Of a stretch of DNA of 64,000 bases, positions 1 through 64,000 are shown in pieces. A program made the translations under genes and the position numbers. Source of the stretch: Thermoanaerobaculia bacterium (GTDB lineage: Bacteria > Acidobacteriota > Thermoanaerobaculia > UBA5066); assembly GCA_963816185.1 (NCBI GenBank), contig CAWFJJ010000030.1, forward strand, positions 384,001-448,000. Reading direction: 5' to 3'. The notes beneath the pieces were generated by a model. The model was given only the letters and a program-made list of their open reading frames with translations, did not search any database and had not been told where the DNA came from. How positions within the stretch are numbered: position 1 is the first letter of the stretch; every line of letters starts with the position of its first letter.

Positions 1-2781
1 CACGTCGGAAGGTGCGAGTCCCGTCGTGGGCTCGTCGAAGATGAAGAGCACCGGCTCGTCCGGGCCGCCGCCCTTCAGGAACGAGGCGATCTTCAGCCGC
101 TGCGCCTCGCCGCCCGAAAGCGTTCCCGTGGACTGGCCGAGCGTCAGGTAGGAGAGCCCTGCTTCCGCGAGAGGCTGGAGCCGGTCCGAGATGGCCCGCA
201 CGTCGGCGAAGAGCTCGCGCGCCTCCTCGACAGTCGTGGCGAGAAGCTCGTCCACGTTCCGGCCCCGCAGCCTCACCGCGAGCACCTCGGGCTTGAACCG
301 TCTCCCGTCGCACACGTCACACACGACCGTCACGTCGGCGAGGAACTGCATGTCGACGTTCACCACGCCGGCGCCCTCGCAGCGCTCGCACCTTCCACCG
401 GGCGCGTTGAAGCTGAAAGCGCCCTTCTCCAGGCCGCGCGCCTTCGCGGCTGGCGTGCGCGCGAGAAGCGTCCGGATCTCGTCCCAGGCTTTCGTGTAGG
501 TGGCCGCGTTCGAGCGAGAAGAGCGCCCCAGCGGCGACTGGTCCACGAGGATGACATCCGAGACCACGTCGAGCCCCTCGATCGCGTCGTGGGCGCCGAC
601 CTCGTCCACGCCCGGGAGGAGCCCCTTCCCCATGCGCTGCCGGGCGCCGGCCGCGAGCACGTCCACGACGAGCGACGACTTCCCCGAGCCCGACACGCCC
701 GACACGGCGACGAGCTGGTGAAGGGGGAAGTCGACGGATATGTTCTGAAGATTATTTGCTCGCGCACCCACGACACGGAGCGCTTCGACGGGACTCAGTT
801 GCAGACGGCCAGAAGGTAGTTTCTTAGAAGGTGAATATGGGCCGGGGCTCTCGGTGGCGACGCGCGCGCCGACTCCGACACCCGGCTCGAGCGCCGGAGA
901 GCTCATACCCCCTTCTAAGAAAGCGCCGAAGGCGCTCGGCATTTCCGCCGCCATGAGTTCACCCGCATCGGAGAGCCCGTACGGTCTGTTTCCTTCCGAA
1001 GCAAGAATTCCTTTCCTTTCCTCGGTCTCCCTCCTCAACGATCTCCCGGTAACCGTGTCTGCCTCTTCCAGCTCTTCCGGCGTCCCCTCGAACACGAGCC
1101 GCCCGCCGCGCGCTCCCGCGCCCGGCCCGAGATCGATGACGTGGTCGGCCGCGCGGATGACGTCCGTGTCGTGCTCGACGGCGACGACGGCGTTGCCGCC
1201 CGCCGCAAGTCGCTCGAGAACGCCGAGGAGCCGGTGCGTGTCGCGGGGATGGAGGCCGACCGTAGGCTCGTCGAGGACGTAGAGCGTGCCGGTGAGGGCG
1301 TTGCCGATCGCCGCTCCGAGCTGGATCCGCTGGGCTTCGCCGCCCGAGAGCGTGCGCATCGTGCGTGCGAGCGTGAGGTACCCGAGCCCGATCTCGACGA
1401 GCGTTCCGACGCGCCGCCGGAGGTCCTCGACGAGCGACGCTCCCCGCGCGCGTTCCTGCACGCCGGGGAGAGCTCCCGCCAGAAAGATGAGCAGCTCGTC
1501 GAGCGTGAGCGCGGCGACGTCCGCGATCGTCTTGCCCGCGAGCGTGACCGCGAGGGCCTCGCTCCTCAGGCGCGCTCCGCCGCAGGAGGGACACGGCGTG
1601 TAGCCGCGATACCGCGACAAGAGGACCCGGACGTGTACCTTGTACCGCTTCTTCTCGAGGTACTTGAAGAGCCCCTCGACGCCGTACCACTCGCCCGAGC
1701 CCTTCCAGACGACGTCGCGCTCCCGCGGTGTCAGGTCGTTCCACGGCACGTCCCACCGCAGCTTGTGGCGCCGCGAAACCGCCTTCAGATCGTCGTAGGC
1801 GCTCTCATACGCGGGCGAATTGAACGGCGCGATCGGCCGCTCGCGGAGCGACTTCCTCCCGTCCGGGATGACGCGCGCCGCGTCGATGCCCGTCACGCGC
1901 CCGAAGCCCTGGCACGTCTCGCACGCGCCACGCGGCGAGTTGAAGGAAAAGAGGGCCGGAACGGGATCCTGGAACGAGCGGCCGCAGACATCGCACGAGA
2001 GACCCCGGCGAAAGCGGCGCGCCGAGGCAAGGTCCTTTCCGGCCTCGAGAACCAGGAGCTCACTGTCCGCGGCGTCGAATGCCATCGAAAGTGAAGAGAG
2101 AATTTCCGGATCGTCCGCGCGAAGGACGTGGCGGCCGATCAGCAGTGGAAACGCGTCCCGATACGCCGCCTCCCCCATCTCCTTTTCATTCGAAGAGATT
2201 TCCAGAACGTCTCCCGAAGCGGAGACATAGCGGTAAAAGCCGAGCCGTCTCCATTCCGCACTCTCCGCCTCGAACGACTGAACTCTCTTTGGCGCGATCA
2301 CGAGCAGCCGCGCTCCCTCGCCGAAGGACTCGAGGAGAGCCTCGCGGACGCTCTCGGCCGTATGCCGGCGCACGGGCGTCCCATCGTCCGGGCAGCGCAG
2401 CGTTCCCGCGGCCGCGTAGAGGAGGCGGAGGACGTCGTGGATCTCGGTCGCGGTCCCGACCGTGGACCGGGCCGAGCGCGCGGGCGCCTTCTGCTCGATC
2501 GCGAGCGCGGGCAGGACGTGCTCGATGAGGTCGACGTCGGGGCGCTCGAGCCTCTCGAGGTATTGCCGCGCATACGTGGACATGGACTCCACGAACCGGC
2601 GCTGGCCTTCGGCGTAGAGCGTGTCGAACGCGAGCGAGGACTTCCCCGAGCCGGAAGGGCCGGTGACGACCGTGAGCGCGCCCACCGGAAAAGCGCACGT
2701 CACGTTCTTGAGGTTGTGCGTACGTGCGTTCACGACCGTGATCGCAGACGCGGCGCGCGACGCGGGGCGCGCGTCGCTCAC
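1..2781 (-). CDS. uvrA: Excinuclease ABC subunit A (3' end runs off the window)
   Basis: Translated by hand, since it is not in the ORF track. GTG at 2781 overlaps the upstream TGA. Shows NARTHNLKNV, GPSGSGKSSLAFDTLYAEGQRRFVESMS, zinc-finger CxxC motifs, LSGGEAQRI, a second ABC domain GARANNLQNISVDFPL/GVSGSGKSS and LSGGEAQRLK. Has an in-frame extra segment at ~790-1020. Confidence 0.95.
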   Translation of the reverse strand, partial: MSDARPASRAASAITVVNARTHNLKNVTCAFPVGALTVVTGPSGSGKSSLAFDTLYAEGQRRFVESMSTYARQYLERLERPDVDLIEHVLPALAIEQKAPARSARSTVGTATEIHDVLRLLYAAAGTLRCPDDGTPVRRHTAESVREALLESFGEGARLLVIAPKRVQSFEAESAEWRRLGFYRYVSASGDVLEISSNEKEMGEAAYRDAFPLLIGRHVLRADDPEILSSLSMAFDAADSELLVLEAGKDLASARRFRRGLSCDVCGRSFQDPVPALFSFNSPRGACETCQGFGRVTGIDAARVIPDGRKSLRERPIAPFNSPAYESAYDDLKAVSRRHKLRWDVPWNDLTPRERDVVWKGSGEWYGVEGLFKYLEKKRYKVHVRVLLSRYRGYTPCPSCGGARLRSEALAVTLAGKTIADVAALTLDELLIFLAGALPGVQERARGASLVEDLRRRVGTLVEIGLGYLTLARTMRTLSGGEAQRIQLGAAIGNALTGTLYVLDEPTVGLHPRDTHRLLGVLERLAAGGNAVVAVEHDTDVIRAADHVIDLGPGAGARGGRLVFEGTPEELEEADTVTGRSLRRETEERKGILASEGNRPYGLSDAGELMAAEMPSAFGAFLEGGMSSPALEPGVGVGARVATESPGPYSPSKKLPSGRLQLSPVEALRVVGARANNLQNISVDFPLHQLVAVSGVSGSGKSSLVVDVLAAGARQRMGKGLLPGVDEVGAHDAIEGLDVVSDVILVDQSPLGRSSRSNAATYTKAWDEIRTLLARTPAAKARGLEKGAFSFNAPGGRCERCEGAGVVNVDMQFLADVTVVCDVCDGRRFKPEVLAVRLRGRNVDELLATTVEEARELFADVRAISDRLQPLAEAGLSYLTLGQSTGTLSGGEAQRLKIASFLKGGGPDEPVLFIFDEPTTGLAPSDV
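820..922. repeat. Inverted motif pair (locus A), in-frame inside uvrA
   Basis: TTTCTTAGAAGGTGAATA (820-837) ... ATACCCCCTTCTAAGAAA (905-922); reads FLEGGMS...PYSPSKK in UvrA. Confidence 0.85.
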
Positions 2782-3353
2782 CGCGAGAACACCGCGAGCT
2801 GGTTCAGGCCGAGGAGAAAACGCCGGTAGAGGACGAGGGAGACGCCAGCCGAACGGCCCGCCTCCTCGAGGGCCGCCCGGCCCAGAAGCGTCTCGTGCTC
2901 GTCGCGGGCGTGCGGCGAGAGGAGGCCGAGGGCCGCGCCCGCCTCCAGGGGCCAGCGGCCGATCGGATGGGGGGTCGTCGCGATCAGGCGGCCCCCCGGA
3001 GAGAGAAGCGGAGAGAGCCGGGAGAGGACGGCGGCAGGGTCCGCGACGTGCTCGAGGACGGCGAGCAGAAGGATTCCTTCGAATGGTCCTTCGCGGACGA
3101 GCGGCGGCGGCGCCTCGGCGCGGGCAATATCCCATTCGAAGAAATCTCTGTTTGGAAATTTCCCGCGCTGGGCCGCCAGCACGTCCGCGTCGCGGTCGCA
3201 TCCGAAATAGACGGGGACGAGGGCTGCGAGGTCCGTCAGCCCGCACCCGACGTCGAGGACGCGCGCGCCGGGAGGCACGTGCGGAAGCGCGGCTGCAAGG
3301 CGCGCCGCCCCGACGCGCACCGTGAGACGTCCGTAGAAAGGCGAGCGCGGCAC
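2778..3353 (-). CDS. Class I SAM-dependent methyltransferase
   Basis: RVLDVGCG motif I, AVLEHVADP, LSPGGRLIATTP. Confidence 0.85.
   Translation of the reverse strand: MPRSPFYGRLTVRVGAARLAAALPHVPPGARVLDVGCGLTDLAALVPVYFGCDRDADVLAAQRGKFPNRDFFEWDIARAEAPPPLVREGPFEGILLLAVLEHVADPAAVLSRLSPLLSPGGRLIATTPHPIGRWPLEAGAALGLLSPHARDEHETLLGRAALEEAGRSAGVSLVLYRRFLLGLNQLAVFSR
3071..3148. repeat. Degenerate inverted motif pair (locus B) inside the methyltransferase
   Basis: GGATTCCTTCGAATGGT (3071-3087) ... CCCATTCGAAGAAATCTC (3131-3148). Confidence 0.55.
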
Positions 3354-3393
3354 CGCGGGGTTTTACACCCTCCAACGTAAGATCGTAGGCCGA

Positions 3394-3879
3394 ATGAGCA
3401 AGGCCCCGTTCACCCTTCGCGAGGCGCGGCCGTCGGACGTGGACGCAATCGTCTCCCTGATCCGCGCCCTCGCCGAGTACGAGAGACAGCCGGAGGATTG
3501 CCACGCCGACGCGAAGCTCCTCGAGGAGCATCTCTTCGGAGAAAAGCGTTTCGCCGAAGTCGTTCTCGCGGAAATGAACGGTGAGACGGTCGGCTTCGCG
3601 CTTTTCTTCCACAACTACTCGACCTGGCTCACGCGGCCCGGCCTCTATCTCGAAGATCTTTTCGTGACGCCCGAACGCCGGGGGCTCGGCATCGGCGAGG
3701 CGCTCCTGACGCATCTCGCGCGGCTGGCGGTGGCCCGCGGCTGCGGGCGAATGGAGTGGAGCGTGCTCACGTGGAACGAGCCGGCGATCCGTTTCTACCT
3801 TCGGCTCGGGGCGGTTCCGATGGAGGGGTGGCAGGTCTACCGGCTCGCCGGAGACGCGCTCGCCCGTCTCGGGCGATAA
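3394..3879 (+). CDS. GNAT N-acetyltransferase (diamine acetyltransferase/SSAT-like)
   Basis: LAEYER, FHNYSTW, LYLEDLFV, RRGLGIG, RMEWSVLTWNEPAIRFY. Confidence 0.9.
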   Translation: MSKAPFTLREARPSDVDAIVSLIRALAEYERQPEDCHADAKLLEEHLFGEKRFAEVVLAEMNGETVGFALFFHNYSTWLTRPGLYLEDLFVTPERRGLGIGEALLTHLARLAVARGCGRMEWSVLTWNEPAIRFYLRLGAVPMEGWQVYRLAGDALARLGR

Positions 3880-3883
3880 TCCG

Positions 3884-5674
3884 GTGGACTCCGAGGTCAA
3901 GACCGTGCAGAAGAGCCGATCACAGACGGACACGCAACCCATCCGCGTCCGCGAAGGACGGAAGGGATCGGGCGTCATCAGGCGTCCCGTGTCCCTGCTC
4001 ATCGATTCTCCCGACCCCACGGCTCTCTTCGACCGCACGGGCCGCGTCCTTCTCGCAAACGAGGCCGCACTCGCCGAAGGCACGCCCGGCCCCGGCAATC
4101 TCGACGAGGCGCCCGGGAGCTCACCGCCGTTCTGGATCACGCCGCCGGGGCGCGACAGCCTCATCGAGGCCGCGGCGAGCCCCGAAGGAGCGAAGAACTT
4201 CGAGGTCCGGATCCCGGCAGGACCCGAGACGGGCGAGCGCGTGTTCTGGGTGACGACGCGCCTCGCCTCGCAGGCGGCCGAAGGGGGATTCATCGCCGCG
4301 GCCCGCGAGGTGACCGGCGCAGCCGGTGAGAAGCTCCGCACCGACTCGGCGGACACCGTGACCGAGCCCGCCGACGCGCTGACGGGCTTCGCGAACCGTG
4401 AGCAGTTTCACTTCGAGCTCGAGCGCGAGCTGGCCCGCGCGGACCTTTTCGGAAGGCCGCTTGCTCTCATCGTCATCGGGCTCGACAACTTCAAGACCTT
4501 GAACGACACCCACGGGCTTCGCGCGGGAGACGAGTATCTCCGCTCCATGGCCGAGACTTTCCGCGGCACCCTCCTCGGGGGAGAGACCGCCGGCCGAGTG
4601 GGGGGCGACGAGATCGCGGTCCTGCTTCCCGGCGCCTCCGCGGCCGAAGCCGCGCCGCGCGCCGAGACCCTCATCGCGCTCATTCGCCGGATGGCGCCCC
4701 TGTGGGAGGGCAATTCGCTCACGCTCACCGCGAGCGCGGGCGTCGCCGTGTTTCCCGAACACGCGGGCGGCGCCGCGGACCTGTTCCTCGCGGCCGACCT
4801 CGCGATGCATCAGGCCAAGCGCCGCGGCGGCGGCCGCGTGCGCCTTCACGACCCGTCGGACCGCGAGCGGGACCGCACCGGTCGGCTCCGCGAGCAGTCG
4901 AACCGCATCCGCGCGTCGCTGGCCGAGTCGCGCTTCGTCCCCTACTTTCAGCCCGTGGCCGAGGTCGGAAGCGGTCGCATCGTGGCCGTCGAGACGCTCG
5001 CCCGCATGCGGGAGTCCGACGGACGCATCGCGCTTCCCGCCGAGTTTCTCGGAGCCGCCGAGCGCTTCGGCATCGTGACGGCGATCGACCGCGCCATCAT
5101 CGCGGCCGCCTTCGACGCCCTCGCGGCGGCCCGCAAGCGCATCAGCCCCGAGCTCGAGATCGGCATCAACCTCTCGGGCCTGGACTTCGACGACGACACG
5201 CTCGTCGCCGACATCTCGCGGATGGCCCGAGCCAAGGGCATCCGCCCGGAGCGCGTCACGTTCGAGATCACCGAGACGGCCGCGCTGCGCGACTTCGACC
5301 GCGTGCGGGACTTCACGCTCGCGCTCACGGGAGAGGGCTTCCACTTCGCGCTCGACGACTTCGGCATGGGCTTCTCCTCGTTCCGCTATCTCCGCGAGCT
5401 GCCCGTCTCCTCTCTCAAGCTCGACATCAGCTACGTGAGGGACCTCCCGAAGGACAAGGCGAACCGCGTCTTCGTGCGGGGCATGGCGGGCATCTGCCGC
5501 GGCCTCGGCGTCAAGACCGTGGCCGAGGGCGTGGAATCGGAGGAAGTCCTCGACCTCCTGCCCGAGCTCGGCGTGGACCGGGCCCAGGGGTGGCACGTGG
5601 GCTATCCGTCGCCGGACCTTCCGGTCGTCGAAACCGGCGCGAGTCTCATCCTGCCGCGGAGGCCGCGGCCCTGA
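3884..5674 (+). CDS. PAS-like/GGDEF/EAL c-di-GMP turnover protein
   Basis: DALTGFANR, RVGGDEI, FQP, ETLAR, EITE, DDFGMG, KLD, AEGVE, QG. Confidence 0.9.
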   Translation: MDSEVKTVQKSRSQTDTQPIRVREGRKGSGVIRRPVSLLIDSPDPTALFDRTGRVLLANEAALAEGTPGPGNLDEAPGSSPPFWITPPGRDSLIEAAASPEGAKNFEVRIPAGPETGERVFWVTTRLASQAAEGGFIAAAREVTGAAGEKLRTDSADTVTEPADALTGFANREQFHFELERELARADLFGRPLALIVIGLDNFKTLNDTHGLRAGDEYLRSMAETFRGTLLGGETAGRVGGDEIAVLLPGASAAEAAPRAETLIALIRRMAPLWEGNSLTLTASAGVAVFPEHAGGAADLFLAADLAMHQAKRRGGGRVRLHDPSDRERDRTGRLREQSNRIRASLAESRFVPYFQPVAEVGSGRIVAVETLARMRESDGRIALPAEFLGAAERFGIVTAIDRAIIAAAFDALAAARKRISPELEIGINLSGLDFDDDTLVADISRMARAKGIRPERVTFEITETAALRDFDRVRDFTLALTGEGFHFALDDFGMGFSSFRYLRELPVSSLKLDISYVRDLPKDKANRVFVRGMAGICRGLGVKTVAEGVESEEVLDLLPELGVDRAQGWHVGYPSPDLPVVETGASLILPRRPRP

Positions 5675-7380
5675 TCCGTCCGCGGCGGGGCCCCGCGGGG
5701 CGCGCGTCGGGCCTCGCAGTGGACGCCCTGCTCTTCGTCGTGCTCGGCGCGCTCGTCGCGGGCGTCGTCTCCCTCGCCCAGCGCTGGCACGCGCCGATCC
5801 GACCGGCGGTCGAGATCGACCTTTCTCCTTCGGCGCTGCCCCTCTACACGCTTCTCTCGCTCTCGCGCGGGTTCGCGGCGTACGTGCTTTCCCTCGCGTT
5901 CACGCTCGTCTACGGCACGATCGCCGCGCACGACAGACGCGCCGAGAAAGTGATGCTGCCGCTCCTCGACATCGGGCAGGGAATTCCGGTGCTCGGATTC
6001 CTCCCGGGCCTCGTCCTCGGCATGGTCGCGCTCTTCCCGAAGACGAACGTCGGCCTCGAGCTCGCCTGCATCCTCATGATCTTCACGGCACAGGTCTGGA
6101 ACATGACGTTCTCGTACGTAGGCTCGCTGCGCTCGATTCCGGAAGAGCTCCGCGAAGTCGCGCGCCTCCATCGCTTCTCATTCTGGAAGCGCTTCCGGAC
6201 TTTGGAAGTGTCGGCCTCGGTGATCGGCCTCGTGTGGAACTCGATGATGTCCATGGCGGGCGGCTGGTTCTTCCTCACGGTCAACGAGGCGTTCACGCTC
6301 GGCGACCGCGACTTCCGCCTGCCGGGGATCGGCTCGTACATGGCCGTCGCGATCGAGAAGGGCGACCGGCGGGCCATGGCGTGGGCGATCGTCGCGATGA
6401 CGGTCATGATCGTGGCCGTCGATCAGGTCCTCTGGCGCCCGCTCGTCGCGTGGTCGCAGCGTTTTCGCATGGCGGACGTCGAGGGAGAGGACGCGCCGGA
6501 GTCTTGGGTGCTGAACCTCCTGCGCCGTTCGAGGTTCCTGCGCAGGATGCGCCTGAGGAGGAGGCGGCGCCCGCGGACGCCGGCTCCGCCGGCGAGCGCG
6601 GGGACGGTGCCGAGCGGCGCGGGTGAGCGCGCCCGGGCGGCCCTCGTCTCCGGGCTCGGGATCGCTGCCTTCCTCGCAGCGCTCCTCGGAGCGTGGAAGC
6701 TCGTCGGGCTTCTCGCCCGCGTTCCAGCCGCCAAATGGCTCGTCCTCGCCGGCGCCGTCGGCGCGACGAGCGTCAGGACCTTCTCCGCCCTCGCGCTCGC
6801 GGCCGCCTGGACGCTGCCGCTCGGAATCCTGATCGGCCGTTCGGCCGTCTGGTCACGCCGGCTGCAGCCCGTCGTTCAGATCGTGGCGTCTTTTCCGGCA
6901 CCCATGCTCTTCCCGATCGTGACGGGCGTTCTTCTCGCGCTGCGGGTGCCGTTCGGCGCCATCGCGGCCGTGCTCATGCTCCTCGGCGCCCAGTGGTACA
7001 TCCTCTTCAACGTGCTCGCGGGCGCAAGCGCGATCCCGCACGACCTCGACGAAGCAGCCGACGTCTATGCGATGAAGGGCGGAACGCGCTGGCGGACGTT
7101 GTTCGTCCCCGCGGTGTTCCCGTTCCTCGTCACCGGGCTCGTGACGGCCGCCGGCGGCGCGTGGAATGCCTCGATCGTGGCCGAGACATTGAACTGGCGC
7201 GGGAAGACGCTCGAGGCGTTCGGGCTCGGCTCCCTCATCACGAGAGCCACGCGCGAAGCCGACTTCCCGCTCCTGACGGCCGGGGTCCTCACGATGTCTC
7301 TCGCCATCGTCGCCCTCAACCGCCTCGTCTGGAAGCGGCTCTACCGCCTCGCCGAGACGAAGTACAGTCTCAACCGATGA
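5671..7380 (+). CDS. NitT/TauT-family ABC transporter permease (two TM modules)
   Basis: C-terminal part of ORF 4702..7380: LLDIGQGIPVLGFLP, WNMTFS, WNSMMSMAGGWFFL, GGAWNASIVAE. The start is either CTG 5671 (overlapping the upstream TGA) or GTG 5719. Confidence 0.88.
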   Translation: MIRPRRGPAGRASGLAVDALLFVVLGALVAGVVSLAQRWHAPIRPAVEIDLSPSALPLYTLLSLSRGFAAYVLSLAFTLVYGTIAAHDRRAEKVMLPLLDIGQGIPVLGFLPGLVLGMVALFPKTNVGLELACILMIFTAQVWNMTFSYVGSLRSIPEELREVARLHRFSFWKRFRTLEVSASVIGLVWNSMMSMAGGWFFLTVNEAFTLGDRDFRLPGIGSYMAVAIEKGDRRAMAWAIVAMTVMIVAVDQVLWRPLVAWSQRFRMADVEGEDAPESWVLNLLRRSRFLRRMRLRRRRRPRTPAPPASAGTVPSGAGERARAALVSGLGIAAFLAALLGAWKLVGLLARVPAAKWLVLAGAVGATSVRTFSALALAAAWTLPLGILIGRSAVWSRRLQPVVQIVASFPAPMLFPIVTGVLLALRVPFGAIAAVLMLLGAQWYILFNVLAGASAIPHDLDEAADVYAMKGGTRWRTLFVPAVFPFLVTGLVTAAGGAWNASIVAETLNWRGKTLEAFGLGSLITRATREADFPLLTAGVLTMSLAIVALNRLVWKRLYRLAETKYSLNR

Positions 7381-8726
7381 GCGCCCGTCCGGCCCCTGCC
7401 CCTGCGCCGCCGATCGCCGCCGTCCGCGGCGTGGACAAGGCCTACGCCGACGACGCGGGGCGCACGCGCACCATCCTGAAGAACATCGACTTCGAGGTGC
7501 GCGCGGGCGAGGTCGTTGCCATCCTCGGTCCTTCGGGCTGCGGGAAGTCCACACTTCTGCGAATCCTCATCGGCCTGATTCCGCCGAGCGCGGGCCGCGT
7601 GGAGCAGCACGGGGTGCCTCTCGAGGGCATCCACTCGGGTACGGCCGTCGTGTTCCAGAACTTCGCGCTCTTCCCCTGGCTGACCGTGGAGGAGAACGTG
7701 CGAGTGGGTCTGAACGGCAGGCCCCTGCCGCCGTCCCAGGCCGAGGGGCGCGTGAAGGCCTCGCTGAAGGCCGTCGGCCTGGAAGGGCACGAGCGCGCCT
7801 TCCCGAAGGAGCTTTCGGGCGGCATGAAGCAGCGCGTCGGAATCGCCCGCGCGCTGGTGGGCCGGCCGGAGCTCCTCTGCATGGACGAGCCTTTCTCGGC
7901 CCTCGACATCCTTACGGCAGAGCTGCTTCGCACCGAGGTCTACCGGCTCTTCACCGAGCGCGCGAGCGGCCTTTCCTCGGTCATCCTCATCACGCATCTC
8001 ATCGAGGAAGCCGTCTTCCTCGGAGACCGCATCGTGATCATGGGCGCGGATCCCGGCACGGTGCGCCGCGAGATCGTCAACACCGTGCCCCACCCGCGCG
8101 AGTACCGCAGAGACGATTTCCTCCGGATGGTCGAGCGGATCCACGACATCGTCGCGGGCGTCCACCTGCCCGAGATCGAGCAAATCGAGCCCGCGGCCCC
8201 CGCGCTGCCCGGACGCCGCCGGGCGGGTCCCGTCGCCCCTCTTCCGGCCGTGCCCATGGGCGAGATCCTCGGCCTCCTCGAGATCCTCGCCGACCACGAC
8301 GGCACCATGAACCTCTTCGACATCGACGCCATCACCGACTACGACTTCGGGCGGACGATCGCCGTCGCGAAGGCCGCCGAGATGCTCGACCTCGTCGACA
8401 CCCCGAAGAACGACGTCGTGCTGACGGATTTCGGCCGGAAGATGATCCGCGCCTCGGCCGCCGAACGGCCTGCCCTGCTCCGGGCCGAGCTCCTCACCCT
8501 CGGAACGTTCTGCCTCGTCATCCGGGAGCTCGCGAAGGAGCCCGACACGCCCGCCGCCGGAGACGCGCTGCGCGACCTCCTCGCCGAGCGCCTGCCGACC
8601 GTGGACGCTTCCGAGCTCTTCGAGACCCTCCTCAGCTGGGGCCGCGCGGGACAGCTCTTCGAATACGACGCGGCGGCCGACACGATCGCGCTTTTCTCGG
8701 GGCGGGAGGAAGGGACCGGAGGCTGA
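7377..8726 (+). CDS. NitT/TauT-family ABC ATP-binding protein with C-terminal AAA-associated domain
   Basis: ATGA overlap at 7377; GPSGCGKST, LSGGMKQRVG, MDEPFSALD, ITH; C-terminal extension ending LLSWGRAGQLFEYD. Confidence 0.92.
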   Translation: MSARPAPAPAPPIAAVRGVDKAYADDAGRTRTILKNIDFEVRAGEVVAILGPSGCGKSTLLRILIGLIPPSAGRVEQHGVPLEGIHSGTAVVFQNFALFPWLTVEENVRVGLNGRPLPPSQAEGRVKASLKAVGLEGHERAFPKELSGGMKQRVGIARALVGRPELLCMDEPFSALDILTAELLRTEVYRLFTERASGLSSVILITHLIEEAVFLGDRIVIMGADPGTVRREIVNTVPHPREYRRDDFLRMVERIHDIVAGVHLPEIEQIEPAAPALPGRRRAGPVAPLPAVPMGEILGLLEILADHDGTMNLFDIDAITDYDFGRTIAVAKAAEMLDLVDTPKNDVVLTDFGRKMIRASAAERPALLRAELLTLGTFCLVIRELAKEPDTPAAGDALRDLLAERLPTVDASELFETLLSWGRAGQLFEYDAAADTIALFSGREEGTGG

Positions 8727-8727
8727 C

Positions 8728-9603
8728 GTGGCCCCGCCCCCGCGCCTCGTCTCGCGAACCGCCGCCGCGCTTTCGGAACGACGCGCCCGGCTCGACGCGC
8801 TTCTCGCGCGCGTGTCGGGCCCGCCCGGAGGCGAGATGCTCCACGACCTGCGCGTCTCTCTGCGGCGGATCGCCGCGCTCGCGCGCCTGACGAGCGATGT
8901 CCCGCGGAAGGGGGCCGGAAAGGCCCTGAGGGCCGCGGCCCGCGATCTTCGTCGCGCGCTCTCCGTGCGACGCACGCAGGACGTTGCGCGAAGGCTCCTC
9001 CTTGCGCGCTTCCGGAGCGATCCACGCCGCCGGACGGTCGCCGTGCGCCTCGCCGCCCGCCTCGCGAAGGAAGGCGATCCCGGGCCGTCGCCGGAGCGGA
9101 CGCGTGCGCTTCTCGCCCGGCTGCGCCGAGCCTTCACGAGGCGCGACCTCGCGTTCGCACGGCTGCACGACCCGCTCACCGGCACGGCGGACGCGGACGC
9201 GGAGAAGAACCTCGCGAAATCTGTCCGGCGCCGTCTCCGTCGCGCCGCGAAGAGGCTGCGCGACGCCGGAACGCCCGGCCCGGCGGGACTTCACCCGGCC
9301 CGCATCATCGCCCGCGACCTCCGCTACGGGCTCGAGTTCGCCGGCGACGCGATGCCGGGTCCGGAAAAGCTCGTCCCGCTGCTCGCGGAGTTCCAGGACG
9401 CGGCGGGGCATGCTCACGATCTCGCCGAGCTCATCGCCGAAGTCCGGCGCCTCGCCGGAAGGTCCCGAGCCGCCGAGCGACGCGAAGCCCTTCGCCTCCT
9501 GCCCTCGCTGCTCGCGGCCGAGGAGCGCGCGGTCGCTCGCGCCCAGAGGTCTTCGCGGCGACTCCTCGCCCGGCTCGACCTCTCGGACCTCGAATGGTCC
9601 TGA
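8728..9603 (+). CDS. CHAD domain protein
   Basis: LHDLRVSLRR, LHPARIIARDLRYGLE, FQDAAGHAHDL; very basic and helical. Confidence 0.8.
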   Translation: MAPPPRLVSRTAAALSERRARLDALLARVSGPPGGEMLHDLRVSLRRIAALARLTSDVPRKGAGKALRAAARDLRRALSVRRTQDVARRLLLARFRSDPRRRTVAVRLAARLAKEGDPGPSPERTRALLARLRRAFTRRDLAFARLHDPLTGTADADAEKNLAKSVRRRLRRAAKRLRDAGTPGPAGLHPARIIARDLRYGLEFAGDAMPGPEKLVPLLAEFQDAAGHAHDLAELIAEVRRLAGRSRAAERREALRLLPSLLAAEERAVARAQRSSRRLLARLDLSDLEWS

Positions 9604-9631
9604 CGCGCCTCGACCTCGCGCGCCCGTCGTC

Positions 9632-10276
9632 GTGACGAGGACTCCGAACCCTCCCGCGGTCATTCCGGTCGCGCGCGTCGCGTCGCCGGAGGGCGTCGTG
9701 TCACGGCCGCCCCATGGTCTCACCGACGTCGGCGGAGCGTCGGAGATTTCGCTCACGACCACTGTGCGTTTCGCCTCGACGCGCGACGCCTTCGTCGCCC
9801 TCTTCGAGGCCACCGCCGACCCTCCGCTGACCATCCAGCGCCTCGACGACGAGGACGTCTTCCTCGACGACTGCGTGGAGCTCTTCCTCGCCTCACCCCT
9901 CGCGCCCAGCGAATACGAGGAGATCGTCGTGAACCCGCGCGGCGCTTGCTACACCGCACACATCGTGAACCCCGACGAAAGCCGCGAGACATGGAGGGTC
10001 TCGCGCGGACGCGCGTCAGCCGCGATCTCGATCGGCGTTCACGGTGTCCCGGCCGGGCGACCCGCCGCGGAGTGGGCGCAATGGACCTGCCGGCTGGCCG
10101 TGGCGTGGACGTCTCTTCCCTCGGGCCGTGCGCCCGTCGAAGGAGAAGAGCGCCGGGGAAACGCCTACCGGATCGCGCGCGGGCGCACGACGCGCTATCT
10201 CGCCCTTTCTCCCACTCTCCGGTCGAGCCCGCCGGACTTCCACGTTCCGAGCCGGTTCGCCCGCTTCGTCTTCTGA
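9632..10276 (+). CDS. Carbohydrate-binding family 9-like (DOMON-like) protein
   Basis: C-terminal part of ORF 8984..10276: DDCVELFL, YEEIVVNPRG, RGNAYRI, DFHVPSRF. Start GTG 9632 is inferred. Confidence 0.7.
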   Translation: MTRTPNPPAVIPVARVASPEGVVSRPPHGLTDVGGASEISLTTTVRFASTRDAFVALFEATADPPLTIQRLDDEDVFLDDCVELFLASPLAPSEYEEIVVNPRGACYTAHIVNPDESRETWRVSRGRASAAISIGVHGVPAGRPAAEWAQWTCRLAVAWTSLPSGRAPVEGEERRGNAYRIARGRTTRYLALSPTLRSSPPDFHVPSRFARFVF

Positions 10277-10297
10277 GCGCGGCTCCCCTGCGAGCCC

Positions 10298-10717
10298 TCA
10301 ACCCTCCGTGTGTGATCCGTCGGTCCGGATGCCCTGCGCGGCGAGCCAGAGTTTGAGCTCTTCGCGGACGCACCGGTCGCGGAACACGAACCACGCCTTC
10401 TCGTCGTTCGGAAAAGTCAGGAGAACGTCGCGGAAGGCTCCAGGGCCGCCGGATTCGAGCGCGAGGAGCGCCTTTTCGCGCGCGGTGGCGCTCTCCATGC
10501 GCGGCGCGAACGCGCGGCACCGGGCTCCGTCGATCTCGCGCGTGGACTTCGGGATGCGAAGGTAGCGCCCCGACCGCTCGTGAAGAAGCGCCTCGCGCAA
10601 GTCCGGCGAGCCGTTCAAGTGGGCGTGCACTTCTCCCGTCGCGCGGTCGAGGAAGTGGTTCATGAGCGTCGATCGTGCCGCGAACGCGACCGTCAGGCCC
10701 TCCCAGTCGAGCTCCAT
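10298..10717 (-). CDS. UPF0158-like protein
   Basis: MELDWEGL..HFLDRATGEV...GPGAFRDVL...WFVFR...LKLWLAAQGI; ATG at 10717. Confidence 0.7.
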   Translation of the reverse strand: MELDWEGLTVAFAARSTLMNHFLDRATGEVHAHLNGSPDLREALLHERSGRYLRIPKSTREIDGARCRAFAPRMESATAREKALLALESGGPGAFRDVLLTFPNDEKAWFVFRDRCVREELKLWLAAQGIRTDGSHTEG

Positions 10718-10725
10718 CGGGCGAG

Positions 10726-10732
10726 TATCGTA
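10726..10732. promoter_or_regulatory. Overlapping bidirectional -10 elements for divergent leaderless genes
   Basis: TATCGT (+) lies 6 nt before mutY GTG; TACGAT (-) lies 9 nt before ATG 10717. The intergenic gap is only 20 bp and has no SD. Confidence 0.55.
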
Positions 10733-10737
10733 TCTCC

Positions 10738-11854
10738 GTGGATCCCGACCTCTTCCGGCGACACGCCGTCGCGCTGCGCCTCGCACGCTGGTATCGCCGA
10801 TCGAAGCGCGACTTGCCGTGGCGGAGGACGCGAGATCCGTACGCGATCTGGATTTCCGAGGTCATGCTCCAGCAGACGACCGTCGCGGTCGTCGCGAGAC
10901 GCTGGAAGCGGTTCCTTGCGCGCTTCCCCACGGCGAAGGCGCTCGCCAGGGCGCCCGAGCGCGCGGTCCTCGCCGAGTGGAGCGGCCTCGGGTACTACGC
11001 GCGCGCGCGGAATCTGCACCGCGCGGCCAGGATCGTCGCGGCGGCCGGCACATTTCCACGCACGCTCGAAGGCTGGCGGGAGCTGCCCGGCGTCGGGGCC
11101 TACACGGGCGCGGCGGTGGCCTCGATCGCCTTCGGCGTTCCCGCCGCGGTGGTGGACGGTAACGTCGTGCGCGTCATCTGCCGATTGCTCGGCCTCAGGC
11201 TCGATCCGAAGGCGCCGCGATCGCTCGCGCGCGTGAGGTCGGAGGTGCAGGCGCTCATGCCGGCTCGCGGGGCTGGTGACCACAACCAGGCCCTCATGGA
11301 GCTGGGGGCGCTCGTCTGCACACCCCGCGCGCCGCGGTGCGGCGCGTGCCCGCTCCGCGGCGCGTGCCGCGCCGCGGCGAGTGGGAAGCGCGGAAGGCTT
11401 CCCACGAGCTCCACGACGGGTGAAGCCCAGATCGATTCATCTCGTCGCGGGGATCGTCGAGAGGGAGAAGAGAATCTTGCTCGTAGAAGACAAGATCCTC
11501 GTCGAGGGCCATCTTTGCGTTCCGATGTTCGAGGTTCGCAACGGGCAGCGGTCTGCAAATGTTCTTAGCAGGGGGTGGGAGCGAATCGCGCATCGAAAGG
11601 CCGCCGCGCTCGAGCCGGTGGCCACGCTCAGACACTCGGTATTGAATCGTCGCTATCTCGTTTCTCTATTTACCTTCAAAGAAAAAACGCCCGAGCCCTC
11701 GCGCAGCCGACGACCCGGAGCGGACGAACCGTCGCTTTCCGTGCCCATCCCTCCGAGCCGCATTTCCCTCCTCTCTCCGAGCCAGATCTCCCGGCGCGCC
11801 CACGGTGGCCTGCTCCTGAAGGTGCTGGCGGCCTGGCGGGAGCACGGACGCTGA
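10738..11854 (+). CDS. mutY: A/G-specific adenine glycosylase (frameshift ~11390 between catalytic and NUDIX-like domains)
   Basis: RDLPWR, WISEVMLQQT, WSGLGYYARARNLH, LPGVGAYT, VDGNVVRV, MELGALVCTPRAPRCGACPLRGAC (4Fe-4S). The C-terminus continues in ORF 11276..11854. Confidence 0.9.
11557..11686. repeat. Inverted motif pair (locus C) inside the mutY C-terminal domain
   Basis: AAATGTTCTTAGCAGGGGG (11557-11575) ... CTATTTACCTTCAAAGAAAAA (11666-11686). Confidence 0.65.
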
Positions 11855-11877
11855 CGGCTCGGCTATTCTCGCAGCGC

Positions 11878-13731
11878 ATGTCGCGACGCGTGGGCAGGAC
11901 GCCGAAACCGGCGCCGGAGGAGTCCGCTGACTCGCAGACGAACGCCCCGGCGCTCGTCCTCGTCGGGATTCTCGCGGCACTCGCCCTTCCTTTTCTCGTC
12001 TTTTCGACGGCTTCCAGCGAGGCCCTTCGCGAGACGAAGCTCCTCGTGCAGGCGCTCGGGGCGGCTCTCGCGATGTTCGGCCTCGCGCGGAGCGGAACCC
12101 TCCCGTCCTTTGGACGAGGGCGAGCCGCGCGCATGGTCATCCTCGGAATCTTCGCGACTCTCGCTCTCACGCTCCTGTCGGGTCTCGCGAACGCGGACAT
12201 CGTGGACCCTCTGACGGCCGTCGCCATCCTCTCCCCGCTCGCGCTCCTCCTCGCCGGTACATCCCAGCCGGGCGGGCGCGCGGCATCCGCCGCGGCGATC
12301 GCGCTGATGGTTGCCGGCGCCGCCACCGGCGCCCTCGCGGCCCTCCAGCGCTGGGCGGGCCTCTTCCGGCTGCCCCTCGAGGTTCCGGAGCCCCGGTTTC
12401 TGGCGGCGGGCCTCATCGGGAACGCGGGGGACGTCGGGATGGCTCTCGTCGTGCCCGCCCTGCTCCTTTTCACGCGGGCGGCGGAGCCGGGAACGAGCGC
12501 CCGAGCGAAAAGCCTCGCGGCGCTCGGCCTTCTGGCGATTCTTCTCGGCCTCGTGGCGACCGAGGCCGTCGCGCCGGCGCTCGCATTCGGTGGGGGCGTC
12601 GCGGTCTTCGTCGCGCTCGACTTCCGGCGGCGCGCTCTCGCTCTCTCGTCCCTCGTCGTGGCGGCGCTCCTCGCAGTCGCGACCGGAGCGGGGCGTCGCT
12701 TCCTCGTGAAGGTCGACGAGTTCCGCCGCGGCGACCTGGCGTCCGCCACGACGCAGCGCGACATCGGTCTCCTCGCGGGGAGAGAAATGATCCGCGAGCG
12801 ACCCCTCCTCGGAGCGGGACCCGGGGCCTTCTCGAATCGATTCGTTCCCGCGCGTCTCGCGGCGGAGAAGCGCACGAGGCGCCATCTCGTGCACCGAAGC
12901 GGCTCGGCTCACTTCGACAATGCGCACAACGAGCCTGTCACCCTCGCGGCCGAGACCGGCGTGCCCGCCGCGATTGCCAGCGTGGTTGCCTCTTGCGCGC
13001 TTTTCGTGGGACTTCTCGCCCGCCGCAAGCTCGCGCCAACGGCCTCCGGCGGCGACTCGATCGACTCTCTCTTCTCCACGCTCTTCGCCGTTGCGCTTCT
13101 GTCTCTCGGCGACTTCCCGTTCCGGATCGCCGTCGCCTCGGGGCCTGTCGCTTTCTTCGCGGGCGTCGCGCTTCGTCGGGTCGCAGGCGATCAGGGAAAG
13201 CCGGAGATTCCCGCGCGCGGTTCCCGCGTCCTCTTCGCGACGCTTGCCCTGTTGCTCGTCGCTCTCGCGGCCTTGCGATCCCTTGCGACGTTCACTCAGG
13301 CGGATGGGGAGACCCTTCTGCGCGAAGCAGCGTCGGCCCCCGAGGACGCTGAATCCCAGAAGGCGGAGCTTCTCTCTGCGGCCGACGCGCGTCTCGCGCG
13401 TACCGTCGCCCTTCGGCCGCGCTCGGCCACGGCTCTTCTCGCCTGGGGTTCGGTGCAATCGCTGCAGGGTGAGCGCGAGCTCGCGTACGCGCTCTACGCG
13501 CGTTCGGTCCGGCTCGAAGAGCGCGCCGAAAGCGATTTGAATCTCGGCCGTGCCGCGGCGGCCCTCGGGCGAAGCCAGGAAGCACGGGCGCTTCTCGTAC
13601 GCTCCGTCTGGATCCAGCCGCGCCTTTTGGACGACGTGCCGCCCGGCGAACGGGATGCGGTCGCTGCCGCCGTCGCGTCTGCCGAGAAAGCTCTCACCCG
13701 CGGCGGAACGGTTCCCGCCGGGCCGCCTTAG
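11878..13731 (+). CDS. O-antigen ligase/oligosaccharyltransferase-like membrane protein with C-terminal TPR
   Basis: Many TM segments, GLIGN, PLLGAGPGAF, NAHNEPV (Wzy_C), and a TPR-like helical tail. ATG at 11878. Confidence 0.75.
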   Translation: MSRRVGRTPKPAPEESADSQTNAPALVLVGILAALALPFLVFSTASSEALRETKLLVQALGAALAMFGLARSGTLPSFGRGRAARMVILGIFATLALTLLSGLANADIVDPLTAVAILSPLALLLAGTSQPGGRAASAAAIALMVAGAATGALAALQRWAGLFRLPLEVPEPRFLAAGLIGNAGDVGMALVVPALLLFTRAAEPGTSARAKSLAALGLLAILLGLVATEAVAPALAFGGGVAVFVALDFRRRALALSSLVVAALLAVATGAGRRFLVKVDEFRRGDLASATTQRDIGLLAGREMIRERPLLGAGPGAFSNRFVPARLAAEKRTRRHLVHRSGSAHFDNAHNEPVTLAAETGVPAAIASVVASCALFVGLLARRKLAPTASGGDSIDSLFSTLFAVALLSLGDFPFRIAVASGPVAFFAGVALRRVAGDQGKPEIPARGSRVLFATLALLLVALAALRSLATFTQADGETLLREAASAPEDAESQKAELLSAADARLARTVALRPRSATALLAWGSVQSLQGERELAYALYARSVRLEERAESDLNLGRAAAALGRSQEARALLVRSVWIQPRLLDDVPPGERDAVAAAVASAEKALTRGGTVPAGPP

Positions 13732-13824
13732 ATTCTCTTAGAAGGTGAATGAGCGCACGCCGCTCGAATCGCCGCGCCGCCATGTCGATCTGCCCCGACC
13801 CCACTCACCCTTCTAAGAAATTCT
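13731..13824. repeat. Inverted motif pair (locus D), intergenic
   Basis: GATTCTCTTAGAAGGTGAATGA ... CACTCACCCTTCTAAGAAATTC. Confidence 0.85.
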
Positions 13825-13835
13825 TCTTCCAACAA

Positions 13836-13851
13836 CGGCACGTTCGTTGCG
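13836..13851 (+). promoter_or_regulatory. sigma54 promoter of ku
   Basis: CGGCACGTTCGTTGCG (GG-N10-GC), followed by the SD GGAGGAGG. Confidence 0.75.
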
Positions 13852-13872
13852 AGCAGAAGGGAGGAGGTCTCG

Positions 13873-14737
13873 ATGCGCTCCACGAAGAGAAAACCTCACG
13901 CAGAGAGCGCTTCGCGCACGGCTCGGCGTGCAGTCTGGAAGGGCCGCATCTCGTTCGGGCTCGTGGGGATCCCGGTCGAGCTCGTGCCGGCCGTGGATGC
14001 CAGGGAGCATCTCGGTTTCCACCTCTTGCATCGCAAGGACCTCGCTCCCATCCGATACCGGAAATTCTGCAGCCAGGAAGATGTCGAGGTTTCGGATGAC
14101 GAGGTGGTGCGGGGATACGAGGCGTCGAAGGGGAAGTGGGCTGTCGTGGAGAAGGACGAGCTCGCCGCCGCGCGCACGGACGCGGGAGCGGGCACGGAGG
14201 CACACACGCTCGAGATCCTCTCGTTCCTGGGCACGGGACGCATCGACCCGTTGACGTTCGACCAGCCCTACTACCTCGTCCCGGACGAGGGCGGAGCCCG
14301 GCCCTTTGCCGTCTTTCGCAACGCGCTGGCGGCCTCGGACCGCGTCGGCCTCGGCCGCCTGAGGCTGCGGAGCCGCGAGCATCTGGCGGCTGTGATCGTG
14401 ATCCCGCACGGACTCGTCGCGATTCTGCTCAGGCCGTTCGAGGAAGTTGCCGCGGCGCCGTCGGCGGGGTCTCTGTCCGCGGGAACCGGAGAAATCAAGA
14501 TGGCGCGCCTCCTGATTGACCAGATGTCGGAGGAGGCGCTCGATCCGGCGAAGTACCCCGATCGGTATCGATCGGCGCTCAAGAAGCTGCTCGCCAAGAA
14601 GGGAGCCGTCGCCGGCACCGGCCGCAGCCGAGGGCCAGCCGGAGAAAGAGGGCCGTGTGATCGACTTGATGGAGGCGTTGCGCGCGAGCGTGGCTCGCCG
14701 CGGGGGCAAATCTCCGCGCAAGAGGCACGTCGCATAG
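13873..14737 (+). CDS. ku: Ku non-homologous end-joining protein (frameshift ~14600)
   Basis: RAVWKGRISFGLVGIPV, VVRGYE, FDQPYYLVP, DPAKYPDRYR. The VIDLMEALRASV tail is in ORF 14516..14737. Confidence 0.92.
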
Positions 14738-14767
14738 GGGGCGACCGCGAAAGACACGGGAGGATCT

Positions 14768-14971
14768 ATGGCAGCGAGGAAATCTTCCAGACGGTACGGC
14801 AAGAAGGCGGGGGAGAAAGTGGAGCGCGCGATGCGTGAGATGAAGCAAGGCAAGCTGAAGTCCGGTCGTTCACACAAGACGGTCCGAAGCCGGAAGCAGG
14901 CGATCGCGATCGGGCTTTCCGAGGCGCGCGAGGCGGGCGGGAAGGTCCCGCCCGCCCCGAAGAGCAGCTGA
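14768..14971 (+). CDS. Small basic DUF6496-like protein
   Basis: KVERAMREMKQGKLKSGRS..V.SRKQAIAIGLSEAREAGGKVP; SD GGAGG. Confidence 0.85.
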   Translation: MAARKSSRRYGKKAGEKVERAMREMKQGKLKSGRSHKTVRSRKQAIAIGLSEAREAGGKVPPAPKSS

Positions 14972-14984
14972 CGACCGGGAGGTC

Positions 14985-15578
14985 TCAGCCCTTCTTCTCT
15001 CCGTCGAACGACACCAGGAGGTGCGCGAGGTCGTCCGCGTGCTCCTCCTCCTGGCCGAGAATCCATTCGAACAGGCGCCGCGTCGTGGGGTCGTCCTCGC
15101 CGACGAATGCGATCATCTCCTTGTAGGACTCGATCGCGACGCGTTCGGCCACGAGGTCCTCGCGGATCATGTCCACGAGCGACGCGCCTTCCTGATACTC
15201 CGTCTGACTCTTCGAGAGCAGACCCGCGGGGTTCAGGTCCGGCTCTCCCCCGAGCTGTCGGATCCTCTCCGAGATCCTGTCCGCGTGCGCCTGCTCCTCG
15301 GTCGCGTGCTCGAGGAACTCCGTCTTCACCGGATCGGCGTGAATGCCGTCGGCCATGAAGTAGTGCCTCTTGTAGCGCAGCACGCAGACGATCTCGGTCG
15401 CAAGGGCGACGTTCAGGATCTTCACGACATTCTCGAGGTCGGCGCGATAGCCGGGCGTGACCGCTCCCTCCTCGATCTCGCGTCGTGCGCGCCGTCGCAG
15501 CTCGACGACGTCGCTCAGAAAGGCGGCTTCCGCGATGCTCTTCTTCGGGCCTTCGGCCCGCTTCGCAGCGTGATTCAT
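14985..15578 (-). CDS. Ferritin-like (bacterioferritin/Dps-related) protein
   Basis: LATEIVCVLRYKRH, EEQAHAD, DLVAERVAIESY, EEEHADDL di-iron motifs. Confidence 0.9.
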   Translation of the reverse strand: MNHAAKRAEGPKKSIAEAAFLSDVVELRRRARREIEEGAVTPGYRADLENVVKILNVALATEIVCVLRYKRHYFMADGIHADPVKTEFLEHATEEQAHADRISERIRQLGGEPDLNPAGLLSKSQTEYQEGASLVDMIREDLVAERVAIESYKEMIAFVGEDDPTTRRLFEWILGQEEEHADDLAHLLVSFDGEKKG

Positions 15579-15602
15579 GACAGTCCTCCCCGGTCAACAA
15601 GC

Positions 15603-15618
15603 AGCAACGGATGTGCCA
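15603..15618 (-). promoter_or_regulatory. sigma54 promoter of the ferritin-like gene
   Basis: TGGCACATCCGTTGCT, a consensus match. Confidence 0.85.
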
Positions 15619-15623
15619 CCGAA

Positions 15624-15658
15624 GAAAAGAAAAAGGGGACGTCGGCTACGACGTCCCC
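15624..15658 (-). terminator. Intrinsic terminator
   Basis: GGGGACGTCG-N4-CGACGTCCCC stem (15635-15658) followed on the minus strand by TTTTTCTTTTC. Confidence 0.8.
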
Positions 15659-15689
15659 GACGAAGGAGCGGCGAGAGAGGCTCAGGCTC

Positions 15690-16025
15690 TCAGCTCGTGG
15701 GGTTCACGGTGAGCGTCTTGTTCCCGTTCGCATCCTTCGATTCGGTGATCTTCACCTTGGAGCCGACGGCTACTGCCGGGTCGACGGTGGTGTTCACGGA
15801 CTGAGAGTCGAGATCGAACGAACGCGTCTTCTTTCCGACGAGGACCTTGATCTCCTTCCCGGCCTGGTACTCCTTGACGGTCCCGACGACGATGTGGTCC
15901 TTCGACTTCATCGTGCCCTCCGTCGTCTTCACCTTCTTCTCGTCGGTCCTTTCCATCTGACCGAAGGCGGCCGTTCCGCCGAGGAGAAGGACCGAAACGG
16001 CGGAAGCGAAAAACTTGCGATTCAT
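15690..16025 (-). CDS. Secreted small beta-rich (OB-fold-like) hypothetical protein
   Basis: Signal peptide MNRKFFASAVSVLLLGGTAAFG, SD GGGAGGT, and its own terminator. Confidence 0.8.
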   Translation of the reverse strand: MNRKFFASAVSVLLLGGTAAFGQMERTDEKKVKTTEGTMKSKDHIVVGTVKEYQAGKEIKVLVGKKTRSFDLDSQSVNTTVDPAVAVGSKVKITESKDANGNKTLTVNPTS

Positions 16026-16047
16026 TCTTACCTCCCGAGACTTCGAC

Positions 16048-16063
16048 TGCACCCTCCGTGCCA
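16048..16063 (-). promoter_or_regulatory. sigma54 promoter
   Basis: TGGCACGGAGGGTGCA. Confidence 0.75.
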
Positions 16064-16065
16064 GG

Positions 16066-16683
16066 TCACGCCAGCGCCGACACGTGAACCTGCGCCCGCG
16101 CTGTCTCGAAGCGGTGAGTCGCGAGACCCCAGTCCGCCGCCGCGAGGAAAGCGTCGATGTACTCCGCGCGCTTCGTGCCGTAATCCATCATGAACGCGTG
16201 CTCGAAGACGTCCATCAGGAGCAGCACCGGGCACCCGGCGAGCTGGCCGCGGTCGTGCTCGTCGATCCAGACGTTGAAGAGCCGGCGCGCCTCCGCGTCC
16301 CAGACGAGCGCGGCCCAGCCAATTCCCCGGAGGCTTCCGGTCGCGCGAAACTCCTTCTCCCAGGCATCGTGCGAGCCGAAGTCGCGAGTGATCTGCGCCC
16401 CAAGGCCGGCAGCCTTTTCCAGATTCGTCCGGGTTTTTGTCAGATTTCCAAAGTACATCTCGTGAAGCCGCATCCCGTTCCACTCCCAGCCGAAGCGGCG
16501 CTTGAGCTCGGACCAGTAGGGAGCAGGCGGCTTGCCGGGTGAAGCTGATTCCAGCTCATCGTGAAGGGCGTTTGTGTTCTTCACGTACCCGCGGTAGAGC
16601 TCGAAGTGTTGCGTCAGAAGAGCGTCGCTGAATCCAGGCGTACCGAGGAGCCGCGTGAAATCCTGTGCCGAATAGAGAGCCAT
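16066..16683 (-). CDS. Fe/Mn superoxide dismutase family protein (ChrC-like)
   Basis: HFELYRGYV, NGMRLHEMYF, GIGW, MDVFEHAF. Confidence 0.9.
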   Translation of the reverse strand: MALYSAQDFTRLLGTPGFSDALLTQHFELYRGYVKNTNALHDELESASPGKPPAPYWSELKRRFGWEWNGMRLHEMYFGNLTKTRTNLEKAAGLGAQITRDFGSHDAWEKEFRATGSLRGIGWAALVWDAEARRLFNVWIDEHDRGQLAGCPVLLLMDVFEHAFMMDYGTKRAEYIDAFLAAADWGLATHRFETARAQVHVSALA

Positions 16684-16705
16684 GCCGTCCTCCTTCCCTC
16701 CTCAC

Positions 16706-16741
16706 AGCACGATCCGTTCCATGCGCGGCACGGCTGTTGCT
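16706..16741. promoter_or_regulatory. Back-to-back divergent sigma54 promoters
   Basis: Minus strand TGGAACGGATCGTGCT (16706-16721, SOD) and plus strand CGGCACGGCTGTTGCT (16726-16741), 4 bp apart. Confidence 0.75.
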
Positions 16742-16767
16742 CAATCGAGGAGGAAGGAGGACGCAGC

Positions 16768-16920
16768 ATGCTTTGGACCATTTTCGTCATTCTCCTCGTC
16801 CTGTGGCTTCTCGGGATGGTGACGTCGTACACGATGGGCGGCTTCATCCACATCCTGCTCGTCATCGCGATCGTCGTCGTCCTCATCCGCATCATTCAAG
16901 GCCGACGGCCGGTCCTATGA
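16768..16920 (+). CDS. lmo0937-family (DUF5670) small membrane protein, copy 1
   Basis: MLWTIFVILLVLWLLGMVTSYTMGGFIHILLVIAIVVVLIRIIQGRRPVL; SD GGAGG. Confidence 0.92.
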   Translation: MLWTIFVILLVLWLLGMVTSYTMGGFIHILLVIAIVVVLIRIIQGRRPVL

Positions 16921-16965
16921 ACGCGTGCCGCAGCGCCCCCGAGGCGAGATCACGCGGCGGACGCG

Positions 16966-16981
16966 CGGCACGCCGCTTGAG
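16966..16981 (+). promoter_or_regulatory. Probable sigma54 promoter (GA at -12)
   Basis: CGGCACGCCGCTTGAG, 22 nt before ATG 17004. Confidence 0.5.
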
Positions 16982-17003
16982 TAAGGCCTGAGAGGAGGGG
17001 CTC

Positions 17004-17219
17004 ATGCTTACCTTCCCGTTGCTCTCCGACGTTTACAGTGCGGTCCTGACCGCGACCGAATGTGGAGACTCCGAATCCCAAGGGCAATCCCAAGAGGACG
17101 AGGCACGTGGTCTGAACCCGGCGGACGCGCGTCCGGCCGGGCCAAATCCGCCGGACGACGACGAGGATCTCGAAACGGCGCCGACCCGGCCGCTGCGTCT
17201 CGACCGGCTCCGCCTGTGA
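17004..17219 (+). CDS. Small acidic hypothetical protein
   Basis: 71 aa ORF with SD GAGGAGGGG and an upstream sigma54-like box; no family recognised. Confidence 0.5.
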   Translation: MLTFPLLSDVYSAVLTATECGDSESQGQSQEDEARGLNPADARPAGPNPPDDDEDLETAPTRPLRLDRLRL

Positions 17220-17234
17220 TACCCCGAGGGAGCC

Positions 17235-17250
17235 AGGCACGGCGGTTGCC
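17235..17250 (+). promoter_or_regulatory. sigma54 promoter
   Basis: AGGCACGGCGGTTGCC. Confidence 0.75.
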
Positions 17251-17273
17251 CCGTGCTTGCAGGAGGAAGAAAG

Positions 17274-17426
17274 ATGCTCTGGACCATTTTCGTGATCCTG
17301 CTCGTCCTGTGGCTTCTCGGCATGGTGACGTCGTACACGATCGGGGGCTTCATTCACATCCTGCTCGTCATCGCGATCGTCATCGTCCTCATCCGCATCA
17401 TTCAGGGCCGACGCCCCGTCCTCTGA
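17274..17426 (+). CDS. lmo0937-family small membrane protein, copy 2
   Basis: Not in the ORF track (50 aa). MLWTIFVILLVLWLLGMVTSYTIGGFIHILLVIAIVIVLIRIIQGRRPVL; SD AGGAGG. Confidence 0.92.
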   Translation: MLWTIFVILLVLWLLGMVTSYTIGGFIHILLVIAIVIVLIRIIQGRRPVL

Positions 17427-17574
17427 GCACGCGCGTCAAATGCGAGACCCGTCCCCCATCACTCATTCTCTGACCTCGCCGACCGCGCGGGCATGGCTGA
17501 ATTGCGAGGGTGATCCGTTCTCAGGCCACCGGGGTGCCCTTCCTCGTCGAACCATCCGGCGAACGTGACCCTTT

Positions 17575-17949
17575 TCAGGGCGACGGGTGCTGAGGACGGC
17601 AGTGCTCGCCCACGGTCGCGAGCAGCCGAACGGGGTCGACCGGCTTTCGCAGCCAGCCGACGGCCCCGATCTCTCTGGCGTCGTCCGCCGCCCGGGCATC
17701 TGCCGTACACACGACGATGGGAATCGACGCGAGGGCTTCGTCCTTGACCTGCTCTTTCCGAAACTGCCAGCCGTTCATTCCGGGCATGGTCATGTCGAGA
17801 AGAATGACGCTCGTCCTCTCGCCCGAGCGGAGCTCTGCGAGCGCCGACCGGCCGTCCGGCACGTGGACAGCCCGGTACCCCTCGCTTTCGAGGAGGCTCG
17901 CGAGCGCCTGCGCGATCGCTTCGTCGTCTTCGACGATGAGAATCTTCAC
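17575..17949 (-). CDS. Single-domain response regulator
   Basis: GTGA overlap; KILIVEDD, ILLDMTMPGMNG, VCTA, LRKP. Confidence 0.9.
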   Translation of the reverse strand: MKILIVEDDEAIAQALASLLESEGYRAVHVPDGRSALAELRSGERTSVILLDMTMPGMNGWQFRKEQVKDEALASIPIVVCTADARAADDAREIGAVGWLRKPVDPVRLLATVGEHCRPQHPSP

Positions 17950-19733
17950 TTCACCTCTCCCGTTCGTCTCGGCAGGGCGACCTGAAACATGGCCCCGGCG
18001 CCCGGACGACTTTCGACACCGATCCGCCCCCCGTGCGCCTCGACGATCTCGCGCGTGATCCACAGCCCGAGGCCCATCCCCGGGTAGGTCTCGCGCGAAA
18101 CGGCGCGCTCGAACCTTCCGAAGATCCGACGCTGGTCCGCGTCGTGGATTCCGATCCCGTGGTCCCTGACGAAAACGAAGGCCTCGTCTCCGACGGACGT
18201 CACGCGGACCTCGACCGGCTCGCCGGCGCCGAACTTCAACGCGTTCGTGAGGAGGTTCGAGAAAACCTGCTCCAGCCGGAGGCGATCCCAGAACCCGCTC
18301 ACGCTGCCCGGCGCGTCGACCACGAGTTTGCAACCGGCGCGCCGGGCGCTCTCCTCGAGCCGTTCCACGAGGTCGCGGGCGAGGAGCGCGAGATCCATCT
18401 CCTCGGGGTCGAGGTGCAGGCTGCCCGCCGAGATACGCGAAACGTCCAGCAGCTCGTCGGCGAGCCGGATGAGCCGGGCGACCTGCTTCTCGCAACGCGA
18501 CGCCAGGTCGACCGCCTTCTCGTTCCCGAGCGCCCGGACCTGCCGCGCGAGCTGGTAGACGATCAGGTTCAGGGCCGACAGCGGAGTCCGGATCTCGTGA
18601 CCGGCAACGGAGAGAAAGGCGTCGCGCGCCTTCACGGCGTCACGCGCCTCTTCGTAGAGGCGGTTGCGCTCGGTCTCCAGCCGCTTGAGCTCCGAGAGGT
18701 CCACGACGAAGGACGCGCGCACGGGGACGTGTCCGCCCAGGTCCACGTTCGTCGAGCCGAAAAGGACGGGGACGCGCGTCCCGTCGGTCCGCAGGAGCTC
18801 CTTCTGGTAGGGAGGGCAGGTGCCGGTCTCGCGCAGCGCCTTGTCACAGTTCTCGTCGAGCTCCTTGTACTCGGGCGCCGTGAAGCCGAAGAGTCGATGT
18901 TCGTGCGGCCTCCAGTTTTCGCGGTCGATCCCCACGATCGACAGAAACGCGCCGTTCGCGTCCGTGACGTGCCCGTCGTCCGAGAACAGGACGCCGATCA
19001 GGTTCGCGTCAATGAGGCGTCGGATGCGCGCCTCGCGTTCACGGATCGCCGCCTCGGCGCTGTTGCGCCGTGCGAGGTCGGCGCGGATGAGATACCAGAT
19101 GAGGATCAGGAAGCCGAACAGGAGGCCGCAGCCGATCCCGAGCGTCGTCAAGAGGGTCCGTGCCGTCTCGCTCGAGCGCCGGTCGCGGACCGCGAGAAGC
19201 GCTCGCTCTTCGGCCTTCATCTCGGTGATGAGCTGCCGAATCGCGTCCATCGACCTCTTCCCGACCCCGGTTTTCAGGTACGCGCGCGCCTCGTCTTCAT
19301 GGCCACGCTGCGCCATCTCGATCGTCCGGCTCATCTCGAGGAGCCGGTCTTCCGTCAGGTATCGAAGCTGCGAGGCGCGCGTCCGCTGCGCGGGGCTGTC
19401 GGCCGTGAGCGCGGCGATACGCTCGAGCCGCCGCGGAAGCTCGGAGACGGCGGCCCGGTAGGGGTCGAGGTACGAGTCCGAGCCCGTCAGGAGGAAACCC
19501 CTCTGGCTCGCCTCGCCGTCCTTGATGGCGGAGAACGCCCCCTCGAGCTCGCCGATGACGTCCTTGGTATGGTCCACGAGGCGGGCGTCCTCGATCAGAC
19601 GCGACGTGTTCACCCAGGTCACGGAAACGAGCAGCACGAGAGCCCCGAACGTCACGGCGATGGCGGCCGCGAGACGGGTGTCCATCCCGTGCGGCCGCCA
19701 CCGCGCGCCACTTCCTGTCGTTTCAACGCCCAT
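17946..19733 (-). CDS. CHASE3-PAS sensor histidine kinase
   Basis: TM-CHASE3 (DGEASQRGFLLTG)-TM, PAS, HEIRTPL, NLLTNALKF, DHGIGI, GMGLGL. The start could be 19685. Confidence 0.93.
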   Translation of the reverse strand: MGVETTGSGARWRPHGMDTRLAAAIAVTFGALVLLVSVTWVNTSRLIEDARLVDHTKDVIGELEGAFSAIKDGEASQRGFLLTGSDSYLDPYRAAVSELPRRLERIAALTADSPAQRTRASQLRYLTEDRLLEMSRTIEMAQRGHEDEARAYLKTGVGKRSMDAIRQLITEMKAEERALLAVRDRRSSETARTLLTTLGIGCGLLFGFLILIWYLIRADLARRNSAEAAIREREARIRRLIDANLIGVLFSDDGHVTDANGAFLSIVGIDRENWRPHEHRLFGFTAPEYKELDENCDKALRETGTCPPYQKELLRTDGTRVPVLFGSTNVDLGGHVPVRASFVVDLSELKRLETERNRLYEEARDAVKARDAFLSVAGHEIRTPLSALNLIVYQLARQVRALGNEKAVDLASRCEKQVARLIRLADELLDVSRISAGSLHLDPEEMDLALLARDLVERLEESARRAGCKLVVDAPGSVSGFWDRLRLEQVFSNLLTNALKFGAGEPVEVRVTSVGDEAFVFVRDHGIGIHDADQRRIFGRFERAVSRETYPGMGLGLWITREIVEAHGGRIGVESRPGAGAMFQVALPRRTGEVK

Positions 19734-19743
19734 CGCAGAAATT

Positions 19744-20769
19744 TCAGGCCGCGGCGTAGCCGCCCTGGGGAACCGCTTTCGGCCCGCGCTCGGAGCGGAT
19801 CGTCCGACTGAACAGCGAGAGCTTGCGGTCGAAGACGAAGCGCAGCAGCAGTCGAGTCCACGAGCGGTGGGACGAGAGGGCGTCGTACACCTCGGGCACG
19901 GCGCGTCGAACGGCCGGCAGCCGGTTCCACGGAACGGACGGAAAGTCGTGGTGCTCGTTATGGTGGCCGACGTTGAGCGCGATGATGTTCAGCGGCCCGT
20001 AGTAGCTCGACGTCTCCTGCCCTTCGAACACGAGGTAGTGCTCCTGGATCCAGCGCGCTCCGAGCGGGTGCAGGCCGACGGAGAAGAAGAACGAAACTGC
20101 GAGGTAGAGGAAAGCCTTCGGCCCGAGCAGCGTCCACACGGCGACGTCGTAGGCGATTTGCGCGGCGACGTTCGCGAACACCCAGGGCCCGAGGAGAGGG
20201 ATCTCGCCGAGGCGCGGCGGGCGCGTGAGCTGAAAGATCGGAAAAAGGAGGAGCCAGAGCGCTTTTCTGAGCGCGGAGTGTCCGACGAGCCGCGCTTCCC
20301 AGCGGCTCGGGATGTCCGCGTCCAGCTCGTAGACGCCCTGAAACGCGTGGTGCTTCAGGTGGTACGTCTGGAACGAGATCGCGCTCGGCAGGACGTGCGG
20401 GAAATTCGCGACGATCGCGGCGATCCGGTTCCAGGGCGCGCGCCGGAACACGAGATTGTGAGAGCACTCGTGGATGAGCACCCAGAGGGTGTGATCCAGA
20501 AAAGCGCCGACGAGGAACGCGGCGGCGAGCGCGGCCCAGACCGGCACGCGAAACATGAGCCCCGCGAGAAAGGTTTGCAACAGGACGAGACCGATCACGA
20601 GAAGAGCGCTCCACGCATTTCGTCCGGCGAGCGACCGGATCTCCGCGTGCCGACGGAGAATCTCGCGGGCCCGGAGTGCGTGCGGCTCACGCTCGTTGGA
20701 GAAGAGGAAATCCTCTTGCTCGGGCGTCTGGGTCGCCGGGATGGTCGTCGGCTCCGGAAGGAATGTCAC
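19744..20769 (-). CDS. Membrane desaturase, sphingolipid delta(4)-desaturase (DEGS/DES1)-like
   Basis: N-terminal EPHALRAREILRRH; His boxes HECSH, HLKHH, HNEHHDFP; GLHPLGARWIQEHY; SYYGPLN. GTG 20769 with SD GGAG. Confidence 0.85.
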   Translation of the reverse strand: MTFLPEPTTIPATQTPEQEDFLFSNEREPHALRAREILRRHAEIRSLAGRNAWSALLVIGLVLLQTFLAGLMFRVPVWAALAAAFLVGAFLDHTLWVLIHECSHNLVFRRAPWNRIAAIVANFPHVLPSAISFQTYHLKHHAFQGVYELDADIPSRWEARLVGHSALRKALWLLLFPIFQLTRPPRLGEIPLLGPWVFANVAAQIAYDVAVWTLLGPKAFLYLAVSFFFSVGLHPLGARWIQEHYLVFEGQETSSYYGPLNIIALNVGHHNEHHDFPSVPWNRLPAVRRAVPEVYDALSSHRSWTRLLLRFVFDRKLSLFSRTIRSERGPKAVPQGGYAAA

Positions 20770-20845
20770 GAATCTCCAACGAGTATCGCCGATTCCCTTT
20801 CCGGATTGAAACTTTTCCAATCTCGAAGCGCTCCGGAGGCCGCGG

Positions 20846-20886
20846 CGCAATGTCGATGCCCGCCCGGACGTGGCGTAGAGCTTGCG
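20846..20886. promoter_or_regulatory. Back-to-back divergent sigma54 promoters
   Basis: Minus strand GGGCATCGACATTGCG (20846-20861, desaturase operon) and plus strand TGGCGTAGAGCTTGCG (20871-20886, glucan synthase). Confidence 0.65.
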
Positions 20887-20899
20887 ACGGACCGAAGGG

Positions 20900-23800
20900 A
20901 TGCTTGGTGAGCGCCGGCGCGGTCCCTTGGGGGAATTTCTGCCTCTCGAACGCCTCGAGGAACGTGCCCGCGCGCTCGGCGCCGCTTGGACCGTGGCGCC
21001 TCGAGGCGGCGGACGTCACGTGCTCTCACGCCTCGACGAGAACCTTCCGGTGCTCCGCCGCGCGTACCGCGTCCTCGCCTCGGACGTGCGGGCGGGCGAA
21101 GCGGTCACGCCGGCCGTCGCGTGGCTCCTCGACAATTTCCACCTCCTCGAGGCGGAGGTACGGGGCGCCCGGCACGACCTTCCGCGTGCGTACAACCGCA
21201 AGCTTCCGCGTCTCGTCGGGGCGGAGCACGGAGGAGCGGCGCGCATCGAAGCGCTCGCGTGGGACATCGTGGCGCAGAGCGACGCCCGCCTGGACGCGAT
21301 TTGGCTCGAGCGGTTCCTCGCCGCGTTCCAGACGGTCACCCCCCTCACGCTCGCCGAGCTCTGGGCCTGGCCGAGCTTCCTGCGCGCCGCTCTCGTCGAC
21401 CATTTGCGCGTTCTCTCGGACGATCTCCTCGAGATCCGCGCCGAGAGACTCCGGGCGGACGCCCTCCTCGCGCGCGATCCATCCGCGCGCCCGCTCCTCC
21501 CCGACCCTCCGCCGCCGGCGTTCGCAACACGTGTCCTCCAGCGCGCGCGGGAGTATGGAGCGAGCGCCGGTGGGCTCGTCGCGGCCCTTGCCGATCGGCT
21601 CGGCGCGACCGGGCAGACCCTCGAGGACGCGGTCCGCGCGGAAAACCAGCGACAGGCGGCCCTGCAGGTGTCGATCGCGAACGCGGTTTCCGCGCTGAGG
21701 CTCTGCGAAACGCTCGACTGGGGCCAATTCGTGGAACGCGTGAGCCTGGTCGACGAGGCGCTCCGGTACGACCCGGGCGGCGTCTATGGCCGCATGGATT
21801 TTTCGACCCGGGATCGCTATCGACACGCGATCGAAAAGCTCGCGCCCCGGAGCGGGGAGGATCAGGTTCGCGTCGCCCGGCGGGCCGCGGCCCGCGCTCG
21901 GGAGGCGCCGCCCGAAGCAGGTCCCCGGGTGGCGCACGTCGGATGGTTTCTCGTCGGGCCGGGCCGCCCCGAGTTCGAGAAAGACGTCGGACAGCGGCGC
22001 GGACCGATCGCGCGGATCCGGCGATCTTTCTTCCGGCATGCGGCGCCTCTCTACCTCGGCTGCATCTTCGTCCTGACGGCGGCAGGCCTTGTGGCCGTCT
22101 CGGCCTACGCGCGCGCCGCCGGCGTCGCGCCCGGAGTCGAGATGTGGGCCTTCGCGCTCGCGGCTCTGCCCATCTCCGAGATCGCCGTGTTTCTCGTTCA
22201 GCGATTCGTCGACGCGCTGATCCCGCCCCGCCGCCTCCCCCGGCTCGACTTCTCGACCGGCGTACCCGAAAGCGCCCGGACGCTCGTCGTCTTCCCGACG
22301 CTGTTCGAAGGGGTGGCGGCCGTCGAGCCCATGCTTCGCCATCTCGAGGTCCAGGCGCTCGCCAATCCGGACCTCCACGTGCACTTCGCGCTCCTCTCCG
22401 ATTTCGCCGACGCGGTCGATGCGACCCGGCCGGACGACGACGCGATCCTCGCTGCGGCCTCGCGCGGGATCGCGGCGCTGAACGCCGCGCACGGAACGGA
22501 ACGCTTCTTTCTCTTCCATCGCGTGCGGCGCTGGAACGCGTCCGAGGGGCTGTGGATGGGCTGGGAGAGAAAGCGGGGGAAGCTCGAGGAGCTGAACCGA
22601 CTGCTGCGCGGAGCGACGGACACGAGCTTCGGCCTGCAGGTCGGAGATCTTTCGATCCTGCCTTCCGTGCGTTACGTCCTCACGCTGGACAGCGACACGC
22701 GCCTTCCGCGCGATACGGCGCGCACGCTCGTCGGCATCCTCGAGCATCCGCTGAACCGGCCACGTCTCGACCCCGCGATCCGGCGCGTAACCGAGGGCTA
22801 CGGGATCCTCCAGCCGCGCGTGAGCATCGCGACGACGAGCGCCGCGTCGTCCCGGTTCGCGCGCGTCTTCTCCGGCCACACCGGCGTCGACCCGTATACG
22901 ACCGCGGTCTCGGACACCTATCAGGATCTCTTCGGCGAAGGCGTGTTCGCCGGCAAAGGCCTCTACGACGTCGACGCCTTCCAGACGGCTCTCGAAGGCC
23001 GCGTGCCGGAGAACTCCCTCCTCTCGCACGACCTGTTCGAGGGTCTTTACGCACGCACCGCGCTCGTGACCGACGTCGAAGTCGTCGACGACTATCCGAG
23101 CAATGTCCTCGCGCACGCGCGGCGCCAGCACCGCTGGGTGCGGGGCGACTGGCAGATCCTGCGATGGCTGCTTCCGCTCGTCCCGACGCGGCTCGGGCTG
23201 GAGCGCAACCGCCTGCCGCTCATCGCGCAATGGAAGATCCTCGACAACCTCCGGCGAAGCCTCCTGCCGCCGGCGCTCCTCGCGCTCTTCGCCGCGGGCC
23301 TCACCCTCTTGCCAGGCAATCCTCTCGTGTGGGTGCTTCTCGCCTCCTCGGTGCTGGCGCTTCCGCTCGTCGGCGTCCTGCGTTCCCTCGCGGCGGGTCC
23401 CCGCCCGCAGCAGCCGTCGCTTTCCTTCGTGCGAGAGCTCTTCGGGGATCTCGAAACCGCAGCCGCCCAGACGCTCGTCGGCTTCGCGTTCCTCCCCCAC
23501 TACGCATTCGAGTCCGTTCACGCGATCGTCCTGACGCTCGTGCGCCTCGTCGTCACGGGGCGGCGGCTCCTCGAATGGGAGACCTTCGCGAAGGCTGCGG
23601 CGCGTGCCGCCGGCCTTCTCGCCGCCGGAGGGCCGCGCTCGTTCTTCGTCGAGATGGCCTCGAGCCCGCTCGCGGCGGCGCTGCTCGCGCTCCTCGTAGC
23701 CGCCATGAGGCCATCCGCTCTCCCCCTGGCCGCGCCCCTGCTCGTCTTGTGGGCTCTCAGTCCCATTCTCGCGTGGTGGCTCAGCCACGCGGCGCCGTTC

Positions 23801-26800
23801 GGGCGCGAGGCGCTCTCGGCCGGCGACCGGGACTTCCTCCTCAGCACGGCGCGGAAGACGTGGCGGTACTTCGAGGAGCTCGTGCAGGAGGACGCGAACG
23901 GCCTCGCTCCGGACAATCTCGCCGTATCGCGGGACGGGGGCTCTCCGCTGATCGCGCCGCGCACCTCCCCCACGAACATCGGCCTCGCGCTTCTCGCGGA
24001 CCTCGCCGCTCACGACTTCGGCTGGCTCGAGACGGACGCCCTCCTCGCGCGACTCGACCGGACGCTCCGCACCGTCGAGGGCCTCGAGCGCTGGAGAGGG
24101 CATCTTCTCAACTGGTACGACACGCGGACTCTCGAGCCGCACGAGCCGCGATACGTCTCGACGGTCGACAGCGGCAATTTCGCTGCGTGCCTCCTCGTGC
24201 TCGCCCAGGGGCTTCGCGAGATGCGGGCCGACGGCGATCTCTTGCGGGCGCAGGATCTCGCGCGGCGCGCCCGGTCTCTGGCCGACGTAATGGACTTTCG
24301 CCCGCTCTACGACGCCTCGCGCGGGCTTTTCGTGACCGGATGCCGCCCCGGCGTCCACGACACCGTGAAGCGCGACGAGACGTTCTACGACCTTCTCGCC
24401 TCGGAGGCGCGCCTCGCGAGCTTCCTGGCCATCGCCAAGGGCGACGTGCCTCAGAGCCACTGGTTCCGGCTCGGCAGACTCGCCGTGACCCTCCACGGGA
24501 TTCCGACGCTCCTGTCGTGGAGCGGCTCGATGTTCGAGTACCTCATGCCGCTCCTCTTCACGCGGACGTACCCGCAAACTCTTCTCGACGCGTCGTGCCG
24601 CATGGCGATCCGGCGCCAGGAGGAGTGGGGGCGCGCGCACGGCGTGCCGTGGGGAGCTTCCGAATCGGCATATCGCGTCACGGACCTCGTGGGCGAGCAC
24701 CAGTACCGGGCCTTCGGCGTCCCCGGCCTCGGCTTTCGCCGGGGCCTCGACGAAGACCTCGTCGTGGCGCCTTACGCGTCCGCTCTCGCCGCGCTTCTCG
24801 CGCCCGCCAAGGCGGTGAAGAACCTGCGCGCCTTCGCGGCGGCGGGAGCAGAAGGCCCATGGGGCTTCTGGGACGCGCTCGACTACACGGAGGGAGACGC
24901 GCCTGCCGAGCCGGACGCTCTCCCGCGCACCACGGATGGGCGCGGCGTCATCGTGCGCACGGCTTTCGCACACCACGAGGGAATGAGCCTCGTCGCGTTC
25001 GCGAATGTTCTCCTCGGCGACGTAATGGTGAGGCGCTTTCACGCGGATCCGCGGGTGCGCGCCACCGAGCTCCTCCTCCAGGAGCGCCCGCCCCGCGAAG
25101 CGCCGGTGCCTCAGCCGCGCCCCACGGAAGACGAAGTGCTTCCGCTGCCGGCGTCGCCGGCCGCGGCTCCGCGCCTTCTGCGCTCTCCGCACCAGCCTTT
25201 CCCGGTCACGCAGTACCTGTCCAACGGCACGCTCGTCTCGGCAATCACGCAGGCAGGTGGAGGTGCGAGCTTCTGGCGCGGTCTGTCGGTGGCCCGCCAC
25301 CGCGAGGACCCGACCTCGGATCCGGTCTCCAACGCTCTCTATCTCCGCGACGTGCGAAGCGGCGCCGTCTGGTCCGCCACGTTCGCGCCCACGCGGCGCG
25401 AGCCCGAGCTCTATCGGGCGACGTTCCTTCCCGAGCTCGCCTCGTTCCGGCGGCGCGACGCGGAGATCGAGTCGTTGCTCGAGGTCGCGGTGTCGCCAGA
25501 AGACGACGTCGAGGTCCGCCGCCTGACGCTCACGAACCTCAGCGACACGACACGCGAGATCGAGGCCACGAGCGCCGTCGAGATCGCGCTCGCCAAGCCG
25601 CAGGACGACGTCGCGCATCCCGCCTTCGGGAAGCTCTTCCTCGAGACCGAGGCGGTCCCCGCGGACGCGGCGCTTCTCTGCACCCGGCGCCCGCGGACGG
25701 CAGGCGAGAAGCCGCTCTTTGCGGTCCACGTCCTCGCGGCCGCGGCACGCGTGCAGGGGCCTCTCGAGTGGGAAACCGACCGTGTGCGCTTCTTCGGGCG
25801 AGGGCGCGACGCGTCGGACCCGGAGGCGATGGAGCGCCGGGCGCTCTCGGGAACGACCGGGACGGTGCTCGAGCCGATCCTCAGCCTGAGGCAGCGCGTG
25901 CGACTTGCGCCGGGCGCGATCGCGCGTTTGACGTTCACGACGGGCGTCGCGGACACGCGCGGGGCCGCGCTCGCCCTCGCGCAGAAGTATCACGACCCGT
26001 CCGCGGCGGTGCGCGCCTTCGCGCTCGCGCGGACTCACGCGCAGGTCGCGGTCCGGCATCTCGGGCTGACGCCGGAGGAGGCGCACCTCTTCGAAAGGCT
26101 CGCGTCGAGAGTCCTCGGCTCGGATCGCACGCTCGCCGCGCCTCCCGCCGTGCACGAGGCGAACACGCTCGACGTGTCGGCTCTCTGGCGCCGCGGGATC
26201 TCGGGCGACCTGCCCCTCCTCGCCGTGCGCATCGAGCGCGCCCAGGATCTCGCTTTGGCGCGACAGGCGCTCGAAGCACAGGAATACTGGCGGCTCAAAG
26301 GCCTCGTGGCGGACCTGATCCTGCTGAACGAGCACGAGGAGGGGTACCGCAAGGAGCTTCACGACCTTCTCACCCTTCTTGTCGAGCGCGGCCCCTGGGC
26401 TTCACGCGCCGGCAAGAGCGGCGGGGTCTTCCTCCTCAGAGCGGATCTCCTGAGCCCGGACGATCACCGCGCGCTCCTCGCATATGCGCGCGCGGTCCTC
26501 CGCGGGGAGGACGGCAGCCTCGCGATGCAGCTCGACCGCGCCGCGCCCTTTGTGCCGGAAGCGCCCCCGCCCCCCGCCGCCCGCCCGCGGGCCGTTCTGG
26601 AGGCAGAAAGGCCGCCGTCCGGGCTGAAGATGGCAAACGGCTTCGGGGGGTTCGGAGAGGGCGGCCGCACGTACGAGATCGTGCTCGAGGGAGCCCGCGA
26701 GACGCCTCTCCCCTGGACGAACGTTCTCGCGAACCCCCGCTTCGGCTCCCTCGTGACGGCCTCCGGCGCCGCGACGACCTGGTCCGAGAACAGCCGCGAG

Positions 26801-29488
26801 AACCGTCTCACGCCTTTCGCGAACGACCCGGTGAGCGACCCGCTGCCGGAGGCCGTCTTCGTTCGAGACGAGGAGACCGCCGACGTCTTCGGTGCGACAC
26901 CGGGAGTCCGCCCGCGGGAGAAGGAGGGCCTCTGGCTCGTGACGCACGAGGCGGGCCTGTCGCGGTTCCGGCGGAGGACGGCCGGAATCGTGCGCACGTT
27001 CGAGACCTTCGTCGCCCATGAGGACCCGGTCAAGCTGATGCTCCTCACGCTCGAGAACACCTCGGGCAGGTCCCGCCGCCTCTCCGTCTTCGCGTACGCC
27101 GAATGGGCTCTCGGTCCGCCGCGCCCGGAGGCGCCGCGGCACGTCGTCACGTCCGTGGCGCCCGACCTCCGCGCGATCCTCGCGCGCAATCCAGCGAGCG
27201 TGGATTTCAAGACGCGCGTCGCGTTCCTCGCCTCGAGCGAGCCCCTCGTCTCGTTCACCGCGGATCGCCGCGAGTTCCTGGGCTCTTTCCGGAACGTTCG
27301 CGCGGCGGCGGGCCCGCACTGCGCGCGGCTCTCGGGCCGGACAGGCGGAGGTCTCGACCCCTGCGCGGCCCTGCACGTCGCCGTGGCGCTCGAGCCGGGC
27401 GAGTCCCGCACGCTCGTGTTCCTCCTCGGCCAGGGGCGGGACGACGAGGAAGTGCGGAGTCTCGCGGCACGCTTCTCGCCGCCGAGCGAGGCCGCGAAAG
27501 AGAAGGAGCGCGTGAAGGCCGCGTGGGATGAGACGCTCGAGGCGCTCGTCGTCGAAACCCCCGACGACTCGCTCGATCTTCTCGTGAACCGATGGCTCCC
27601 CTGCCAGGCGATCGCCTCCCGCCTCTTCGGACGCACGGGTTACTACCAGCCCGGCGGCGCCTGGGGCTTTCGGGACCAGCTGCAGGACGTTTCCTCGCTC
27701 GTCCTCATAAGGCCCGATCTCGCGCGCGAGCACCTCCTGCGGGCTGCTCGACGACAGTTCCGCGAGGGCGACGTGCAGCACTGGTGGCACGAACCTTCCG
27801 GGCGGGGAACGCGCACGCGCTGCTCGGATGACCTGCTCTGGCTCCCCTGGGCGGCCCTGCGGTACGTCGACGTCACGGCGGACGCCTCCGTGTGGGACGA
27901 GAAGACCCCTTATCTTGAGGCCCCTCTCCTCGCCGAAGGCCAGCGGGAGTCGTACCTCGAGCCCGCCGTCTCGTCCGAGACCGACACGCTCTTCTCTCAC
28001 GCCGCGCGCGCCATCGACGCCGCGCTCACGGCAGGCGCGCAGGGCCTCCCGCTGATCGGCGCGGGGGACTGGAACGACGCCATGAACGAGATCGGCCCTG
28101 AGGGCCGAGGCGAAAGCGTCTGGCTGGGCTTCTTTCTCCATTCCGTGCTCGTCCCGTTCGCCGCGCTCTGCGAGAGACGCGGAGACGCCGCCCGCGCCGC
28201 GCGCTACCGGAACGAGGCCGAACGGCTGCGGCACGCGCTCGACCTCGCGTGGGACGGCGAGTGGTATCGGCGCGGGACGTTCGACGACGGGTCCCCGATC
28301 GGATCCCGGCGGAACGTGGACGGACAGATCGACTCGATCGCCCAGTCGTGGGCGGTGCTCTCCGGCGTGGCGCCGGCCGCCCGCGCAGAGCGGGCGCTCG
28401 ACGCCGTGCGGTCTCGCCTCGTCAGACGCGACGCCGAGATCGTCACGCTGCTCGCGCCGCCGTTCGACCGCGGTCCGGAGGATCCCGGCTACATCAAAGG
28501 CTATCCGCCGGGGATTCGCGAGAACGGGGGCCAGTACACGCACGCCGCCGCGTGGGTCGTCATGGCGGCGGCCGCGCTGGGCTCCGCCGACGAGGCGCTC
28601 GAGCTCTTTCACATGCTCAATCCGGTGAACCACACGCGCACCGAGGCGGCCGTGATGCGTTATGGGGGCGAGCCGTACGTCGTGGCGGGAGACGTGTCGG
28701 CCCACCCCGCCCATCTCGGACGCGCCGGCTGGACCTGGTACACCGGCTCGGCGGGCTGGCTTTACCGCATCGCCACGGAAAGCCTTCTCGGCCTTTACCT
28801 TCGAGGCGCCGAGCTGATTCTCGATCCCCGCATTCCGTCGACGTGGCCTTCCTACTCGGTCTCTCTTCGCGTCGGCGGCACACGCTGGAAGATCCGGATC
28901 GAGAACCCGGACGGAAAGACCAGCGGCGTTCGGGGCCTTCGAGTCGACGGGAGGGAGCTGCCGGGAAACGTCGTGCCCCTCCTCGATGACGGAGGCGTTC
29001 ACGAGGTCAGGGGCGTCCTCGGCGGCACGATCACGGCGCGTGAGCGGGCGACCGCCTCACCCGCGCGCACCCGTCCGCCGTCCGAGCAGCCCGGGGCGCG
29101 CGAGAACGTGCCGGCACAAGCGCAGCCGGACGTTCTCGTCGTGGACGACGACCGCGCGCTGCGCGACGGCATCCTCCGTCTTCTCGACGACGAGGGATTC
29201 AGCGGGATCGGAGCCGAGGATGGTCTCGAGGCGCTCCAGCACCTGGACGCGGGCCTTCGTCCCCGCCTCGTCCTCGTGGACCTCGAGATGCCGCGGATGA
29301 ACGGCTGGTCGTTCGTGAGGAGGATCGAGGAGCAGCCTGCGCTCGCTTCGCTTCCCGTCGTCGTGATGTCCGGCATCGCGACTCCGGGATTCGCGCCGGC
29401 CCGGCGGAACGACGCGGGCTTCCTCAAGAAGCCGCTCGCGCCCGCGGAGCTCCTCCGGGTGACCCGCCGGTACGCGTCCGGGCGATGA
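20900..29488 (+). CDS. Cyclic beta-1,2-glucan synthase (GT84 + GH94, NdvB/Cgs-type) with C-terminal receiver domain
   Basis: WLLDNFH, WMGWERKRGKL, TLDSDT, LLSHDLFEG, RWVRGDWQ, TSPTNIG, YVSTVDSGN, YDLLASEARL, GFRDQLQD, GDWND, GIRENGGQYTH, WYTGSAGW; then REC (VVDDD, VDLEMPRMNG, KKP). Confidence 0.93.
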   Translation: MLGERRRGPLGEFLPLERLEERARALGAAWTVAPRGGGRHVLSRLDENLPVLRRAYRVLASDVRAGEAVTPAVAWLLDNFHLLEAEVRGARHDLPRAYNRKLPRLVGAEHGGAARIEALAWDIVAQSDARLDAIWLERFLAAFQTVTPLTLAELWAWPSFLRAALVDHLRVLSDDLLEIRAERLRADALLARDPSARPLLPDPPPPAFATRVLQRAREYGASAGGLVAALADRLGATGQTLEDAVRAENQRQAALQVSIANAVSALRLCETLDWGQFVERVSLVDEALRYDPGGVYGRMDFSTRDRYRHAIEKLAPRSGEDQVRVARRAAARAREAPPEAGPRVAHVGWFLVGPGRPEFEKDVGQRRGPIARIRRSFFRHAAPLYLGCIFVLTAAGLVAVSAYARAAGVAPGVEMWAFALAALPISEIAVFLVQRFVDALIPPRRLPRLDFSTGVPESARTLVVFPTLFEGVAAVEPMLRHLEVQALANPDLHVHFALLSDFADAVDATRPDDDAILAAASRGIAALNAAHGTERFFLFHRVRRWNASEGLWMGWERKRGKLEELNRLLRGATDTSFGLQVGDLSILPSVRYVLTLDSDTRLPRDTARTLVGILEHPLNRPRLDPAIRRVTEGYGILQPRVSIATTSAASSRFARVFSGHTGVDPYTTAVSDTYQDLFGEGVFAGKGLYDVDAFQTALEGRVPENSLLSHDLFEGLYARTALVTDVEVVDDYPSNVLAHARRQHRWVRGDWQILRWLLPLVPTRLGLERNRLPLIAQWKILDNLRRSLLPPALLALFAAGLTLLPGNPLVWVLLASSVLALPLVGVLRSLAAGPRPQQPSLSFVRELFGDLETAAAQTLVGFAFLPHYAFESVHAIVLTLVRLVVTGRRLLEWETFAKAAARAAGLLAAGGPRSFFVEMASSPLAAALLALLVAAMRPSALPLAAPLLVLWALSPILAWWLSHAAPFGREALSAGDRDFLLSTARKTWRYFEELVQEDANGLAPDNLAVSRDGGSPLIAPRTSPTNIGLALLADLAAHDFGWLETDALLARLDRTLRTVEGLERWRGHLLNWYDTRTLEPHEPRYVSTVDSGNFAACLLVLAQGLREMRADGDLLRAQDLARRARSLADVMDFRPLYDASRGLFVTGCRPGVHDTVKRDETFYDLLASEARLASFLAIAKGDVPQSHWFRLGRLAVTLHGIPTLLSWSGSMFEYLMPLLFTRTYPQTLLDASCRMAIRRQEEWGRAHGVPWGASESAYRVTDLVGEHQYRAFGVPGLGFRRGLDEDLVVAPYASALAALLAPAKAVKNLRAFAAAGAEGPWGFWDALDYTEGDAPAEPDALPRTTDGRGVIVRTAFAHHEGMSLVAFANVLLGDVMVRRFHADPRVRATELLLQERPPREAPVPQPRPTEDEVLPLPASPAAAPRLLRSPHQPFPVTQYLSNGTLVSAITQAGGGASFWRGLSVARHREDPTSDPVSNALYLRDVRSGAVWSATFAPTRREPELYRATFLPELASFRRRDAEIESLLEVAVSPEDDVEVRRLTLTNLSDTTREIEATSAVEIALAKPQDDVAHPAFGKLFLETEAVPADAALLCTRRPRTAGEKPLFAVHVLAAAARVQGPLEWETDRVRFFGRGRDASDPEAMERRALSGTTGTVLEPILSLRQRVRLAPGAIARLTFTTGVADTRGAALALAQKYHDPSAAVRAFALARTHAQVAVRHLGLTPEEAHLFERLASRVLGSDRTLAAPPAVHEANTLDVSALWRRGISGDLPLLAVRIERAQDLALARQALEAQEYWRLKGLVADLILLNEHEEGYRKELHDLLTLLVERGPWASRAGKSGGVFLLRADLLSPDDHRALLAYARAVLRGEDGSLAMQLDRAAPFVPEAPPPPAARPRAVLEAERPPSGLKMANGFGGFGEGGRTYEIVLEGARETPLPWTNVLANPRFGSLVTASGAATTWSENSRENRLTPFANDPVSDPLPEAVFVRDEETADVFGATPGVRPREKEGLWLVTHEAGLSRFRRRTAGIVRTFETFVAHEDPVKLMLLTLENTSGRSRRLSVFAYAEWALGPPRPEAPRHVVTSVAPDLRAILARNPASVDFKTRVAFLASSEPLVSFTADRREFLGSFRNVRAAAGPHCARLSGRTGGGLDPCAALHVAVALEPGESRTLVFLLGQGRDDEEVRSLAARFSPPSEAAKEKERVKAAWDETLEALVVETPDDSLDLLVNRWLPCQAIASRLFGRTGYYQPGGAWGFRDQLQDVSSLVLIRPDLAREHLLRAARRQFREGDVQHWWHEPSGRGTRTRCSDDLLWLPWAALRYVDVTADASVWDEKTPYLEAPLLAEGQRESYLEPAVSSETDTLFSHAARAIDAALTAGAQGLPLIGAGDWNDAMNEIGPEGRGESVWLGFFLHSVLVPFAALCERRGDAARAARYRNEAERLRHALDLAWDGEWYRRGTFDDGSPIGSRRNVDGQIDSIAQSWAVLSGVAPAARAERALDAVRSRLVRRDAEIVTLLAPPFDRGPEDPGYIKGYPPGIRENGGQYTHAAAWVVMAAAALGSADEALELFHMLNPVNHTRTEAAVMRYGGEPYVVAGDVSAHPAHLGRAGWTWYTGSAGWLYRIATESLLGLYLRGAELILDPRIPSTWPSYSVSLRVGGTRWKIRIENPDGKTSGVRGLRVDGRELPGNVVPLLDDGGVHEVRGVLGGTITARERATASPARTRPPSEQPGARENVPAQAQPDVLVVDDDRALRDGILRLLDDEGFSGIGAEDGLEALQHLDAGLRPRLVLVDLEMPRMNGWSFVRRIEEQPALASLPVVVMSGIATPGFAPARRNDAGFLKKPLAPAELLRVTRRYASGR

Positions 29489-29515
29489 TTCGAGGCGCCG
29501 CCGGGCGCGCGGGCC

Positions 29516-30982
29516 TCAGGGCTCGAGCTTGTATTGCTTGATCTTGTTGTAGACGGTCTTGAGGCTCACGCGGAGGATCTCGGCGGCCTTCTTCTTGTTG
29601 CCTGAGACGGCCGCCAGCGTGCGCTCGAGAAGACGGCGCTCGACGTCCTCGAGCGAGTCCCCCACGCGGACCGGCACGCGGAGAGGATCGTCCGGCGCGG
29701 GCTGCTCGACGGCGCGGTTCGCCGCCGAGCCTTCGGCGGCCGCGGCGGACGGCTCGGTGGGAGGCCGTGGCGAGGCCGGCGCGGGCGGGCGCACGGCGGC
29801 GAATACCCCGCTCGCGCGGCCGGCGAGAACCCCAGCCACGATCGATTCGTCCACGACCCCGTCGTCCGAGAGCACGTACGCGCGGTGGACGACGTTTCGA
29901 AGCTCGCGCACGTTGCCGGGCCACGGGTGCGCGGCCAGCTTCTCGAGCGCGGCGGCCGAGAAGTTCCGACGTCCTCCCTCCTCGCTCTCGGCGACGAGGT
30001 CGAGGAAGTGTTTGGCGAGCACGGGGACGTCCTCGCGGCGTTCGCGCAGGGGCACGATGTGCAGCGGGAAGACGTTGAGGCGGTAATACAGGTCCTCCCG
30101 GAGCGTCTTCTTCTCGACGGCCTCGAGAAGATCGCGGTTCGAGCTCGAGATGACGCGAACGTCGCACCCGATCTCGTCGTTGCCTCCGACCCGACGGAAC
30201 GAGCGCGTCTCGAGCACGCGCAGGAACTTGACCTGCAGGTCGGCGGACATCTCGGTAATCTCGTCGAGAAAAAGCGTGCCGCCGTGGGCGAGCTCGAAAT
30301 ACCCGGCGCGGCGCTTGTCGGCCCCGGTGAAGGCGCCTTTCTCGTGCCCGAAAAGCTCGCTCTCGATCAGGTTCGCCGCGACCGCGCCGCAGTTGATCGC
30401 CACGAGCGGCTTCTCGCGCCGGCGCGAAAGCGAGTGGATCGTCTGTGCCGCCGCTTCCTTGCCGCTGCCGCTCTCGCCCGTGATCATGACGGGCGCATCC
30501 GAGCGCGCGATTCGCGCGATGACCGCGCACGTCTCGCGCATGGCGTTCGAGACGCCGACCATCGCCCCGAAGTGTCCGGTCTCGTCCAGGGTCTTCCACA
30601 GGGCGGCATCGCCGTCCTGAGAAGGACCCCCGGGCCGTAGGCGCTCGAGCACGGCTTCGAGCTGCACGGGACGAAGAGGCTTGACGAGATAGTCGAAGGC
30701 GCCTGCCTTCATCGCCTCGACCGCCGTGTCGAGCGATCCGTGGCCCGTCAGGACGACGATCTCCCGGCGAGGATCCGCGGCGCGGGCATCGCGGATGAAA
30801 TCGATGCCGTCCCCGTCGGGAAGCTGGAGATCGGTGAGACAGACGTCCGGATCGAACGACGCGAGAGCCGCGCGCCCCTCCGCGAGCGTCGACGCGGCTT
30901 TCACGTCGAGATCGAACTCCTCGAGGAGCATCTGAACTCCCTTTCGGGTCTCGGAGTCGTCTTCGACGACGAGGATCTTCAT
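29516..30982 (-). CDS. NtrC-family sigma54-dependent response regulator
   Basis: REC (TDLQLPDGDG), GESGSGKE, ELFGHEKGAFTGA, LFLDEI, WPGNVREL, C-terminal Fis HTH. Confidence 0.95.
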   Translation of the reverse strand: MKILVVEDDSETRKGVQMLLEEFDLDVKAASTLAEGRAALASFDPDVCLTDLQLPDGDGIDFIRDARAADPRREIVVLTGHGSLDTAVEAMKAGAFDYLVKPLRPVQLEAVLERLRPGGPSQDGDAALWKTLDETGHFGAMVGVSNAMRETCAVIARIARSDAPVMITGESGSGKEAAAQTIHSLSRRREKPLVAINCGAVAANLIESELFGHEKGAFTGADKRRAGYFELAHGGTLFLDEITEMSADLQVKFLRVLETRSFRRVGGNDEIGCDVRVISSSNRDLLEAVEKKTLREDLYYRLNVFPLHIVPLRERREDVPVLAKHFLDLVAESEEGGRRNFSAAALEKLAAHPWPGNVRELRNVVHRAYVLSDDGVVDESIVAGVLAGRASGVFAAVRPPAPASPRPPTEPSAAAAEGSAANRAVEQPAPDDPLRVPVRVGDSLEDVERRLLERTLAAVSGNKKKAAEILRVSLKTVYNKIKQYKLEP

Positions 30983-31659
30983 CGGCCCACCATCGGCAGG
31001 GATCCTGTCACGGTCAGGTGCGTTTCGTCCTCTTTGCCCTCCAGCCGGCCCCCGTGCGCCTCGAAGGTCCAGCGCGCGAGAAACGGGCCGAGCCCCGCAT
31101 TCGGGCGGCTGCGCGTCTTGAACAGCATCTCGCCGGGCGCTCCGCGCGCGAGCGGGACGCGAAACGAAAACGATACCGTTCCATCGTGCAGGTGCGTCTC
31201 GAGCTGCGCCTCCCCGGCCGCGGCCCAGCGCGACGCGGTCAGGAGCGCCTCCTGAGTCGCGGCCTCGAGCTCATCCTCGAACCCGTCCACGAACGCACCC
31301 TCCGAGGGCCCGACGCTGCGCAGCCTCAGGCCCCGCTGCTCGAGCTCCGGCACGCGTGCCCGAGCCGCGCGCGCCACGAGCGCCGCGAAATCCAGGAGGC
31401 CGGGGTCTCCCTCGTGGGCGCTTCCGAGCGCCGTGAGGCCGTCGAGAAGCCGGGAGGCCTCTTCGAGCTGCTCTTTCCCCGTCTCGAGGCCGGCGCGAAG
31501 CTTCTCAGGGATCGCCTCCTCGGCGCGGGCGGCGGCGCGCCGCGCGACCTCCAGGTGGAGAGCAGCGGCCGAAAGAGGAGTCGCAAATTCGTGACGCAGC
31601 GCACGGCATGCCCGAAGCGTGGCTCCCAGCCTATGCTGTTCGAAGGTCTCACGCACCAT
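30979..31659 (-). CDS. Sensor-less histidine-kinase-like protein with degenerate ATPase domain
   Basis: H-box LRHEFATPL and G2-like GLGPFLARWTFEAHGGRL, but no N-box Asn or DxGxG. ATG 31659 is chosen because it lies downstream of the promoter. Confidence 0.75.
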   Translation of the reverse strand: MVRETFEQHRLGATLRACRALRHEFATPLSAAALHLEVARRAAARAEEAIPEKLRAGLETGKEQLEEASRLLDGLTALGSAHEGDPGLLDFAALVARAARARVPELEQRGLRLRSVGPSEGAFVDGFEDELEAATQEALLTASRWAAAGEAQLETHLHDGTVSFSFRVPLARGAPGEMLFKTRSRPNAGLGPFLARWTFEAHGGRLEGKEDETHLTVTGSLPMVGR

Positions 31660-31704
31660 GACGGCTCTTTTCTGGGCCTGGAAAACGCATGTAAACATCC
31701 AAAT

Positions 31705-31720
31705 AGCAATGCTGGGGCCA
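31705..31720 (-). promoter_or_regulatory. sigma54 promoter of the kinase-like/NtrC operon
   Basis: TGGCCCCAGCATTGCT in an AT-rich context. Confidence 0.7.
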
Positions 31721-31752
31721 TCGTAAATATTACGGAGGACCCGAAGGAGAGT

Positions 31753-33072
31753 TTAGAGACCGCTTCCTTTCAGAACCGTGACGATCGTCCGCAGGAGGAT
31801 GAAGACGTCCAGAAACGGCGTCCAGTGGAATAGATAGCCGAGATCGTAACGCAGCTTGACGTCCGGCTTCGTCGCGTAGGCACCCATGACCTGAGCGAGG
31901 CCCGTGAGGCCCGGCTTGAGCGCGTGGCGCAGGCGGTAGGCGGGAATCTCCTTCTCGTACGCCGCCACGAACTCCGGCCGTTCGGGCCGCGGCCCGATGA
32001 GACTCATCGAGCCTCCCACCACGTGCAGAAGCTGCGGCAGCTCGTCGAGCCTCGTCCGCCTCAGAAACGCGCCGGTGCGCGTCACCCGGTCGTCGTCGGG
32101 GCCGGACAGCGTGGGCCCCGTACGGGCCTCGGCGTCGGCCCGCATCGTGCGCACCTTCCACAGGAGAAATTCGCGGCCGCCCAGGCCGACCCGGCGCTGG
32201 CGGATCCACGGAGCGCCCCGACTGCCGAGGGCGACCGCCAGCGTGACGAGAAAGAGAATCGGAGCTGCGACGGCGAGCAAAACGGATCCGAGGACGAGGT
32301 CGAGCGCGCGACGCCATACGAACGCGAGGAAGCTCGCACCGCGTGTCGCGACGGGCGTCAACGGAAGATCCGCGAGACTCCTCGTGACCGCGCGCGACGA
32401 CACGATGTCGGCGAGCCCGGGAAGGACCCAGAGGTCGAAGTCGCTCTCGAGGCTCCTCTCGAGAAGAGCGACGAGCGCGGGACGATCCTCGAACCGGTCG
32501 GACGCGAAGACCACGTCCTCGGCCCCCTTCAGATCATCGATCGACGCGCTCTCGCTCCATCCGGCCAGCGTGTGGCCCGTGATTTCGCCGGCGCGCAAAG
32601 CGTCGGCGGCGCGCCGGGCATCCTCTCCCGAGCCGAGCACGAGGACGGAGCGCGTGCCGATCGGCGCGAGCACCTCGGCGAGCGATCGCCAGAGCCCGAG
32701 CGCGAACGACAGAACCGGCACGTAAATGAGGAGAACGGTCCTCGGCACGGCGCGGCCGGCGAAAAAGTACGCCGCGAGGAGCAGGCCGCCCGCGACGAGC
32801 GCGGACACGAGCAGGCCGCCGCGCTCCTTCACCGAAGCGAGCGGCTCGTCGTACGTGCCCGCGAGCCACAGAGCCATGACGGCCGCGCAGCCCGTGAGCG
32901 CGAGCCACGGAGCCTCCAGCGGGAGATTGGACGCCGGAAGCGTTCCGAGCGTTCCCGGCAGCGGGAGGACGCGGCGAAGCGCGACGATCAGCGCGAAGAG
33001 CCCCACCGCGACGGATGCGTCGCCGGCCGCGAGAAGCCACCCCCGGCCGGGCTTCTGCCCGTGGGGTTTCAC
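31753..33072 (-). CDS. Polyprenyl-phosphate glycosylphosphotransferase (WcaJ/WbaP-like sugar transferase)
   Basis: KVRTM, DDRVTRTGAFLRRTRLDELPQL, GSMSLIGPRPERP, KPGLTGLAQV. Confidence 0.93.
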   Translation of the reverse strand: MKPHGQKPGRGWLLAAGDASVAVGLFALIVALRRVLPLPGTLGTLPASNLPLEAPWLALTGCAAVMALWLAGTYDEPLASVKERGGLLVSALVAGGLLLAAYFFAGRAVPRTVLLIYVPVLSFALGLWRSLAEVLAPIGTRSVLVLGSGEDARRAADALRAGEITGHTLAGWSESASIDDLKGAEDVVFASDRFEDRPALVALLERSLESDFDLWVLPGLADIVSSRAVTRSLADLPLTPVATRGASFLAFVWRRALDLVLGSVLLAVAAPILFLVTLAVALGSRGAPWIRQRRVGLGGREFLLWKVRTMRADAEARTGPTLSGPDDDRVTRTGAFLRRTRLDELPQLLHVVGGSMSLIGPRPERPEFVAAYEKEIPAYRLRHALKPGLTGLAQVMGAYATKPDVKLRYDLGYLFHWTPFLDVFILLRTIVTVLKGSGL

Positions 33073-34223
33073 GCTCTCCCACCCGCCACGCGATAGGCCG
33101 CGGCCAATGCCGCGACGGAAGCGCGACGATCCGCGTGCGCCTCGGCGAACGCACGACAGGCCGCGCCGTCACGGGCAGCCCGCGCGGAATCCGTCAGGTA
33201 AGCCGTGATCTCCCGCGCGAACTCCTCGTCCGTGGTGGCGGCGCGCGCGGGAGCCGTCGCGCCGGACGAGCGGGCGCGCGCGATGACGCCCGCCGAGGCG
33301 ACGACCGCCGCCCCGGCTTCGAAGGCCTCGAAGACTTTGTTCGGTGTGCCCGTTCCGAGATCTACCGGAGCGACCACGACGCGCGCCCGCCTCAGGAACT
33401 CCGCCATGTCGGGAACTGGGCTCACGATCTCGACTCCTTCGCGCCCGTCCGATGCGCGGACCTCGCCGGGCGCGTCGGCCCCACCCACCAGAAGGCGCGC
33501 TTCCGGCACGGCGCGCTTGACGCGCGGCCAGATCTCGCGGAGCAGCCGTCGCGCCGCCAAGCGATTCGGACGGTACATGAGACGCCCGGTGAAGGCCACG
33601 ACCGGCGGGCGCTCCGAAGGCCCGGCCGGCAGCAGAGCCACGCCGTTCGCCACGGCGCGCGTGCCTGCGGGGAGATGCTCGGCATCGAACGGCGTCGTTG
33701 CGAGGAGAACTGCCGCGTCCTGGGAGGCCCGCACCTCGGCGCGTGCGAGGCGCGGCGCCTCGAGCGCCCAATATGCCCGACGCCACGGTGCCGGGTCATC
33801 CCGAGCTGCCTGCCGTGCGCCTTCGGCGAGCGCGTCGACGAAGTCGACGACGCGAGGGAGCTGCGGCAGCGGTCCAAGGTGCGCCAGCAGGCGCGGGAGG
33901 AGGACGCAGACGAGCAGGTCTGCCCCGCAGACCGCCTCTCTCAGGGCGGGGCCGAAAGATCCTGCGAATAGAGCGGATTGAAGGGGCTCGCCGGACGCGG
34001 CTGCCCGCGCGAGGGCCGCCGGAAGCCGCGAGCGATCGAGGCGTACGGGATGAACGGACACTCCGCCCGGCATTCGCGGAATCTCTTCTCCCCGGGCGAC
34101 CCCGCCTACGAGCACCGTCTCGTAGCCCGCCTCGTCGAGCGCGAGAAGGTGCAGCTCGGCCCGCAGGCGATCGCCCGTGAAGCCCGTCCCGGGAAGGCGC
34201 GGAACGAGAAGGACGGCTTTCAC
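33069..34223 (-). CDS. Glycosyltransferase family 4
   Basis: GTGA overlap; TGDRLR, DFVDAL, FTGRLMYRPN, GTGTPNKVFEAF. Confidence 0.85.
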   Translation of the reverse strand: MKAVLLVPRLPGTGFTGDRLRAELHLLALDEAGYETVLVGGVARGEEIPRMPGGVSVHPVRLDRSRLPAALARAAASGEPLQSALFAGSFGPALREAVCGADLLVCVLLPRLLAHLGPLPQLPRVVDFVDALAEGARQAARDDPAPWRRAYWALEAPRLARAEVRASQDAAVLLATTPFDAEHLPAGTRAVANGVALLPAGPSERPPVVAFTGRLMYRPNRLAARRLLREIWPRVKRAVPEARLLVGGADAPGEVRASDGREGVEIVSPVPDMAEFLRRARVVVAPVDLGTGTPNKVFEAFEAGAAVVASAGVIARARSSGATAPARAATTDEEFAREITAYLTDSARAARDGAACRAFAEAHADRRASVAALAAAYRVAGGRA

Positions 34224-35569
34224 GCGAGAGGTCGAGCCCGGTGCCAGCGCGACGGCGTGAGAAGCGCACGGGCGATCGCGCGCGCCCACATCGAGAGGGA
34301 AGAAAGAAGATCGGCGAAGGTGACTGCGGGAACTTCGGGGGGATACCCGACGCGGGCGCGGAGCGCGACGAGCGAGAGCCACTCGAAGAGCAACGCAGAT
34401 TTTCCTAGAAGTGAAAGGGCGAAGAGCCAAGCGAGGAGCGCGATGGGTCGCGCCGACGCGCCTGCACCCCCGGCCGCGGCTTCGCCGCTTGCCCGCGCCG
34501 CGGCGGACCACGCGCCACTCGAAGAAAACACCACCATGACGACATCCGAAGCGATCGCAAGAAACGCGAGGGCCAAAAGCACGAAGAGTCGTGGCCTCAG
34601 CCAGAGATCGCACGCGAGAACGAACGCCCCTTTCGGGCTCCTCGCCGCGAGCCGCAGGAGGTCGCCGAAGCCCGTCGCGAGCAGCTTCAGATGCCCGCCG
34701 AGCCACCGCGCGCGCGATCGCGCCATCGCGGCGGCCGCGGGAGCAGGCTCGTCGAACGCGACGGGCGACTCGAGCGCGCGGACGCGGACGCCGTTCGCGA
34801 GAAGAGCGAGCGTCGCCTCCGAGTCCTCAGCCGTCGTCCGCGTCGCGACGGCCGGACCGACGCGAAAGGCCCGCGGTGAGAAGCCCATGGCTTTTCCGCG
34901 CAGCCGCACGGGCAGGCCCTCCGCGTCGCGCGCGAGATCGTCCGCGAGCGCGGCTACGAGAGAGAGCGCCTCGACGCGCGGCGCCCCGGCCCCGGGGACT
35001 CCAGCGGGCCTTACGGGCAGCTGGAATACCTCGGTCTCGTCGGGAACGTTCAGGTCGAGGAAGAATCCGTCCGGGAGGCGCATGTCGGCGTCGAAGACGA
35101 GGATGAACGAGTAATCGTCAAGCTGGTCGCCTAGTTGCTCCTCAAGAAATGCCAGCGCATGCCCTTTCGCAGGACCGGGGATCTTCTTAGAAAGGTATTT
35201 GACTCCGTCCGCTTTGAGGCGCGCCTCGGCACCCGGGTCGGGGCCGTCGAGGAGGACGAGAACGTCGACTCCAAAGGGGATTGCGCTCGCCTCTGCGCCT
35301 GCTGCGCTCTTCACCTTCGAAGAAATCTCTTTCTCGGACTCTCTCGTTCCCTCCCCCTCTCTTCTGAGATCTCCGGCGAGGTCCCCCACCCGCGCGCCCT
35401 CGGCGCGTGACGGGATCACGGCGAGGATCTTCCGGGGGGCGCGGCCGGGCGAAACCGGCGGCGCGCCTGCGCGCGGCGCCGCGAGGCGCCGCCACCTCAG
35501 GAAAGCGTCGTACGCGGGCCCCGCCGCCCACGCGGCGAGGAGACCGCACCCTGTCGTGAGGATGTCCAC
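34220..35569 (-). CDS. Glycosyltransferase family 2 membrane protein
   Basis: VIPSRAE, KGHAL, VFDAD, AED, SRARWLGG, C-terminal TMs; extra segment TRESEKEISSKVKS. Confidence 0.8.
   Translation of the reverse strand: MDILTTGCGLLAAWAAGPAYDAFLRWRRLAAPRAGAPPVSPGRAPRKILAVIPSRAEGARVGDLAGDLRREGEGTRESEKEISSKVKSAAGAEASAIPFGVDVLVLLDGPDPGAEARLKADGVKYLSKKIPGPAKGHALAFLEEQLGDQLDDYSFILVFDADMRLPDGFFLDLNVPDETEVFQLPVRPAGVPGAGAPRVEALSLVAALADDLARDAEGLPVRLRGKAMGFSPRAFRVGPAVATRTTAEDSEATLALLANGVRVRALESPVAFDEPAPAAAAMARSRARWLGGHLKLLATGFGDLLRLAARSPKGAFVLACDLWLRPRLFVLLALAFLAIASDVVMVVFSSSGAWSAAARASGEAAAGGAGASARPIALLAWLFALSLLGKSALLFEWLSLVALRARVGYPPEVPAVTFADLLSSLSMWARAIARALLTPSRWHRARPLA
34398..34530. repeat. Degenerate inverted motif pair (locus E) inside GT2
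   Basis: GATTTTCCTAGAAGTGAA ... CCACTCGAAGAAAACA. Confidence 0.5.
35180..35329. repeat. Inverted motif pair (locus F) inside GT2
   Basis: GATCTTCTTAGAAAGGTA (35180-35197) ... CTTCACCTTCGAAGAAATCTC (35309-35329). Confidence 0.8.
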
Positions 35570-35612
35570 GCGGCCCGCATCGTAGCGGACGAGAGGGCCG
35601 CGTGTCGGAGGG

Positions 35613-37868
35613 TCAGCTCTTCCGCGACTGGGCGTCCACCACGCCGAATGCGGCCATGTTCACGATGTCCGAGACTTCGACGCCCCGCTGGAGGACGTGG
35701 ACTGGTTTCCCCATCCCCATCAGGATCGGCCCGATCGCCTCGGCCTTCGCGAGGCGCCAGACGAGCTTGTACGCGGCATTCGCGCTCTGGAGCTCGGGAA
35801 AGACGAGGACGTTGGGGGGGCCGGTGAGCGCCGTCCACGGGTACTCCTCCTGCAGGAACTCGGGCAGGACGGCCGTGTCGGCCTGCATCTCGCCGTCGCA
35901 CTCGAGATCGGGTCGCCGCTCGTGCACGATCTTCACCGCGGCGCGCACCTTGTCGGTCTCCGGCGAGCGTGTCGAGCCGAAGTTCGAGAAGGCGATCATC
36001 GCGACGCGCGGCACGATGTTGAAGAGCTTCGCCGTGTCGGCCGACCGAATGGCGATCTCCGCGAGGTCCTCGGCCGTCGGGTTGATGTTCACGGTCGTAT
36101 CGGCAAAGAAGAAAACCCGGTCCTTCAGGATGAGAATGTAGAGTCCCGAGACTTTCTTCGCGTCCGGGGCGACGCCGATCGTCAGCAGCGCCGGCCGGAT
36201 CGTCTCCGGGTAATACGTCGTCAGGCCCGAAAGAGCCACGTCGGCGTCCCCCTGCGCGACCATCATCCCGGCGAAGAAATTCCTCACGCGCAACATGTGC
36301 TGCGCGTCCTCGTGCGTGACGCCGTGGCGCTTCCGCTTCTCCCAGAAGGCTTCGACGTAAGCTTTGAAATTCGGATGCTCCTCCGGATCGACGACCATGA
36401 TGGGCGCTTTCACGTCGAGCGCCTTGAGGTCCGCCTCCGCCTTCCTGCCGCGCGAGAGGAGGATCGGCGAGGCGATTCCCTCCTCGGCGAGGATCTTGGC
36501 GGCGCGCTGGATCTTCGGGTGGTCCCCTTCGGCCAGGACGATCCGCTTCGGGTTCGACCTCGCCTTTTCGTGGATGACCTGCATGAACGAACGCGAACGC
36601 GAGAGCATTCCCTCGAGCTTCCGGCGGTACGCGTCCAGGTCTGCGATGGGCTGCTTGGCGACTCCCGTCGCCGCGGCCGCCTGGGCCACTGCGGGCGCCA
36701 CGTGCTGCAGCACGCGCCAGTCGAACGGCTTCGGGATGAGGTACTCGCGTCCGAACCGGAAGCTGTCGACGCCATACGCGCGGGCGACGGAGTCGGGAAC
36801 GTCTTCCTTGGCGAGATTCGCGAGGGCCTTCGAAGCGGCGAGCTTCATCGCCTCGTTGATCTGCGTCGCGCGGCAATCGAGCGCGCCGCGGAAGATGAAG
36901 GGAAAGCCGAGGACGTTGTTGACCTGGTTCGGGTAGTCGGACCGGCCCGTCGCCATCATGGCGTCGGGACGTGCGGCCTTCACCTCTTCCGGGGTGATCT
37001 CCGGCACCGGGTTCGCCATGGCGAAGATGATCGGGTCCCTCGCCATCTTCTTGATCATCTCCCCGGTGATGAGCTTCGCGGCCGAGACGCCGACGAATGC
37101 GTCTGCGCCCTCGAGCGCCTCGGCGATCGTCCGCTTCTTCGTGTCGCGCGCGAAGCGCTGCTTGTAGGGGTTCATGTTTTCGGTCCGGCCCTTCCAGATC
37201 ACGCCGGTCCGGTCGACCATCAGGATGTTCTCGAGCTTCACGCCGTATGTGATGTACAGGTTCGCGCACGCGTTCGCGGCGGCGCCGGCGCCGGCGAAAA
37301 CGACCTTCGCGTCCTCGAGCTTCTTGCCTGCGATCTCGAGCGCATTCAGGAACGCGGCGGCGGAGATGATCGCGGTGCCGTGCTGATCGTCGTGGAAAAC
37401 CGGGATCTTCATCCGCGCCTTGAGCTTCTCCTCGATGTAGAAGCACTCGGGCGCCTTGATGTCCTCGAGATTGATACCGCCGAACGTGGGCTCGAGCCGG
37501 GCGACGCACTCGATGAACTTGTCGGGGTCCTTTTCGTCGACCTCGATGTCGAAGACGTCGACGTCGGCGAATCTCTTGAAGAGGACGCCCTTTCCCTCCA
37601 TGACGGGCTTTCCGGCGAGCGGACCGATGTCTCCGAGTCCGAGCACGGCCGTGCCGTTCGAGATGACGCCCACGAGATTTCCCTTGCCCGTGTACTCGTA
37701 GGCGAGCTCGGAGTCCCGCGCGATCTCGAGACACGGGTCGGCGACTCCGGGCGTGTAGGCGAGAGAGAGGTCGCGGGCCGTGGCGCACGGCTTGGAGGGA
37801 ACGACCTCCAGCTTGCCCTTGCGGCCCGTGGAGTGATAGTCGAGAGCATCTTGCTTGGAAAGGCTCAC
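35613..37868 (-). CDS. maeB: NADP-dependent malic enzyme with phosphotransacetylase-like domain
   Basis: [69 protein letters not shown] 37868. Confidence 0.96.
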
Positions 37869-37938
37869 GCGTATTCCTTTCGTAGATCCCGCGGCGATTC
37901 TAGAATGGCGATTGGCGCGCCGTATTGATGCGAACGCA

Positions 37939-38772
37939 CTAACGAAGGCGAGCCACGAGCTGAGGGAGCACGATTCCAAGGCGAAAAAGAGGAAATGCGC
38001 GCGTCAATGCCGCGTGAGCATCCCCTTCCGTCCCGGACTCGAGGGCGCGCCGTACCGCGCTCTGGGCCGTGTCGAGGTACCGGAGCTGGTCTTCGACGCC
38101 CTCTCGGCCGCCGGCCGGCCCGTGCCCCGGCACGAGCATGCGGAACGGAAGGAGACGCAGACTTCCCAGCGCGGCCCGCATCCCCGCGACGTCCGCGTCC
38201 TCGAGGTTCGGGTGATAGCCCGTCGAGACGAGGTCTCCCGCAACGAGGACGCCGAGCGCTGGAGCGTGAACGCAAAGGTCGCCCGGCGTGTGAGCGTGAC
38301 CGGGATGGAGGATCTCCAGCCGGAGTCCTCCCGCCTCCAGGAGAAACGCGTCGGAGACGATTCGCGAGGGGACGTACGGTGCCGCGGATTCGAACAGGTG
38401 CGCGATCTCGGAGTTCCTCCGGCGTTCGGCGATGAGCCCGGGATGCTCTTGCGCCATCCGCGCCGCGGCTTTTTCGTGCGCGACGACCTCGGCGCCCTTC
38501 GCCGCGAAGTAACCCGCGCCGAGCGCGTGGTCCGTGTGGTGATGCGTGAGGACGACATGCGTGACCGGATCGGATGTGCGCGCGCGGAGAAGCGCTTCGA
38601 GCTCGGCCGCCTGCACCGGCGACACGAACGGGTCTACGAGGACGACAGCGCCCTCGCCGAAGAACACCACCGCGTTCGACCCGTAGCTCGTCGCGAGAGT
38701 CTCGCCGCCGTACGTGAAGACCGAGATGGCGTCGGAGAGACGATTCTCGGCGAGAGAAGCGGTGACGCTCAA
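37939..38772 (-). CDS. MBL-fold metallo-hydrolase
   Basis: TTGA overlap with proS; THHHTDHALG, AHTPGD, AGDL, VPGHG. Confidence 0.9.
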   Translation of the reverse strand: MSVTASLAENRLSDAISVFTYGGETLATSYGSNAVVFFGEGAVVLVDPFVSPVQAAELEALLRARTSDPVTHVVLTHHHTDHALGAGYFAAKGAEVVAHEKAAARMAQEHPGLIAERRRNSEIAHLFESAAPYVPSRIVSDAFLLEAGGLRLEILHPGHAHTPGDLCVHAPALGVLVAGDLVSTGYHPNLEDADVAGMRAALGSLRLLPFRMLVPGHGPAGGREGVEDQLRYLDTAQSAVRRALESGTEGDAHAALTRAFPLFRLGIVLPQLVARLR

Positions 38773-40547
38773 GCCGCCAGCGTCTTCGCTCCCGCCGCGA
38801 GCGTCTTCTTGACGAGGTCGACGACGCGGTCCGGCGCGATCTCGGCAGCTTTTCTCTCGCGACGGGTGGAGACCTCGACGACACCCTTCGCGAGGCCCTT
38901 GCCGCCCACGACGACACGCACGGGGAAGCCGATCAGATCCAGATCTTTGAACTTCACGCCCGGACGTTCGTCGCGATCGTCGTAGAAGACCTCGACCCCG
39001 GCAGCCTTGAGGCCTTCGTAGAGCCTGTCCGCCGCCTCGAGAACGTGGGCGTCGCGCTGCAGCGCAGCCACGACGCAGGCGAACGGCGCGAGCGGCAACG
39101 GCCAGATGATTCCGAGCTCGTCGTGGTTCTGCTCGATGGCCGCCGCCACCGTACGGCCGAGGCCGAGTCCGTAGCAGCCCATCGTGAGCGGCACCATCTT
39201 CTGGGCCTGGTCGGCGACCTCGCATTTCATCGCCTCGGAGTATTTCGTTCCGAGCTTGAAGATGTGGCCGACCTCGATGCCACGCCTGATTCTCAGCATG
39301 CCCTTGCCCGTCGGCGAGGGATCGCCCTCTCGCGCGGTCGCAACCTCGACGACGCCCTTGAAGGAAGGCAGCGACATCACGTCGCGCGAAATGCTCACGC
39401 CGGAGTGATGGAGCCCCTCGCGGTTGGCGCCGCACCAGAGGTTCGCGCCGTGTTGGAGGGAACGGTCGACGAAGAGAGGAATCGGATTCTCTTCGAAAGG
39501 AAGAAGACCCAGCGGCCCCACAAATCCGGGCCTCGTCCCGGATACCTTTCTAAGAATCTCCTCCGAAACCAGCTTCACGTGAAGAGCAGCGATCGCTTTC
39601 GGAAGCTTGACCTCGTTGATGTCGAGATCACCACGGATCAGGACGGCCGCGAGCCGCGCCTTGCCGTCCGTACCCACCGCTTCGTAGATCATCGTGTTGA
39701 CGATGCGCGCCGGCGTCGTCCCGAGGTGCTTGGCCTGCCCGTCGGTCGTCGTGATCCCCGGCGTCGGCGCGTTCGCCTCGCCGAACGGCTTCGCCTCTTC
39801 CCCCGCCCACGGCTCCGGCAACGGAGCCGTGACGGCCTTCTCGATGTTGGCGCCGTAGTCGCCCGCCTCCGAGAAGACGAGGGCGTCTTCGCCGGTGTCC
39901 GCCACGACCATGAACTCCTGCGAAGCCGAGCCGCCGATCGCGCCCGAGTCGGCTTCCACGAGCGCGTACTCGAGGTTGCAGCGCTCGAAGATGCGCCGGT
40001 ACGCCGCGTCCATCTTCCGGTAGTGAAGGTCGAGGCCCTTCTCGTCCACGTCGAACGAGTACGCGTCCTTCATGAGGAACTCACGGCCGCGCAGGAGGCC
40101 GAAGCGCGGGCGGATCTCGTCGCGGAACTTCGTGCGGATCTGGTACAGGTTGAACGGGAGCTGCCGCCAGGACGTGACGGAGCGGCGCACCATGTCCGTG
40201 ACGGCCTCCTCGGCCGTCGGCGCGAGCGCGAACTCGCCGCCCTTACGGTCCTCGAGGTGGAAGAGGATCCCGTCGTCCACGTAGCGCTGCCAGCGACCCG
40301 ATTCCACCCAGAGCTCTTTCGGCTGCAGGATCGGGAGGTCGACCTCCATCGCGCCGGTCGCATCCATCTCCTCCCGCACGATGTCGATCATCTTCTTGAG
40401 CGACCGGAATCCGAACGGGGTGAACGAGTAAATGCCCGCGGCAAGCCTGTGGATGAGCCCCGCGCGATAGAGGAGCTGATGTGAGACGACCTCGGCATCG
40501 CCCGGCACCTCACGGAGCGTCACGAGAAACGACTGGGACCAGCGCAT
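38769..40547 (-). CDS. proS: Proline--tRNA ligase
   Basis: MRWSQ, PTAEE, KFRDEIRPRFGLLRGREFLMKDAYSF, GIEVGHIFKLGTKYS, MGCYG. Confidence 0.98.
   Translation of the reverse strand: MRWSQSFLVTLREVPGDAEVVSHQLLYRAGLIHRLAAGIYSFTPFGFRSLKKMIDIVREEMDATGAMEVDLPILQPKELWVESGRWQRYVDDGILFHLEDRKGGEFALAPTAEEAVTDMVRRSVTSWRQLPFNLYQIRTKFRDEIRPRFGLLRGREFLMKDAYSFDVDEKGLDLHYRKMDAAYRRIFERCNLEYALVEADSGAIGGSASQEFMVVADTGEDALVFSEAGDYGANIEKAVTAPLPEPWAGEEAKPFGEANAPTPGITTTDGQAKHLGTTPARIVNTMIYEAVGTDGKARLAAVLIRGDLDINEVKLPKAIAALHVKLVSEEILRKVSGTRPGFVGPLGLLPFEENPIPLFVDRSLQHGANLWCGANREGLHHSGVSISRDVMSLPSFKGVVEVATAREGDPSPTGKGMLRIRRGIEVGHIFKLGTKYSEAMKCEVADQAQKMVPLTMGCYGLGLGRTVAAAIEQNHDELGIIWPLPLAPFACVVAALQRDAHVLEAADRLYEGLKAAGVEVFYDDRDERPGVKFKDLDLIGFPVRVVVGGKGLAKGVVEVSTRRERKAAEIAPDRVVDLVKKTLAAGAKTLAA
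39485..39559. repeat. Inverted motif pair (locus G) inside the proS editing domain
   Basis: GATTCTCTTCGAAAGG (39485-39500) ... TACCTTTCTAAGAATCT (39543-39559). Confidence 0.7.
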
Positions 40548-40556
40548 AGGCGCGCG

Positions 40557-40576
40557 AGAATAGCAGGCGGTAGACT
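40557..40576. promoter_or_regulatory. Divergent -10 elements, probably leaderless
   Basis: TATTCT (-) 9 nt before proS ATG; TAGACT (+) 8 nt before GTG 40585; no SD. Confidence 0.55.
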
Positions 40577-40584
40577 GCGCCCCC

Positions 40585-41901
40585 GTGAACGTCGCCCCCA
40601 CCTTCGATTCGCTCGAAAAGGGCGACGCCGGGCTCTCCGCGCTCGCCCGCGGCGTCGTGGGGTCGGAAATCCTGCGCATCGGCAGCGAGATCCGCGAGAT
40701 GCAGGCGAAGGGTCATCCCGTCTGCAACCTCACGGTCGGCGACTTCGACCCGAAATACTTCCCGATCCCGAAGGAGCTGCTCGACGGCACGCGGAACGCG
40801 CTCGAATCCGGACACACGAATTACCCGCCGGCCGAAGGCATCATGTCGCTGCGCGAAGCGGTCGTTCGCCTCTACGAACGGGACCTCGGGCTCTCGTATC
40901 CCGTGGAGTCCGTCGTCATCGCGGCGGGCGCGAGGCCGCTCCTGTACGGCGCATACCGCACGCTCGTCGATCCCGGCGACACGGCGATCTACCCTGTTCC
41001 GAGCTGGAACAACAACCACTACACGTACCTGTCGGGCGCGCACGGAGTCCCGGTGGTCGTCTCGGCCGCGTCCAACTTCTTCCCGACTCCCGACCAGCTC
41101 CGCCCGCATCTCGTTGAGGCGCGACTTCTCATCCTCAACTCGCCGCTGAATCCCACCGGCACCGTGATCGCGAAGGAGGCCCTCACGGCGATCACGACGA
41201 TGGTCGTCGACGAGAATCGGCGACGCGAGGCGACGGGGAAAAAGCCGCTCTACTTCGTCTTCGACCAGGTGTACTGGACGCTCACGTTCGGAAACGCCGC
41301 GCACCACACGCCCGTCGCGCTCGTGCCAGAAAGCGCGCCGTACGTGATCTTTCTCGACGCGATCTCGAAGGCTTTTTGTGCGACCGGAATGCGCGTGGGC
41401 TGGGGCGTCATGCCTCCCGCCGTGCGCCGGCGCATGTCAGACATTCTCGGCCACGTGGGCGCGTGGGCGCCGAAAGCCGAGCAGGTCGGCGTCGCGGCGC
41501 TCTTGAACCAGCCGGAGACCATCTCCGCTTACCGCGACTCCGTTCGCGACAAGCTCGCCCGGCGCCTCGAATCCCTTTATCGCGGCGTGATGGAGATGAA
41601 GAACGAGGGCTTCCCCGTGGACGCGATCGAGCCGCAGGGCGCCATCTACCTCTCGGCGCGCTTCGACCTTTTCGGCCGCAGGGTGAACGGAACCGTCGTG
41701 AAGACGAACGACGACGTGCGGCGCCTGCTCCTCGAGGCGGGCGTCGGCGTCGTGCCGTTTCAGGCCTTCGGACTCGCAGGCGATACGGGCTGGTTCCGGC
41801 TCTCGGCAGGCGCGGTCTCGATGGACGACATCGCCGCCGCGTTCCCGCGTCTGAGAGCGCTTCTCGCCGCCGCGTCGACGCCCGCGTCCGCGCCGCGCTG
41901 A
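40585..41901 (+). CDS. PLP-dependent class I/II (aspartate-type) aminotransferase
   Basis: NSPLNPTG, FDQVY, DAISKAFCATGMRVGW, WFRLS. Confidence 0.92.
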   Translation: MNVAPTFDSLEKGDAGLSALARGVVGSEILRIGSEIREMQAKGHPVCNLTVGDFDPKYFPIPKELLDGTRNALESGHTNYPPAEGIMSLREAVVRLYERDLGLSYPVESVVIAAGARPLLYGAYRTLVDPGDTAIYPVPSWNNNHYTYLSGAHGVPVVVSAASNFFPTPDQLRPHLVEARLLILNSPLNPTGTVIAKEALTAITTMVVDENRRREATGKKPLYFVFDQVYWTLTFGNAAHHTPVALVPESAPYVIFLDAISKAFCATGMRVGWGVMPPAVRRRMSDILGHVGAWAPKAEQVGVAALLNQPETISAYRDSVRDKLARRLESLYRGVMEMKNEGFPVDAIEPQGAIYLSARFDLFGRRVNGTVVKTNDDVRRLLLEAGVGVVPFQAFGLAGDTGWFRLSAGAVSMDDIAAAFPRLRALLAAASTPASAPR

Positions 41902-41923
41902 CTCCAGGGGCTACACTCCGGGG

Positions 41924-42583
41924 GTGGAGCAGGACAAGAAGTCCGAGAAGAGCCGGGCGGCCATCCTCGAGGCGGCGCTGGATCTTTTCTCGAGCCAGGG
42001 TTACCGAGGCACGAGCATCCGTGAGATCGCACAGGCCGCCGGTCTGTCGACGGGAAACGTATACCACCACTTCCCCGACAAGGAGACGATCTTTCAGACG
42101 GTCCTCGCGCAGTATTGGAAGGCGATCGAGAGCCCCGACTTTCCGTTCAACCGGGCGCTCGCGTCGGGGACGTTCCCCGACAACCTCGAAGAGCTGGCCT
42201 TTGCCGCCCGCGACAGCGTGCGCCAGTACCGCAAGTACGTCGCGCTCATCTACGTCGACGTCGTCGAGCTCTCGGGCAGCCACATCCGCAAGTTCTATTC
42301 GGAGATGGCCTCACGCTTCGAGCGTTTCGTCGCGACGCATGGCCACGAGTCCTTCGCGCGAAACCTCAGGCCGGGCGTCCCGCCCACGACGGCCGTCATG
42401 CTCGCGAGCCGCATCTATCTCCAGTACTTCGCCGTCGAGATCGTGTTCGGCGTGCCGAACGAGTTCGGCAAGAACACGGATATCGTCGTGAAGGAGATCG
42501 CCGACATCCTCCGCCACGGGATGATGAAAGAGCCGGGGCTCGTGTCGGCCGCGGCGCCATCCCTCGCCCGCGCACGGCGCTGA
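41924..42583 (+). CDS. TetR/AcrR family regulator
   Basis: ILEAALDLFSSQGYRGTSIREIAQAAGLSTGNVYHHFPDKE; TACACT 6 nt upstream. Confidence 0.93.
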   Translation: MEQDKKSEKSRAAILEAALDLFSSQGYRGTSIREIAQAAGLSTGNVYHHFPDKETIFQTVLAQYWKAIESPDFPFNRALASGTFPDNLEELAFAARDSVRQYRKYVALIYVDVVELSGSHIRKFYSEMASRFERFVATHGHESFARNLRPGVPPTTAVMLASRIYLQYFAVEIVFGVPNEFGKNTDIVVKEIADILRHGMMKEPGLVSAAAPSLARARR

Positions 42584-42587
42584 GCCT

Positions 42588-43451
42588 TCAGCTCTTGGGA
42601 TCCTTCGAACCGAAGAACCGCCTCACCCGAGGCCAGAAGAGGTCGGGACGCTCGAGGTAGACGACGTGTCCCGAGCCCTCGATCTCTTCGTAGCGCGCGT
42701 GCGGAATGACGGCGGCGATCTTTCGCTGCTGGGAAGGGGGGATCGCGCGGTCCTCGGCGCCCGCGAGGACGAGCACCGGGCACGGGATCGCAGCGTAGCC
42801 GGGCGCATTCGCTTCGAGAGACGCGAAGAACGGGTCCTGCGCCTCGGTGAGACGCACGAGCGCCTCGATGCGATCCCGGTAGCGGTCGCGGAAGTTGCCA
42901 CGCATCGACTCGAGCTTCTCCCCGACGCGCGTCACGAACACCTCGCCGAAGATCTTCTCGTAGAGGTATCGGGTGTAGAGGTCGAAGAGGTCCGGTCCGC
43001 CCCGGTAGAAGCGCAGCGACAGGTCCTGGTACATCGAGAACAGCGTCTCTTTCGTGAGCAGGATTCCCGAGAGCGTGAGCGTGTGCAGCCGGTCGCCGTG
43101 GAGACGCCCGAAGTCCGCAGCGACGAAGCCCCCGTACGACACCCCGACCGCGTGGAGGCGGCCGAGAGCCGCGCAGTCGAGGATTCCCGCGAGCGCGTCG
43201 GCGAACGCGGGAATCGCTCCTCCACGCACCTCGGCGTCGTCGGACGAACCCTGCCCGAGGTAGTCGAAGAGGAGGACGTCATACGTGGGCGTCAGCTCCG
43301 GAAGGAAGGAGAGCCAGCTCTTCGTCGACATTGCGAGGCCGTTCAGGAGGCAGACCGTCTCGCGCCCGCCCGTGCCGTGCAGCTCCCAGTGATAGGCGTG
43401 GCCGCCGGAGACGTGGCGGCCTTCCCGGAGCTGAGGCGCGGCGGCGCTCAA
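42588..43451 (-). CDS. Alpha/beta hydrolase
   Basis: TTGA overlap; LNGLAM, DYLGQG, GVSYGG, GAED, GSGH. Confidence 0.88.
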   Translation of the reverse strand: MSAAAPQLREGRHVSGGHAYHWELHGTGGRETVCLLNGLAMSTKSWLSFLPELTPTYDVLLFDYLGQGSSDDAEVRGGAIPAFADALAGILDCAALGRLHAVGVSYGGFVAADFGRLHGDRLHTLTLSGILLTKETLFSMYQDLSLRFYRGGPDLFDLYTRYLYEKIFGEVFVTRVGEKLESMRGNFRDRYRDRIEALVRLTEAQDPFFASLEANAPGYAAIPCPVLVLAGAEDRAIPPSQQRKIAAVIPHARYEEIEGSGHVVYLERPDLFWPRVRRFFGSKDPKS

Positions 43452-44278
43452 CGCATGCCCGCGGGGTGGGCTTCCCCCGCGGTCCGCTCGAGGAACCTCT
43501 CGGCGATGTGGAGGAACTCGCCTTCCCTTTCCACACTCACGGCGTGCCCGGCGCCGGGCACGACCACGAGGTCCGCACCCGGAATCGCGCGGGCCACCGC
43601 CTCCGTGCGCCCGAGCGGCATCGCGGAGTCGTGCTCCGCGGCGACGACGAGAACCGGGCAGCTGATCTTCGAAAGGTACGGCTTGAGGTCCACCGTCACG
43701 AGCGCCCGGAGCAACCCGTCCAGGCCGGCGAACCATGCTTGCGGCAGGAGGCCGACCTGCCCCCGCCGGGCCGCGAGCTCGTCCCGGTGGGCTTCCTGCC
43801 ACGCGGGCGAATACGCGATCGCCACGATCTGGTCGTAGACCTTCGTCCGATCGCCTCCCGCGAGGGCCTCCCTCACGGCGGCCGCCAACGCCTCGCTCCC
43901 CTCGCCCATGCTCCCGTCGACGGCGTCGGTGACGGTGGCGGCCAGGACCGACGTGACGCGCCCGGGATGGAGCGCCGCGAGGAGAAGGCCGACGTACGCG
44001 CCGAACGAGGCGGCGACGACGTCCACGCGGGGGATCGACAGAGCATCGAGGAGCCGGACGAGATCCTCCGCGTGACCTTCCATGCGCTCGGGCGGAACCC
44101 CGGGCGAAAGGAGCTGACCCCGGAAGTCGCATCGGATGACGCGGTGGCGTTCGGCGAGCCGCCTCGCGACGGGCTCCCAGGCGCCGAAGGACATCATGCC
44201 GCCGTTCAGAAGCAGCAGAGGGCGACCCTCTCCGTCGACGCGGTGAGCCAGCCCTCCGGAAGCCCCCGCCGCGCTCAT
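43448..44278 (-). CDS. Alpha/beta hydrolase
   Basis: LNGGMM, DFRGQ, AASFGA, AEHD, GAGH. Confidence 0.88.
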   Translation of the reverse strand: MSAAGASGGLAHRVDGEGRPLLLLNGGMMSFGAWEPVARRLAERHRVIRCDFRGQLLSPGVPPERMEGHAEDLVRLLDALSIPRVDVVAASFGAYVGLLLAALHPGRVTSVLAATVTDAVDGSMGEGSEALAAAVREALAGGDRTKVYDQIVAIAYSPAWQEAHRDELAARRGQVGLLPQAWFAGLDGLLRALVTVDLKPYLSKISCPVLVVAAEHDSAMPLGRTEAVARAIPGADLVVVPGAGHAVSVEREGEFLHIAERFLERTAGEAHPAGMR

Positions 44279-44284
44279 TTCGAA

Positions 44285-46036
44285 TCAGTCCGAAGACGAA
44301 GAAGAAGAGAAAGACGAAGACTTCTTAGAAAGGTAAGAGGAGAGGAGGTCCCCCTTGACGACTTTCCCGTAGGGCGTGCGCGGGAGGCTCTCGACGAAGA
44401 CGAAATCCCGTGGGACCTTGTACTTCGCGAGGCGCGCCTCGACGAATGCGGCAAGCGCGCCGCCGCTTCGAAGAAATCCCCTTCGCCTTCCTCTTCCCCT
44501 TCAAGAAATCTTCTCTTCTCTTTCTTCTTTGCGGCGAACGACGAATGCGACGCCGACCTCTCCCCACTTCTCGTCCGGCACGCCGACGACCGCGACGTCC
44601 TTCACGCCCGCGTGCTGGAAGAGCACCCCTTCGACCTCGGCCGGATAGACGTTGACGCCGCCCGAGATGAACATGTCCTTCTTCCGGCCCGCGATCGTGT
44701 AGAAGCCGTCGGCGTCGCGCTTGGCGAGATCGCCCGTATGGAACCAGCCCTCCGCGTCGAGCGGCGGCGGCCGTGGCCTCGGGGTTCCGGAAATAGCCCT
44801 GGCAGACGTGAGGCCCGCGCAGGAGAAGCTCCCCGATCTCGTCCGTGCCCGCCTCGCGGCCGTCCTCGAGGAGGAGCCTCGCCTGAGTGAACATGAGCGG
44901 CTTGCCGATGGAGCCGGCCTTCCTCACGGATTCCTCGGCCGTCATCGCGAAACAGTTCACGCCCACTTCGGTCAGGCCGTAGCCCTGCTTCAGGACGACT
45001 CCTCGCGCCTGCCACGCCTCGATCAGATCGAGGGGCAGCGGAGCTCCCCCGCTGGCGAACCAGCGGACGCTCGAGAAGTCCGCGCCGGCGAATCCCTTCG
45101 CCTCGCGCAGCATCCGGAAGATCGTCGGAACGCCGAGCACGACGGTGCAGCGCTCGCGCGAGATGGTCGCGAGGATCTCTTCCGCGTCGAAGCCGGCGTG
45201 CAGCACGATGGTCCCGCCGATCGCGAAAATCGGCGTGAGGAACGCACCGAGCCCGCCTGCGTGGTAGAGCGGCGTGAAGATCGGGCTGACGTCGTCCTCG
45301 CGGAGCTGCCAGGAGACGGCGGTGTTCACCGCGTTCCATGCCACCATGCGGTGCGGCACCATCACGCCCTTCGGCTTGCCGGTCGTGCCCGAGGTATAGA
45401 GAAGGCAATAGAGATCCTCGGGCGACGGGACGAGAGAAGACGAAGATTCTGCAGCGGCGCCGGTAGGCGCCGCTGGAAGAGGAAGAGAGACGGAACAGAG
45501 GATTTCTTCGAAGGTGAATGAAGGAGAGTGCGCGCCCGCCGGCGGTGCGGTTGGCGCGGCCGGGGAGTCAAGTGCCGCGCCTTTCGAATCTCTTACCCTT
45601 CTAAGCAGGTCCTCTTCGGACCTCCCGGCGCGCTCCGCCGGCTCGTCGAGCGCGACGGGTTCCCGTGTTCCCCTTTTCTAAGCAAATCTCTGACCTTCTC
45701 TTCGAACCCGGCTCCGTAGATCAAGGCCTTCGGCTGCGCGTCTTCGAGGATTCCCGCAAGCTCCCCCGCCGTCTGCCGCGTGTTGAGCGGCACGAGCACG
45801 ATGCCCGTCTTGGCGCACGCGAAGAAGACGTCGAGGAACTCGACGCGGTTGTGGGCGAGAAGCGCGACCCGGTCGCCTTTCCTCAGGCCGAGGCCTTCGG
45901 TGAGCGCACGCGCCGCCGCTTTCGCGCGGGCATCCATCTCCGAGTAAGAGAACCGCCGCCCGGTTGCGACCTCGACGAGCGCCGTCTTGGACGGTGCGAG
46001 GCGCGAGCGCTCGCCGAGGACGTCGCCGGAAATCAC
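44285..46036 (-). CDS. Long-chain acyl-CoA/AMP ligase, interrupted as assembled (two frameshifts and an in-frame TGA)
   Basis: GTG 46036; YTSGTTGKPKG, QGYGLTE, WFHTGD, GRKKDMFISGGVNVYPAEVE, AKYKVPR, LPRTPYGKV. Frame changes at ~45670 and ~44765; TGA at 44501-44503. Confidence 0.85.
44319..44512. repeat. Motif cluster (locus H) in the acyl-CoA ligase 3' end
   Basis: GACTTCTTAGAAAGGTAA ... CGCTTCGAAGAAATCC ... CCCCTTCAAGAAATCTT, with a purine-rich left flank and pyrimidine-rich right flank. Confidence 0.75.
45501..45689. repeat. Motif cluster (locus I) in the acyl-CoA ligase
   Basis: GATTTCTTCGAAGGTGAATGA ... CTTACCCTTCTAAGCAG ... TCCCCTTTTCTAAGCAAATCT. Confidence 0.8.
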
Positions 46037-47007
46037 GGCGTCGGAGCCGCAGCGCGGGCGGGCGCGGCGACCGGCGGCGCCGAGACCGTCGGCGCCTGGA
46101 GGGGATCTTTGAGGACCTTCAGGAGCGCCTCCGTGAACCGGTCCGCACACTCGACTTGCGGGGCGTGACCGCAACGGTCGATCGTCGTGAGCCGCGCAGC
46201 GGGGAGCTGCGCGGCGAGGCGCTCGGCGTAAGCGATGGAGACGAGCTTGTCCGACGCGCCCCAGAGAAGGTCTACGGGCACGTCGAAGCCCGCGAGCTTC
46301 CCGTCGAGGAGGTACGCGCTCATGCTCTTCGATCCCGCCGCCAGCCGCCCGAGCGGCCCGGTCGCGGCGAGGCGGATGATGTCGTCGACGACGAAATCCG
46401 GAACCATCGGGGACGACGGGTCGCGCAGGGCCTGGAGCGTCCGGTCCGCCTCCGCGCGGTTCTTCGGCTGGAGCGTGAGGTCCGGCCGGTCGCCGAGGAG
46501 CGGCCCTCCGTTCACGAGAACGAGGTGCTCAACTCTCTCCTGGTGCTCGTTCGCCCACACGGTCGCAACCCAGGCGCCGAGCGAGTTCCCGACGAGCGTG
46601 ACCTTCCCGGCAGGGACCTCCCGCGCGAGGACGCCGTCGAGCCCCTGGAGGAGGACCCCGAGCGGCAGCGGACCGAGCGCCGGAGCGCTCTCGCCGTGAC
46701 CGGCGAGGTCGGGAACGATCAGAGTGAAGCTTCTCGCGAGGGACGGCGCCACGCCCGCCCACGTTCCCGCCTGGTCGCCCGCTCCGTGAAGCAGAACGAC
46801 CACGGGTCCGGAGCCGCCGCGGAAGACGCTTTGCAGCCCCACCGCCGACTCCACCTGGTGCTTCGAGCACCCCGCAGCCTCGAGACGGCGCCGGCCCCAC
46901 CATGCGAGCACGGCGATCGGCCTCTTCCAGAAGAGGATTCCGCCTGCCGCGACCAGGAGGACCACGAGAGCGACGGGTGCGAGGATGACCTTCGCGGCGC
47001 GCGACAC
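46033..47007 (-). CDS. Alpha/beta hydrolase with N-terminal membrane anchor
   Basis: LHGAG, PDLAGHG, GNSLG, WGASD, CGH. Confidence 0.9.
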   Translation of the reverse strand: MSRAAKVILAPVALVVLLVAAGGILFWKRPIAVLAWWGRRRLEAAGCSKHQVESAVGLQSVFRGGSGPVVVLLHGAGDQAGTWAGVAPSLARSFTLIVPDLAGHGESAPALGPLPLGVLLQGLDGVLAREVPAGKVTLVGNSLGAWVATVWANEHQERVEHLVLVNGGPLLGDRPDLTLQPKNRAEADRTLQALRDPSSPMVPDFVVDDIIRLAATGPLGRLAAGSKSMSAYLLDGKLAGFDVPVDLLWGASDKLVSIAYAERLAAQLPAARLTTIDRCGHAPQVECADRFTEALLKVLKDPLQAPTVSAPPVAAPARAAAPTP

Positions 47008-47020
47008 GATTCCCCGAAGA

Positions 47021-48025
47021 CTAGACCATGCGAAAGGCGGCGCCCGCCATGTTGTAGCCCACGCCGGACGCCACGAACACGACGAGGTCGCCGGGCCTGA
47101 CCTTCCCGGCGGCGCGGGCGTCGTCGAACGCCATCGCGACGCTCGCGGAGCCCGTGTAGCCCCACTTCTCCATCACCATGTGCGTCCTCTCCATCGGCAA
47201 GCCGAGATCCTTCATGACGAGCTCGATCGTCGGCTTTCGCACCTGCGTCAGGAGGAGCATGTCGATGTCGGAGACGGCAAAACCGCCGTCGGCGGCCATC
47301 TGGCGCACGAGCTTCGGCCAGCCCTCGTTGTTGAGCTCGGGCGGGTAGCGCTCGACGAGCTTGACCGTCGTTCGGCCTGCGCGCACCGCCTCTTCGCTCG
47401 CCGGCTCGGCCGTGCCGCCGGAGAAGATCGCCCAGTTGCGGTTGTACGACCCGTCCGCGCGGAAGCCCGACGCCACGAAGCCGGGTTCCCCGGAGGGCTC
47501 GAGCACGGCCGCGCCCGCGCCGTCCCCGAAGAAGAAGATCATCGGGTCCTTCGGGTCCGTGAGCTTGTGCATCATGTACGCGCCGATCGCGACGACCGTC
47601 TTGAGCGACTTGTTCGTCGCGATGAGACCGGCCGCCGTCGCGAGGCATGTCGGAAAGGACGCGCAAGCGCAGCCGACATCGAACGTCCCGGCGTTCTTCG
47701 CGCCGAGCTTGTGCTGGACGACGACCGACGTGGCGGGCGTGATGAAGTCCGGCGAGTCGGTGCCGAGGAGGATGAGGTCGACGTCGAGGGGCGTCTTCCC
47801 CGCCGCGTCGAGCGCCTTTCGTGCCGCCCGGACCGCGAGATCGGACGTCGCCCAGTCGGGTGGCGCATACCAGCGCGTCTTGATCCCGCTGCCGGCCTCC
47901 ATCTTGTCGACGAATTCGGGAACCGCCGCATCGAAGCGGGCCCGGAGCGCGTCGTTCGACACCTCGATCTCCGGCACGTAGGCGCCGGTCGACACGATGC
48001 GCGCGTGGCGGCCGTTCGCGGTCAA
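47021..48025 (-). CDS. FabH/KAS III-fold protein with atypical active site
   Basis: TTGA overlap; SGIKTR, DVGCACASF, FGDGAGA; TQV and GYT replace HQAN and GNT. Confidence 0.88.
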   Translation of the reverse strand: MTANGRHARIVSTGAYVPEIEVSNDALRARFDAAVPEFVDKMEAGSGIKTRWYAPPDWATSDLAVRAARKALDAAGKTPLDVDLILLGTDSPDFITPATSVVVQHKLGAKNAGTFDVGCACASFPTCLATAAGLIATNKSLKTVVAIGAYMMHKLTDPKDPMIFFFGDGAGAAVLEPSGEPGFVASGFRADGSYNRNWAIFSGGTAEPASEEAVRAGRTTVKLVERYPPELNNEGWPKLVRQMAADGGFAVSDIDMLLLTQVRKPTIELVMKDLGLPMERTHMVMEKWGYTGSASVAMAFDDARAAGKVRPGDLVVFVASGVGYNMAGAAFRMV

Positions 48026-48792
48026 GTCCCCACCACGAGCCCGCCGTCGACCGAGAGGGTCGTGCCGTGCACGAACGCAGCCGCGTCGGATGCGAGCCAG
48101 AAGTAGGCCTCGGCGATGTCTTCCGGCCTGCCCATCCGGCCCAGAGGCGTCCTCGCCACCATGCCCGCGATGACCTTCTCGGGCATGGCCTTCAGGATCT
48201 CCGTCGCGATGAAGCCCGGGGCCACGGCGTTCACGCGCACACCGAACTTTCCGAGCTCGCGCGCCCAGGTCCGCGTCATCGCGATGACGCCCGCTTTCGT
48301 GGCGGTGTAGTTCGTCTGGCCGAAGTTGCCGTAAAGGCCCACGACGGACGACGCGTTCACGACGACGCCCGCGCCCTGCCGGATCATCTGCGGAGCCGCG
48401 GCGCGAGTGCAGAGGAAGACCCCTTTGAGATTCACCGAGACGACCTTGTCGAAGTCGGCCTCCGACATGGTCGAGACGGGCGCCCCGTCCTTCCATTTCA
48501 CGAGCTGGGCGTCGCGGACGATGCCCGCGTTGTTCACGAGGACGTCGAGCCGCGAGAAGCGCGCGACGACTCCGGCCACGGCGCTCTCCACGCCCGCGGC
48601 GTCCGTGACGTCGACTCTGCGGCCTTCGGCGTCCGGCGCGCCCGCGGCCTTGAGCTCGTCGGTGAGCGCCGCAACGCCCTTTTCATCCACGTCCCAGGCG
48701 GACACGATCGCGCCGCCCCGCGCGAAACGGAGGGCCGTGGCGCGGCCGATGCCGGCCGCGCCGCCCGTGACGACGACGACGCGCGCGCTCAG
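48022..48792 (-). CDS. 3-oxoacyl-ACP/CoA reductase (FabG-like SDR)
   Basis: VTGGAAGIG, NNAGIVRD, GNFGQTNYTATK, VAPGFI. The only possible start before the Rossmann motif is CTG 48792. Confidence 0.92.
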   Translation of the reverse strand: MSARVVVVTGGAAGIGRATALRFARGGAIVSAWDVDEKGVAALTDELKAAGAPDAEGRRVDVTDAAGVESAVAGVVARFSRLDVLVNNAGIVRDAQLVKWKDGAPVSTMSEADFDKVVSVNLKGVFLCTRAAAPQMIRQGAGVVVNASSVVGLYGNFGQTNYTATKAGVIAMTRTWARELGKFGVRVNAVAPGFIATEILKAMPEKVIAGMVARTPLGRMGRPEDIAEAYFWLASDAAAFVHGTTLSVDGGLVVGT

Positions 48793-51587
48793 AACGACAC
48801 CCTCACGCCGAGCTGGACTTCACGCGACGGCAGCGTCGCCGAGAAGTTGCCGTAGTTGGGATTCGGCTTGTATGCGGCCGCCGGATTCGTGAGCGTCGGC
48901 CCGGAGATGAACTGCGCGTTGTCGATGCTCGTGACGTCGTAGTTCACGGTGTTGAAGAGGTTGAAGACTTCGGCGATGACGTCGACGCTGATCCCGGAGA
49001 GGGGCACCGCCTTGGCGACCCTGAGGTTCAGGCTGCTGTAGCGCGGCCCGTCCTGCCCGAAGCGGTCCACGCCCGGCAGGCGGTCGCCGGTCTTCCCGTC
49101 GCCGTTGAAGTCGTAGCCGAGCCGCTGCGTCCAGGGCTGGCCGGTGCCGTATTCGAAGACCGGCGCGACCGAGATCTGCCACGGCAGCCGGGCCACGCCC
49201 GACACCACGATGCGCACGCGCTCGTACGACCGGGCCCGCCCGTATTCGGCGTCCATGTTCGCCGGATCGCTCGGGTAGCCCGTCGGGAACTCGGGGCTGA
49301 AGTCGTCGTTCACGTTGTGCTTGCTCGCGAACGTGACCGACGCCGTGACGACGTGGCCGCCCCGGATGTTTCCGTTCAGGCTGAAGACCACGGCCTTGTA
49401 CTCGGACCGGCCGTCGTTCGTGTACTCGTTGACCTGGTCGTACGCCGTGATCGGGCGGATGTGCGTGGCGTTGCCGCTCCAGTTCACGTCGCGGACCGCG
49501 ATCTCGTCGCGGCCTTTCATGTAGACGCCCTCGACGTCCGCGAAAAGGCCCGTCCTCCCGAGGCGCGTCGTGAAGCCGAGAGTCGCCTGCGTGGACTGCG
49601 GCGCCTTCAGCTCGGGCGCGAGGAGCCCGATCGCGGGCTTGGACCTGATTCCGGTGTTCTGCGGGTTGTTTGGATCGAGCGTGAACTGCGGGAAGCCGAG
49701 CAGCGCTCCGTTCGCGTTCGTGTACGTGATGCGGCCCGTGATGCCGTTCTGCTGGAGCTCGGTGAAGAGCGGGACCAGCAGATAACGGCCCGTGAAGATT
49801 CCGGCGCCTCCGCGCGCGACGTACTGGCCGTTCCCGCCGATGTCGTACGAGAAGCCGAGGCGAGGCTGGATGTTCGTCGAATCCACCTTGCGCCCGTTGA
49901 TGCCGAGGACGGGCTGCTTGAAGTCCGGGTCGTTGGCGTTCGTGTCGAGGTCGTACCGCACCCCGAGACTCACGGAGAGGTTCGAGATCGGCTTCCAGTC
50001 GTCCTGAACGAACGCCGCGATCCGGTTCGTGTTCGCCGTGACGTCCGCGGAACCGACGCCGTAGAGGTACGCGAAGAGGAGGGCCTTCGTGTCCGTGAGG
50101 TAGTAGAAGAGCCCGGGCGAATAGACGTCGATGACGGACCGGTCCACGACGCGCTGGAACGCGGCGCCGATCTTCACGTCGTGCGTGCCCGTCTTGCCCC
50201 CGAGGTGGAGGTTGAACGTGTCGCGCAGCTCCCACTGGTCCCCGTCGCCGAGAAGGTCTCCGTAGAGGCTTCCGCCCGTCTGGAGCGTGTTGCCGCCCGA
50301 ATACCAGATGGTGGGAGACGTCGAGTTCGGGGGCTCGTCGTACTTGCGCTTCCCATACTGCGCGCGGAACTCGTTGACCGTCGTCGAGCCGAGGACCGCG
50401 GTGTCTCCGACGGTGATGTTGAGGTTGTCGCGGTTCAGCTCCTGCCCGTTCGACACGTCGGCCACGCCGCCGACGCGGAAGTTGTTCTCGCGATACCTTT
50501 CGTACTCGACCTTCGCCGTGAGCTGGTTCGAATCCGACAGCGTCTGGTCGATTCCCCCGTACGCGAGGGACTGGTGGAACGGGTGCTTGACGTCGGCGGC
50601 AAGCGACTTGAAAGCCCCTTGCGGCCTGAAGAGGATCGGCGTCGTGGAGTTGATCTGCTCGAACGACCCGAAGAAATGGGTTCGATCCATGACGATCGGT
50701 CCGCCCAGCGTGAAGCCGAACTGGTCGCGCTCGTAGGTGATGCTCGAGTCCTCCTCGAGGGCGCCTCGGGCGCGCAGCGAGTCGCCGCGGTAGAAACCGA
50801 AGAGCGACCCGGCGAACGTGTTCGTGCCGGTCTTCGTCAGGATCGACAGCGCGCCGCCCGACGAGCCGCCCACCTCGGCGTCGAAGCGGTTCGTCACGAC
50901 GCGGAACTCGGAGATCGCGTCCTGCGAGAACTTCGTCTTCGCGAGGCCGAGAGCGGGGTCCGTGAAGTCGACGCCGTCCACGAGGATCGTGGACTGGCTC
51001 GCGTTGCCGCCTCCGCCGATGACCGGGCCTCCCGACACGAAGCGGAACGCGCCGCGCTCGCGCTCGACGCCGGGCGCGATGAAGGCCAGCTTCTGGAAGT
51101 CGCGGTCGGGCGTCGGCAGGTCGCGGATCTGCTCGGGGGTGACGTTCGTGGAGGAGTCCGTCTTGTAGACGTCCACGAGCGGCACCGTCGCGACGACGCT
51201 CACCGTCTCGCTCCTCTTGCCCTGCAGCGTCGCGCTGACGCGCGCGCTCTGGCCGACGAGGAGGACGATGCCCTTCTGCTCGACGGTCTCGAAGCCCGCG
51301 AGCCTCACGGCGACGTCGTACGTGCCGGGCGGCAGCGCGGCGAAGGACGCGATGCCGGCGCCTCCCGTGACCCCCGTGCGCGTCAGGCCCGTCTCCGGGC
51401 GCTTCACCTCGACGGTGACCCCGGGCAGCGGCCCTCCTGCGCCGTCGACGGCCACGACGTCGAGCGTCGCAGTCGCCGTCTGAGCGGCGACGGGGGGCGC
51501 CGCGAGGAACGCCGCGACGACCAGGACCAGGACGGCGGCCGGCGCGAGAAATCTCTTCGTGCTCGCAAACCTCTTGCGATTCACCAT
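48789..51587 (-). CDS. TonB-dependent receptor (Oar-like, N-terminal carboxypeptidase-regulatory-like domain)
   Basis: Signal peptide, LPGVTV, LPPGTY, DAISEFRV, KTGTN, FVQDDWK, LGVRYD, PRLGFSYD, EVFNLFN, terminal F. Confidence 0.93.
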   Translation of the reverse strand: MVNRKRFASTKRFLAPAAVLVLVVAAFLAAPPVAAQTATATLDVVAVDGAGGPLPGVTVEVKRPETGLTRTGVTGGAGIASFAALPPGTYDVAVRLAGFETVEQKGIVLLVGQSARVSATLQGKRSETVSVVATVPLVDVYKTDSSTNVTPEQIRDLPTPDRDFQKLAFIAPGVERERGAFRFVSGGPVIGGGGNASQSTILVDGVDFTDPALGLAKTKFSQDAISEFRVVTNRFDAEVGGSSGGALSILTKTGTNTFAGSLFGFYRGDSLRARGALEEDSSITYERDQFGFTLGGPIVMDRTHFFGSFEQINSTTPILFRPQGAFKSLAADVKHPFHQSLAYGGIDQTLSDSNQLTAKVEYERYRENNFRVGGVADVSNGQELNRDNLNITVGDTAVLGSTTVNEFRAQYGKRKYDEPPNSTSPTIWYSGGNTLQTGGSLYGDLLGDGDQWELRDTFNLHLGGKTGTHDVKIGAAFQRVVDRSVIDVYSPGLFYYLTDTKALLFAYLYGVGSADVTANTNRIAAFVQDDWKPISNLSVSLGVRYDLDTNANDPDFKQPVLGINGRKVDSTNIQPRLGFSYDIGGNGQYVARGGAGIFTGRYLLVPLFTELQQNGITGRITYTNANGALLGFPQFTLDPNNPQNTGIRSKPAIGLLAPELKAPQSTQATLGFTTRLGRTGLFADVEGVYMKGRDEIAVRDVNWSGNATHIRPITAYDQVNEYTNDGRSEYKAVVFSLNGNIRGGHVVTASVTFASKHNVNDDFSPEFPTGYPSDPANMDAEYGRARSYERVRIVVSGVARLPWQISVAPVFEYGTGQPWTQRLGYDFNGDGKTGDRLPGVDRFGQDGPRYSSLNLRVAKAVPLSGISVDVIAEVFNLFNTVNYDVTSIDNAQFISGPTLTNPAAAYKPNPNYGNFSATLPSREVQLGVRVSF

Positions 51588-51624
51588 GTCGTCCTCCTCG
51601 TTGCCGCGTGTGCGGCAAGATCCC

Positions 51625-51675
51625 GAACAGTCGGTATGTTTTTGTAAACTAGCGCCGATCGCGCCAGGGTGTCAA
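51625..51675 (-). promoter_or_regulatory. sigma70 promoter and candidate TetR operator of the TonB receptor operon
   Basis: TTGACA (51670-75)-N18-TAGTTT (51646-51), followed by the dyad AACA-N7-TGTT (51626-51640). Confidence 0.6.
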
Positions 51676-51697
51676 GCGGAAGATGGGGAAAAGAGGA

Positions 51698-51868
51698 GAT
51701 TTCTTAGAAGGGGCATAGGGCGCGCCCGGCGGCGAGCCTCGAGGCGCCAGGTTCCCGGCGCGCCGCGCGTCTATTCACCTTCGAAGAAAAGGTGCCTCTC
51801 CCGGGCTCCTGAGCCTTCTCGCCGCGCTCGGGCCGCCCCCGCGTCCTATTCACCCTCTAAGAAAATCT
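51698..51868. repeat. Motif cluster (locus J), intergenic
   Basis: GATTTCTTAGAAGGGGCATAGG ... CTATTCACCTTCGAAGAAAA ... CTATTCACCCTCTAAGAAAATCT. Confidence 0.88.
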
Positions 51869-51879
51869 TCTCTCCTCTC

Positions 51880-53742
51880 TCACCGGCGGTCGCGCGCGCG
51901 GACCCGTCCCCTGTTCGCGAGCTTTTCGGTGAGCTGGAGATTCCGTCGGATCTGCTCGAGCATCTTCGCCTCGAGGCCGCGCCCGGCCGAGACGCGCGTG
52001 TCGCGTCGCTTCGCCCGCCCGAACGCCTGCCGCGCGGCGCGTGCGTCTCCGAGAGCGAGGTACGCGAGGCCGAGGTGCGTGAGAGAGGTCGGCGTCTCGC
52101 CGAGGTCCGTCGCGCGCCGCAGGCACTCCACGGCGCGGTCGTACTCGCGCCTCTTGTAGTGCACCCACCCCTTGGCCGCGAGCGGGAACTGCCGCATCTC
52201 CTTCGGCGAGAGCTTGAGCGAGAGGTCCGCGAGATCCAGCGCGGCGTCGAGGTCCTCTCCCATCTCCGCGAGCGCCGTGGCCCGCTGAAAGTACGCGATC
52301 GAGCGCGCATAGTTGGATTTCACGGCCCCGAGCATCTCCTCGGCGACGCGGCTTCCCTCGCGGAACTTGCCCTGGGCCTTGAGAGCCTCGAGAAGCGTCG
52401 TGTACGCGGCGGCGGCGACCATCTCGCCCGGCGCGCGGGAGAGGACGCGTCGCGTCGTGGCGACCGCGTCGGACGTCTTACCCACGGCCGAGCACAGGAG
52501 CGCATGCGCGATGAGGAGCGTGGGGTTCTCCGGGTCGAGCTTCAGCGCGCGGCGGTAGAGCGCCATCGCCTTCTGCGGGTCGCGCCCCGCGGCGGCCTCG
52601 GCCCTGCGGGCGAGCTGGGCCGCCTCCCCGGTCACCTTCGGGAGCGCCCGCGCCCCGGAGGGCGCGAGGAGCTTCGACGCCTCCTGGTACTCGATGCGGT
52701 TCGGGTTCAGCTCGAGCGCCGACTGGAACCGTTCGGCCGCCTTCTGCGTCCATCCGCGGTCGAGATAGCAGAGGCCGAGCTGGTAGAGCGCGTCCTCGTC
52801 GTCGGGATCCAGGCGAACAGCCTTCTGAAACGCCTCGATCGCCTCGGTGAGCCGGCCGCGCTCGTACGCGATCGTGCCGAGGAGCGAAAACGCCTGCGCG
52901 TTCTCGTCGAGCGTGACCGCCTTCTTCAGGAACGTCTCCGCGCGCGCGAGCTGGCCCTGGAGCGCGTAGAGCGCGCCGAGCGTGAAGTGAGGCAGGAAGG
53001 CGTCCGGCCGGACCGCGACCGCCTCCTTGAGGACCTCGAGCGCGCGATCCGTGCGGCCCGCCTCGTTCTCGAGGACTCCCACGTACACGAGCGCGTCGAA
53101 GTGCCTCGGCTCCTTCGCGAGAACGGCGTGCAGCATCGCGGCCGCGCGGTCCGTCTCCCCCTCGTTGAAGTACGTCTCGCCCAGAAAGAACGCGAGGTCG
53201 GCGTTCCCTTTGTCCAGCCGGTACGCCTCCTCGAGCACCTTCAACGCCTTGTCCGGGTCGAGCGCGTAGAACGCGAACTCGGCGTCGGTGAGGAGCGCCT
53301 TGAAGCGCTCCCGCCGTTCGCCCGAGAAGCCGCCGAGCATCCGCTCCTTGCGCTCGAGGAAGCGCTCGCGCTTCTCCATCGCGGTCATGTGGTGGTCGAC
53401 GCGCGTCTCCCAGAGGTCGAGCAGCTCCTCCTCGACGAGGAGACCCTTCCTCTCGAGGAGGTCCTTGAGAGCCAGGAGCCCGGTCTGGGCGACGAAGCCG
53501 TTCTTCTCCTGCCGGTTCAGAGCGTCGAGGAGCATCTTCAGCGTCTCGGCGCTTCGCTTGACGATCTCCTCGAGGATGCTGACGCGCTCGAGGAGGTGCT
53601 CGTCCATCGAGACGCCCTCCTCCTGCGGCGTCCCTTCCTCGTACGCCTCGGAGGCTCCCGAGACGACGAGGAGCTTGCTCTGGCACCTGAGGCAGTACTC
53701 GCGATCGAGCTCGTTCGTCGCCCCGCAGACCTGGCAGATCAA
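51880..53742 (-). CDS. Tetratricopeptide repeat protein with N-terminal zinc ribbon
   Basis: TTGA overlap; CQVCG..N.....CLRC, a coiled segment, then multiple TPRs. Confidence 0.88.
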   Translation of the reverse strand: MICQVCGATNELDREYCLRCQSKLLVVSGASEAYEEGTPQEEGVSMDEHLLERVSILEEIVKRSAETLKMLLDALNRQEKNGFVAQTGLLALKDLLERKGLLVEEELLDLWETRVDHHMTAMEKRERFLERKERMLGGFSGERRERFKALLTDAEFAFYALDPDKALKVLEEAYRLDKGNADLAFFLGETYFNEGETDRAAAMLHAVLAKEPRHFDALVYVGVLENEAGRTDRALEVLKEAVAVRPDAFLPHFTLGALYALQGQLARAETFLKKAVTLDENAQAFSLLGTIAYERGRLTEAIEAFQKAVRLDPDDEDALYQLGLCYLDRGWTQKAAERFQSALELNPNRIEYQEASKLLAPSGARALPKVTGEAAQLARRAEAAAGRDPQKAMALYRRALKLDPENPTLLIAHALLCSAVGKTSDAVATTRRVLSRAPGEMVAAAAYTTLLEALKAQGKFREGSRVAEEMLGAVKSNYARSIAYFQRATALAEMGEDLDAALDLADLSLKLSPKEMRQFPLAAKGWVHYKRREYDRAVECLRRATDLGETPTSLTHLGLAYLALGDARAARQAFGRAKRRDTRVSAGRGLEAKMLEQIRRNLQLTEKLANRGRVRARDRR

Positions 53743-54614
53743 GGGAGCCTCTCGCCCCCCGGCCCGTTGTAGCGGTAAAAGCCGCGGCCTGTCTTCCGCC
53801 CGTACCAGCCCGCGTCGACCATCTGCACGAGGAGCGGGCACGGCCGGTACTTGTCGTCGCCGAGCCCGTAATGCAGGACGCGCAGAATCGCGAGGCAGGT
53901 ATCGAGGCCGATGAAGTCGGCAAGGACGAGCGGACCCATCGGGTGGTTCATGCCGAGCTTCATGATGCCGTCCACCGCTTCGGGTGTCGCGACGCCCTCG
54001 TGCACCGCGAAAAACGCCTCGTTCAGCATCGGCATGAGGATGCGGTTCGCCACGAAGCCCGGAAAGTCGCGGCACAGGAGCGGAGTTTTTCCGAGCTCCT
54101 TCGCGAGGGCGAGGACGGTTTCCGTCGTCTCGTCCGAGGTCGCAATCCCTCGGATCACCTCGACGAGCGCCATCACGGGCACGGGATTCATGAAGTGCAT
54201 CCCGATGAAGCGCTCCGGCCTCTTCGTACCGGCCGCGAGGCGCGTGATCGAGATGGACGACGTGTTCGTCGCGAGGATCGTGAGGGGCGGAACGAGCGAG
54301 TCGACTCGTGCGAGGAGGTCCCTCTTGACTGCCTCGTTCTCGACGATCGCCTCGACGACGAGCTCGGCCTCGGCGAGCCTCGAGAGGTCGGCCGTGGCGA
54401 CGATACGTTCGAGGGCGGCGTCCCGGTCCGAGCCCGAGACCTTGCCCTTTTCGACCTGGCGGGAGAGATTCTTCTCGATTCCCCGCAGGCCCTTTCCCGC
54501 GAGGTCGGGCGTCACGTCCACGAGCACGACCCTCTTGCCCGCGAGCGCCGCCACGTGCGCGATGCCCGCTCCCATCTGTCCGGCGCCCACGACGCCGATC
54601 GTTCCTTGTGTCAT
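53739..54614 (-). CDS. hbd: 3-hydroxybutyryl-CoA dehydrogenase
   Basis: GVVGAGQMGAGIA, EAIVE, ATNTSS, GMHFMNP, PGFVANR, HPMGPL. Confidence 0.93.
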   Translation of the reverse strand: MTQGTIGVVGAGQMGAGIAHVAALAGKRVVLVDVTPDLAGKGLRGIEKNLSRQVEKGKVSGSDRDAALERIVATADLSRLAEAELVVEAIVENEAVKRDLLARVDSLVPPLTILATNTSSISITRLAAGTKRPERFIGMHFMNPVPVMALVEVIRGIATSDETTETVLALAKELGKTPLLCRDFPGFVANRILMPMLNEAFFAVHEGVATPEAVDGIMKLGMNHPMGPLVLADFIGLDTCLAILRVLHYGLGDDKYRPCPLLVQMVDAGWYGRKTGRGFYRYNGPGGERLP

Positions 54615-54666
54615 CGGATCTCGTTCTCCTTCGCGGCCCTTCGCGAGGGCTCGCCGCCCGAGCCTA

Positions 54667-55643
54667 TCAGGAGGCTGCGAGCGCGAGGCGCCAGTCGCGT
54701 GAGGCCGCGGCTCCAAGCGACACGCCGATGCCCGCGAGCGAGGCGAGACCCCAGACGAGAGGACCCGCGACCGGAACGAGGGACGCGAGGCCGAGGAGGA
54801 GGAGGCCGATGCCGAGCGCAGCCGGATCGCCGAAAAGGAGATCGCCGCGCACGGCGCGGCGCGTCGTGCGGCGGCCCAGGACGACGAACAGAGCCGCGAG
54901 ACCGAAGATCTTCGCCGCGGCGAGAACCCCGAGCAGTGCGACGCCGAGGACGAGCGCGAACCGGGCCGGCAGGGCGGAGAGCGCGAACGCCTCGAGGAAG
55001 AGGGCGGTCAGGACCGCGGTCGCCCCGAGCGCCGCGAGAAACGCGAAGCGGCCTCGAGCTTCGTCCGCCGCCCGGAGGACCGGGCGGGGCGCGAAAAAGA
55101 GGAGGCCGACGGAAACGAGGAGCCAGCACAGGAGCAGAAACAGGCGGAAGGAGAGAATGAGCGGCGAGTTCTTGCCGGACGTCAGAGGCGACGTCTCGAG
55201 CTCGGAGACGACGGCCGCTTCGAGAGCGGTGATCGTCCGGATGTCGGCCCCCGACCTGCGGCGGGAACACGCTCGTCGTCGCGTTCGAAGAGCGGCCACC
55301 GGGGATTTCTTCGAAGGTGAGAGAACCGCCGACCGCAAGCACATCGCCATCGATGACGAGCGCCTCGTTTGATCGTCGCGTCCGCGCCGAGGAGGATCAG
55401 GTCGCGACGAATGTGGCCCGACACGACAGCCGTTCCTCCTCCGACGAGCACCGCGCTTCCTTCCAATTCACCTTCTAGGAAAACCTTCCTTCCGAGAGCC
55501 ACGACGTCGCCGGCGCGGATCGTTCCTTTCGGAATGGACAACGAGCCTTCCTCGGCCTTCGCGCGTGACGAGACTGCCGGAACGAGAATCAAAAGAAGAG
55601 CCAGAATCGCCCGGCTTCCGGTCGAGCGCGTCAAGCAGCTCAC
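54667..55643 (-). CDS. Membrane protein with polymer-forming (bactofilin-like) beta-repeat N-terminus (two frameshifts)
   Basis: Pieced from three ORFs: signal peptide + GDVVALG/GSAVLVGG/RDLILLG, then GDVLAVGG, then a multi-TM C-terminus ending LVPVAG...GIG. Confidence 0.7.
55304..55485. repeat. Inverted motif pair (locus K) inside a CDS
   Basis: GATTTCTTCGAAGGTGAGA ... AATTCACCTTCTAGGAAAACC. Confidence 0.75.
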
Positions 55644-55656
55644 TCGGGTTCCCGCG

Positions 55657-56178
55657 TCAGCCGCGACGCGCGCCGGTAGGCAGGCGCGAGGGGCGCCGAG
55701 CCAGCCGACGTGCAAGAAGCGCGAACGCGCCTCCCGAGGCGAACAGGGCTCCGGCGAGCGCCGGCCGAATGCCCGGCGCGCTTGCGAGCGCCGCCGCGAG
55801 AGCGCTCGCGAGAGCGGGCACGGCCGCGAGAAGCGCCGGCAGGCCTCCCGCCGTTCCCGCCGCCATCACGCGCGCCCACGTCTCGAACGCCGTAGCGGGC
55901 CCGAGCGACCAGAGAGGAGCGAGGAAAATGGCGAGGCTCGCCGCGAGGAGCGTGCCCGCCGTCAAGGCCGGAATGCGCCACGCCCTCGCCCGGCGGACCT
56001 CCCAGGCTGCGAATGGACGTGCCGCCATGACCCGGGCCGTCAGCTCTGCCTCGAAAGGAGCGGCCGGCGACGCCATAACACACTCATCCAGAACGAGTTC
56101 CAGGCGACGATCCCTCTCCAGGTCTTCCGGAGAGGGCGGCAGGTCGTCCTGAGCGCGGGCGCCGGTCAACTCGTTCAT
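55657..56178 (-). CDS. Putative membrane anti-sigma factor
   Basis: Directly downstream of the ECF sigma; LTARVMA motif followed by TM segments. Confidence 0.65.
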   Translation of the reverse strand: MNELTGARAQDDLPPSPEDLERDRRLELVLDECVMASPAAPFEAELTARVMAARPFAAWEVRRARAWRIPALTAGTLLAASLAIFLAPLWSLGPATAFETWARVMAAGTAGGLPALLAAVPALASALAAALASAPGIRPALAGALFASGGAFALLARRLARRPSRLPTGARRG

Positions 56179-56187
56179 CTCGTTCCT

Positions 56188-56769
56188 CTATACGATGTCC
56201 TTGGGCAAAAGATCTCGAAGCGCCTGTCGCGCCCGGAAGAGCTTGTTCTTGACCGTACCGAGGGGCATGCCTTTGAGCTCGGCGATCTCCTCGTAAGGCA
56301 TCTCTCCGTAGTGGCGAAGGCTGATGAGCTCGCGGTAGTCGTCCGGCAGACGTTCGATGGCCGCCGAAAGAGCCTCGCGAAGCCGGCGTCGGGTCAGGTC
56401 CTCGTGGGGATTCGGGCGCGTCTCGGGCGGATCCACGGCGCGAACCTCACCGTTCTCTCCGTGCGCGTGCTCGAGTGGCAGAGTCCGAACGCGTCGCCGA
56501 CGCAAGTGATCGATCGCCGCGTTCCCGGCGATCCGGAACAGCCAGGTCGAAAACTTGAAATGCGGGTCGAACGAGTCGAGGGCCCCGTACACTTTGATGA
56601 AGACGTCCTGAGTGACGTCGCGGGCATCCTCCACGTCATACGTGAAGCGCTCCACGTACCGTGAGACGCGCGTGCGATAGCGATTCACGAGGACAGCGTA
56701 GAGCTCCGCGTCGCCCGCGAGGACGAGCTTGACGATCTCGGCGTCCTCGCGCGTATCGGAGGCCGACAT
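56188..56769 (-). CDS. ECF RNA polymerase sigma factor
   Basis: [34 protein letters not shown]...[11 protein letters not shown]. Confidence 0.95.
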
Positions 56770-56841
56770 GACGAGATGGTGTCATACCGTCCGGCATCGG
56801 GCAGAATACGCAGCCGGCCAGAGGCCTTCCGAGGAGGTACC

Positions 56842-58140
56842 GTGACTTTCAACCCCGAGTCCACGTCGGGCGTCCTGCACCGTCCCGCCCGCGGCGCGGC
56901 AATCAATCCCTTCGAGGAGATGGGGTCGCGCTTCGATCAGGCCGCCCGCCTCCTGAAGCTCGATGCCGGGCTCTGCAAGGTGCTGCGCGAGCCCATCAAG
57001 GAAGTGAAGGTGGCGATTCCCGTCATCATGGACGACGGAAGGATCGAGCTTTTCATCGGATACCGCGTGCATCACAACATCGCGCGCGGGCCCGCGAAGG
57101 GCGGAATCCGCTACGACCCGCACGTGACTCTCGACGAAGTGCGCGCTCTCGCCTCGTGGATGACGTGGAAGTGCGCCGTGATGAACATCCCGTTCGGGGG
57201 CGGCAAGGGCGGGGTCATCTGCGACCCGCGCAAGCTCTCGCGCGGCGAGCTCGAGCGAATCACGCGCCGGTATACCGCCGAGCTCATGGATGTCCTCGGA
57301 CCCGAGAAGGACGTTCCGGCCCCCGACGTCGGCACGGATTCCCAGACGATGGCGTGGCTCATGGACACGTACTCCATGCACATGCGCCACACCGTGACGA
57401 GCGTCGTCACCGGCAAGCCGATCACGATCGGCGGGTCGCGTGGCCGCGTCGAGGCCACGGGCCGGGGTGTCATGATCGCGGGCCGCGAGGCCGGAAAAGC
57501 CCATGGCGTGCCCCTGCAGGGCGCGCGCGTCGCTGTGCAGGGCTTCGGGAACGTCGGATCGATCTCGGCGAAGATGTTCTTCCTGCAGGGCGCCAAGGTC
57601 ATCGCGGTGTCCGACGTGGGCGGCGCCATCCAGAACAGGGCCGGGCTCGACGTTCCCGCGCTCCTCGAGCACGTCGCGAGGACGAAAACGGTCGTGGGCT
57701 TCCCGGGGAGCACGCCTCTCGACGCGGACGACCTCCTCACGATCGACTGCGAAATCCTCGTCCCGGCCGCCCTCGAGAACCAGATCACGACCGAAAACGC
57801 CAAGGACATCCGCGCGAAGATCATCCTCGAGGGCGCGAACGGGCCCACGACGTACGACGCCGACGAGGTCCTCCAGAAGAAAGGCGTCGTCGTCATCCCG
57901 GACATCCTCGCGAACGGCGGGGGCGTCACCGTTTCCTACTTCGAATGGGTGCAGGACCGGATGGGCTTCTTCTGGCGCGAGCAGGAGGTCAACGAACGCC
58001 TCGAGGAGATGATGGTGCAGTCCTTCGGCGACGTGCGCGACATGGCCGCGGCCAACGGCGTCTCGTACCGCATCGCGGCTTACATGGTCGCGATCCAGCG
58101 CGTCGCCTACGACATGCAGGTGCGTGGTCTCTACGCCTGA
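56842..58140 (+). CDS. gdhA: Glu/Leu/Phe/Val (glutamate) dehydrogenase
   Basis: [44 protein letters not shown]; SD GAGGAGG before GTG 56842. Confidence 0.93.
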
Positions 58141-58888
58141 CGGGACCGCCATCCCGTCGATCCGGTTCGACGGGGCGACCAAGAACTACGGCCGGAAGAC
58201 GGCGCTTAAGAGCCTCACGCTCGACGTGCCGGCGGGCGCCGTCTTCGCCCTCGTGGGCCCGAACGGCGCCGGCAAGACGACGGCGATCGGGCTCCTGACC
58301 GGACTTCTCGCGCCGACGGCGGGGCGCACGTTCGTGTGCGGGATCGACATCGCCCGCGATCCCGTCGAGGCAAAGAAGCACCTGGGTTTCGTGCCGGACC
58401 GCCCGTATCTCTGGCCGAAGTGGACGCCGCGAGAGACCCTGCGCTTCGTGGGAGCCGCGTTCGGGGGCCGCGCAGCGGCACTCGAGGAGCGCATCGAAGC
58501 CGAACTCGACGCGTTCGACCTGGCCGAGGTTTCCTCCGCGCGCAACGAAACCCTGTCCCACGGCACGCGGCAGCGTGTGGCCCTCGCGCAGGCGTTTCTG
58601 CACGATCCGTCCGTCCTCGTCCTCGACGAGCCCATGGTCGGCCTCGATCCGCTCGCCCAGCGCGGGCTATCCGAACGCCTGCGGGCTCACGCGGCGGGGG
58701 GCTCGGCGGTCCTCCTCACGACCCATCAGCTCGCGCTCGCCGAGGAGATCGCGACCGCCGTAGGCCTCCTCGTCGAAGGCCGGCTCGTCGCGAGCGGCCC
58801 TCCGCGGAATCTCGAGAGCGCCTCGGGCCGCGGAGGCGCGCTGTCGGACGTCTTTTTCGACCTCGCGGGCGGGCCGCCCAAGCCGTGA
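58124..58888 (+). CDS. ABC transporter ATP-binding protein
   Basis: [30 protein letters not shown]. Confidence 0.92.
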
Positions 58889-60537
58889 ACGCGACCTTCC
58901 GATGGAACTCCGCGCGGGCCGCGGGGCGGACGCTTCTGGCAGGCGACTCCCGCGGGCGCCTCGCCACCTTCGCGGGACTCGGCGCTCTCCTCGCGTTCAC
59001 CGGCCTGGAAACGGTCGGCCTGGAGGGTGCCCTCCGCGCCTCGCGCGCCGCCCTGGGCGAGCTGCCCGAGATCCGGCCTGCATTTCTCCTCGAGCGCCTC
59101 CTCGGGCTCGCGTTCGCGGCCGCCCTCGCCCTTGGATTCCTCGGATCGCTCACGACGGCGATCTCCACGCTCTTCCTCTCGGACGAGCTCGGCGCCCTGT
59201 GCGTCCTTCCCTTCGCGCACCGGCGTCTCGTCTTGAGGCAGGCGTTTCTCACGCTCGCCCTCGCGTCCGCGCCGGCGGTTCTCCTTTCGATCCCCGCCCT
59301 TCTCGTCGCCGCTCTCGCCACCCGCCGTCCGCTTCTCGCGTTCGCAGCGGGCGCCGTGCCGCTCGCCGGCGTGATGCTCCTCGCGGGCGCGACAGGGATC
59401 GCGGCGGCTCTCCTCCTCGTACGCCTCGTGCCCCCGAGGCGCGCCCGCCTGCTCGCGGCCTTCCTGTCGGCGACCGGCCTCGCCGCGGCCCTCGTCGGCT
59501 TCCGTGCCGCCCGGCCGGAGCGCCTTCTCGATCCGACCGAGGCTCTCGCCGTCGTGACGCGCCTGGGTGCCGTGCGCCCCTCTTCGCCGGGACTCCAACC
59601 GGCCGCGTGGGCCGCACGCGCAGCGACGCGCGGCCTCTTCGGCGACGCGGGGGGCCTCGCTCCAGGCGTTGCGCTCTTTCTCGCAGGCCTGGCCGTCTTT
59701 CTTCTCGTTCCGACCGCTCTCTGGCGCCTCCATCTCCACGTGCTCCGCGACTCGTGGCCGGGATCGGCGGCGACGGCTGGCCCGGCGGGCCGCGGCTCCG
59801 AGGCCCGTTCGCTCGGCGGGGTGCTCGTGCGCTCCGAAGCGGCGAGTCTTCTCCGCGACGCCTCGACGCCGGCGCAGCTCGGGTCGTTGGCCGCCGTGTT
59901 CCTGCTCGACCTGATGAACGTCCGGCTCCTGCCAGGGACGGACGCCGCCGCACGCGACCTCGTGGCGGGTTTGCAGACCGGCCTCTCGCTCTTCCTCGTC
60001 TCCGCGCTGTCGCTGCGCTTCGCCTATCCGTCGGTCTCGTCCGACGGCCGCGCGGCGCTCGTCCTCCGGACGCTGCCCCTCGACCCGCGGCTCCACCTCT
60101 TCGTCCGGTGGGCCGTCCGCGCCTTTCCGGCCGCGGGCGTCGGCCTCGCCCTGACCGGCGCCAGCCTGCTCGTCCTCCGGCCCGGAAAGACGATCTCCGC
60201 GCTCGCGCTCGTCGCGGCGTTCGCCGGGAGCCTCGCGATTCCGGCGCTCCACGTCGGCCTCGGCGCCCTTTTCCCGCGCTACGACGCGCCGAACGCGGTG
60301 AGCGTGGCGCTCTCCACGGGAGGACTTTTCGCCCTCGTATTCTCGACGGGGCTCTCGCTGTTCTCGACGCTCGTCGTATCCGCGGAGCTGCAGACGCTGC
60401 TCGGAACACTTCTGAAGATCCGGATGGGGCCCTTGCCGCTCCTCACTGCGTTCCTCATCCTGGCGGTGGCCGCTGCGATCGTCCCGCTGGCACTAGCCGC
60501 GCGGTCGCTCGCGACAAAAGACATCGCCATCGGGTGA
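58885..60537 (+). CDS. Putative ABC exporter permease
   Basis: GTGA overlap; TLFLSDEL, LRFAYPSVSSDG, many TMs. Confidence 0.85.
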   Translation: MNATFRWNSARAAGRTLLAGDSRGRLATFAGLGALLAFTGLETVGLEGALRASRAALGELPEIRPAFLLERLLGLAFAAALALGFLGSLTTAISTLFLSDELGALCVLPFAHRRLVLRQAFLTLALASAPAVLLSIPALLVAALATRRPLLAFAAGAVPLAGVMLLAGATGIAAALLLVRLVPPRRARLLAAFLSATGLAAALVGFRAARPERLLDPTEALAVVTRLGAVRPSSPGLQPAAWAARAATRGLFGDAGGLAPGVALFLAGLAVFLLVPTALWRLHLHVLRDSWPGSAATAGPAGRGSEARSLGGVLVRSEAASLLRDASTPAQLGSLAAVFLLDLMNVRLLPGTDAAARDLVAGLQTGLSLFLVSALSLRFAYPSVSSDGRAALVLRTLPLDPRLHLFVRWAVRAFPAAGVGLALTGASLLVLRPGKTISALALVAAFAGSLAIPALHVGLGALFPRYDAPNAVSVALSTGGLFALVFSTGLSLFSTLVVSAELQTLLGTLLKIRMGPLPLLTAFLILAVAAAIVPLALAARSLATKDIAIG

Positions 60538-60633
60538 CCTTCTAAGAAGATCTTCTTAGAAGGGTGAATGAGCGAGGCGCTCATGAGCAAGGCGTCGGCC
60601 TGGCAACCGGCACGGGACCTTCTAAGCAAAGAT
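60535..60633. repeat. Motif cluster (locus L) between convergent genes, containing a perfect 26 bp palindrome
   Basis: CCTTCTAAGAAGATCTTCTTAGAAGG (60538-60563), then GTGAATGA ... ACCTTCTAAGCAAAGAT. Confidence 0.88.
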
Positions 60634-60658
60634 ATTTGGTGCTCTTCGAACGCCGCAC

Positions 60659-61570
60659 TCAAGGGACGGCGTGTAGCGGCGGGTCGCCGCGCGCGAAGCG
60701 CGCGATCTCCTCGCACGCGAGGCGCGCCATCGCGAGGCGCGTCTCGACGGTGGCCGAGCCGAGATGCGGAAGGAGAACGACGTTGGGAAGGGAGAGCAGC
60801 CCGGCGTGAATCGCAGGCTCTTTCTCGTAGACGTCCAGGCCCGCCCCCGAAAGATGCTTCGAGTGAAGGGCCGCAACCAGCGCGCCTTCGTCCACGATCG
60901 GGCCGCGCGCGGTGTTGATCAGGATCGCTCCCTTCTTCATTCGCAGAAGCTCTTCCTCTCCGAATCTTCCGCGAGTCCCCTCGGTCAAAGGCGCATGGAT
61001 CGACAGGACGTCGAGCTTCGAAAGAAAATCTTCGAACTCCTCTTCCGTGCCATCCCTGTCGAAAGAGAGGACTCTCATCCCGAACGCCTCGCCTCGGCGC
61101 GCGGCGGCGCGGCCGATCCGGCCCATGCCGTAGATCCCGAGCGTCTTCCCCGAGAGAGAGATGCCGAGGAGCTCCTGCGGCTTCCAGCCGTCCCATGCCC
61201 TCGAGCGCGCCAGCGCCTCGCCTTCGCGAATCCGCCGCGCGACCGCGAGGATCAGCGCCCAGGCGAGATCGGCCGTGGCGTCCGTGAGGACGTCGGGCGT
61301 GTTCGTGACGAGGATCCCGCGGGATCGGCAGGCTGCGAGGTCGATGTGATCGACGCCGACCGAGTGGCTCGCGACGATTTGGACCCGCGGCGACGCGGCG
61401 AGGACCTCGGCTGTGATCGGCTCACGCGGCGTCGGAAGGAGTGCGTCGGCGTCGTGGAGGAGCGGCCACTCGGAGCGCGGCAGGTTCCCGCCGCCGGTGA
61501 CGACGGTATGCCCGGCGAGGATCTCGGTCGTCGAGGGCTCGACGAGAGGCTGACCGACGAAGACTTTCAC
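60659..61570 (-). CDS. D-2-hydroxyacid dehydrogenase (glyoxylate reductase/D-glycerate dehydrogenase)
   Basis: VGVDHID, TNTPDVLT, GIYGMGRIG, INTARG, LDVYEKEP, PHLGSAT. Confidence 0.93.
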   Translation of the reverse strand: MKVFVGQPLVEPSTTEILAGHTVVTGGGNLPRSEWPLLHDADALLPTPREPITAEVLAASPRVQIVASHSVGVDHIDLAACRSRGILVTNTPDVLTDATADLAWALILAVARRIREGEALARSRAWDGWKPQELLGISLSGKTLGIYGMGRIGRAAARRGEAFGMRVLSFDRDGTEEEFEDFLSKLDVLSIHAPLTEGTRGRFGEEELLRMKKGAILINTARGPIVDEGALVAALHSKHLSGAGLDVYEKEPAIHAGLLSLPNVVLLPHLGSATVETRLAMARLACEEIARFARGDPPLHAVP

Positions 61571-61740
61571 GGCGTCTTGAACGGGCGCACGAGAAGCCAG
61601 CCCGCGACAAAAATGCCGCCGCCGGCAAAGAACATGCGCTCCTCGTAACGGAGGTCGTTCCGCAGGAGTCCGATGGCGAGGCCGAGACCCACGAGCGCGA
61701 GGCCGACGAGCTGCAGACCTCGCCCGAGCGCAAATCTCAC
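61567..61740 (-). CDS. Small two-TM membrane protein
   Basis: GTGA overlaps at both ends; RFALGRGLQLVGL...GGGIFVAGWLL. Confidence 0.7.
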   Translation of the reverse strand: MRFALGRGLQLVGLALVGLGLAIGLLRNDLRYEERMFFAGGGIFVAGWLLVRPFKTP

Positions 61741-63910
61741 GGCACGGCTCCCGGCGGCCTGACCTCGCGCGGGCGGGATGTCACACGCACGGACACGAGA
61801 CGGTCGTCCTGCTCGATGCGGTCGAGGACCTCCCATCCCTCGAGGACGCGCCCGAACACGGTGTAGCCGCCGTCGAGGTGGGGCTGCGAAGAAAGCGCGA
61901 CGAACCACTGCGACCCGCCCGTGTCCGCTCCTGAGAGCGCCATCCCCACGGCGCCGCGCGTGTAGCGCACCGGGTTGATCTCGTCGCGAATCGCATAGGC
62001 GGGACCGCCTCTCCCTTCGCCGCGCGGGTCGCCCGTCTGGACGACGAAGTCCGGCACGACGCGGTGGATCACCAACCCGTCGAAGAACCGCTTCGCAGCG
62101 AGCGCGCGAAAGCTCTCGACCGTGAGGGGCGCGTCCTCGGCGAGAAGCTCCATTCGGAATGCGCCGCGCGCCGTCGCGACCTCCGCCTCGAAGAGCGACT
62201 CGTTCGACGCGCGCGCGACACGGTCGTAATCCTCCGTCGAGAGCCGCGTCGCAACCGGGATCGGCCGGAAGGAAGCGGCGGAAGCGCCGTATTTTTCGAT
62301 CAGGAGGCGCCGCGCCTTCTCGCGCATGACAGCGTCCGAGTCGTTCGCATGCGCGGCCACGAGGGCGTGTCCGGCCTCCCCCCGTGCCGCCGCGGCGTCG
62401 AGCGCCCCGACGGTGAAGTCCGGTTCGGCCGACTCGAACGCGCGTTCGAACGCGGCCGACCACACCCGCCTGAGTTTTGCGCTCCCTTTCTCGAGAAGCG
62501 GCGCGGCCGCATCGAGCGCCACGTCCCTCACTGCGGCGTCGCGGTCGATCAGGCCGGCGAGAAGATACGCGGAGCGCTTCGGAGAATCCTGCTTGGAAAG
62601 GGAAGCGAGGGCTGCGGCGCGGACGCGCGCGAACGGGTCGGAATGAAGGGCCGTCGCCACCTGCACGTCCAGGGCGCTCTCCCCATTCAGGAACTTGAGC
62701 GCTTCCGCAGCACCGAGCCTCAGCTCGAGTGAGTCGCTCGCGGATGCCGCATCCAGTCTCTTCGCCGCCGCCTCCGGTGCCCGCGCAGCGTCGAGGCGCG
62801 TCAGAGAGACGAGGGCCGTCTGCCCACGCCACCCCTTTCGAAGAAGGTTCTCATCGAGCGCCGCACGCGACGCGGGCGAGTCGGGCAAGACCCCGAGCAG
62901 ACGCAGGGCGGCGATTGCCACTCCGGGAAGGGGGTCGTTGGCCCGCGCGACGGCCACGTCGAGAGCGCTGCGAGTCAGCTCGTCACCGACGGAGACGGGG
63001 ATTTTCTTAGAAAATGAATGCAGCGCGGCCAAGGCCTGTACGGCAACCGAGATGTCACGCGCTCGACGCGAGGCGGATCAGGTCTCCGGTGCTCTCCTCG
63101 TCTTCGAGGATTCCCATTGCCGCGCGCGGCCCAAGCGACTTCCTCGCTCGACGGCGCAGCCGGATTCTCATGCCCCTCTCTAAGCACCGCGCGAAGCGCG
63201 GAAGGTTCCTCCTCCCCCGCGCGGAGCGCGGGAGGATCCCCGCTCCCCTTTCTGAGCACCGCGCGAAGCGCGGGCGCCGCCTCCGGCTGAGGCTTGCGAG
63301 ACAGGGCATAAACGACCGCTCGCCTGAGCGCGGGAGCAAGATCCTTCTCTCCGAACGCGGTGAGGAGCGCCGTCACCGTCCGCGCCTCGGGCTTCCGAAA
63401 GAGCGCGAGAGCGCATGCCGGCCTCGGACCGGCCGGTTTTGCGAGAGACGCGAGGAGCGCGTCCGTGGCGTCCTTCCCCCCGATCTTCCCGAGCGCCTCG
63501 GCGGCGTTCGCGGCGGTCTCGACGTCCGGGTCCCCGAGCGCCGCGACGAGAAAGCGCAGGAGGCGCGCGTCGCCCGAGAGCCCCGCGCCGAACGTGGCCG
63601 CGCGGCGCACGAGGGGCTCCGCGTCCTTCAGGAGCACCGGCAGGTACACGGACGCGTCAGGATCCTTGAGGCGGGAGACCGCGAGCGCGGTTTTCGCGCG
63701 CAGCCAGGGGTCGGGCGAGGCGGCTGCGTGGCCCGAGAGGAGCGGATCGTACGCGCGGCGGTCCTCCATGCGGAGGAGGTCCGCGAATCCGATGAGGCGC
63801 TCGCGGTACGTGCCTTTCGGCAGGCCCTTCTCGGCGCCGAATGTGACACAGCCCGCGAGGACGACGAACGCGACGAGCGCGGCGAGCGCGCGAGGGTGGG
63901 CGCTTCGCAT
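61737..63910 (-). CDS. Lipoprotein with HEAT repeats and C-terminal cyclophilin-type PPIase (frameshifts ~63050-63125)
   Basis: Lipobox VLAGC, HEAT repeats, then APLTVESF, HRVVPDFVVQTGDPRG, GMALSGADTGGSQWF, HLDGGYTVFGRV. Confidence 0.85.
62831..63273. repeat. Motif cluster (locus M) with a 72 bp-period duplication
   Basis: ACCCCTTTCGAAGAAGG (62831), GATTTTCTTAGAAAATGAATG (63000), and CT[A/G]AGCACCGCGCGAAGCGCGG at 63180 and 63252. Confidence 0.7.
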
Positions 63911-63927
63911 CGCTCGGACCGACTCCT

Positions 63928-64000
63928 CTAGAGTCCGACGACGAGCCGGTCGCCGAGCACCGCGGGCAGCCCCGCGCGTTGGATCTTCCGGCGCGTGGCG
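63928..64000 (-). CDS. 3' end of a probable metallophosphoesterase-family gene
   Basis: Translates as ATRRKIQRAGLPAVLGDRLVVGL*, resembling the KI..AGLP..L..RL..G tail of this family; only 23 codons are visible. Confidence 0.55.
   Translation of the reverse strand, partial: ATRRKIQRAGLPAVLGDRLVVGL

Follow-up and report, generated by a model that had tools for sequence, protein, structure and literature searches.

To our knowledge, very few lineages impose a long DNA word on their own coding sequence, the main ones being those that carry uptake sequences or the HIP1 word. Work on both systems has raised questions of molecular drive, self-recognition and the organisation of chromosomes. HIP1, in cyanobacteria, is described as a hyper-abundant short word found within and between ORFs that is thought to be kept by selection and possibly concerns chromosome structure (PMC5861425). 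It is 8 bp long, perfectly palindromic and has cognate methyltransferases (PMC4390886, PMC13756078). Rickettsia palindromic elements are inverted-repeat elements of about 100-150 bp that lie in unrelated protein genes (PMC10969869). The AT-rich word described here comes from uncultured soil Acidobacteria of a single genus. It resembles each of these three systems, uptake sequences included, and fits none. Like HIP1 as that word is described in PMC5861425, it is iterated and conserved within and between ORFs; unlike HIP1, it is asymmetric, longer and bound by a rule of pair orientation.

We use "window" for the whole 64,000-nt stretch of DNA that was analysed, and "arm" for one oriented copy of the word, a unit of about 28-40 nt with an 11-bp core, TTCTTNGAAGG, and purine-rich flanks. 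The N of the core (position 5) is A except where A would create a stop codon. Logos built from 206 pairs are identical for left arms and reverse-complemented right arms, so that the two sides of a pair share terminal inverted repeats; the outer flanks are purine-rich on the left and pyrimidine-rich on the right, as the original prediction had it. The core and its flanks are asymmetric, not palindromic, and information content reaches background about 20 nt inside the core. The motif is real and far above chance expectation. A PWM search at 16 bits or more found 855 arms in the 5.09-Mb genome, about one per 6 kb, against 100 in a reversed-genome control, and the word is equally common on the two strands (433 vs 445). 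In the window, allowing up to 3 mismatches in a 20-mer gave 7 matches and none in 100 shuffles, and allowing up to 2 in a 13-mer gave 11 (shuffles: mean 0.8, maximum 4).

Most arms are paired, and the pairs face inward. Altogether 566 of the 855 arms form 283 inward-facing pairs with partners 48-396 bp apart, and the reversed genome contains no such pair. Neighbouring arms within 30-400 bp are forward-reverse in 283 cases, reverse-forward in 18, forward-forward in 47 and reverse-reverse in 44. When the threshold for a partner is relaxed to 8 bits, 143 of the 289 unpaired arms acquire a weaker inward partner (outward control: 18). Overall, 66-83% of arms are in pairs 48-400 bp apart. Arms that remain solo show no clear bias with respect to the gene strand (50 sense, 37 antisense). 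Genes enclose 156 of the 283 pairs. Among the 74 intergenic pairs, 23 have an outer span of 83-87 bp, a size favoured in non-coding DNA, and only five lie between convergent genes, a context in which pairs are not enriched. The spacing also has a weak helical-phasing peak near 9 bp, which the size classes may cause.

For the window, the original prediction had named 13 loci, each with a forward (F) copy followed by a reverse (R) copy. An F arm is present at all 13 (PWM scores of 14-36 bits), and ten have an R arm of at least 17 bits downstream, but full inward pairing fails at three, where the R arm is weak: 34398 (10 bits), 60549 (11 bits) and 63000. The spans counted by hand agree with ours: at each of the 12 loci for which an identical partner was meant, our outer span is 4 bp larger (loci 1-12 in order: 101, 69, 122, 85, 125, 141, 68, 154, 104, 88, 175 and 76 bp). 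Ten loci had been assigned to genes. With gene calls from our own crude codon-usage gene caller and Pfam, nine (820, 3071, 34398, 35180, 39485, 44319, 45501, 55304 and 63000) lie in or straddle coding sequence and four (11557, 13731, 51698 and 60549) are intergenic, so that ten is not reached. Arms beyond the original list lie at 2187, 44498, 45674, 51853, 60538, 60938 and 62835. Pairs 1-9 and 11 and loci 10 and 12, given below, carry no strand assignment.

Pair 1 (813..929; F core 821-831, 34 bits; R core 911-921, 23 bits) lies within an uninterrupted UvrA-like ORF of the minus strand, at a site where the genome under study, G000, is longer by about 138 bp than the motif-free outgroup G042. 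Pair 2 (3067..3151) joins a weak F core (3075-3085, 14 bits) to an R core at 3133-3143 (29 bits) in a SAM-methyltransferase gene (2778-3353, minus strand). Pair 3 (11554..11691; F core 11562-11572, 17 bits; R core 11673-11683, 28 bits) is intergenic, upstream of a Wzy_C gene, and pair 4 (13727..13827; F core 13735-13745, 30 bits; R core 13809-13819, 36 bits) is a canonical intergenic 85-bp module. A single glycosyltransferase-like gene holds pair 5 (34394..34534; F core 34402-34412, 20 bits; weak R core 34516-34526, 10 bits) and pair 6 (35176..35332; F core 35184-35194, 27 bits; R core 35314-35324, 35 bits). Relative to G042, both F arms are substitutional, the interior of pair 5 has insertions, and the R arm of pair 6 falls within about 66 nt that G042 lacks. 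Pair 7 (39481..39564; F core 39489-39499 and R core 39546-39556, 23 bits each) lies in the gene for prolyl-tRNA synthetase (ProRS).

An acyl-CoA synthetase-like gene carries the next two pairs. The F arm of pair 8 (44314..44516; F core 44322-44332, 32 bits; R cores 44465-44475, 17 bits, and 44498-44508, 15 bits) overlaps its 3' end, and the interior codes for a conserved C-terminal segment; pair 9 (45496..45692; F core 45504-45514, 36 bits; R cores 45597-45607, 22 bits, and 45674-45684, 19 bits) is inside the gene, with arms conserved in 15 orthologues and an interior of variable length. In 12 of 15 genomes neither pair interrupts the reading frame. Locus 10 (51693..51871; F core 51701-51711, 34 bits; R cores 51778-51788, 27 bits, and 51853-51863, 33 bits) is intergenic, and the block of about 190 bp that contains its F-R-R array (51.69-51.88 kb) is absent from all six aligned relatives in the genus. 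The ORF around pair 11 (55299..55489; F core 55307-55317, 30 bits; R core 55471-55481, 29 bits) has no Pfam match; its arms are kept in five or six of the 6 relatives. Locus 12 (60529..60636; R core 60538-60548, 21 bits; F core 60553-60563, 32 bits; weak R core 60618-60628, 11 bits) lies between convergent genes, and its presence varies by relative. At locus 13 (62996..63023, plus strand; F core 63004-63014, 29 bits) the partner is degenerate: the best R copy in our scan scores 4 bits at 63248, and the copy first proposed, near 63170, is degenerate too. A public contig has 109 letters replaced directly after this arm (62981 to 63092). Three solo R-oriented arms lie on the minus strand: 2178..2205 (core 2187-2197, 25 bits); 60929..60956 (core 60938-60948, 19 bits), in a 2-hydroxyacid dehydrogenase gene, kept in all five mapped relatives and absent in G042; and 62826..62853 (core 62835-62845, 18 bits), variable among relatives.

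Arms are read in every frame. Predicted genes contain 536 of the 855 arms (63%) in a genome that is 88% coding, and all six frames are represented, which extends genome-wide the earlier observation of different frames at different loci. Of 319 non-genic arms, 226 carry A at core position 5. In two reading frames an A there would complete TAG or TAA, and in these it drops to 6 of 80 and 3 of 111 arms; the switch from A to C is confined to these frames. The occupation of all six frames and of non-coding DNA, and the frame-limited switch, support the earlier proposal that the constraint acts on nucleic acid and not on protein. Between nucleic acids the evidence leans to DNA over RNA, since position-wise arm-arm covariation is absent in the 283 pairs and the duplex of true partners (47-nt arms, -31.75 kcal/mol) is barely more stable than that of shuffled ones (-30.72 kcal/mol).

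New arms arise by point substitution in resident genes and also by short insertions and duplications. The ProRS pair is the clearest case. It aligns with G042 without indels, the sequence between its arms belongs to the conserved editing domain and has homology to distant ProRS sequences, and both arms are present in 27 of 28 genus genomes. Members of the sister genus have at this site no arm, a partial F arm, an F arm alone, or an F arm with a partial R arm; the order of gains read from this series assumes that the arm-free state is ancestral, which distant ProRS sequences support. Five of six sequences are gap-free in and between the arms, and the sixth, G056, carries 2 inserted nucleotides in the R-arm region. 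Both ProRS arms are built by substitution alone, around conserved coding sequence. Presence or absence of a whole unit is seen at 51.69-51.88 kb and partly at 60.55 kb, while ProRS has substitutions only. Elsewhere, many intragenic pairs encode low-complexity linkers of Ala, Gly, Pro and Ser, and arms are tandemly duplicated in orthologues.

Once formed, arms are held at orthologous positions across the genus. Across six relatives, an arm of at least 14 bits is present in 77 of 91 mapped arm-by-relative cells, as opposed to 0 of 4 in G042. Identity in the core is 0.83 and in adjacent flanks 0.66-0.75, although the core value is only moderately above that of ordinary coding sequence (0.77-0.79), so that coding constraint may explain part of it.

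A strict 15-mer occurs 52-258 times per genome in all 28 genomes of the genus, 2-30 times in all eight of the sister genus, and 0-1 times in 26 genomes of eight other genera of the family; 12 genomes drawn from two further families likewise have 0-1 copies. The word arose on the stem shared by the two sister genera and then rose in the source genus. No alternative over-represented AT-rich 9-mer was found in 52 kb of G042, and 10 neighbouring genes that are missing from G042 here are, by Pfam, metabolic, save one TetR-family regulator. Literature queries with the core words, and on dispersed inverted repeats in Acidobacteria coding regions, returned nothing pertinent among the matches listed.

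The suggestion that the pairs are mobile traces in the manner of Rickettsia palindromic elements survives in part: in-frame low-complexity inserts and one lineage-specific insertion agree with it, and substitution-made pairs around conserved host sequence do not. An old miniature inverted-repeat family would have arms as terminal inverted repeats, drifted interiors, copies kept in frame in tolerant loops, and occasional cut-and-paste. The sharp 83-87 bp class, the F-R-R block missing from six relatives, the extra arm-bearing sequence of G000 relative to G042 at 0.8 kb and 35.3 kb, and the linker-like, tandemly duplicating intragenic pairs all speak for such a family. We nevertheless consider it rather unlikely. 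No indel accompanies the substitutions that made the ProRS arms or the F arms at 34.4 and 35.2 kb, interiors are sometimes conserved host sequence (ProRS, a kinase subdomain, the acyl-CoA synthetase C-terminus), and arm retention in independent lineages is unexpected of dead copies. The spacers are unrelated to one another, as first noted, only 38 of 283 interiors clustering by blastn; the largest cluster consists of 18 Ser/Thr kinase paralogues and the next of a repeated 5' leader. Direct k-mers (k = 3-8) at all offsets up to 45 bp outside the cores do not exceed a shuffled-partner control and give no target-site duplication, though old ones could have decayed. The best matches to the G000-specific insertion reach 70-75% over about 100 nt including arms, and its interiors alone have no significant match, so no source copy was found. 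A transposase flanked by the same ends had also been envisaged. The genome has no recurrent long F...R class of 0.5-10 kb, and the three arm-bracketed genes checked (0.5-4 kb) code for ferredoxin/MBL, PIN and amidohydrolase proteins, not a transposase. PF01609 (IS4/IS5) transposases are sporadic, in 8 of 29 genus genomes, and the element ends in G000 and G011 are unrelated to the arms, which rejects that family as a partner; the idea that the inner arm resembles IS5-type ends was not supported. PF01797 (Y1, RAYT) occurs in 4 of 28 genus genomes vs 30 of 34 in other genera, and it is missing from G000, which rejects a RAYT partner. REPIN-RAYT systems consist of two inverted short repeats with a less conserved spacer between them and are inherited vertically within a lineage. 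The pairs share this architecture and inheritance, but most arms here are intragenic (63%), they are not GC hairpins, and G000 lacks the Y1 transposase. Rickettsia palindromic elements, in the account of PMC10969869, are translated in frame with the host protein, as part of the copies are here, and are likewise shared by related species; those elements, however, are insertions with a whole-element consensus and peptide, whereas here the arms alone are shared, interiors are unrelated or host sequence, and some pairs were made by substitution.

A self-DNA tag spread by molecular drive, in which word-bearing fragments are preferentially taken up or recombined and closer variants replace alleles, would account for the origin by substitution. 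Like the USS of Pasteurellaceae and the DUS of Neisseriaceae, the word is lineage-specific and oriented, with hundreds of copies balanced between both strands, and its number rises stepwise across the sister genus; a 20-kb stretch mostly missing from relatives is arm-free. For comparison with the genic share of 63%, ORFs hold 65%, 49% and 34.5% of the uptake sequences of three genomes, and those sequences are described as occupying, as the arms do, several frames and poorly conserved positions and as built by substitution (PMC2817400). Even so, we regard such a tag as improbable. The inward-pair rule has no place in the model. Genes for ComEC and DprA are present but say little, because the families also match in 10 and 11 of 14 control genomes. 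Two genomes with 1,471 and 1,892 uptake sequences are of about 2 Mb each. The density of arms is below that of these two genomes (PMC2817400). Neisseria, as described in PMC2397512, needs one copy, and its DUS pairs are at most 21 nt apart, in terminators; here at least two thirds of arms are in inward pairs 48-400 bp apart, and few of the intergenic pairs lie between convergent genes. A Rho-independent terminator, a short GC stem with a T run at gene ends, was itself rejected: the arms are AT-rich and at least 26 nt apart, 156 of the 283 pairs are intragenic, and the intergenic ones are not enriched between convergent genes. Arms that pair in RNA or single-strand DNA, a transcript reading 5'-F...R-3' and forming a stem for processing, stability or protein binding, would profit from the fact that any F can pair with any R (mean -31.8 kcal/mol) and that a symmetric pair gives the same RNA layout from both strands. 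This is very unlikely, given that true partners barely beat shuffled ones and that the R...F order would form a stem equally well, yet is about 16 times rarer. Covariation is missing genome-wide and also in 28 ProRS orthologues (0.051 vs 0.058 shuffled), of which 20 keep a central mismatch. Interiors fold no better than random genomic segments (mean z -0.24 to -0.63 vs -0.21), and the window has no Rfam match at the gathering score. In an inverton, a site-specific recombinase would flip the DNA between the arms. Our pairs, inverted repeats of 11-28 bp around 50-400 bp and many of them intragenic, have the layout described for intragenic invertons, whose inverted repeats bracket short coding segments (10.1101/2023.03.11.532203). 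But wherever mapping was good (eight window pairs by six relatives), the interior gives a better alignment in the forward than in the reversed orientation, and among the joints listed in contigs assembled from three soil DNA runs and one RNA run (window 44001-64000; minor forms are invisible in contigs) none changes strand at an arm. Flipping would moreover wreck essential genes such as ProRS, and some 300 sites with a single shared repeat consensus should promote large rearrangements, whereas synteny with relatives is unbroken. We find this reading barely credible.

The reading we prefer, to which we assign a probability of roughly 0.45, is that the arms would be a lineage-specific, highly iterated DNA signal, convergent sites for a putative protein, kept by selection or drive, and neither transposon copies nor a base-paired stem. 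The proposal of paired sites for a DNA-binding protein fits the data best, with the protein itself brought in by analogy and by excluding alternatives. Under the preferred reading, a sequence-specific putative protein would read the arm on duplex DNA and would need two convergent copies, in the manner of a transposase, recombinase or bridging protein at terminal repeats; selection, or biased-transmission drive tied to the reading, would keep and multiply the arms, which may work, or at least persist, as inward pairs 48-400 bp apart.

Some observations count against an iterated signal. No reader protein was found; the pair geometry could be inherited from inserted two-armed modules, in view of the 83-87 bp class (23/74) and the G000-specific block of about 190 bp; and the core, as noted, exceeds ordinary coding sequence in conservation only moderately.

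The arm word adds a rule of orientation and pairing that uptake sequences and HIP1 lack. Tentatively, and with some doubt, it may be a third kind of genome-wide iterated signal: an 11-bp word that would count only as a convergent pair, written progressively by substitution into resident genes, essential ones included, with drive or selection coming from DNA-handling machinery specific to the genus. This machinery, which could be a recombinase or transposase that was domesticated, or a step of self-DNA recognition in recombination, would act on the 50-350 bp between arms. In practical terms, the AT-rich arms are a genus marker for metagenomes, create low-complexity inserts in proteins, and may mislead gene callers and repeat finders. 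Hundreds of pairs, many in working genes, are carried by this genus, and the two sister genera together form a graded natural series from near zero to hundreds of copies. With that series and the clean point-change arms in an essential gene, the origin and maintenance of the word are therefore testable by comparative and population genomics.

The window (G000:C30:384001-448000, G000 being this genome and C30 its contig) belongs to an assembly of 5,088,052 bp in 30 contigs with 67% G+C. We define an "arm" as an oriented AT-rich unit of about 28-40 nt, with an 11-bp core in purine-rich flanks, and a "pair" as a forward (F) arm followed by a reverse (R) arm, facing inward. The consensus proposed for this word in the original prediction is not random in the window: a 20-mer with up to 3 mismatches has 7 matches, compared with 0 in 100 shuffles, and a 13-mer with up to 2 mismatches has 11, compared with a shuffle mean of 0.8. 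Across the genome there are 98 exact copies of the 11-mer TTCTTAGAAGG and 103 of its complement; when position 5 of the core may be A or C and one substitution is allowed, the matches number 878 (433 and 445 on the two strands). The whole-genome matrix scan suggested with the prediction, using a 28-nt weight matrix made from pair arms, found 855 arms at or above a threshold of 16 bits, compared with 100 in the control, a reversed but uncomplemented genome. Left and right arms give an identical logo, RRR(A/T)T-TTCTTNGAAGG-KGAA-RGGG, in which the purine bias reaches about 20 nt outward from the core.

Arms are arranged by a pair rule. Neighboring arms 30-400 bp apart form 283 inward (+-), 18 outward (-+), 47 (++) and 44 (--) combinations, and the reversed genome holds no inward pairs. 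Because 143 of the 289 unpaired arms have a weaker inward partner (at least 8 bits; 18 in the outward control), about 83% of the strong arms have a partner facing them. All 13 paired loci predicted in the window were recovered, three of them with a weak reverse copy. Outer spans range from 48 to 396 bp; they are broad for intragenic pairs (median 121 bp) and include a sharp 83-87 bp class among wholly intergenic pairs (23 of 74). Eighteen paralogous Ser/Thr kinases account for a spike at exactly 102 bp. In these kinases the F arm codes EFFEGEE and the R arm SFEEIP, at a distance of 102-106 bp (exactly 102 in 16 of them), and the arms flank a conserved subdomain holding RFEREAK and LNHPNIA stretches; examples are at C24:602898-620305 (six tandem copies), C23:2634, C23:5303 and C30:311521.

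Most arms reside in genes, and they are read in every frame. With an in-house codon-usage caller (4,261 genes, 88% coding), 536 of the 855 arms are genic and occupy all six frames, sense and antisense; 156 of the 283 pairs are contained in one gene, 74 lie entirely between genes and 53 cross a gene end. The intergenic pairs occupy tandem (53), divergent (16) and convergent (5) spacers in proportion to the spacers' shares of length, and therefore are not terminators. Among 319 non-genic arms, 226 have A at core position 5, as do 50-90% of those in four frames. Two frames stand apart: there an A would create TAG or TAA, only 6 of 80 and 3 of 111 arms carry it, and C is used instead. This avoidance indicates that the arms really are translated, and the switch itself that the word is a signal at the level of DNA that yields only where forced. 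The constraint on nucleic acid that the original prediction inferred is supported by six-frame use together with the position-5 switch, and the evidence leans toward DNA.

The proposed comparison of host proteins with orthologues took in an acyl-CoA synthetase-like gene. Its arms encode EDLLRRVRG, TTFKEIFSS, EEKISLKV and LYLSKKSS, and the gene is open through both pairs in 12 of 15 genus orthologues, L012, L014 and L025 lacking a single open frame. Many other intragenic pairs code linkers rich in Ala, Gly, Pro and Ser. In G000 itself this gene (window 44300-46040, minus strand) is broken by frameshifts near 45665 and near 44765, the latter distant from any arm, and carries an in-frame TGA near 44512, within a purine-rich arm stretch; public contigs differ by one letter at 44762/44763. 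It could be a pseudogene or reflect assembly indels.

Other structures accompany some arms. A GC hairpin with a 10-bp stem and 4-nt loop (~45440-45475, minus strand) lies in coding sequence just 3' of an R arm; in the L011-L025 alignment most orthologues retain it, and at least three lineages (L018, L021/L022, L024) show double compensatory changes. GC hairpins of a similar kind come after the R arms at ~925-940 and ~63185-63200. A conserved module of ~150 nt, consisting of a long palindrome around a GC core and a second GC hairpin, has eight copies in G000, each bracketed by arms: C14:32939-33173, C14:41638-41890, C24:129878-130206, C24:143237-143489, C24:151949-152180, C24:509808-510161, C25:104916-105134 and C30:539966-540183. 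At least three (C14:32939, C24:151949, C25:104916) are directly upstream of 183-aa paralogous genes. No other large family of non-coding interiors was found, and the module could serve as a shared promoter, a leader or a small RNA. Within the window there was no Rfam match.

The word is restricted in its distribution. Counted as a strict 15-mer with up to one mismatch, it is present in 29 of 29 genomes of this genus (52-258 copies per genome; 132 in G000) and 8 of 8 of the sister genus (2-30 copies), falling to 0-1 copies per genome in 26 genomes from eight other genera of the family and in 12 genomes, one of them unpublished (G019), from two other families of the order. When one genome per species was scanned for an exact 17-mer, the matches listed were mostly Acidobacteriota or Thermoanaerobaculia MAGs and also included single copies in unrelated taxa, many of them AT-rich.

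Arms are retained within the genus. When 21 window arms were mapped on six genus relatives with 75-87% DNA identity, 77 of 91 mapped cells scored at least 14 bits, an approximate count since close arms can share a cell; in the sister-genus genome G042 the figure was 0 of 4. Core identity to the relatives is 0.83, compared with 0.66-0.75 over the 60 nt outside it and 0.77-0.79 farther off. Both arms of a pair in the prolyl-tRNA synthetase (ProRS) gene are kept in 27 of 28 genus genomes, G037 lacking the R arm, and lineage-specific arms include those at 34402, 62835 and 45597. At 62981-63092, contigs of two public soil runs carry unrelated sequence for 109 letters directly after F arm 63004, and this interior appears hypervariable between strains.

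Comparison with the sister genus reveals that arms arise in more than one way. G042 is syntenic with the entire window and has three copies of the word. Between it and the ProRS pair (39489-39556) there is no indel; about half of the bases differ in each arm, and the interior, which is homologous to ProRS editing-domain sequence of distant bacteria, is about 75% identical. Six sister-genus genomes form a graded series at this site, from no arm (G042) through a partial F arm (G050) and F only (G054, G056) to F with a partial R arm (G051, G053); G056 has a 2-nt insertion, and there are otherwise no gaps in or between arms. Substitution also accounts for the F arms of the 34.4- and 35.2-kb loci. 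Other arms came with added DNA: the R arm at 35.3 kb lies in about 66 nt of it, the 0.8-kb locus has about 138 bp, and at 51.69-51.88 kb there is a block of about 190 bp, arranged F-R-R, that is absent from all six aligned genus relatives and for whose interiors G000 yielded no source copy. Some orthologues show tandem duplication of arms. A stretch of 20.6 kb (13828-34393), where about 3.5 arms would be expected at the genome mean density, has none; it holds a 2,822-aa ORF (21020-29488) and a Ku gene (13963-14838), is mostly missing from G042 and in parts from genus relatives, and would fit arms accumulating only in long-resident DNA.

We consider an RNA stem very improbable. Position by position, the two arms of a pair are as identical to each other as shuffled partners are (all z about 2 or less), duplex energy is -31.75 kcal/mol compared with -30.72 for shuffled partners, and interiors fold as random DNA does. 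Among 28 ProRS orthologues, 81.5% of cells pair (81.7% shuffled), the covariation score is 0.051 (0.058 shuffled), and a central mismatch is retained in 20. The R arm does resemble the 3' end region of the 16S rRNA gene (L001:3035-3075, which includes the spacer start) at 15 of 19 positions with one 4-nt gap, so that the F arm holds a Shine-Dalgarno-like AAGGTGA; since solo arms have no sense/antisense bias, the likeness may be coincidence. That the pairs bound invertible segments (invertons) is hardly credible: interiors align forward in all well-mapped relatives, and among the joints listed for public-run contigs, which cannot show minor forms, none changes strand at an arm.

An old family of MITEs or of elements like Rickettsia palindromic elements (RPEs) is a doubtful but more serious alternative. 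The original prediction offered mobile traces of the RPE kind as one candidate, and RPE-like insertions do occur among the copies; the arms that arose by substitution, in ProRS and as the F arms of the 34.4- and 35.2-kb loci, do not belong with them. Part of the RPE literature (PMC10969869) describes a comparable in-frame residence in unrelated genes; the RPE consensus, unlike this word, spans the whole element. As classical MITEs the pairs fail, in that no target duplication was found and interiors are not shared; the proposed search for a transposase bracketed by arms found none among the three bracketed genes examined, and PF01609 (IS4/IS5) elements are sporadic, the two examined having ends unrelated to the arms. 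REPINs are disfavored by the absence of the Y1 (RAYT) transposase profile PF01797 from G000; such genes occur in 4 of 28 genomes from the genus rich in the word, compared with 30 of 34 from the other nine genera of the family. An uptake-like self tag is unlikely. Uptake sequences (PMC2817400) share with this word a limitation to a lineage, a large share inside genes and a substitutional origin, and the presence of ComEC and DprA is uninformative. For uptake sequences, however, a single copy is enough and paired copies form close terminator stems (PMC2397512), unlike the convergent pairs here.

We tentatively favor, at a probability of about 0.45, a reading in which a protein would recognize each arm on duplex DNA and act on a convergent pair of them, while selection or biased transmission would retain the arms. 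Among the papers listed in a literature search for the core words, none was relevant. HIP1 is likewise conserved within and between ORFs with its role unexplained (PMC5861425), and differs in being a palindromic octamer. Uptake sequences and HIP1 are closest in spirit to the word, with RPE-like insertions among its copies, and the obligate convergent-pair geometry is not known from any described system. The paired word is a real, strong and genus-wide feature of these genomes.

Follow-up and report, generated by a model that had tools for sequence, protein, structure and literature searches.

The usual associations of sigma-54 are with nitrogen, motility, the outside of the cell or single damage operons. 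The PspF–psp, RtcR–rtcBA, NorR and ZraR systems each serve a single stress, with one or two operons and a defined upstream site. General stress responses, such as those of RpoS, SigB and EcfG–NepR–PhyR, run via alternative sigma-70-family factors. In the Rrp2–RpoN–RpoS cascade of Borrelia, sigma-54 works via one promoter, that of rpoS. FlgR (Helicobacter and Campylobacter) and CtcC (Chlamydia) are activators without a DNA-binding domain, from genomes that hold few if any other activators. In Myxococcus xanthus, the NtrC-like activator Nla28 is reported to regulate genes for enhancer-binding proteins directly, its own promoter included, and to switch on many sigma-54 promoters for survival in starvation, with 'defence-related' targets; its binding sites are 8-bp repeats in tandem, and the promoters that it targets mostly lie inside genes (PMC9765219).

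Here, we analyze a 64-kb stretch of DNA (the window) from the 5.09-Mb metagenome-assembled genome of an uncultured soil bacterium of the Thermoanaerobaculia (Acidobacteriota). Like the PspF, RtcR, NorR and ZraR systems, its predicted circuitry combines –24/–12 promoters needing an AAA+ activator with damage or envelope-stress genes; unlike them, a dozen or more separate small general-stress-type genes would each have their own promoter. The gene content is typical of general stress regulons (Ku, a ferritin/Dps-like protein, two SODs, BON, MscS, CBS, glycine-zipper, Transgly_assoc and DUF5670 proteins). It resembles that under RpoS, SigB and EcfG in Dps/ferritin, SODs, BON/OsmY-like and glycine-zipper/OsmB-like proteins, Ku, small membrane proteins and, in a sister family, trehalose genes, whereas the predicted control is by sigma-54 and an ATPase activator, not by sigma competition or partner switching. 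The Borrelia cascade likewise has sigma-54 and a receiver–AAA+ activator atop a global adaptive response, but here the boxes lie directly on effector genes. The Nla28 network shares a sigma-54 promoter at the level of the activator and many survival-gene promoters; it differs in phylum and cargo, and in the present genome the scans for a repeat or site came up empty and the promoters lie 22–27 nt before start codons.

The initial annotation had read this locus as a self-contained sigma-54 stress regulon island. The boxes, their density, their conservation and the presence of rpoN support the sigma-54-type promoters of that reading, but self-containment, a box at the desaturase and a one-to-one link with the activator are not supported. 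On balance, the island probably forms one of the hubs in a protective regulon that depends on sigma-54. A soil Acidobacteriota lineage that is abundant but uncultured seems to have placed Ku, ferritin, SODs, BON and small membrane stress proteins directly under sigma-54, and part of its stress defence may depend on an ATP-driven activator, not on a dedicated stress sigma factor. If true, this would be a different design, with zero basal expression and all-or-none activation that is paid for in ATP and gated by phosphorylation, and it would provide function-linked handles on DUF5670, DUF6496 and a small secreted protein. A search of the open-access literature, supplements excluded, found no published description of a sigma-54-run stress gene set in this lineage.

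The genome is not short of rpoN, the lack of which would have undercut the proposal: the gene is intact by domain search, with activator-interacting (AID), core-binding (CBD) and DNA-binding (DBD) domains all found, and sits on contig C28, apart from the island. The genome also holds 35 activator loci (strong Sigma54_activat matches) and two further sigma-70-family factors with region 3, which are unclassified; neither reaches the NCBIfam cut-offs for RpoS, RpoH or SigB. The claim that no conventional stress sigma factor occurs here was dropped because of these two factors.

The gene identities first assigned (Ku, ferritin, SOD, lmo0937/DUF5670, desaturase, kinase, receiver, glucan synthase and activator) are borne out by Pfam, and all ten boxes named at the outset were located. 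Scored by mismatches against the consensus TGGCAC-N5-TTGC, six of the ten have at most one mismatch, all six intergenic; GG-N10-GC spacing is exact in nine, the exception at 16966 being without the GC. The core cargo opens with box CGGCACGTTCGTTGC (13836..13850, + strand; one mismatch), 22 nt ahead of the start of Ku, the end-binding protein of NHEJ (13873..14838, +; Pfam Ku, E=1e-33). This box is kept in both G011 and G003 (2/2) although the flanks differ. A small basic DUF6496 protein (14768..14971, +; Pfam E=7e-23) overlaps the 3' end of Ku by 71 nt and is presumably co-transcribed with it, because its gene has no box of its own.

The ferritin-like or Dps-like protein of 197 aa (14985..15578, –; Pfam Ferritin, E=9e-28) is matched by NCBIfam DpsA models below their cut-offs. 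Its start lies 25 nt behind the perfect box TGGCACATCCGTTGC (15604..15618, –; no mismatch), which a terminator-like hairpin directly precedes. The ferritin operon is boxed in 6/6 genus genomes; the box is kept in G011 and G003, and in four others a box lies farther upstream, before an extra small ORF. At 80 more distant ferritin-homolog loci, no good box (at most one mismatch) was found within ~130 nt upstream, a scan blind to operon promoters farther away. A small secreted protein of 111 aa (15690..16025, –; outside any Pfam family, with a signal peptide judged by eye) follows box TGGCACGGAGGGTGC (16049..16063, –; one mismatch) at 23 nt; the box is kept in all five genomes with an ortholog (G011, G003, G001, G019 and G021), and two paralogs elsewhere (C24:528944 and C25:198840) both lie behind boxes.

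The Fe/Mn superoxide dismutase (16066..16683, –; Pfam Sod_Fe_C, E=2e-22) has a weaker box, TGGAACGGATCGTGC (16707..16721, –; two mismatches), 23 nt ahead of its start. Its GG-N10-GC pattern is retained in 6/6 aligned genus genomes and identical in four. Back-to-back with it stands box CGGCACGGCTGTTGC (16726..16740, +; one mismatch), kept in 6/6 aligned genus genomes and placed 27 nt ahead of the first copy of the 50-aa DUF5670 (lmo0937-like) membrane protein (16768..16920, +; Pfam E=6e-16). The second copy (17274..17426, +; Pfam E=4e-15) follows box AGGCACGGCGGTTGC (17235..17249, +; one mismatch) at 24 nt, and all five relatives' stretches that hold DUF5670 have it boxed. Each of the boxes for Ku, ferritin, the secreted protein, SOD and the two DUF5670 copies is followed by a GGAGG-type Shine-Dalgarno, and with gaps of 22–27 nt between box and start codon the mRNA would start just before it. 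Between the two DUF5670 genes, the box-like CGGCACGCCGCTTGA (16966..16980, +; two mismatches) ends in TTGA without the –12 GC and is probably not functional; the 71-aa ORF behind it (17004–17219) has no Pfam family and no tblastn match in relatives' stretches.

With up to two mismatches allowed, the 64-kb window contains 44 matches. Shuffled sequence gives 33.6 ± 5.7, and a count of 44 is attained in 6 of 100 shuffles; the window-wide count at that threshold is thus not unusual, but the good matches are concentrated. Seven matches in the window have zero or one mismatch, six of them intergenic and inside the island. A genome-wide scan (GG and GC obligatory, at most one mismatch, genes from our own crude gene caller) returned 113 boxes, 78 of them intergenic versus 15.3% intergenic DNA. 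The whole island holds six boxes where 0.40 are expected (P=3.9e-6), and its 3.5-kb core, the densest 5-kb cluster of the genome, holds five where 0.077 are expected (P=2.1e-8), a density far above that in the rest of the genome by this consensus scan. Nor are boxes equally frequent before random genes, since one lies within 150 nt upstream of 6/12 called island genes versus 50/4200 called genes genome-wide. Genome-wide, 15 of 52 one-mismatch intergenic boxes form a mode at 20–31 nt from the start codon.

The conservation in relatives that was to be expected of real promoters is also seen, as boxes are kept within the genus before the same stress-type genes. They recur in six genomes before Ku, the ferritin-like protein, the secreted protein, Fe/Mn SOD and DUF5670, and in the alignments spacers and flanks diverge around them. 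Judged by sequence, excess, placement and conservation, the conserved boxes are very probably sigma-54-type promoters.

The activator of the island is of the NtrC type, as first described, with REC, AAA+ and HTH_8 domains by Pfam and an intact GAFTGA motif (29516..30982, –); a paralog on contig C24 has GSFTGA. No NCBIfam equivalog (NtrC, AtoC, ZraR, LuxO, FlbD, PspF, RtcR or NorR) was above cut-off for either, the best match being TIGR01818 at 391 bits versus a cut-off of 558.6. Ahead of the activator lies a sensor-less mini histidine-kinase-like protein (30979..31698, –; weak HisKA, E=3e-4; H-box RHEFATPLS), with the ATG at 31659–31661 as its likely start (the gene call begins at 31659). A profile of seven orthologs aligns with the DHp and CA cores of solved kinases (E ~0.01), and the counterpart in G029 passes the HATPase_c cut-off. 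The box proposed for the activator's own operon is indeed present as TGGCCCCAGCATTGC (31706..31720, –; one mismatch) before the mini-kinase, and TGGCCCCGNCRTTGC at this box is conserved in 8/8 genomes readable there.

We suggest that each small stress-type gene or operon has its own compact –24/–12 promoter, 22–27 nt ahead of the start codon, on which sigma-54 holoenzyme would stay closed until remodelled by a phosphorylated NtrC-type receiver–AAA+ activator. The leading candidate for this role is a single activator subfamily, represented here by two paralogs, one in the island and the other on contig C24. Each would be co-transcribed with a sensor-less mini-kinase from its own sigma-54 promoter, an arrangement that would imply feedback or cross-activation. 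Transcription from the boxes and the choice of the activator that serves them are what we infer from sequence, and stress, desiccation or dormancy is the trigger that the gene families suggest. For the interval 13700–17500, a search for sequencing runs listed six, all of DNA from soil metagenomes and none of RNA.

The island is not self-contained: rpoN lies on C28, contig C24 carries a second, larger box cluster with the paralogous activator, and boxed stress-type genes are scattered elsewhere in the genome. They include Cu/Zn SOD, MscS, two BON, CBS and glycine-zipper proteins, two AI-2E transporters and a Transgly_assoc operon. DUF5670 genes stand behind a box in 3/3 cases in this genome; among stress-type paralogs, only 2/4 BON and 1/2 Transgly_assoc genes do. 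No box lies within 2.5 kb of a LigD primase-polymerase homolog (C28:327062), and tblastn with sister-family OtsA/OtsB gave no match at E <1e-10 in this genome. An ElaB/DUF883 label for a 111-aa tail-anchored protein (C24:441207) was discarded, as the likeness was by eye only and no Pfam DUF883 was found in the genome.

Several unrelated activators might instead read these promoters in response to different signals, which would make the island a neighbourhood of real sigma-54 promoters and neither one regulon nor a general stress response. We regard this as unlikely, although it is the best of the alternatives. The 35 activator loci would allow it, and genes for sulfur metabolism, porins and proteases are boxed too. 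The island activator's ortholog is absent from 11/28 genus genomes, and boxes are retained in G001 (99% complete) and G019, which are without it; the one-to-one tie first implied between boxes and island activator is not supported. The promoter of the activator operon (TGGCCC..., which contains a GTAA-N3-TTAC palindrome) also differs in look from the cargo promoters (CGGCACG...). Two crude scans for a shared activator site, one of 4-mer dyads with gaps of 0–14 in 22 promoters and one of 7-mers in 25 promoters, left nothing enriched after correction for the number of tests, so no common upstream site from these scans ties the promoters to one activator. GCAC-N4-TGCC, the highest-ranking dyad, probably arises from nearby boxes on the opposite strand.

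What argues against several activators is the uniform box-to-start architecture and the company that one subfamily keeps across the order. In 23/25 order genomes (21/23 if the unpublished G025 and G030 are set aside), a DUF5670 gene stands no more than 8 kb from the best homolog of the island activator, and this linkage to DUF5670 and stress genes persists despite rearrangements. In G027, G031 and G040 a box sits inside the ~100-nt gap between activator and DUF5670. Furthermore, G014 (98% complete) and G022 (96%) have neither activator paralog and also lack DUF5670 and the ferritin ortholog, although counts of co-occurrence such as these are not independent, being drawn from related genomes. 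Physically linked activator and cargo may also be lost jointly without a regulatory tie. Among 28 DUF5670 loci from across the class, nine show a box with no more than one mismatch and another six a two-mismatch box (within 120 nt).

In the sister family, islands round the activator contain Ku, otsBA, BON, DUF6496, LigD primase-polymerase (boxed in sister family f2), a CHASE3 kinase and SOD. The activator orthologs there (413–428 aa) consist of REC, AAA+ and lid without HTH_8 in 4/4 examined. In this they resemble FlgR and CtcC, and such activators would suit promoters without room for an upstream site; unlike them, both paralogs in the present genome retain HTH_8. A bolder, order-wide form of the regulon reading can be put forward only tentatively. 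A canonical general-stress and desiccation set would be directly under sigma-54 and one dedicated receiver–AAA+ subfamily with a sensor-less mini-kinase, and the sister-family activator, having lost its DNA-binding domain, may act enhancer-free on compact promoters. The result would be an ATP-gated response with a tight off-state in place of sigma competition. The set meant here is Ku/LigD, trehalose synthesis, Dps-like ferritin, SODs, BON, DUF5670, DUF6496 and mechanosensitive channels.

The genes might instead serve development or a resting stage and not acute stress, in the manner of the enhancer-binding-protein cascades of Myxococcus. Such a programme would account for cargo fit for long-term survival (Ku, LigD primase-polymerase, Dps-like ferritin, SODs and the sister-family trehalose genes) and for the cascade-like layout in which activator operons are themselves, by their boxes, putatively sigma-54 dependent. 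The Nla28 network offers a precedent (PMC9765219), but the stretches examined showed no genes for sporulation or cysts, and we hold such a programme to be distinctly less probable than the protective regulon outlined above. A reading of the boxes as chance matches, or as sites for another DNA-binding protein, is already disfavoured and most improbable, for although the window-wide two-mismatch count is within shuffle range and two of the ten named boxes fail (20847 and 16966), the core enrichment (P=2e-8), the intergenic excess, the constant orientation and spacing relative to start codons, the exact GG-N10-GC spacing, the intact rpoN and the conservation of boxes amid diverging flanks all speak against it.

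Further genes lie between the core and the activator. A stand-alone receiver (17575..17985, –; Pfam Response_reg), a CHASE3-PAS histidine kinase (17946..19733, –; Pfam) and a fatty-acid or sphingolipid-type desaturase (19744..20850, –; Pfam) had been assigned a sigma-54 box as one operon. The two-mismatch match concerned, GGGCATCGACATTGC (20847..20861, –), is not conserved, with no box in G011 or G004, and is probably no promoter; a sigma-70-like block, GAAAAGTTTCA...GATACT, is conserved in its place. The kinase and receiver would be a likely second input to the regulon. The kinase is preceded by a boxed secreted-protein paralog in G011, G019 and G021, and a boxed CHASE3 hybrid kinase also occurs in the sister-family island. 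On the other strand, the two-mismatch box TGGCGTAGAGCTTGC (20871..20885, +), a possible weak promoter, stands before a GH94 cyclic beta-1,2-glucan synthase (20882..29488, +; Pfam) that ends in a C-terminal receiver (residues 2751–2859), and TGGCGTGGAGCTTGC at this box is kept in G011, the sole relative checked.

The predicted sigma-54 promoters on stress-type genes form a lineage-conserved set, and the island that carries many of them (13836..31720) is one of two hubs in a wider putative regulon that a single activator subfamily probably controls. The initial annotation, which read the island as a self-contained sigma-54 general stress regulon, is partly supported: its predicted promoters are conserved across the lineage on stress-type genes, but it is not self-contained. 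Searches of the open-access literature turned up neither an account of sigma-54 control over a stress regulon in Acidobacteria or Thermoanaerobaculia nor any paper that names DUF5670, and the available portion of Francke et al. (2011; PMC3162934) uses neither 'Acidobacteria' nor 'superoxide'. The closest analogue to emerge was the Nla28 network described for M. xanthus (PMC9765219).

The genome comprises 5.09 Mb in 30 contigs, the window being positions 384001-448000 of contig C30. Pfam bore out the gene identities first proposed. The block contains Ku (13873-14838, + strand), DUF6496 (14768-14971, +), a ferritin-like protein (14985-15578, -), a 111-aa secreted protein with no Pfam family (15690-16025, -), Fe/Mn SOD (16066-16683, -), two DUF5670 genes (16768-16920 and 17274-17426, +), a stand-alone receiver, CHASE3-PAS kinase and desaturase (17575-20850, -), a GH94 cyclic glucan synthase with a C-terminal receiver (20882-29488, +), a REC-AAA+-HTH_8 activator (29516-30982, -) and, 5' of it, a small HisKA-like gene, the mini-kinase (30979-31698, -). 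The 3' end of Ku overlaps the DUF6496 ORF by 71 nt in a different frame (14768-14838), and alignments to the Ku orthologs of two relatives, G011 and G003, span only ~242 residues; because of both observations, the tail of the Ku ORF may be spurious. The receiver of the cyclic beta-1,2-glucan synthase (residues 2751-2859) also ends the G011 ortholog, and its presence suggests phospho-regulation of glucan synthesis by an island kinase. Two paralogs of the secreted protein, at C24:528944 and C25:198840 (40% and ~26% identity), each lie behind a sigma-54 box, and the boxed secreted proteins look like a small family of unknown function.

All ten boxes of the initial annotation were located where it had placed them, and eight were confirmed as candidate promoters. 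Six of the ten are intergenic with at most one mismatch to TGGCAC-N5-TTGC, and the seven core boxes (13.8-17.3 kb) are each followed, 22-27 nt further on, by an ATG that has a ribosome site of the GGAGG type. With GG and GC obligatory, 113 boxes genome-wide depart from the consensus at no more than one position, and 78 of these are intergenic versus 15.3% intergenic DNA. The island holds six versus 0.40 expected (P=3.9e-6) and the core five versus 0.077 (P=2.1e-8), the top 5-kb cluster of the genome by density. Among genes called by a crude codon-usage caller (4200 genes, 85% coverage), 50 of the 4200 genome-wide have a good box (one mismatch at most) in the 150 nt upstream, versus 6 of 12 in the island. 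An intact rpoN (AID, CBD and DBD) is present on contig C28, together with 35 strong Sigma54_activat places in the genome.

The two remaining boxes were rejected as promoters: the match at 16966 has no -12 GC and its ORF no tblastn match in the relatives' stretches, and the desaturase box at 20847 is not conserved, being absent from G011 and G004. Instead, three genomes share a conserved AT-rich block, GAAAAGTTTCA...GATACT, ahead of the desaturase (window 20770-20830; relatives' loci L142 2830-2900 and L147 15480-15560); it is likely a sigma-70-type promoter. Here the desaturase is followed, after a 10-nt gap, by the kinase and receiver; in G011, G019 and G021 these two genes come instead after a secreted-protein paralog, which in G011 and G021 has an upstream box of no more than one mismatch. 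The glucan-synthase box at 20871 is retained in G011, the sole relative checked.

Promoter conservation was apparent in stretches from six genus genomes, where boxes with at most one mismatch precede the same genes: the ferritin operon in 6/6 (with an extra small ORF between in four), the secreted protein in all five with an ortholog, DUF5670 in all five stretches containing the gene and Ku in 2/2. The 84-bp SOD/DUF5670 spacer carries two back-to-back boxes, both retained in 6/6 genomes; four of the six have the weak SOD box in identical form. A ferritin ortholog occurs in 40 of 41 relatives searched; its perfect box is retained in G011 and G003 (~90% identity), with differing flanks. No good box was found at more distant ferritin-homolog loci (0/80; ~130 nt searched). 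Across the class, 28 DUF5670 loci (including L167 and L178, both from unpublished genomes) comprise nine with at most one mismatch, six with two mismatches and 13 without a box, several of the last having another ORF directly 5'. In G019 (L064 11640-19819), seven more boxes with at most one mismatch and a DUF6496 gene lie in the 8 kb past the ferritin gene.

The island is not self-contained, as a larger box cluster with a paralogous activator lies on contig C24 and boxed stress-type genes are scattered elsewhere. This cluster (C24:563-586 kb; 8 boxes), the densest 20-kb one of the genome, includes BON followed by a third DUF5670, an AI-2E transporter with DUF6600, an operon ending in Transgly_assoc, a zinc-type alcohol dehydrogenase with glyoxalase, a 26-aa membrane ORF, and the activator (BLASTP 52% identity to the island one) with two small genes ahead. 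The hydrophobic 26-aa ORF, overlooked by the gene caller, follows a 1-mismatch box and ribosome site (C24:576904-577030). Other boxed genes in the genome are those for Cu/Zn SOD, MscS, a second BON, CBS, a glycine-zipper protein, and thioredoxin-like and Pyr_redox proteins, along with sulfur-metabolism, porin and protease genes; the boxes at C5:181149 and C5:184225 stand before a sulfite-reductase-like gene and the gene for an APS-reductase beta subunit. The stress families are partly boxed (DUF5670 3/3, BON 2/4, Transgly_assoc 1/2).

Of 28 other genus genomes, 17 encode an island-activator ortholog (76% identity or more), seven the C24 type alone (55-58% identity), and four neither type at E up to 1e-100. 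G001 and G019 retain boxes without the island type, which rules this type out as the only activator. Both types are missing from G014 and G022, as are the ferritin ortholog and DUF5670. In 23/25 genomes of the order (families f1 6/8, f2 14/14, f3 3/3), or 21/23 minus the unpublished G025 and G030, no more than 8 kb separates the best activator homolog from a DUF5670 gene, counts that overstate independence among kin; outside the order, linkage was seen in 0/6. The gap between activator and DUF5670 carries a box in G027, G031 and G040. These sister-family islands also carry Ku, otsBA, BON, DUF6496, LigD primase-polymerase, a CHASE3 hybrid kinase and SOD. All four sister-family activator orthologs examined (L194 7126-8367, L195 6368-7654, L196 8490-9764, L197 11716-12975; 413-428 aa) retain REC, AAA+ and lid without HTH_8, and may act without an enhancer. 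A dyad scan of 22 promoters and a 7-mer scan of 25 found no common upstream activator site after correction for the number of tests. The genome also encodes two unclassified region-3 sigma factors.

Upstream of the mini-kinase/activator operon, TGGCCCCGNCRTTGC was present in 8/8 genomes read. Its -24 element adjoins a GTAA-N3-TTAC palindrome that is itself conserved (window 31721-31740), and ~14 nt past the box there is a conserved CATGCGA; each of the two is a possible operator or bending-protein site. The mini-kinase has H-box and G2-like motifs, its profile aligns weakly with PDB kinase cores (E about 0.01), and its counterpart in G029 scores above the cut-off for HATPase_c. Of the C24-type operons, 6/9 carry a TGGCAYG...RTGC box. 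The first gene of this operon encodes a 145-aa ferritin-like protein (DUF2383-like, weak) and starts 12-14 nt past the box in six genomes (C24:586114-586128 here; orthologs L206, L207, L209, L211, L213), a distance at which its mRNA could be leaderless, from a sigma-54 promoter.

Follow-up and report, generated by a model that had tools for sequence, protein, structure and literature searches.

An asymmetric, AT-rich word of 11–12 bp, TTCTTMGAAGG, recurs as facing pairs across the GC-rich, 5.1 Mb genome G000, and we tentatively favor, at somewhat under an even chance, the explanation that these words, generated in situ and maintained through selection or biased fixation, are paired binding sites for a putative lineage-specific DNA-binding protein. 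Each unit consists of two copies of the word, referred to here as arms, in facing orientation, and there are about 265 units genome-wide. In a position-weight scan of the genome, 790 arms score at least 16 bits, compared with about 72 in the reversed-sequence control, giving a density of about one arm per 6.4 kb. In the window, which is the whole stretch of 64,000 nucleotides that was analyzed, TTCTTMGAARG is found 14 times against an expectation of 0.08, and 14 copies were reached by none of 100 shuffles.

The arrangement of the arms is strongly oriented, since neighboring arms in the order plus then minus are separated by 31–300 bp in 238/268 cases, compared with 11/259 for the order minus then plus. 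Spacing within units has a floor near 60 bp, a centre-to-centre mode of 75–78 bp (about 76 bp) and a long tail, with the 5th, 50th, and 95th percentiles at 61, 95, and 224 bp, and a search for 10.5-bp phasing in the spacing of the G000 units found none. Predicted genes contain 152 of the 265 units, 126 of them in frames with an outgroup protein match. In non-coding copies the word is embedded in longer purine-rich arms, about GAGATTTCTTAGAAGGTGAATGGGG, and the intergenic units are commonly about 95 bp long, their arms measuring about 25–30 nt. The interiors are unique, with 228/265 matching nothing but themselves in the genome, and no likeness among interiors beyond that of shuffled interiors was found (best local scores of 12.7 versus 11.6 and 14.0 versus 12.4), 2/28 in this comparison lying above all shuffles.

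The genus of G000 belongs to the Thermoanaerobaculia and consists of uncultured soil Acidobacteria. Copies of the word number 86–392 in 26/26 sampled genomes of the genus, which is a 4.5-fold range, and 12–76 in 8/8 genomes of the sister genus, and elsewhere in the family and order there are 0–10, a background level. Because of this contrast in copy number, a co-distribution search for the reader protein is feasible. Chance or base composition as the source of the word is rejected by the shuffles and the reversed-sequence control, and an assembly or binning artifact is ruled out by the enrichment in all of the genus genomes, many of which are separate assemblies. A prior description of this paired-word system was not found in the literature searched, which consisted of papers outside subscription journals.

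One unit of the window lies within the gene for prolyl-tRNA synthetase, with the following features.

38769..40679, minus strand: proS, intact, encoding prolyl-tRNA synthetase with an editing domain (Pfam tRNA-synt_2b, tRNA_edit, and HGTP_anticodon)
39543..39561, minus strand: 5'-side arm with respect to proS, GGAGATTCTTAGAAAGGTA, encoding EEILRKV (position-weight score 25.4 bits)
39503..39542, minus strand: interior, in which resident DNA encodes SGTRPGFVGPLG in the editing domain of ProRS (Pfam tRNA_edit, residues 306–424)
39484..39502, plus strand: 3'-side arm with respect to proS, with plus-strand sequence GGATTCTCTTCGAAAGGAA, encoding LLPFEEN (position-weight score 18.9 bits)

The true start of proS is probably Met44, near 40550. 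The original prediction had located a motif pair here around a conserved loop of the editing domain, and the position-weight scan agrees with that location to within 1–2 bases, while the enclosed sequence does belong to tRNA_edit, its G..PG..GP pattern being collinear in 76 of the 80 alignable proS loci, which were drawn from many phyla. EEILRK is found in only three of these 76 loci (L055, L058, and L056), all of them from close relatives, and the PF[EK]xN arm in two of the three. In L057, the nearest word-poor relative, whose proS is 76% identical, the gene is collinear and of equal length and has unrelated codons at both arms, and the words in proS thus arose by substitution around a resident interior, as had been proposed. 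Across G000 and 17 relatives both words are kept with their AT-ending codons, and the synonymous sites of the interior vary between species. The codons of the 5'-side arm (ATT CTT AGA/CGA) are conserved as ATT in 18/18 sequences, CTT in 13/18, and [AC]GA in 17/18, and those of the 3'-side arm as TTC in 18/18, the following GAA in 10/18, the next GAA in 16/18, and AAT in 14/18. The C variant in the 3'-side arm avoids an in-frame TAA.

For a wider view of origin, 82 anchored genic units, which are those that could be tested, were set against a word-poor relative. The interior aligns with the outgroup in 66/82, and the net length change is at most 2 aa in 35/82, these collinear units being proS and 34 others. 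A further 23/82 are 3–10 aa longer and 6/82 are more than 10 aa longer, so that 29/82 have extra residues, and whole-unit insertions are apparent in only 4/82. Identity to the outgroup is 0.53 for interiors, 0.49 for arms, and 0.63 for flanks, and the interiors are therefore not especially conserved. The prediction that the pairs bracket resident sequence and are not simple MITE insertions is supported by both the proS collinearity and this comparison, and inside genes the words mostly arose in situ, through substitutions and short indels that affect variable loops of the proteins. Turnover between species is seen for intergenic units.

The window contains two further units in an acyl-CoA ligase gene.

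44317..44335, plus strand: arm of the C-terminal unit, encoding YLSKKS at the C-terminal tail of the ligase (27.5 bits)
44336..44461, minus strand: interior of the C-terminal unit, ALAAFVEARLAKYKVPRDFVFVESLPRTPYGKVVKGDLL (AMP-binding_C profile positions 45–76; aligned in relatives)
44462..44511, minus strand: two tandem 5'-side arms of the C-terminal unit, in the loop after VAFVV (inner arm 44462–44480)
45499..45689, minus strand: N-terminal unit, with arms at 45499–45517 (plus) and 45671–45689 (minus); frame broken in G000

The C-terminal interior includes ...LAKYKVPRDFVFVESLPRTPYGKV..., which matches positions 45–76 of Pfam AMP-binding_C and contains a lysine that is presumably catalytic, and conserved domain sequence is thus enclosed here, as had been predicted. 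At the C-terminal tail, YLSKKS or YLSRKS is kept in seven of the eight genus relatives read, the arm of G004 having decayed, and the tandem 5' arms are present in 1–3 copies in the relatives (EEKISLKV, EKISSKV) with the frame open, the 5' arm or arms being kept in 8/8. The N-terminal unit is open and in frame in 7/8 relatives (EDLLRRV...TFEEI), and G006 has stops upstream; the word of its 3' arm is also kept in 7/8, being missing from G016. The ligase copy in G000 is disrupted, the relatives being intact: its outer tandem arm is one base short and carries an in-frame TGA at 44501–44503, and there is in addition a 1-base indel at 44761/2.

The other units of the window vary in how they relate to their surroundings.

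35179..35329, minus strand: GT2 unit, with arms at 35179–35197 (plus) and 35311–35329 (minus) that encode EKEISSKV and YLSKKI around VDVLVLLDGPDPGAEARLKADGV
55302..55486, minus strand: glycine-rich repeat protein unit, with arms at 55302–55320 (plus) and 55468–55486 (minus) that encode KVFLEGE and LTFEEIP
816..926, minus strand: insertion-like unit in the UvrA inter-domain linker, with arms at 816–834 (plus) and 908–926 (minus)
11557..11688, no strand assigned: genic unit u217, collinear with the outgroup (net length change of 0 aa, with the whole interior aligned; the scan lists one of its arms)
13730..13824, no strand assigned: intergenic unit that immediately follows a stop codon and has the usual length of about 95 bp
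51696..51868, no strand assigned: intergenic group of three arms (51696 plus, 51775 minus, 51850 minus) between two minus-strand genes
60535..60566, no strand assigned: two overlapping back-to-back arms (minus then plus) forming a 31-nt palindrome at a gene end, a rare divergent arrangement

For GT2, the claim that the pair surrounds ordinary domain sequence holds in that 84% of the interior residues align with the outgroup orthologue, but G000 is 22 aa longer there. The label of "bactofilin-like" for the gene at 55302..55486 was not sustained, as the gene matches no Pfam family at E<=0.01. The pair encloses a glycine-rich repeat, and the frame is broken inside the unit; one contig from metagenome run X1 is one base short at 55359. 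In UvrA, query residues 147–222 have only 11 counterpart residues in the Thermotoga maritima structure (T. maritima UvrA, 3pih), an insertion of about 65 aa. The intergenic unit at 13730..13824 is absent without clean boundaries in G011, which has a 41-nt spacer at that site, and only one of its arms is present in G003.

The word is constrained as DNA and not as protein. It is used in all three reading frames in both arms, which rejects a protein-level motif, and its variable base follows the frame, being A where A is harmless (28/30, 15/19, and 43/56) and C or T where an A would create a TAG or TAA stop (45/48 and 66/67); in non-genic arms A occupies this position in 95/130. An element acting at the RNA level is very improbable. 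Such an element would require the arms to base-pair within the transcript or to serve as ribonuclease cleavage sites; one version has them imitating the 3' end of 16S rRNA together with its trailer, and the complement of this, so that the fate of mRNA would be coupled to rRNA processing. Covariation between partner arms beyond the consensus was not found at any of 64 positions (z about 0 at 64/64), sense-strand oppositions are equal for G-U (526) and A-C (513), and the consensus fold of the 18 proS sequences is predicted at −2.9 kcal/mol with 0/15 pairs compensated. Interior folding is barely above that of controls (z of −0.64 versus −0.22), and an Rfam scan of the window returned no family at the gathering score. 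In favor of the version with 16S mimicry, the reverse arm TCACCT-TCTAAGAAATCTC, aligned by eye with the genome's own 16S end GGATCACCTCCTTTCTAAGGGATCTC, agrees with it at 17 of the 19 aligned positions, the alignment having a single 4-nt gap, and the predicted duplexes of the arms with the 16S tail plus trailer average −18.4 kcal/mol, compared with −13.4 for purine-rich genomic 25-mers and −9.3 for shuffled arms. With the mature-like tail alone, however, the arms do no better than the purine-rich controls (−9.0 versus −10.4). The 16S comparison was partly post hoc, having been prompted by a Shine-Dalgarno-like stretch.

A different possibility is that the word is propagated by molecular drive in the manner of uptake sequences or HIP1, being favored when cells of the genus take up DNA or recombine with one another, with mutations toward it fixed preferentially, in genes as well, and without benefit to the cell. 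We regard this as unlikely, though the word is taxon-specific and arises in place by substitution, and its copy number varies within the genus with the sister genus intermediate, all of which would be expected from drive. In its use of all frames and its placement at less conserved residues (arm identity below that of flanks), it also resembles uptake sequences, which Findlay and Redfield report to occupy poorly conserved residues in several frames and to arise through substitution and not insertion (PMC2817400). HIP1 of cyanobacteria is likewise an over-represented word conserved within and between ORFs, and one study describes it as probably held by selection, with no RNA or peptide role and a possible action in chromosome structure (PMC5861425), while another describes an 8-bp palindrome linked to methyltransferases (PMC4390886). 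Our word differs from HIP1 in being asymmetric, AT-rich within a GC-rich genome, and strictly paired. The uptake sequences of Pasteurellaceae (USS) and Neisseriaceae (DUS) are similar in being short, over-represented, taxon-specific words with hundreds of copies, many of them inside genes, but they work singly, as HIP1 does, and single sites predict neither the 238-to-11 facing bias nor the spacing floor and the mode of about 76 bp. Relative to both, the strict geometry of facing pairs is new. Although G000 has ComEC and DprA, both are equally present in 5/5 motif-free genomes tested, so that these competence genes do not track the word or explain its distribution. In addition, classic uptake-sequence cases are denser than the one copy per 6.4 kb or so seen here.

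It is improbable that the units are MITE-like remnants, with the arms representing terminal inverted repeats of a transposon family capable of in-frame insertion into genes, like the Rickettsia palindromic elements. The shared size and arm length of the intergenic units would fit such an origin, as would the unit missing at the orthologous G011 site, the UvrA insertion, the minority of genic units with extra residues or whole-unit extras, and the differences in tandem arm number between species and in copy number between genomes. The interiors, however, are non-homologous and unit length is very variable, and a collinear outgroup sequence exists for proS and the 34 other genic units. One flank is rich in purines and the opposite one in pyrimidines, which makes them inverted and not direct repeats, so that a target-site duplication is lacking. 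A longer element with such ends did not recur among 23 facing arm pairs 300–6000 bp apart in G000, and in a search confined to the Y1 family the RAYT transposase (PF01797) had no matches in G000 and matches in only 2/18 genus relatives. Viral contigs gave 92 single matches to an arm 16-mer and no pairs, which is about the chance level by our own estimate and provides no lead to a mobile parent. Rickettsia palindromic elements are inserted as whole homologous copies, in frame, and they and other in-frame MITEs are comparable to our units in placing a repeat within essential coding genes without breaking the frame, a minority of our units being insertion-like as well, but the units described here enclose the gene's own sequence (66/82) and have interiors without shared homology. 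REP/BIME elements and REPINs are extragenic and hairpin-forming and travel with a RAYT gene; they too comprise two inverted short repeats of about 100 bp overall, in hundreds per genome and commonly between genes, whereas more than half of our units are in ORFs, with no hairpin covariation and no RAYT in G000. Site-specific inversion or excision, in which facing words would serve a single invertase as recombination sites for flipping or excising the segment between them, as genome-wide intragenic invertons, is highly improbable. One inverton repeat shared by about 265 sites is, to our knowledge, without precedent. The geometry does fit, with inverted repeats around short segments, including in genes, and intragenic invertons of this form have been described in bacteria in a preprint (PMC10028968). 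When the segments are flipped in silico, the host frame stays open in only 44/126 units, compared with 58% of 3780 matched control segments, and the core is only 9–11 bp with no obvious crossover spacer. The proS interior has the same orientation in 18/18 sequences, and no inverted or otherwise joined forms were seen at units in contigs of four metagenome runs (X1–X4), where cover is thin and fragmentary and contigs hide rare variants; one metagenome contig runs straight through the proS unit. Template-switch (quasi-palindrome) mutation was considered as a writer of the words, but the closer likeness of partner arms than of other arms that it would produce was not seen, though old events would have lost this signal. 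We know of no reason why type III restriction sites, Chi pairs, or Ter-like polar barriers should predict enriched close facing pairs.

If the words are instead paired binding sites, a putative sequence-specific protein would recognize a facing pair with 40–250 bp of unique sequence between its members and would bring the two inverted sites together by bridging, in the manner of transposases, invertases, and looping regulators. The outcome of bridging might be nucleoid organization or a controlled DNA transaction, for example, and the nucleotides of the word, once formed inside genes, would be held by selection or biased fixation. Many looping proteins impose helical phasing, and its absence here counts against a bridging protein, as does the broad spacing of 40–300 bp, which is loose for a rigid bridge. 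The turnover of intergenic units and the 4.5-fold range in copy number also fit a selfish or drive process, and the likeness of the arms to the 16S 3' end and trailer could point to an RNA-level role instead. A more specific proposal, that a genus-specific protein machine recognizes the two facing words and acts on the DNA segment between them, is possible but doubtful. Were it true, hundreds of pairs, including those in essential genes, would mark chromosome segments for some operation, which may be synapsis, repair that is protected or targeted, or the exchange of segments between cells, and selection or drive favoring the operation would have placed the sites in genes. Such a genome-wide system of paired sites would be of a new kind, unlike the single words of uptake sequences, Chi, and HIP1.

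Hyper-abundant words such as uptake sequences, Chi, and HIP1 are rare cases of selection or drive acting on DNA through coding genes, the function of HIP1 being still debated. The present case adds a geometry missing from those words, an asymmetric facing pair with a minimum and a preferred distance, and it shows an essential enzyme, ProRS, tolerating rare codons and altered loop residues under a DNA-level signal.

The sites in this genome (G000) are copies of a lineage-specific DNA word, TTCTTMGAAGG, that stands in strict facing pairs, independently of the reading frame and without a signature of RNA pairing. In the G000 assembly (5.09 Mb in 30 contigs, G+C 62–69%; the window is C30:384001–448000) the most enriched real 10-mers are fragments of this single motif, an example being TTCTAAGAAA, which has 239 genome copies compared with 0.6 expected from base composition, and in the window TTCTTMGAARG occurs 14 times against 0.08 expected, a count reached by none of 100 shuffles. 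The aligned and oriented sites give the core T-T-C-T-T-M-G-A-A-G/A-G, with M mostly A (56%) or C (36%), and both flanks are purine-rich on the same strand as the core. A weight matrix finds 790 such sites, or arms, at 16 bits or more, compared with about 72 in the reversed genome. Arm density varies several-fold among the large contigs, from 24–28 per 100 kb on C24, C28, and C21 to 9–10 on C25, C8, and C5 and 4.9 on C29, a difference that may be due to position on the chromosome, to a second replicon, or to contamination (estimated at 3.4%).

Along the contigs, 238 of 268 neighboring arms in the order plus then minus are spaced 31–300 bp apart, compared with only 11 of 259 in the order minus then plus. 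Defining a unit as a facing pair of arms of at least 14 bits, and the DNA between them as its interior, G000 contains 265 units, whose centre-to-centre distances have 5th, 25th, 50th, 75th, and 95th percentiles of 61, 78, 95, 149, and 224 bp and a mode of 75–78 bp; the extra peak at 93 bp is due to a single paralogue family, and the spacings of the G000 units display no 10.5-bp periodicity. The window has nine units, together with solo arms and one back-to-back arm pair.

Start positions of the units in the window (n = 9)
816, 11557, 13730, 35179, 39484, 44317, 45499, 51696, 55302

The back-to-back pair (60535–60566), among the few divergent arrangements genome-wide, consists of overlapping arms that form a near-perfect 31-nt palindrome with GATC at its centre, at the stop of a plus-strand gene.

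Counted over both strands of each sampled genome, TTCTTMGAAGG is present in 86–392 copies in G000 and all 26 sampled genomes of its own genus, a 4.5-fold range, and in 12–76 copies in all eight genomes of the sister genus. The other eight genera of the family (26 genomes) have 0–9 copies and two other families of the order 1–10 (12 genomes, among them the unpublished G019 and G024, with the same outcome without both), and the reversed-sequence control gives 0–16 in all genomes. The closest proS loci are likewise from Acidobacteriota, class Thermoanaerobaculia, and all are metagenome-assembled.

In 142 units that our own, rough gene calls place within genes, the word occupies all three frames in both arms. 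Its variable base is A where A is harmless (28/30 in one frame of the 5' arm; 15/19 and 43/56 in two frames of the 3' arm) and C or T where A would create TAG or TAA (45/48 and 66/67), and in units outside predicted genes it is A in 95 of 130 arms. Because all frames are used and the variable base switches where A makes a stop, it is the nucleotides that are kept, and a peptide motif is ruled out on the same grounds.

The word is maintained at the nucleotide level across the genus in the essential gene proS, where two AT-rich arms face each other at the positions originally reported.

The proS gene and its arms
38769–40679, minus strand, proS
39484–39502, plus strand, proS arm, GGATTCTCTTCGAAAGGAA
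39543–39561, read on the minus strand, proS arm, GGAGATTCTTAGAAAGGTA

In the proS sense these arms encode EEILRKV (39543–39561) and LLPFEEN (39484–39502) and flank SGTRPGFVGPLG, a stretch within the aminoacyl-tRNA editing domain (residues 306–424, Pfam). Both lie at identical codons in G000 and 17 same-genus relatives (L001–L018; the codon comparison leaves out G006, the 18th relative drawn, which has a broken match), with ATT in 18/18, CTT in 13/18, and AGA or CGA in 17/18 at the 5' arm, and TTC in 18/18, GAA in 10/18, the next GAA in 16/18, and the next AAT in 14/18 at the 3' arm, while third positions of the interior codons vary freely in these 18 sequences. The nearest relative without the word expansion is locus L057 (76% identity; 16 word copies in its genome, G074), whose proS is collinear with that of G000 and of the same length. 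At the 5' arm the genus has ATT CTT AGA AAG GTA TCC versus CGG CTC GCC GGG ATC GCG in L057, and at the 3' arm CTT CCT TTC GAA GAG AAT versus ACG AAC GGG GAC GGG ACC. The interior G..PG..GP is in register in all 76 alignable proS loci (of 80, from many phyla); EEILRK is found in only three of the 76, the close relatives L055, L056, and L058, two of which also have the PF[EK]xN arm, and more distant proS groups have 3–6 residues fewer at the second arm. The collinear interior in L057 and the 76 aligned loci supports the original inference that the pair brackets resident conserved sequence. From the same alignments it follows that unrelated phyla lack the arm residues and codons and that the interior is no insertion, so neither of the patterns named beforehand as contradicting that inference is seen in proS.

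Conservation within the genus was read in two genes, the other being the acyl-CoA ligase. Its C-terminal pair does enclose conserved domain sequence, as had been proposed, with AMP-binding_C profile positions 45–76 between the arms and positions 1–39 stopping just before them, and frames are open in 8/8 relatives. The loop after VAFVV contains one to three tandem arms (EEKISLKV, EKISSKV) in 8/8 genus relatives, and the tail arm (YLSKKS or YLSRKS) is present in 7/8 and decayed in G004. The number of tandem arms (window 44462–44511; loci L047–L054) differs by species, each has its own purine-rich leader encoding an E/K/R-rich peptide, and a serine-rich run of variable length follows the tail arm. 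A second unit near the N-terminus (EDLLRRV...TFEEI) is in frame and open in 7/8 relatives, with upstream stops in G006, and G016 lacks its 3' arm word. The G000 copy is damaged by an in-frame TGA at 44501–44503, in a tandem arm, and by frame changes, one of them a base at 44761/2 that is missing from contigs of three of the four metagenome runs compared with the window; in the 'bactofilin-like' unit, the frame-breaking base at 55359 is missing from one metagenome contig. The breaks at these three places are either assembly indel errors in low-complexity DNA or signs of genes decaying in the strain. The GT2 pair had been thought to surround ordinary sequence, and its interior indeed aligns with the outgroup, though G000 is 22 aa longer. 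The 'bactofilin-like' gene encodes a glycine-rich repeat protein, has a frame break, and gives no Pfam match.

In most of the genic units that could be tested, the words were built over DNA already resident there. The outgroup sequence was 2.8 Mb of contig C1 of a single genome, G074, the nearest word-poor relative, and covers about two-thirds of it; 198 of the 265 units qualified by having a frame open throughout and at least 35 codons on each side, a test blind to units whose host genes evolve fast, are lineage-specific, or have their counterparts in the remaining third of G074. Matches were obtained for 126 units, on both sides for 93, and in 82 the match was anchored no more than 12 residues from either arm, at a flank identity of at least 0.4.

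Anchored units compared with the outgroup
Collinear (interior aligned, net change of at most 2 aa): 35/82 units
Interior aligned, G000 3–10 aa longer: 23/82 units
Interior aligned, G000 more than 10 aa longer: 6/82 units
Interior aligned, G000 shorter: 2/82 units
Whole unit extra in G000: 4/82 units
Mixed: 12/82 units

Over the 82 units, mean identity to the outgroup falls from 0.63 in flanks to 0.53 for interiors and 0.49 for arms, and the core word occurs in the same span of the outgroup at 17 loci. Fourteen of the 82 are non-independent, being Ser/Thr-kinase paralogues with one common unit, and with these removed the interior is aligned in 52/68. About 14–17 such paralogues share a unit in the same position (EEFFEGEE...RFEREAKLLASLNHPNI...SFEEI, spacing 93), at C24:602894–620857 and on C23, C28, C29, C30, C4, C5, C6, and C8, outside the window; in the outgroup kinases the residues at these arms' positions are similar, but the core word is mostly absent. 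The UvrA linker unit in the window is insertion-like, with query residues 147–222 facing only 11 residues in T. maritima UvrA. This UvrA-like inter-domain linker exceeds that of solved UvrA structures by ~65 aa, and the frame (window 1–4356, minus) continues upstream as a long, probably non-coding stretch rich in arginine and proline.

The reading we tentatively prefer, at close to an even chance, is that the arms are putative paired protein-binding sites, whatever their purpose. A protein would read both sites together, the ~60-bp floor and ~76-bp mode of spacing may reflect the bending needed to join two bound sites, and point changes favored by selection or biased fixation would have spread the sites. 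A drive of the uptake or recombination type, which is unlikely, would share much of this pattern, in that uptake sequences (PMC2817400), and HIP1 likewise (PMC5861425), are described as arising in place, preferring less conserved residues, and being taxon-specific, as the word does here; neither model, however, explains the facing-pair rule, and motif-free relatives have ComEC and DprA just as G000 does. On a genus-level time scale there is turnover of arms by gain, loss, and duplication, as shown by the longer arms of intergenic units of the common ~95-bp size, one intergenic unit that is absent from G011 and half-present in G003, the variable number of tandem arms, and the range in copy number. 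Such turnover, with the four whole-unit extras and the UvrA linker, would suit decayed mobile-element ends, but that origin is improbable given that in G000 the interiors are unique and mutually unlike, unit ends have no direct repeats, and neither a recurrent longer element bearing arm ends (among 23 facing arm pairs 300–6000 bp apart) nor a RAYT gene was found.

Inversion or excision of the interiors is the least probable explanation considered. Flipping units in silico leaves the host frame open in 44/126 cases compared with 58% of 3780 matched control segments, and the units are therefore not built to code both ways; no flipped form occurs in the 18 proS sequences or in contigs of the four runs, which cannot reveal rare forms. 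Evidence against an RNA role, also very improbable, comes from the arms: at none of 64 positions do partner arms resemble each other more than non-partners do, outside the 9–11-base core they are only ~35–45% complementary, and on the sense strand G-U and A-C are opposed equally often (526 versus 513). Interiors fold slightly better than random segments (z −0.64 versus −0.22), the alignment of 18 proS sequences yields a fold of −2.9 kcal/mol with 0/15 compensated pairs, and RNA pairing between arms is not supported. What favors an RNA role is the predicted pairing of arms with the 16S end and trailer, at −18.4 kcal/mol for the 30-base segment versus −13.4 and −9.3 for controls, though with the mature-like 16S tail alone it is no better than the control (−9.0 versus −10.4). 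There is a resemblance between the reverse arm and the 3' end of this genome's 16S with the first trailer bases (C1:445546–445575), TCACCT-TCTAAGAAATCTC agreeing with TCACCTCCTTTCTAAGGGATCTC at 17 of the 19 bases aligned across a 4-nt gap, and the rRNA leader contains the arm-like pieces TTTTCGAAGAGAG and AGAAATCTC; we regard this resemblance as a lead and not as a result.

The densest arm cluster of the genome is outside the window, with 10 arms of at least 16 bits within 4 kb from C28:33929; at 14 bits or more, the region C28:32000–38000 has 13 arms over 32.7–37.6 kb. Judged from their translations, its host genes are housekeeping genes of aspartate-family and lysine biosynthesis, and a diaminopimelate decarboxylase-like gene among them contains several in-frame arms. 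Also outside the window, C10:1147–2239 (in a 15.6-kb contig) is a tract of 1028 A and then 65 T, which is almost certainly an artefact of assembly.
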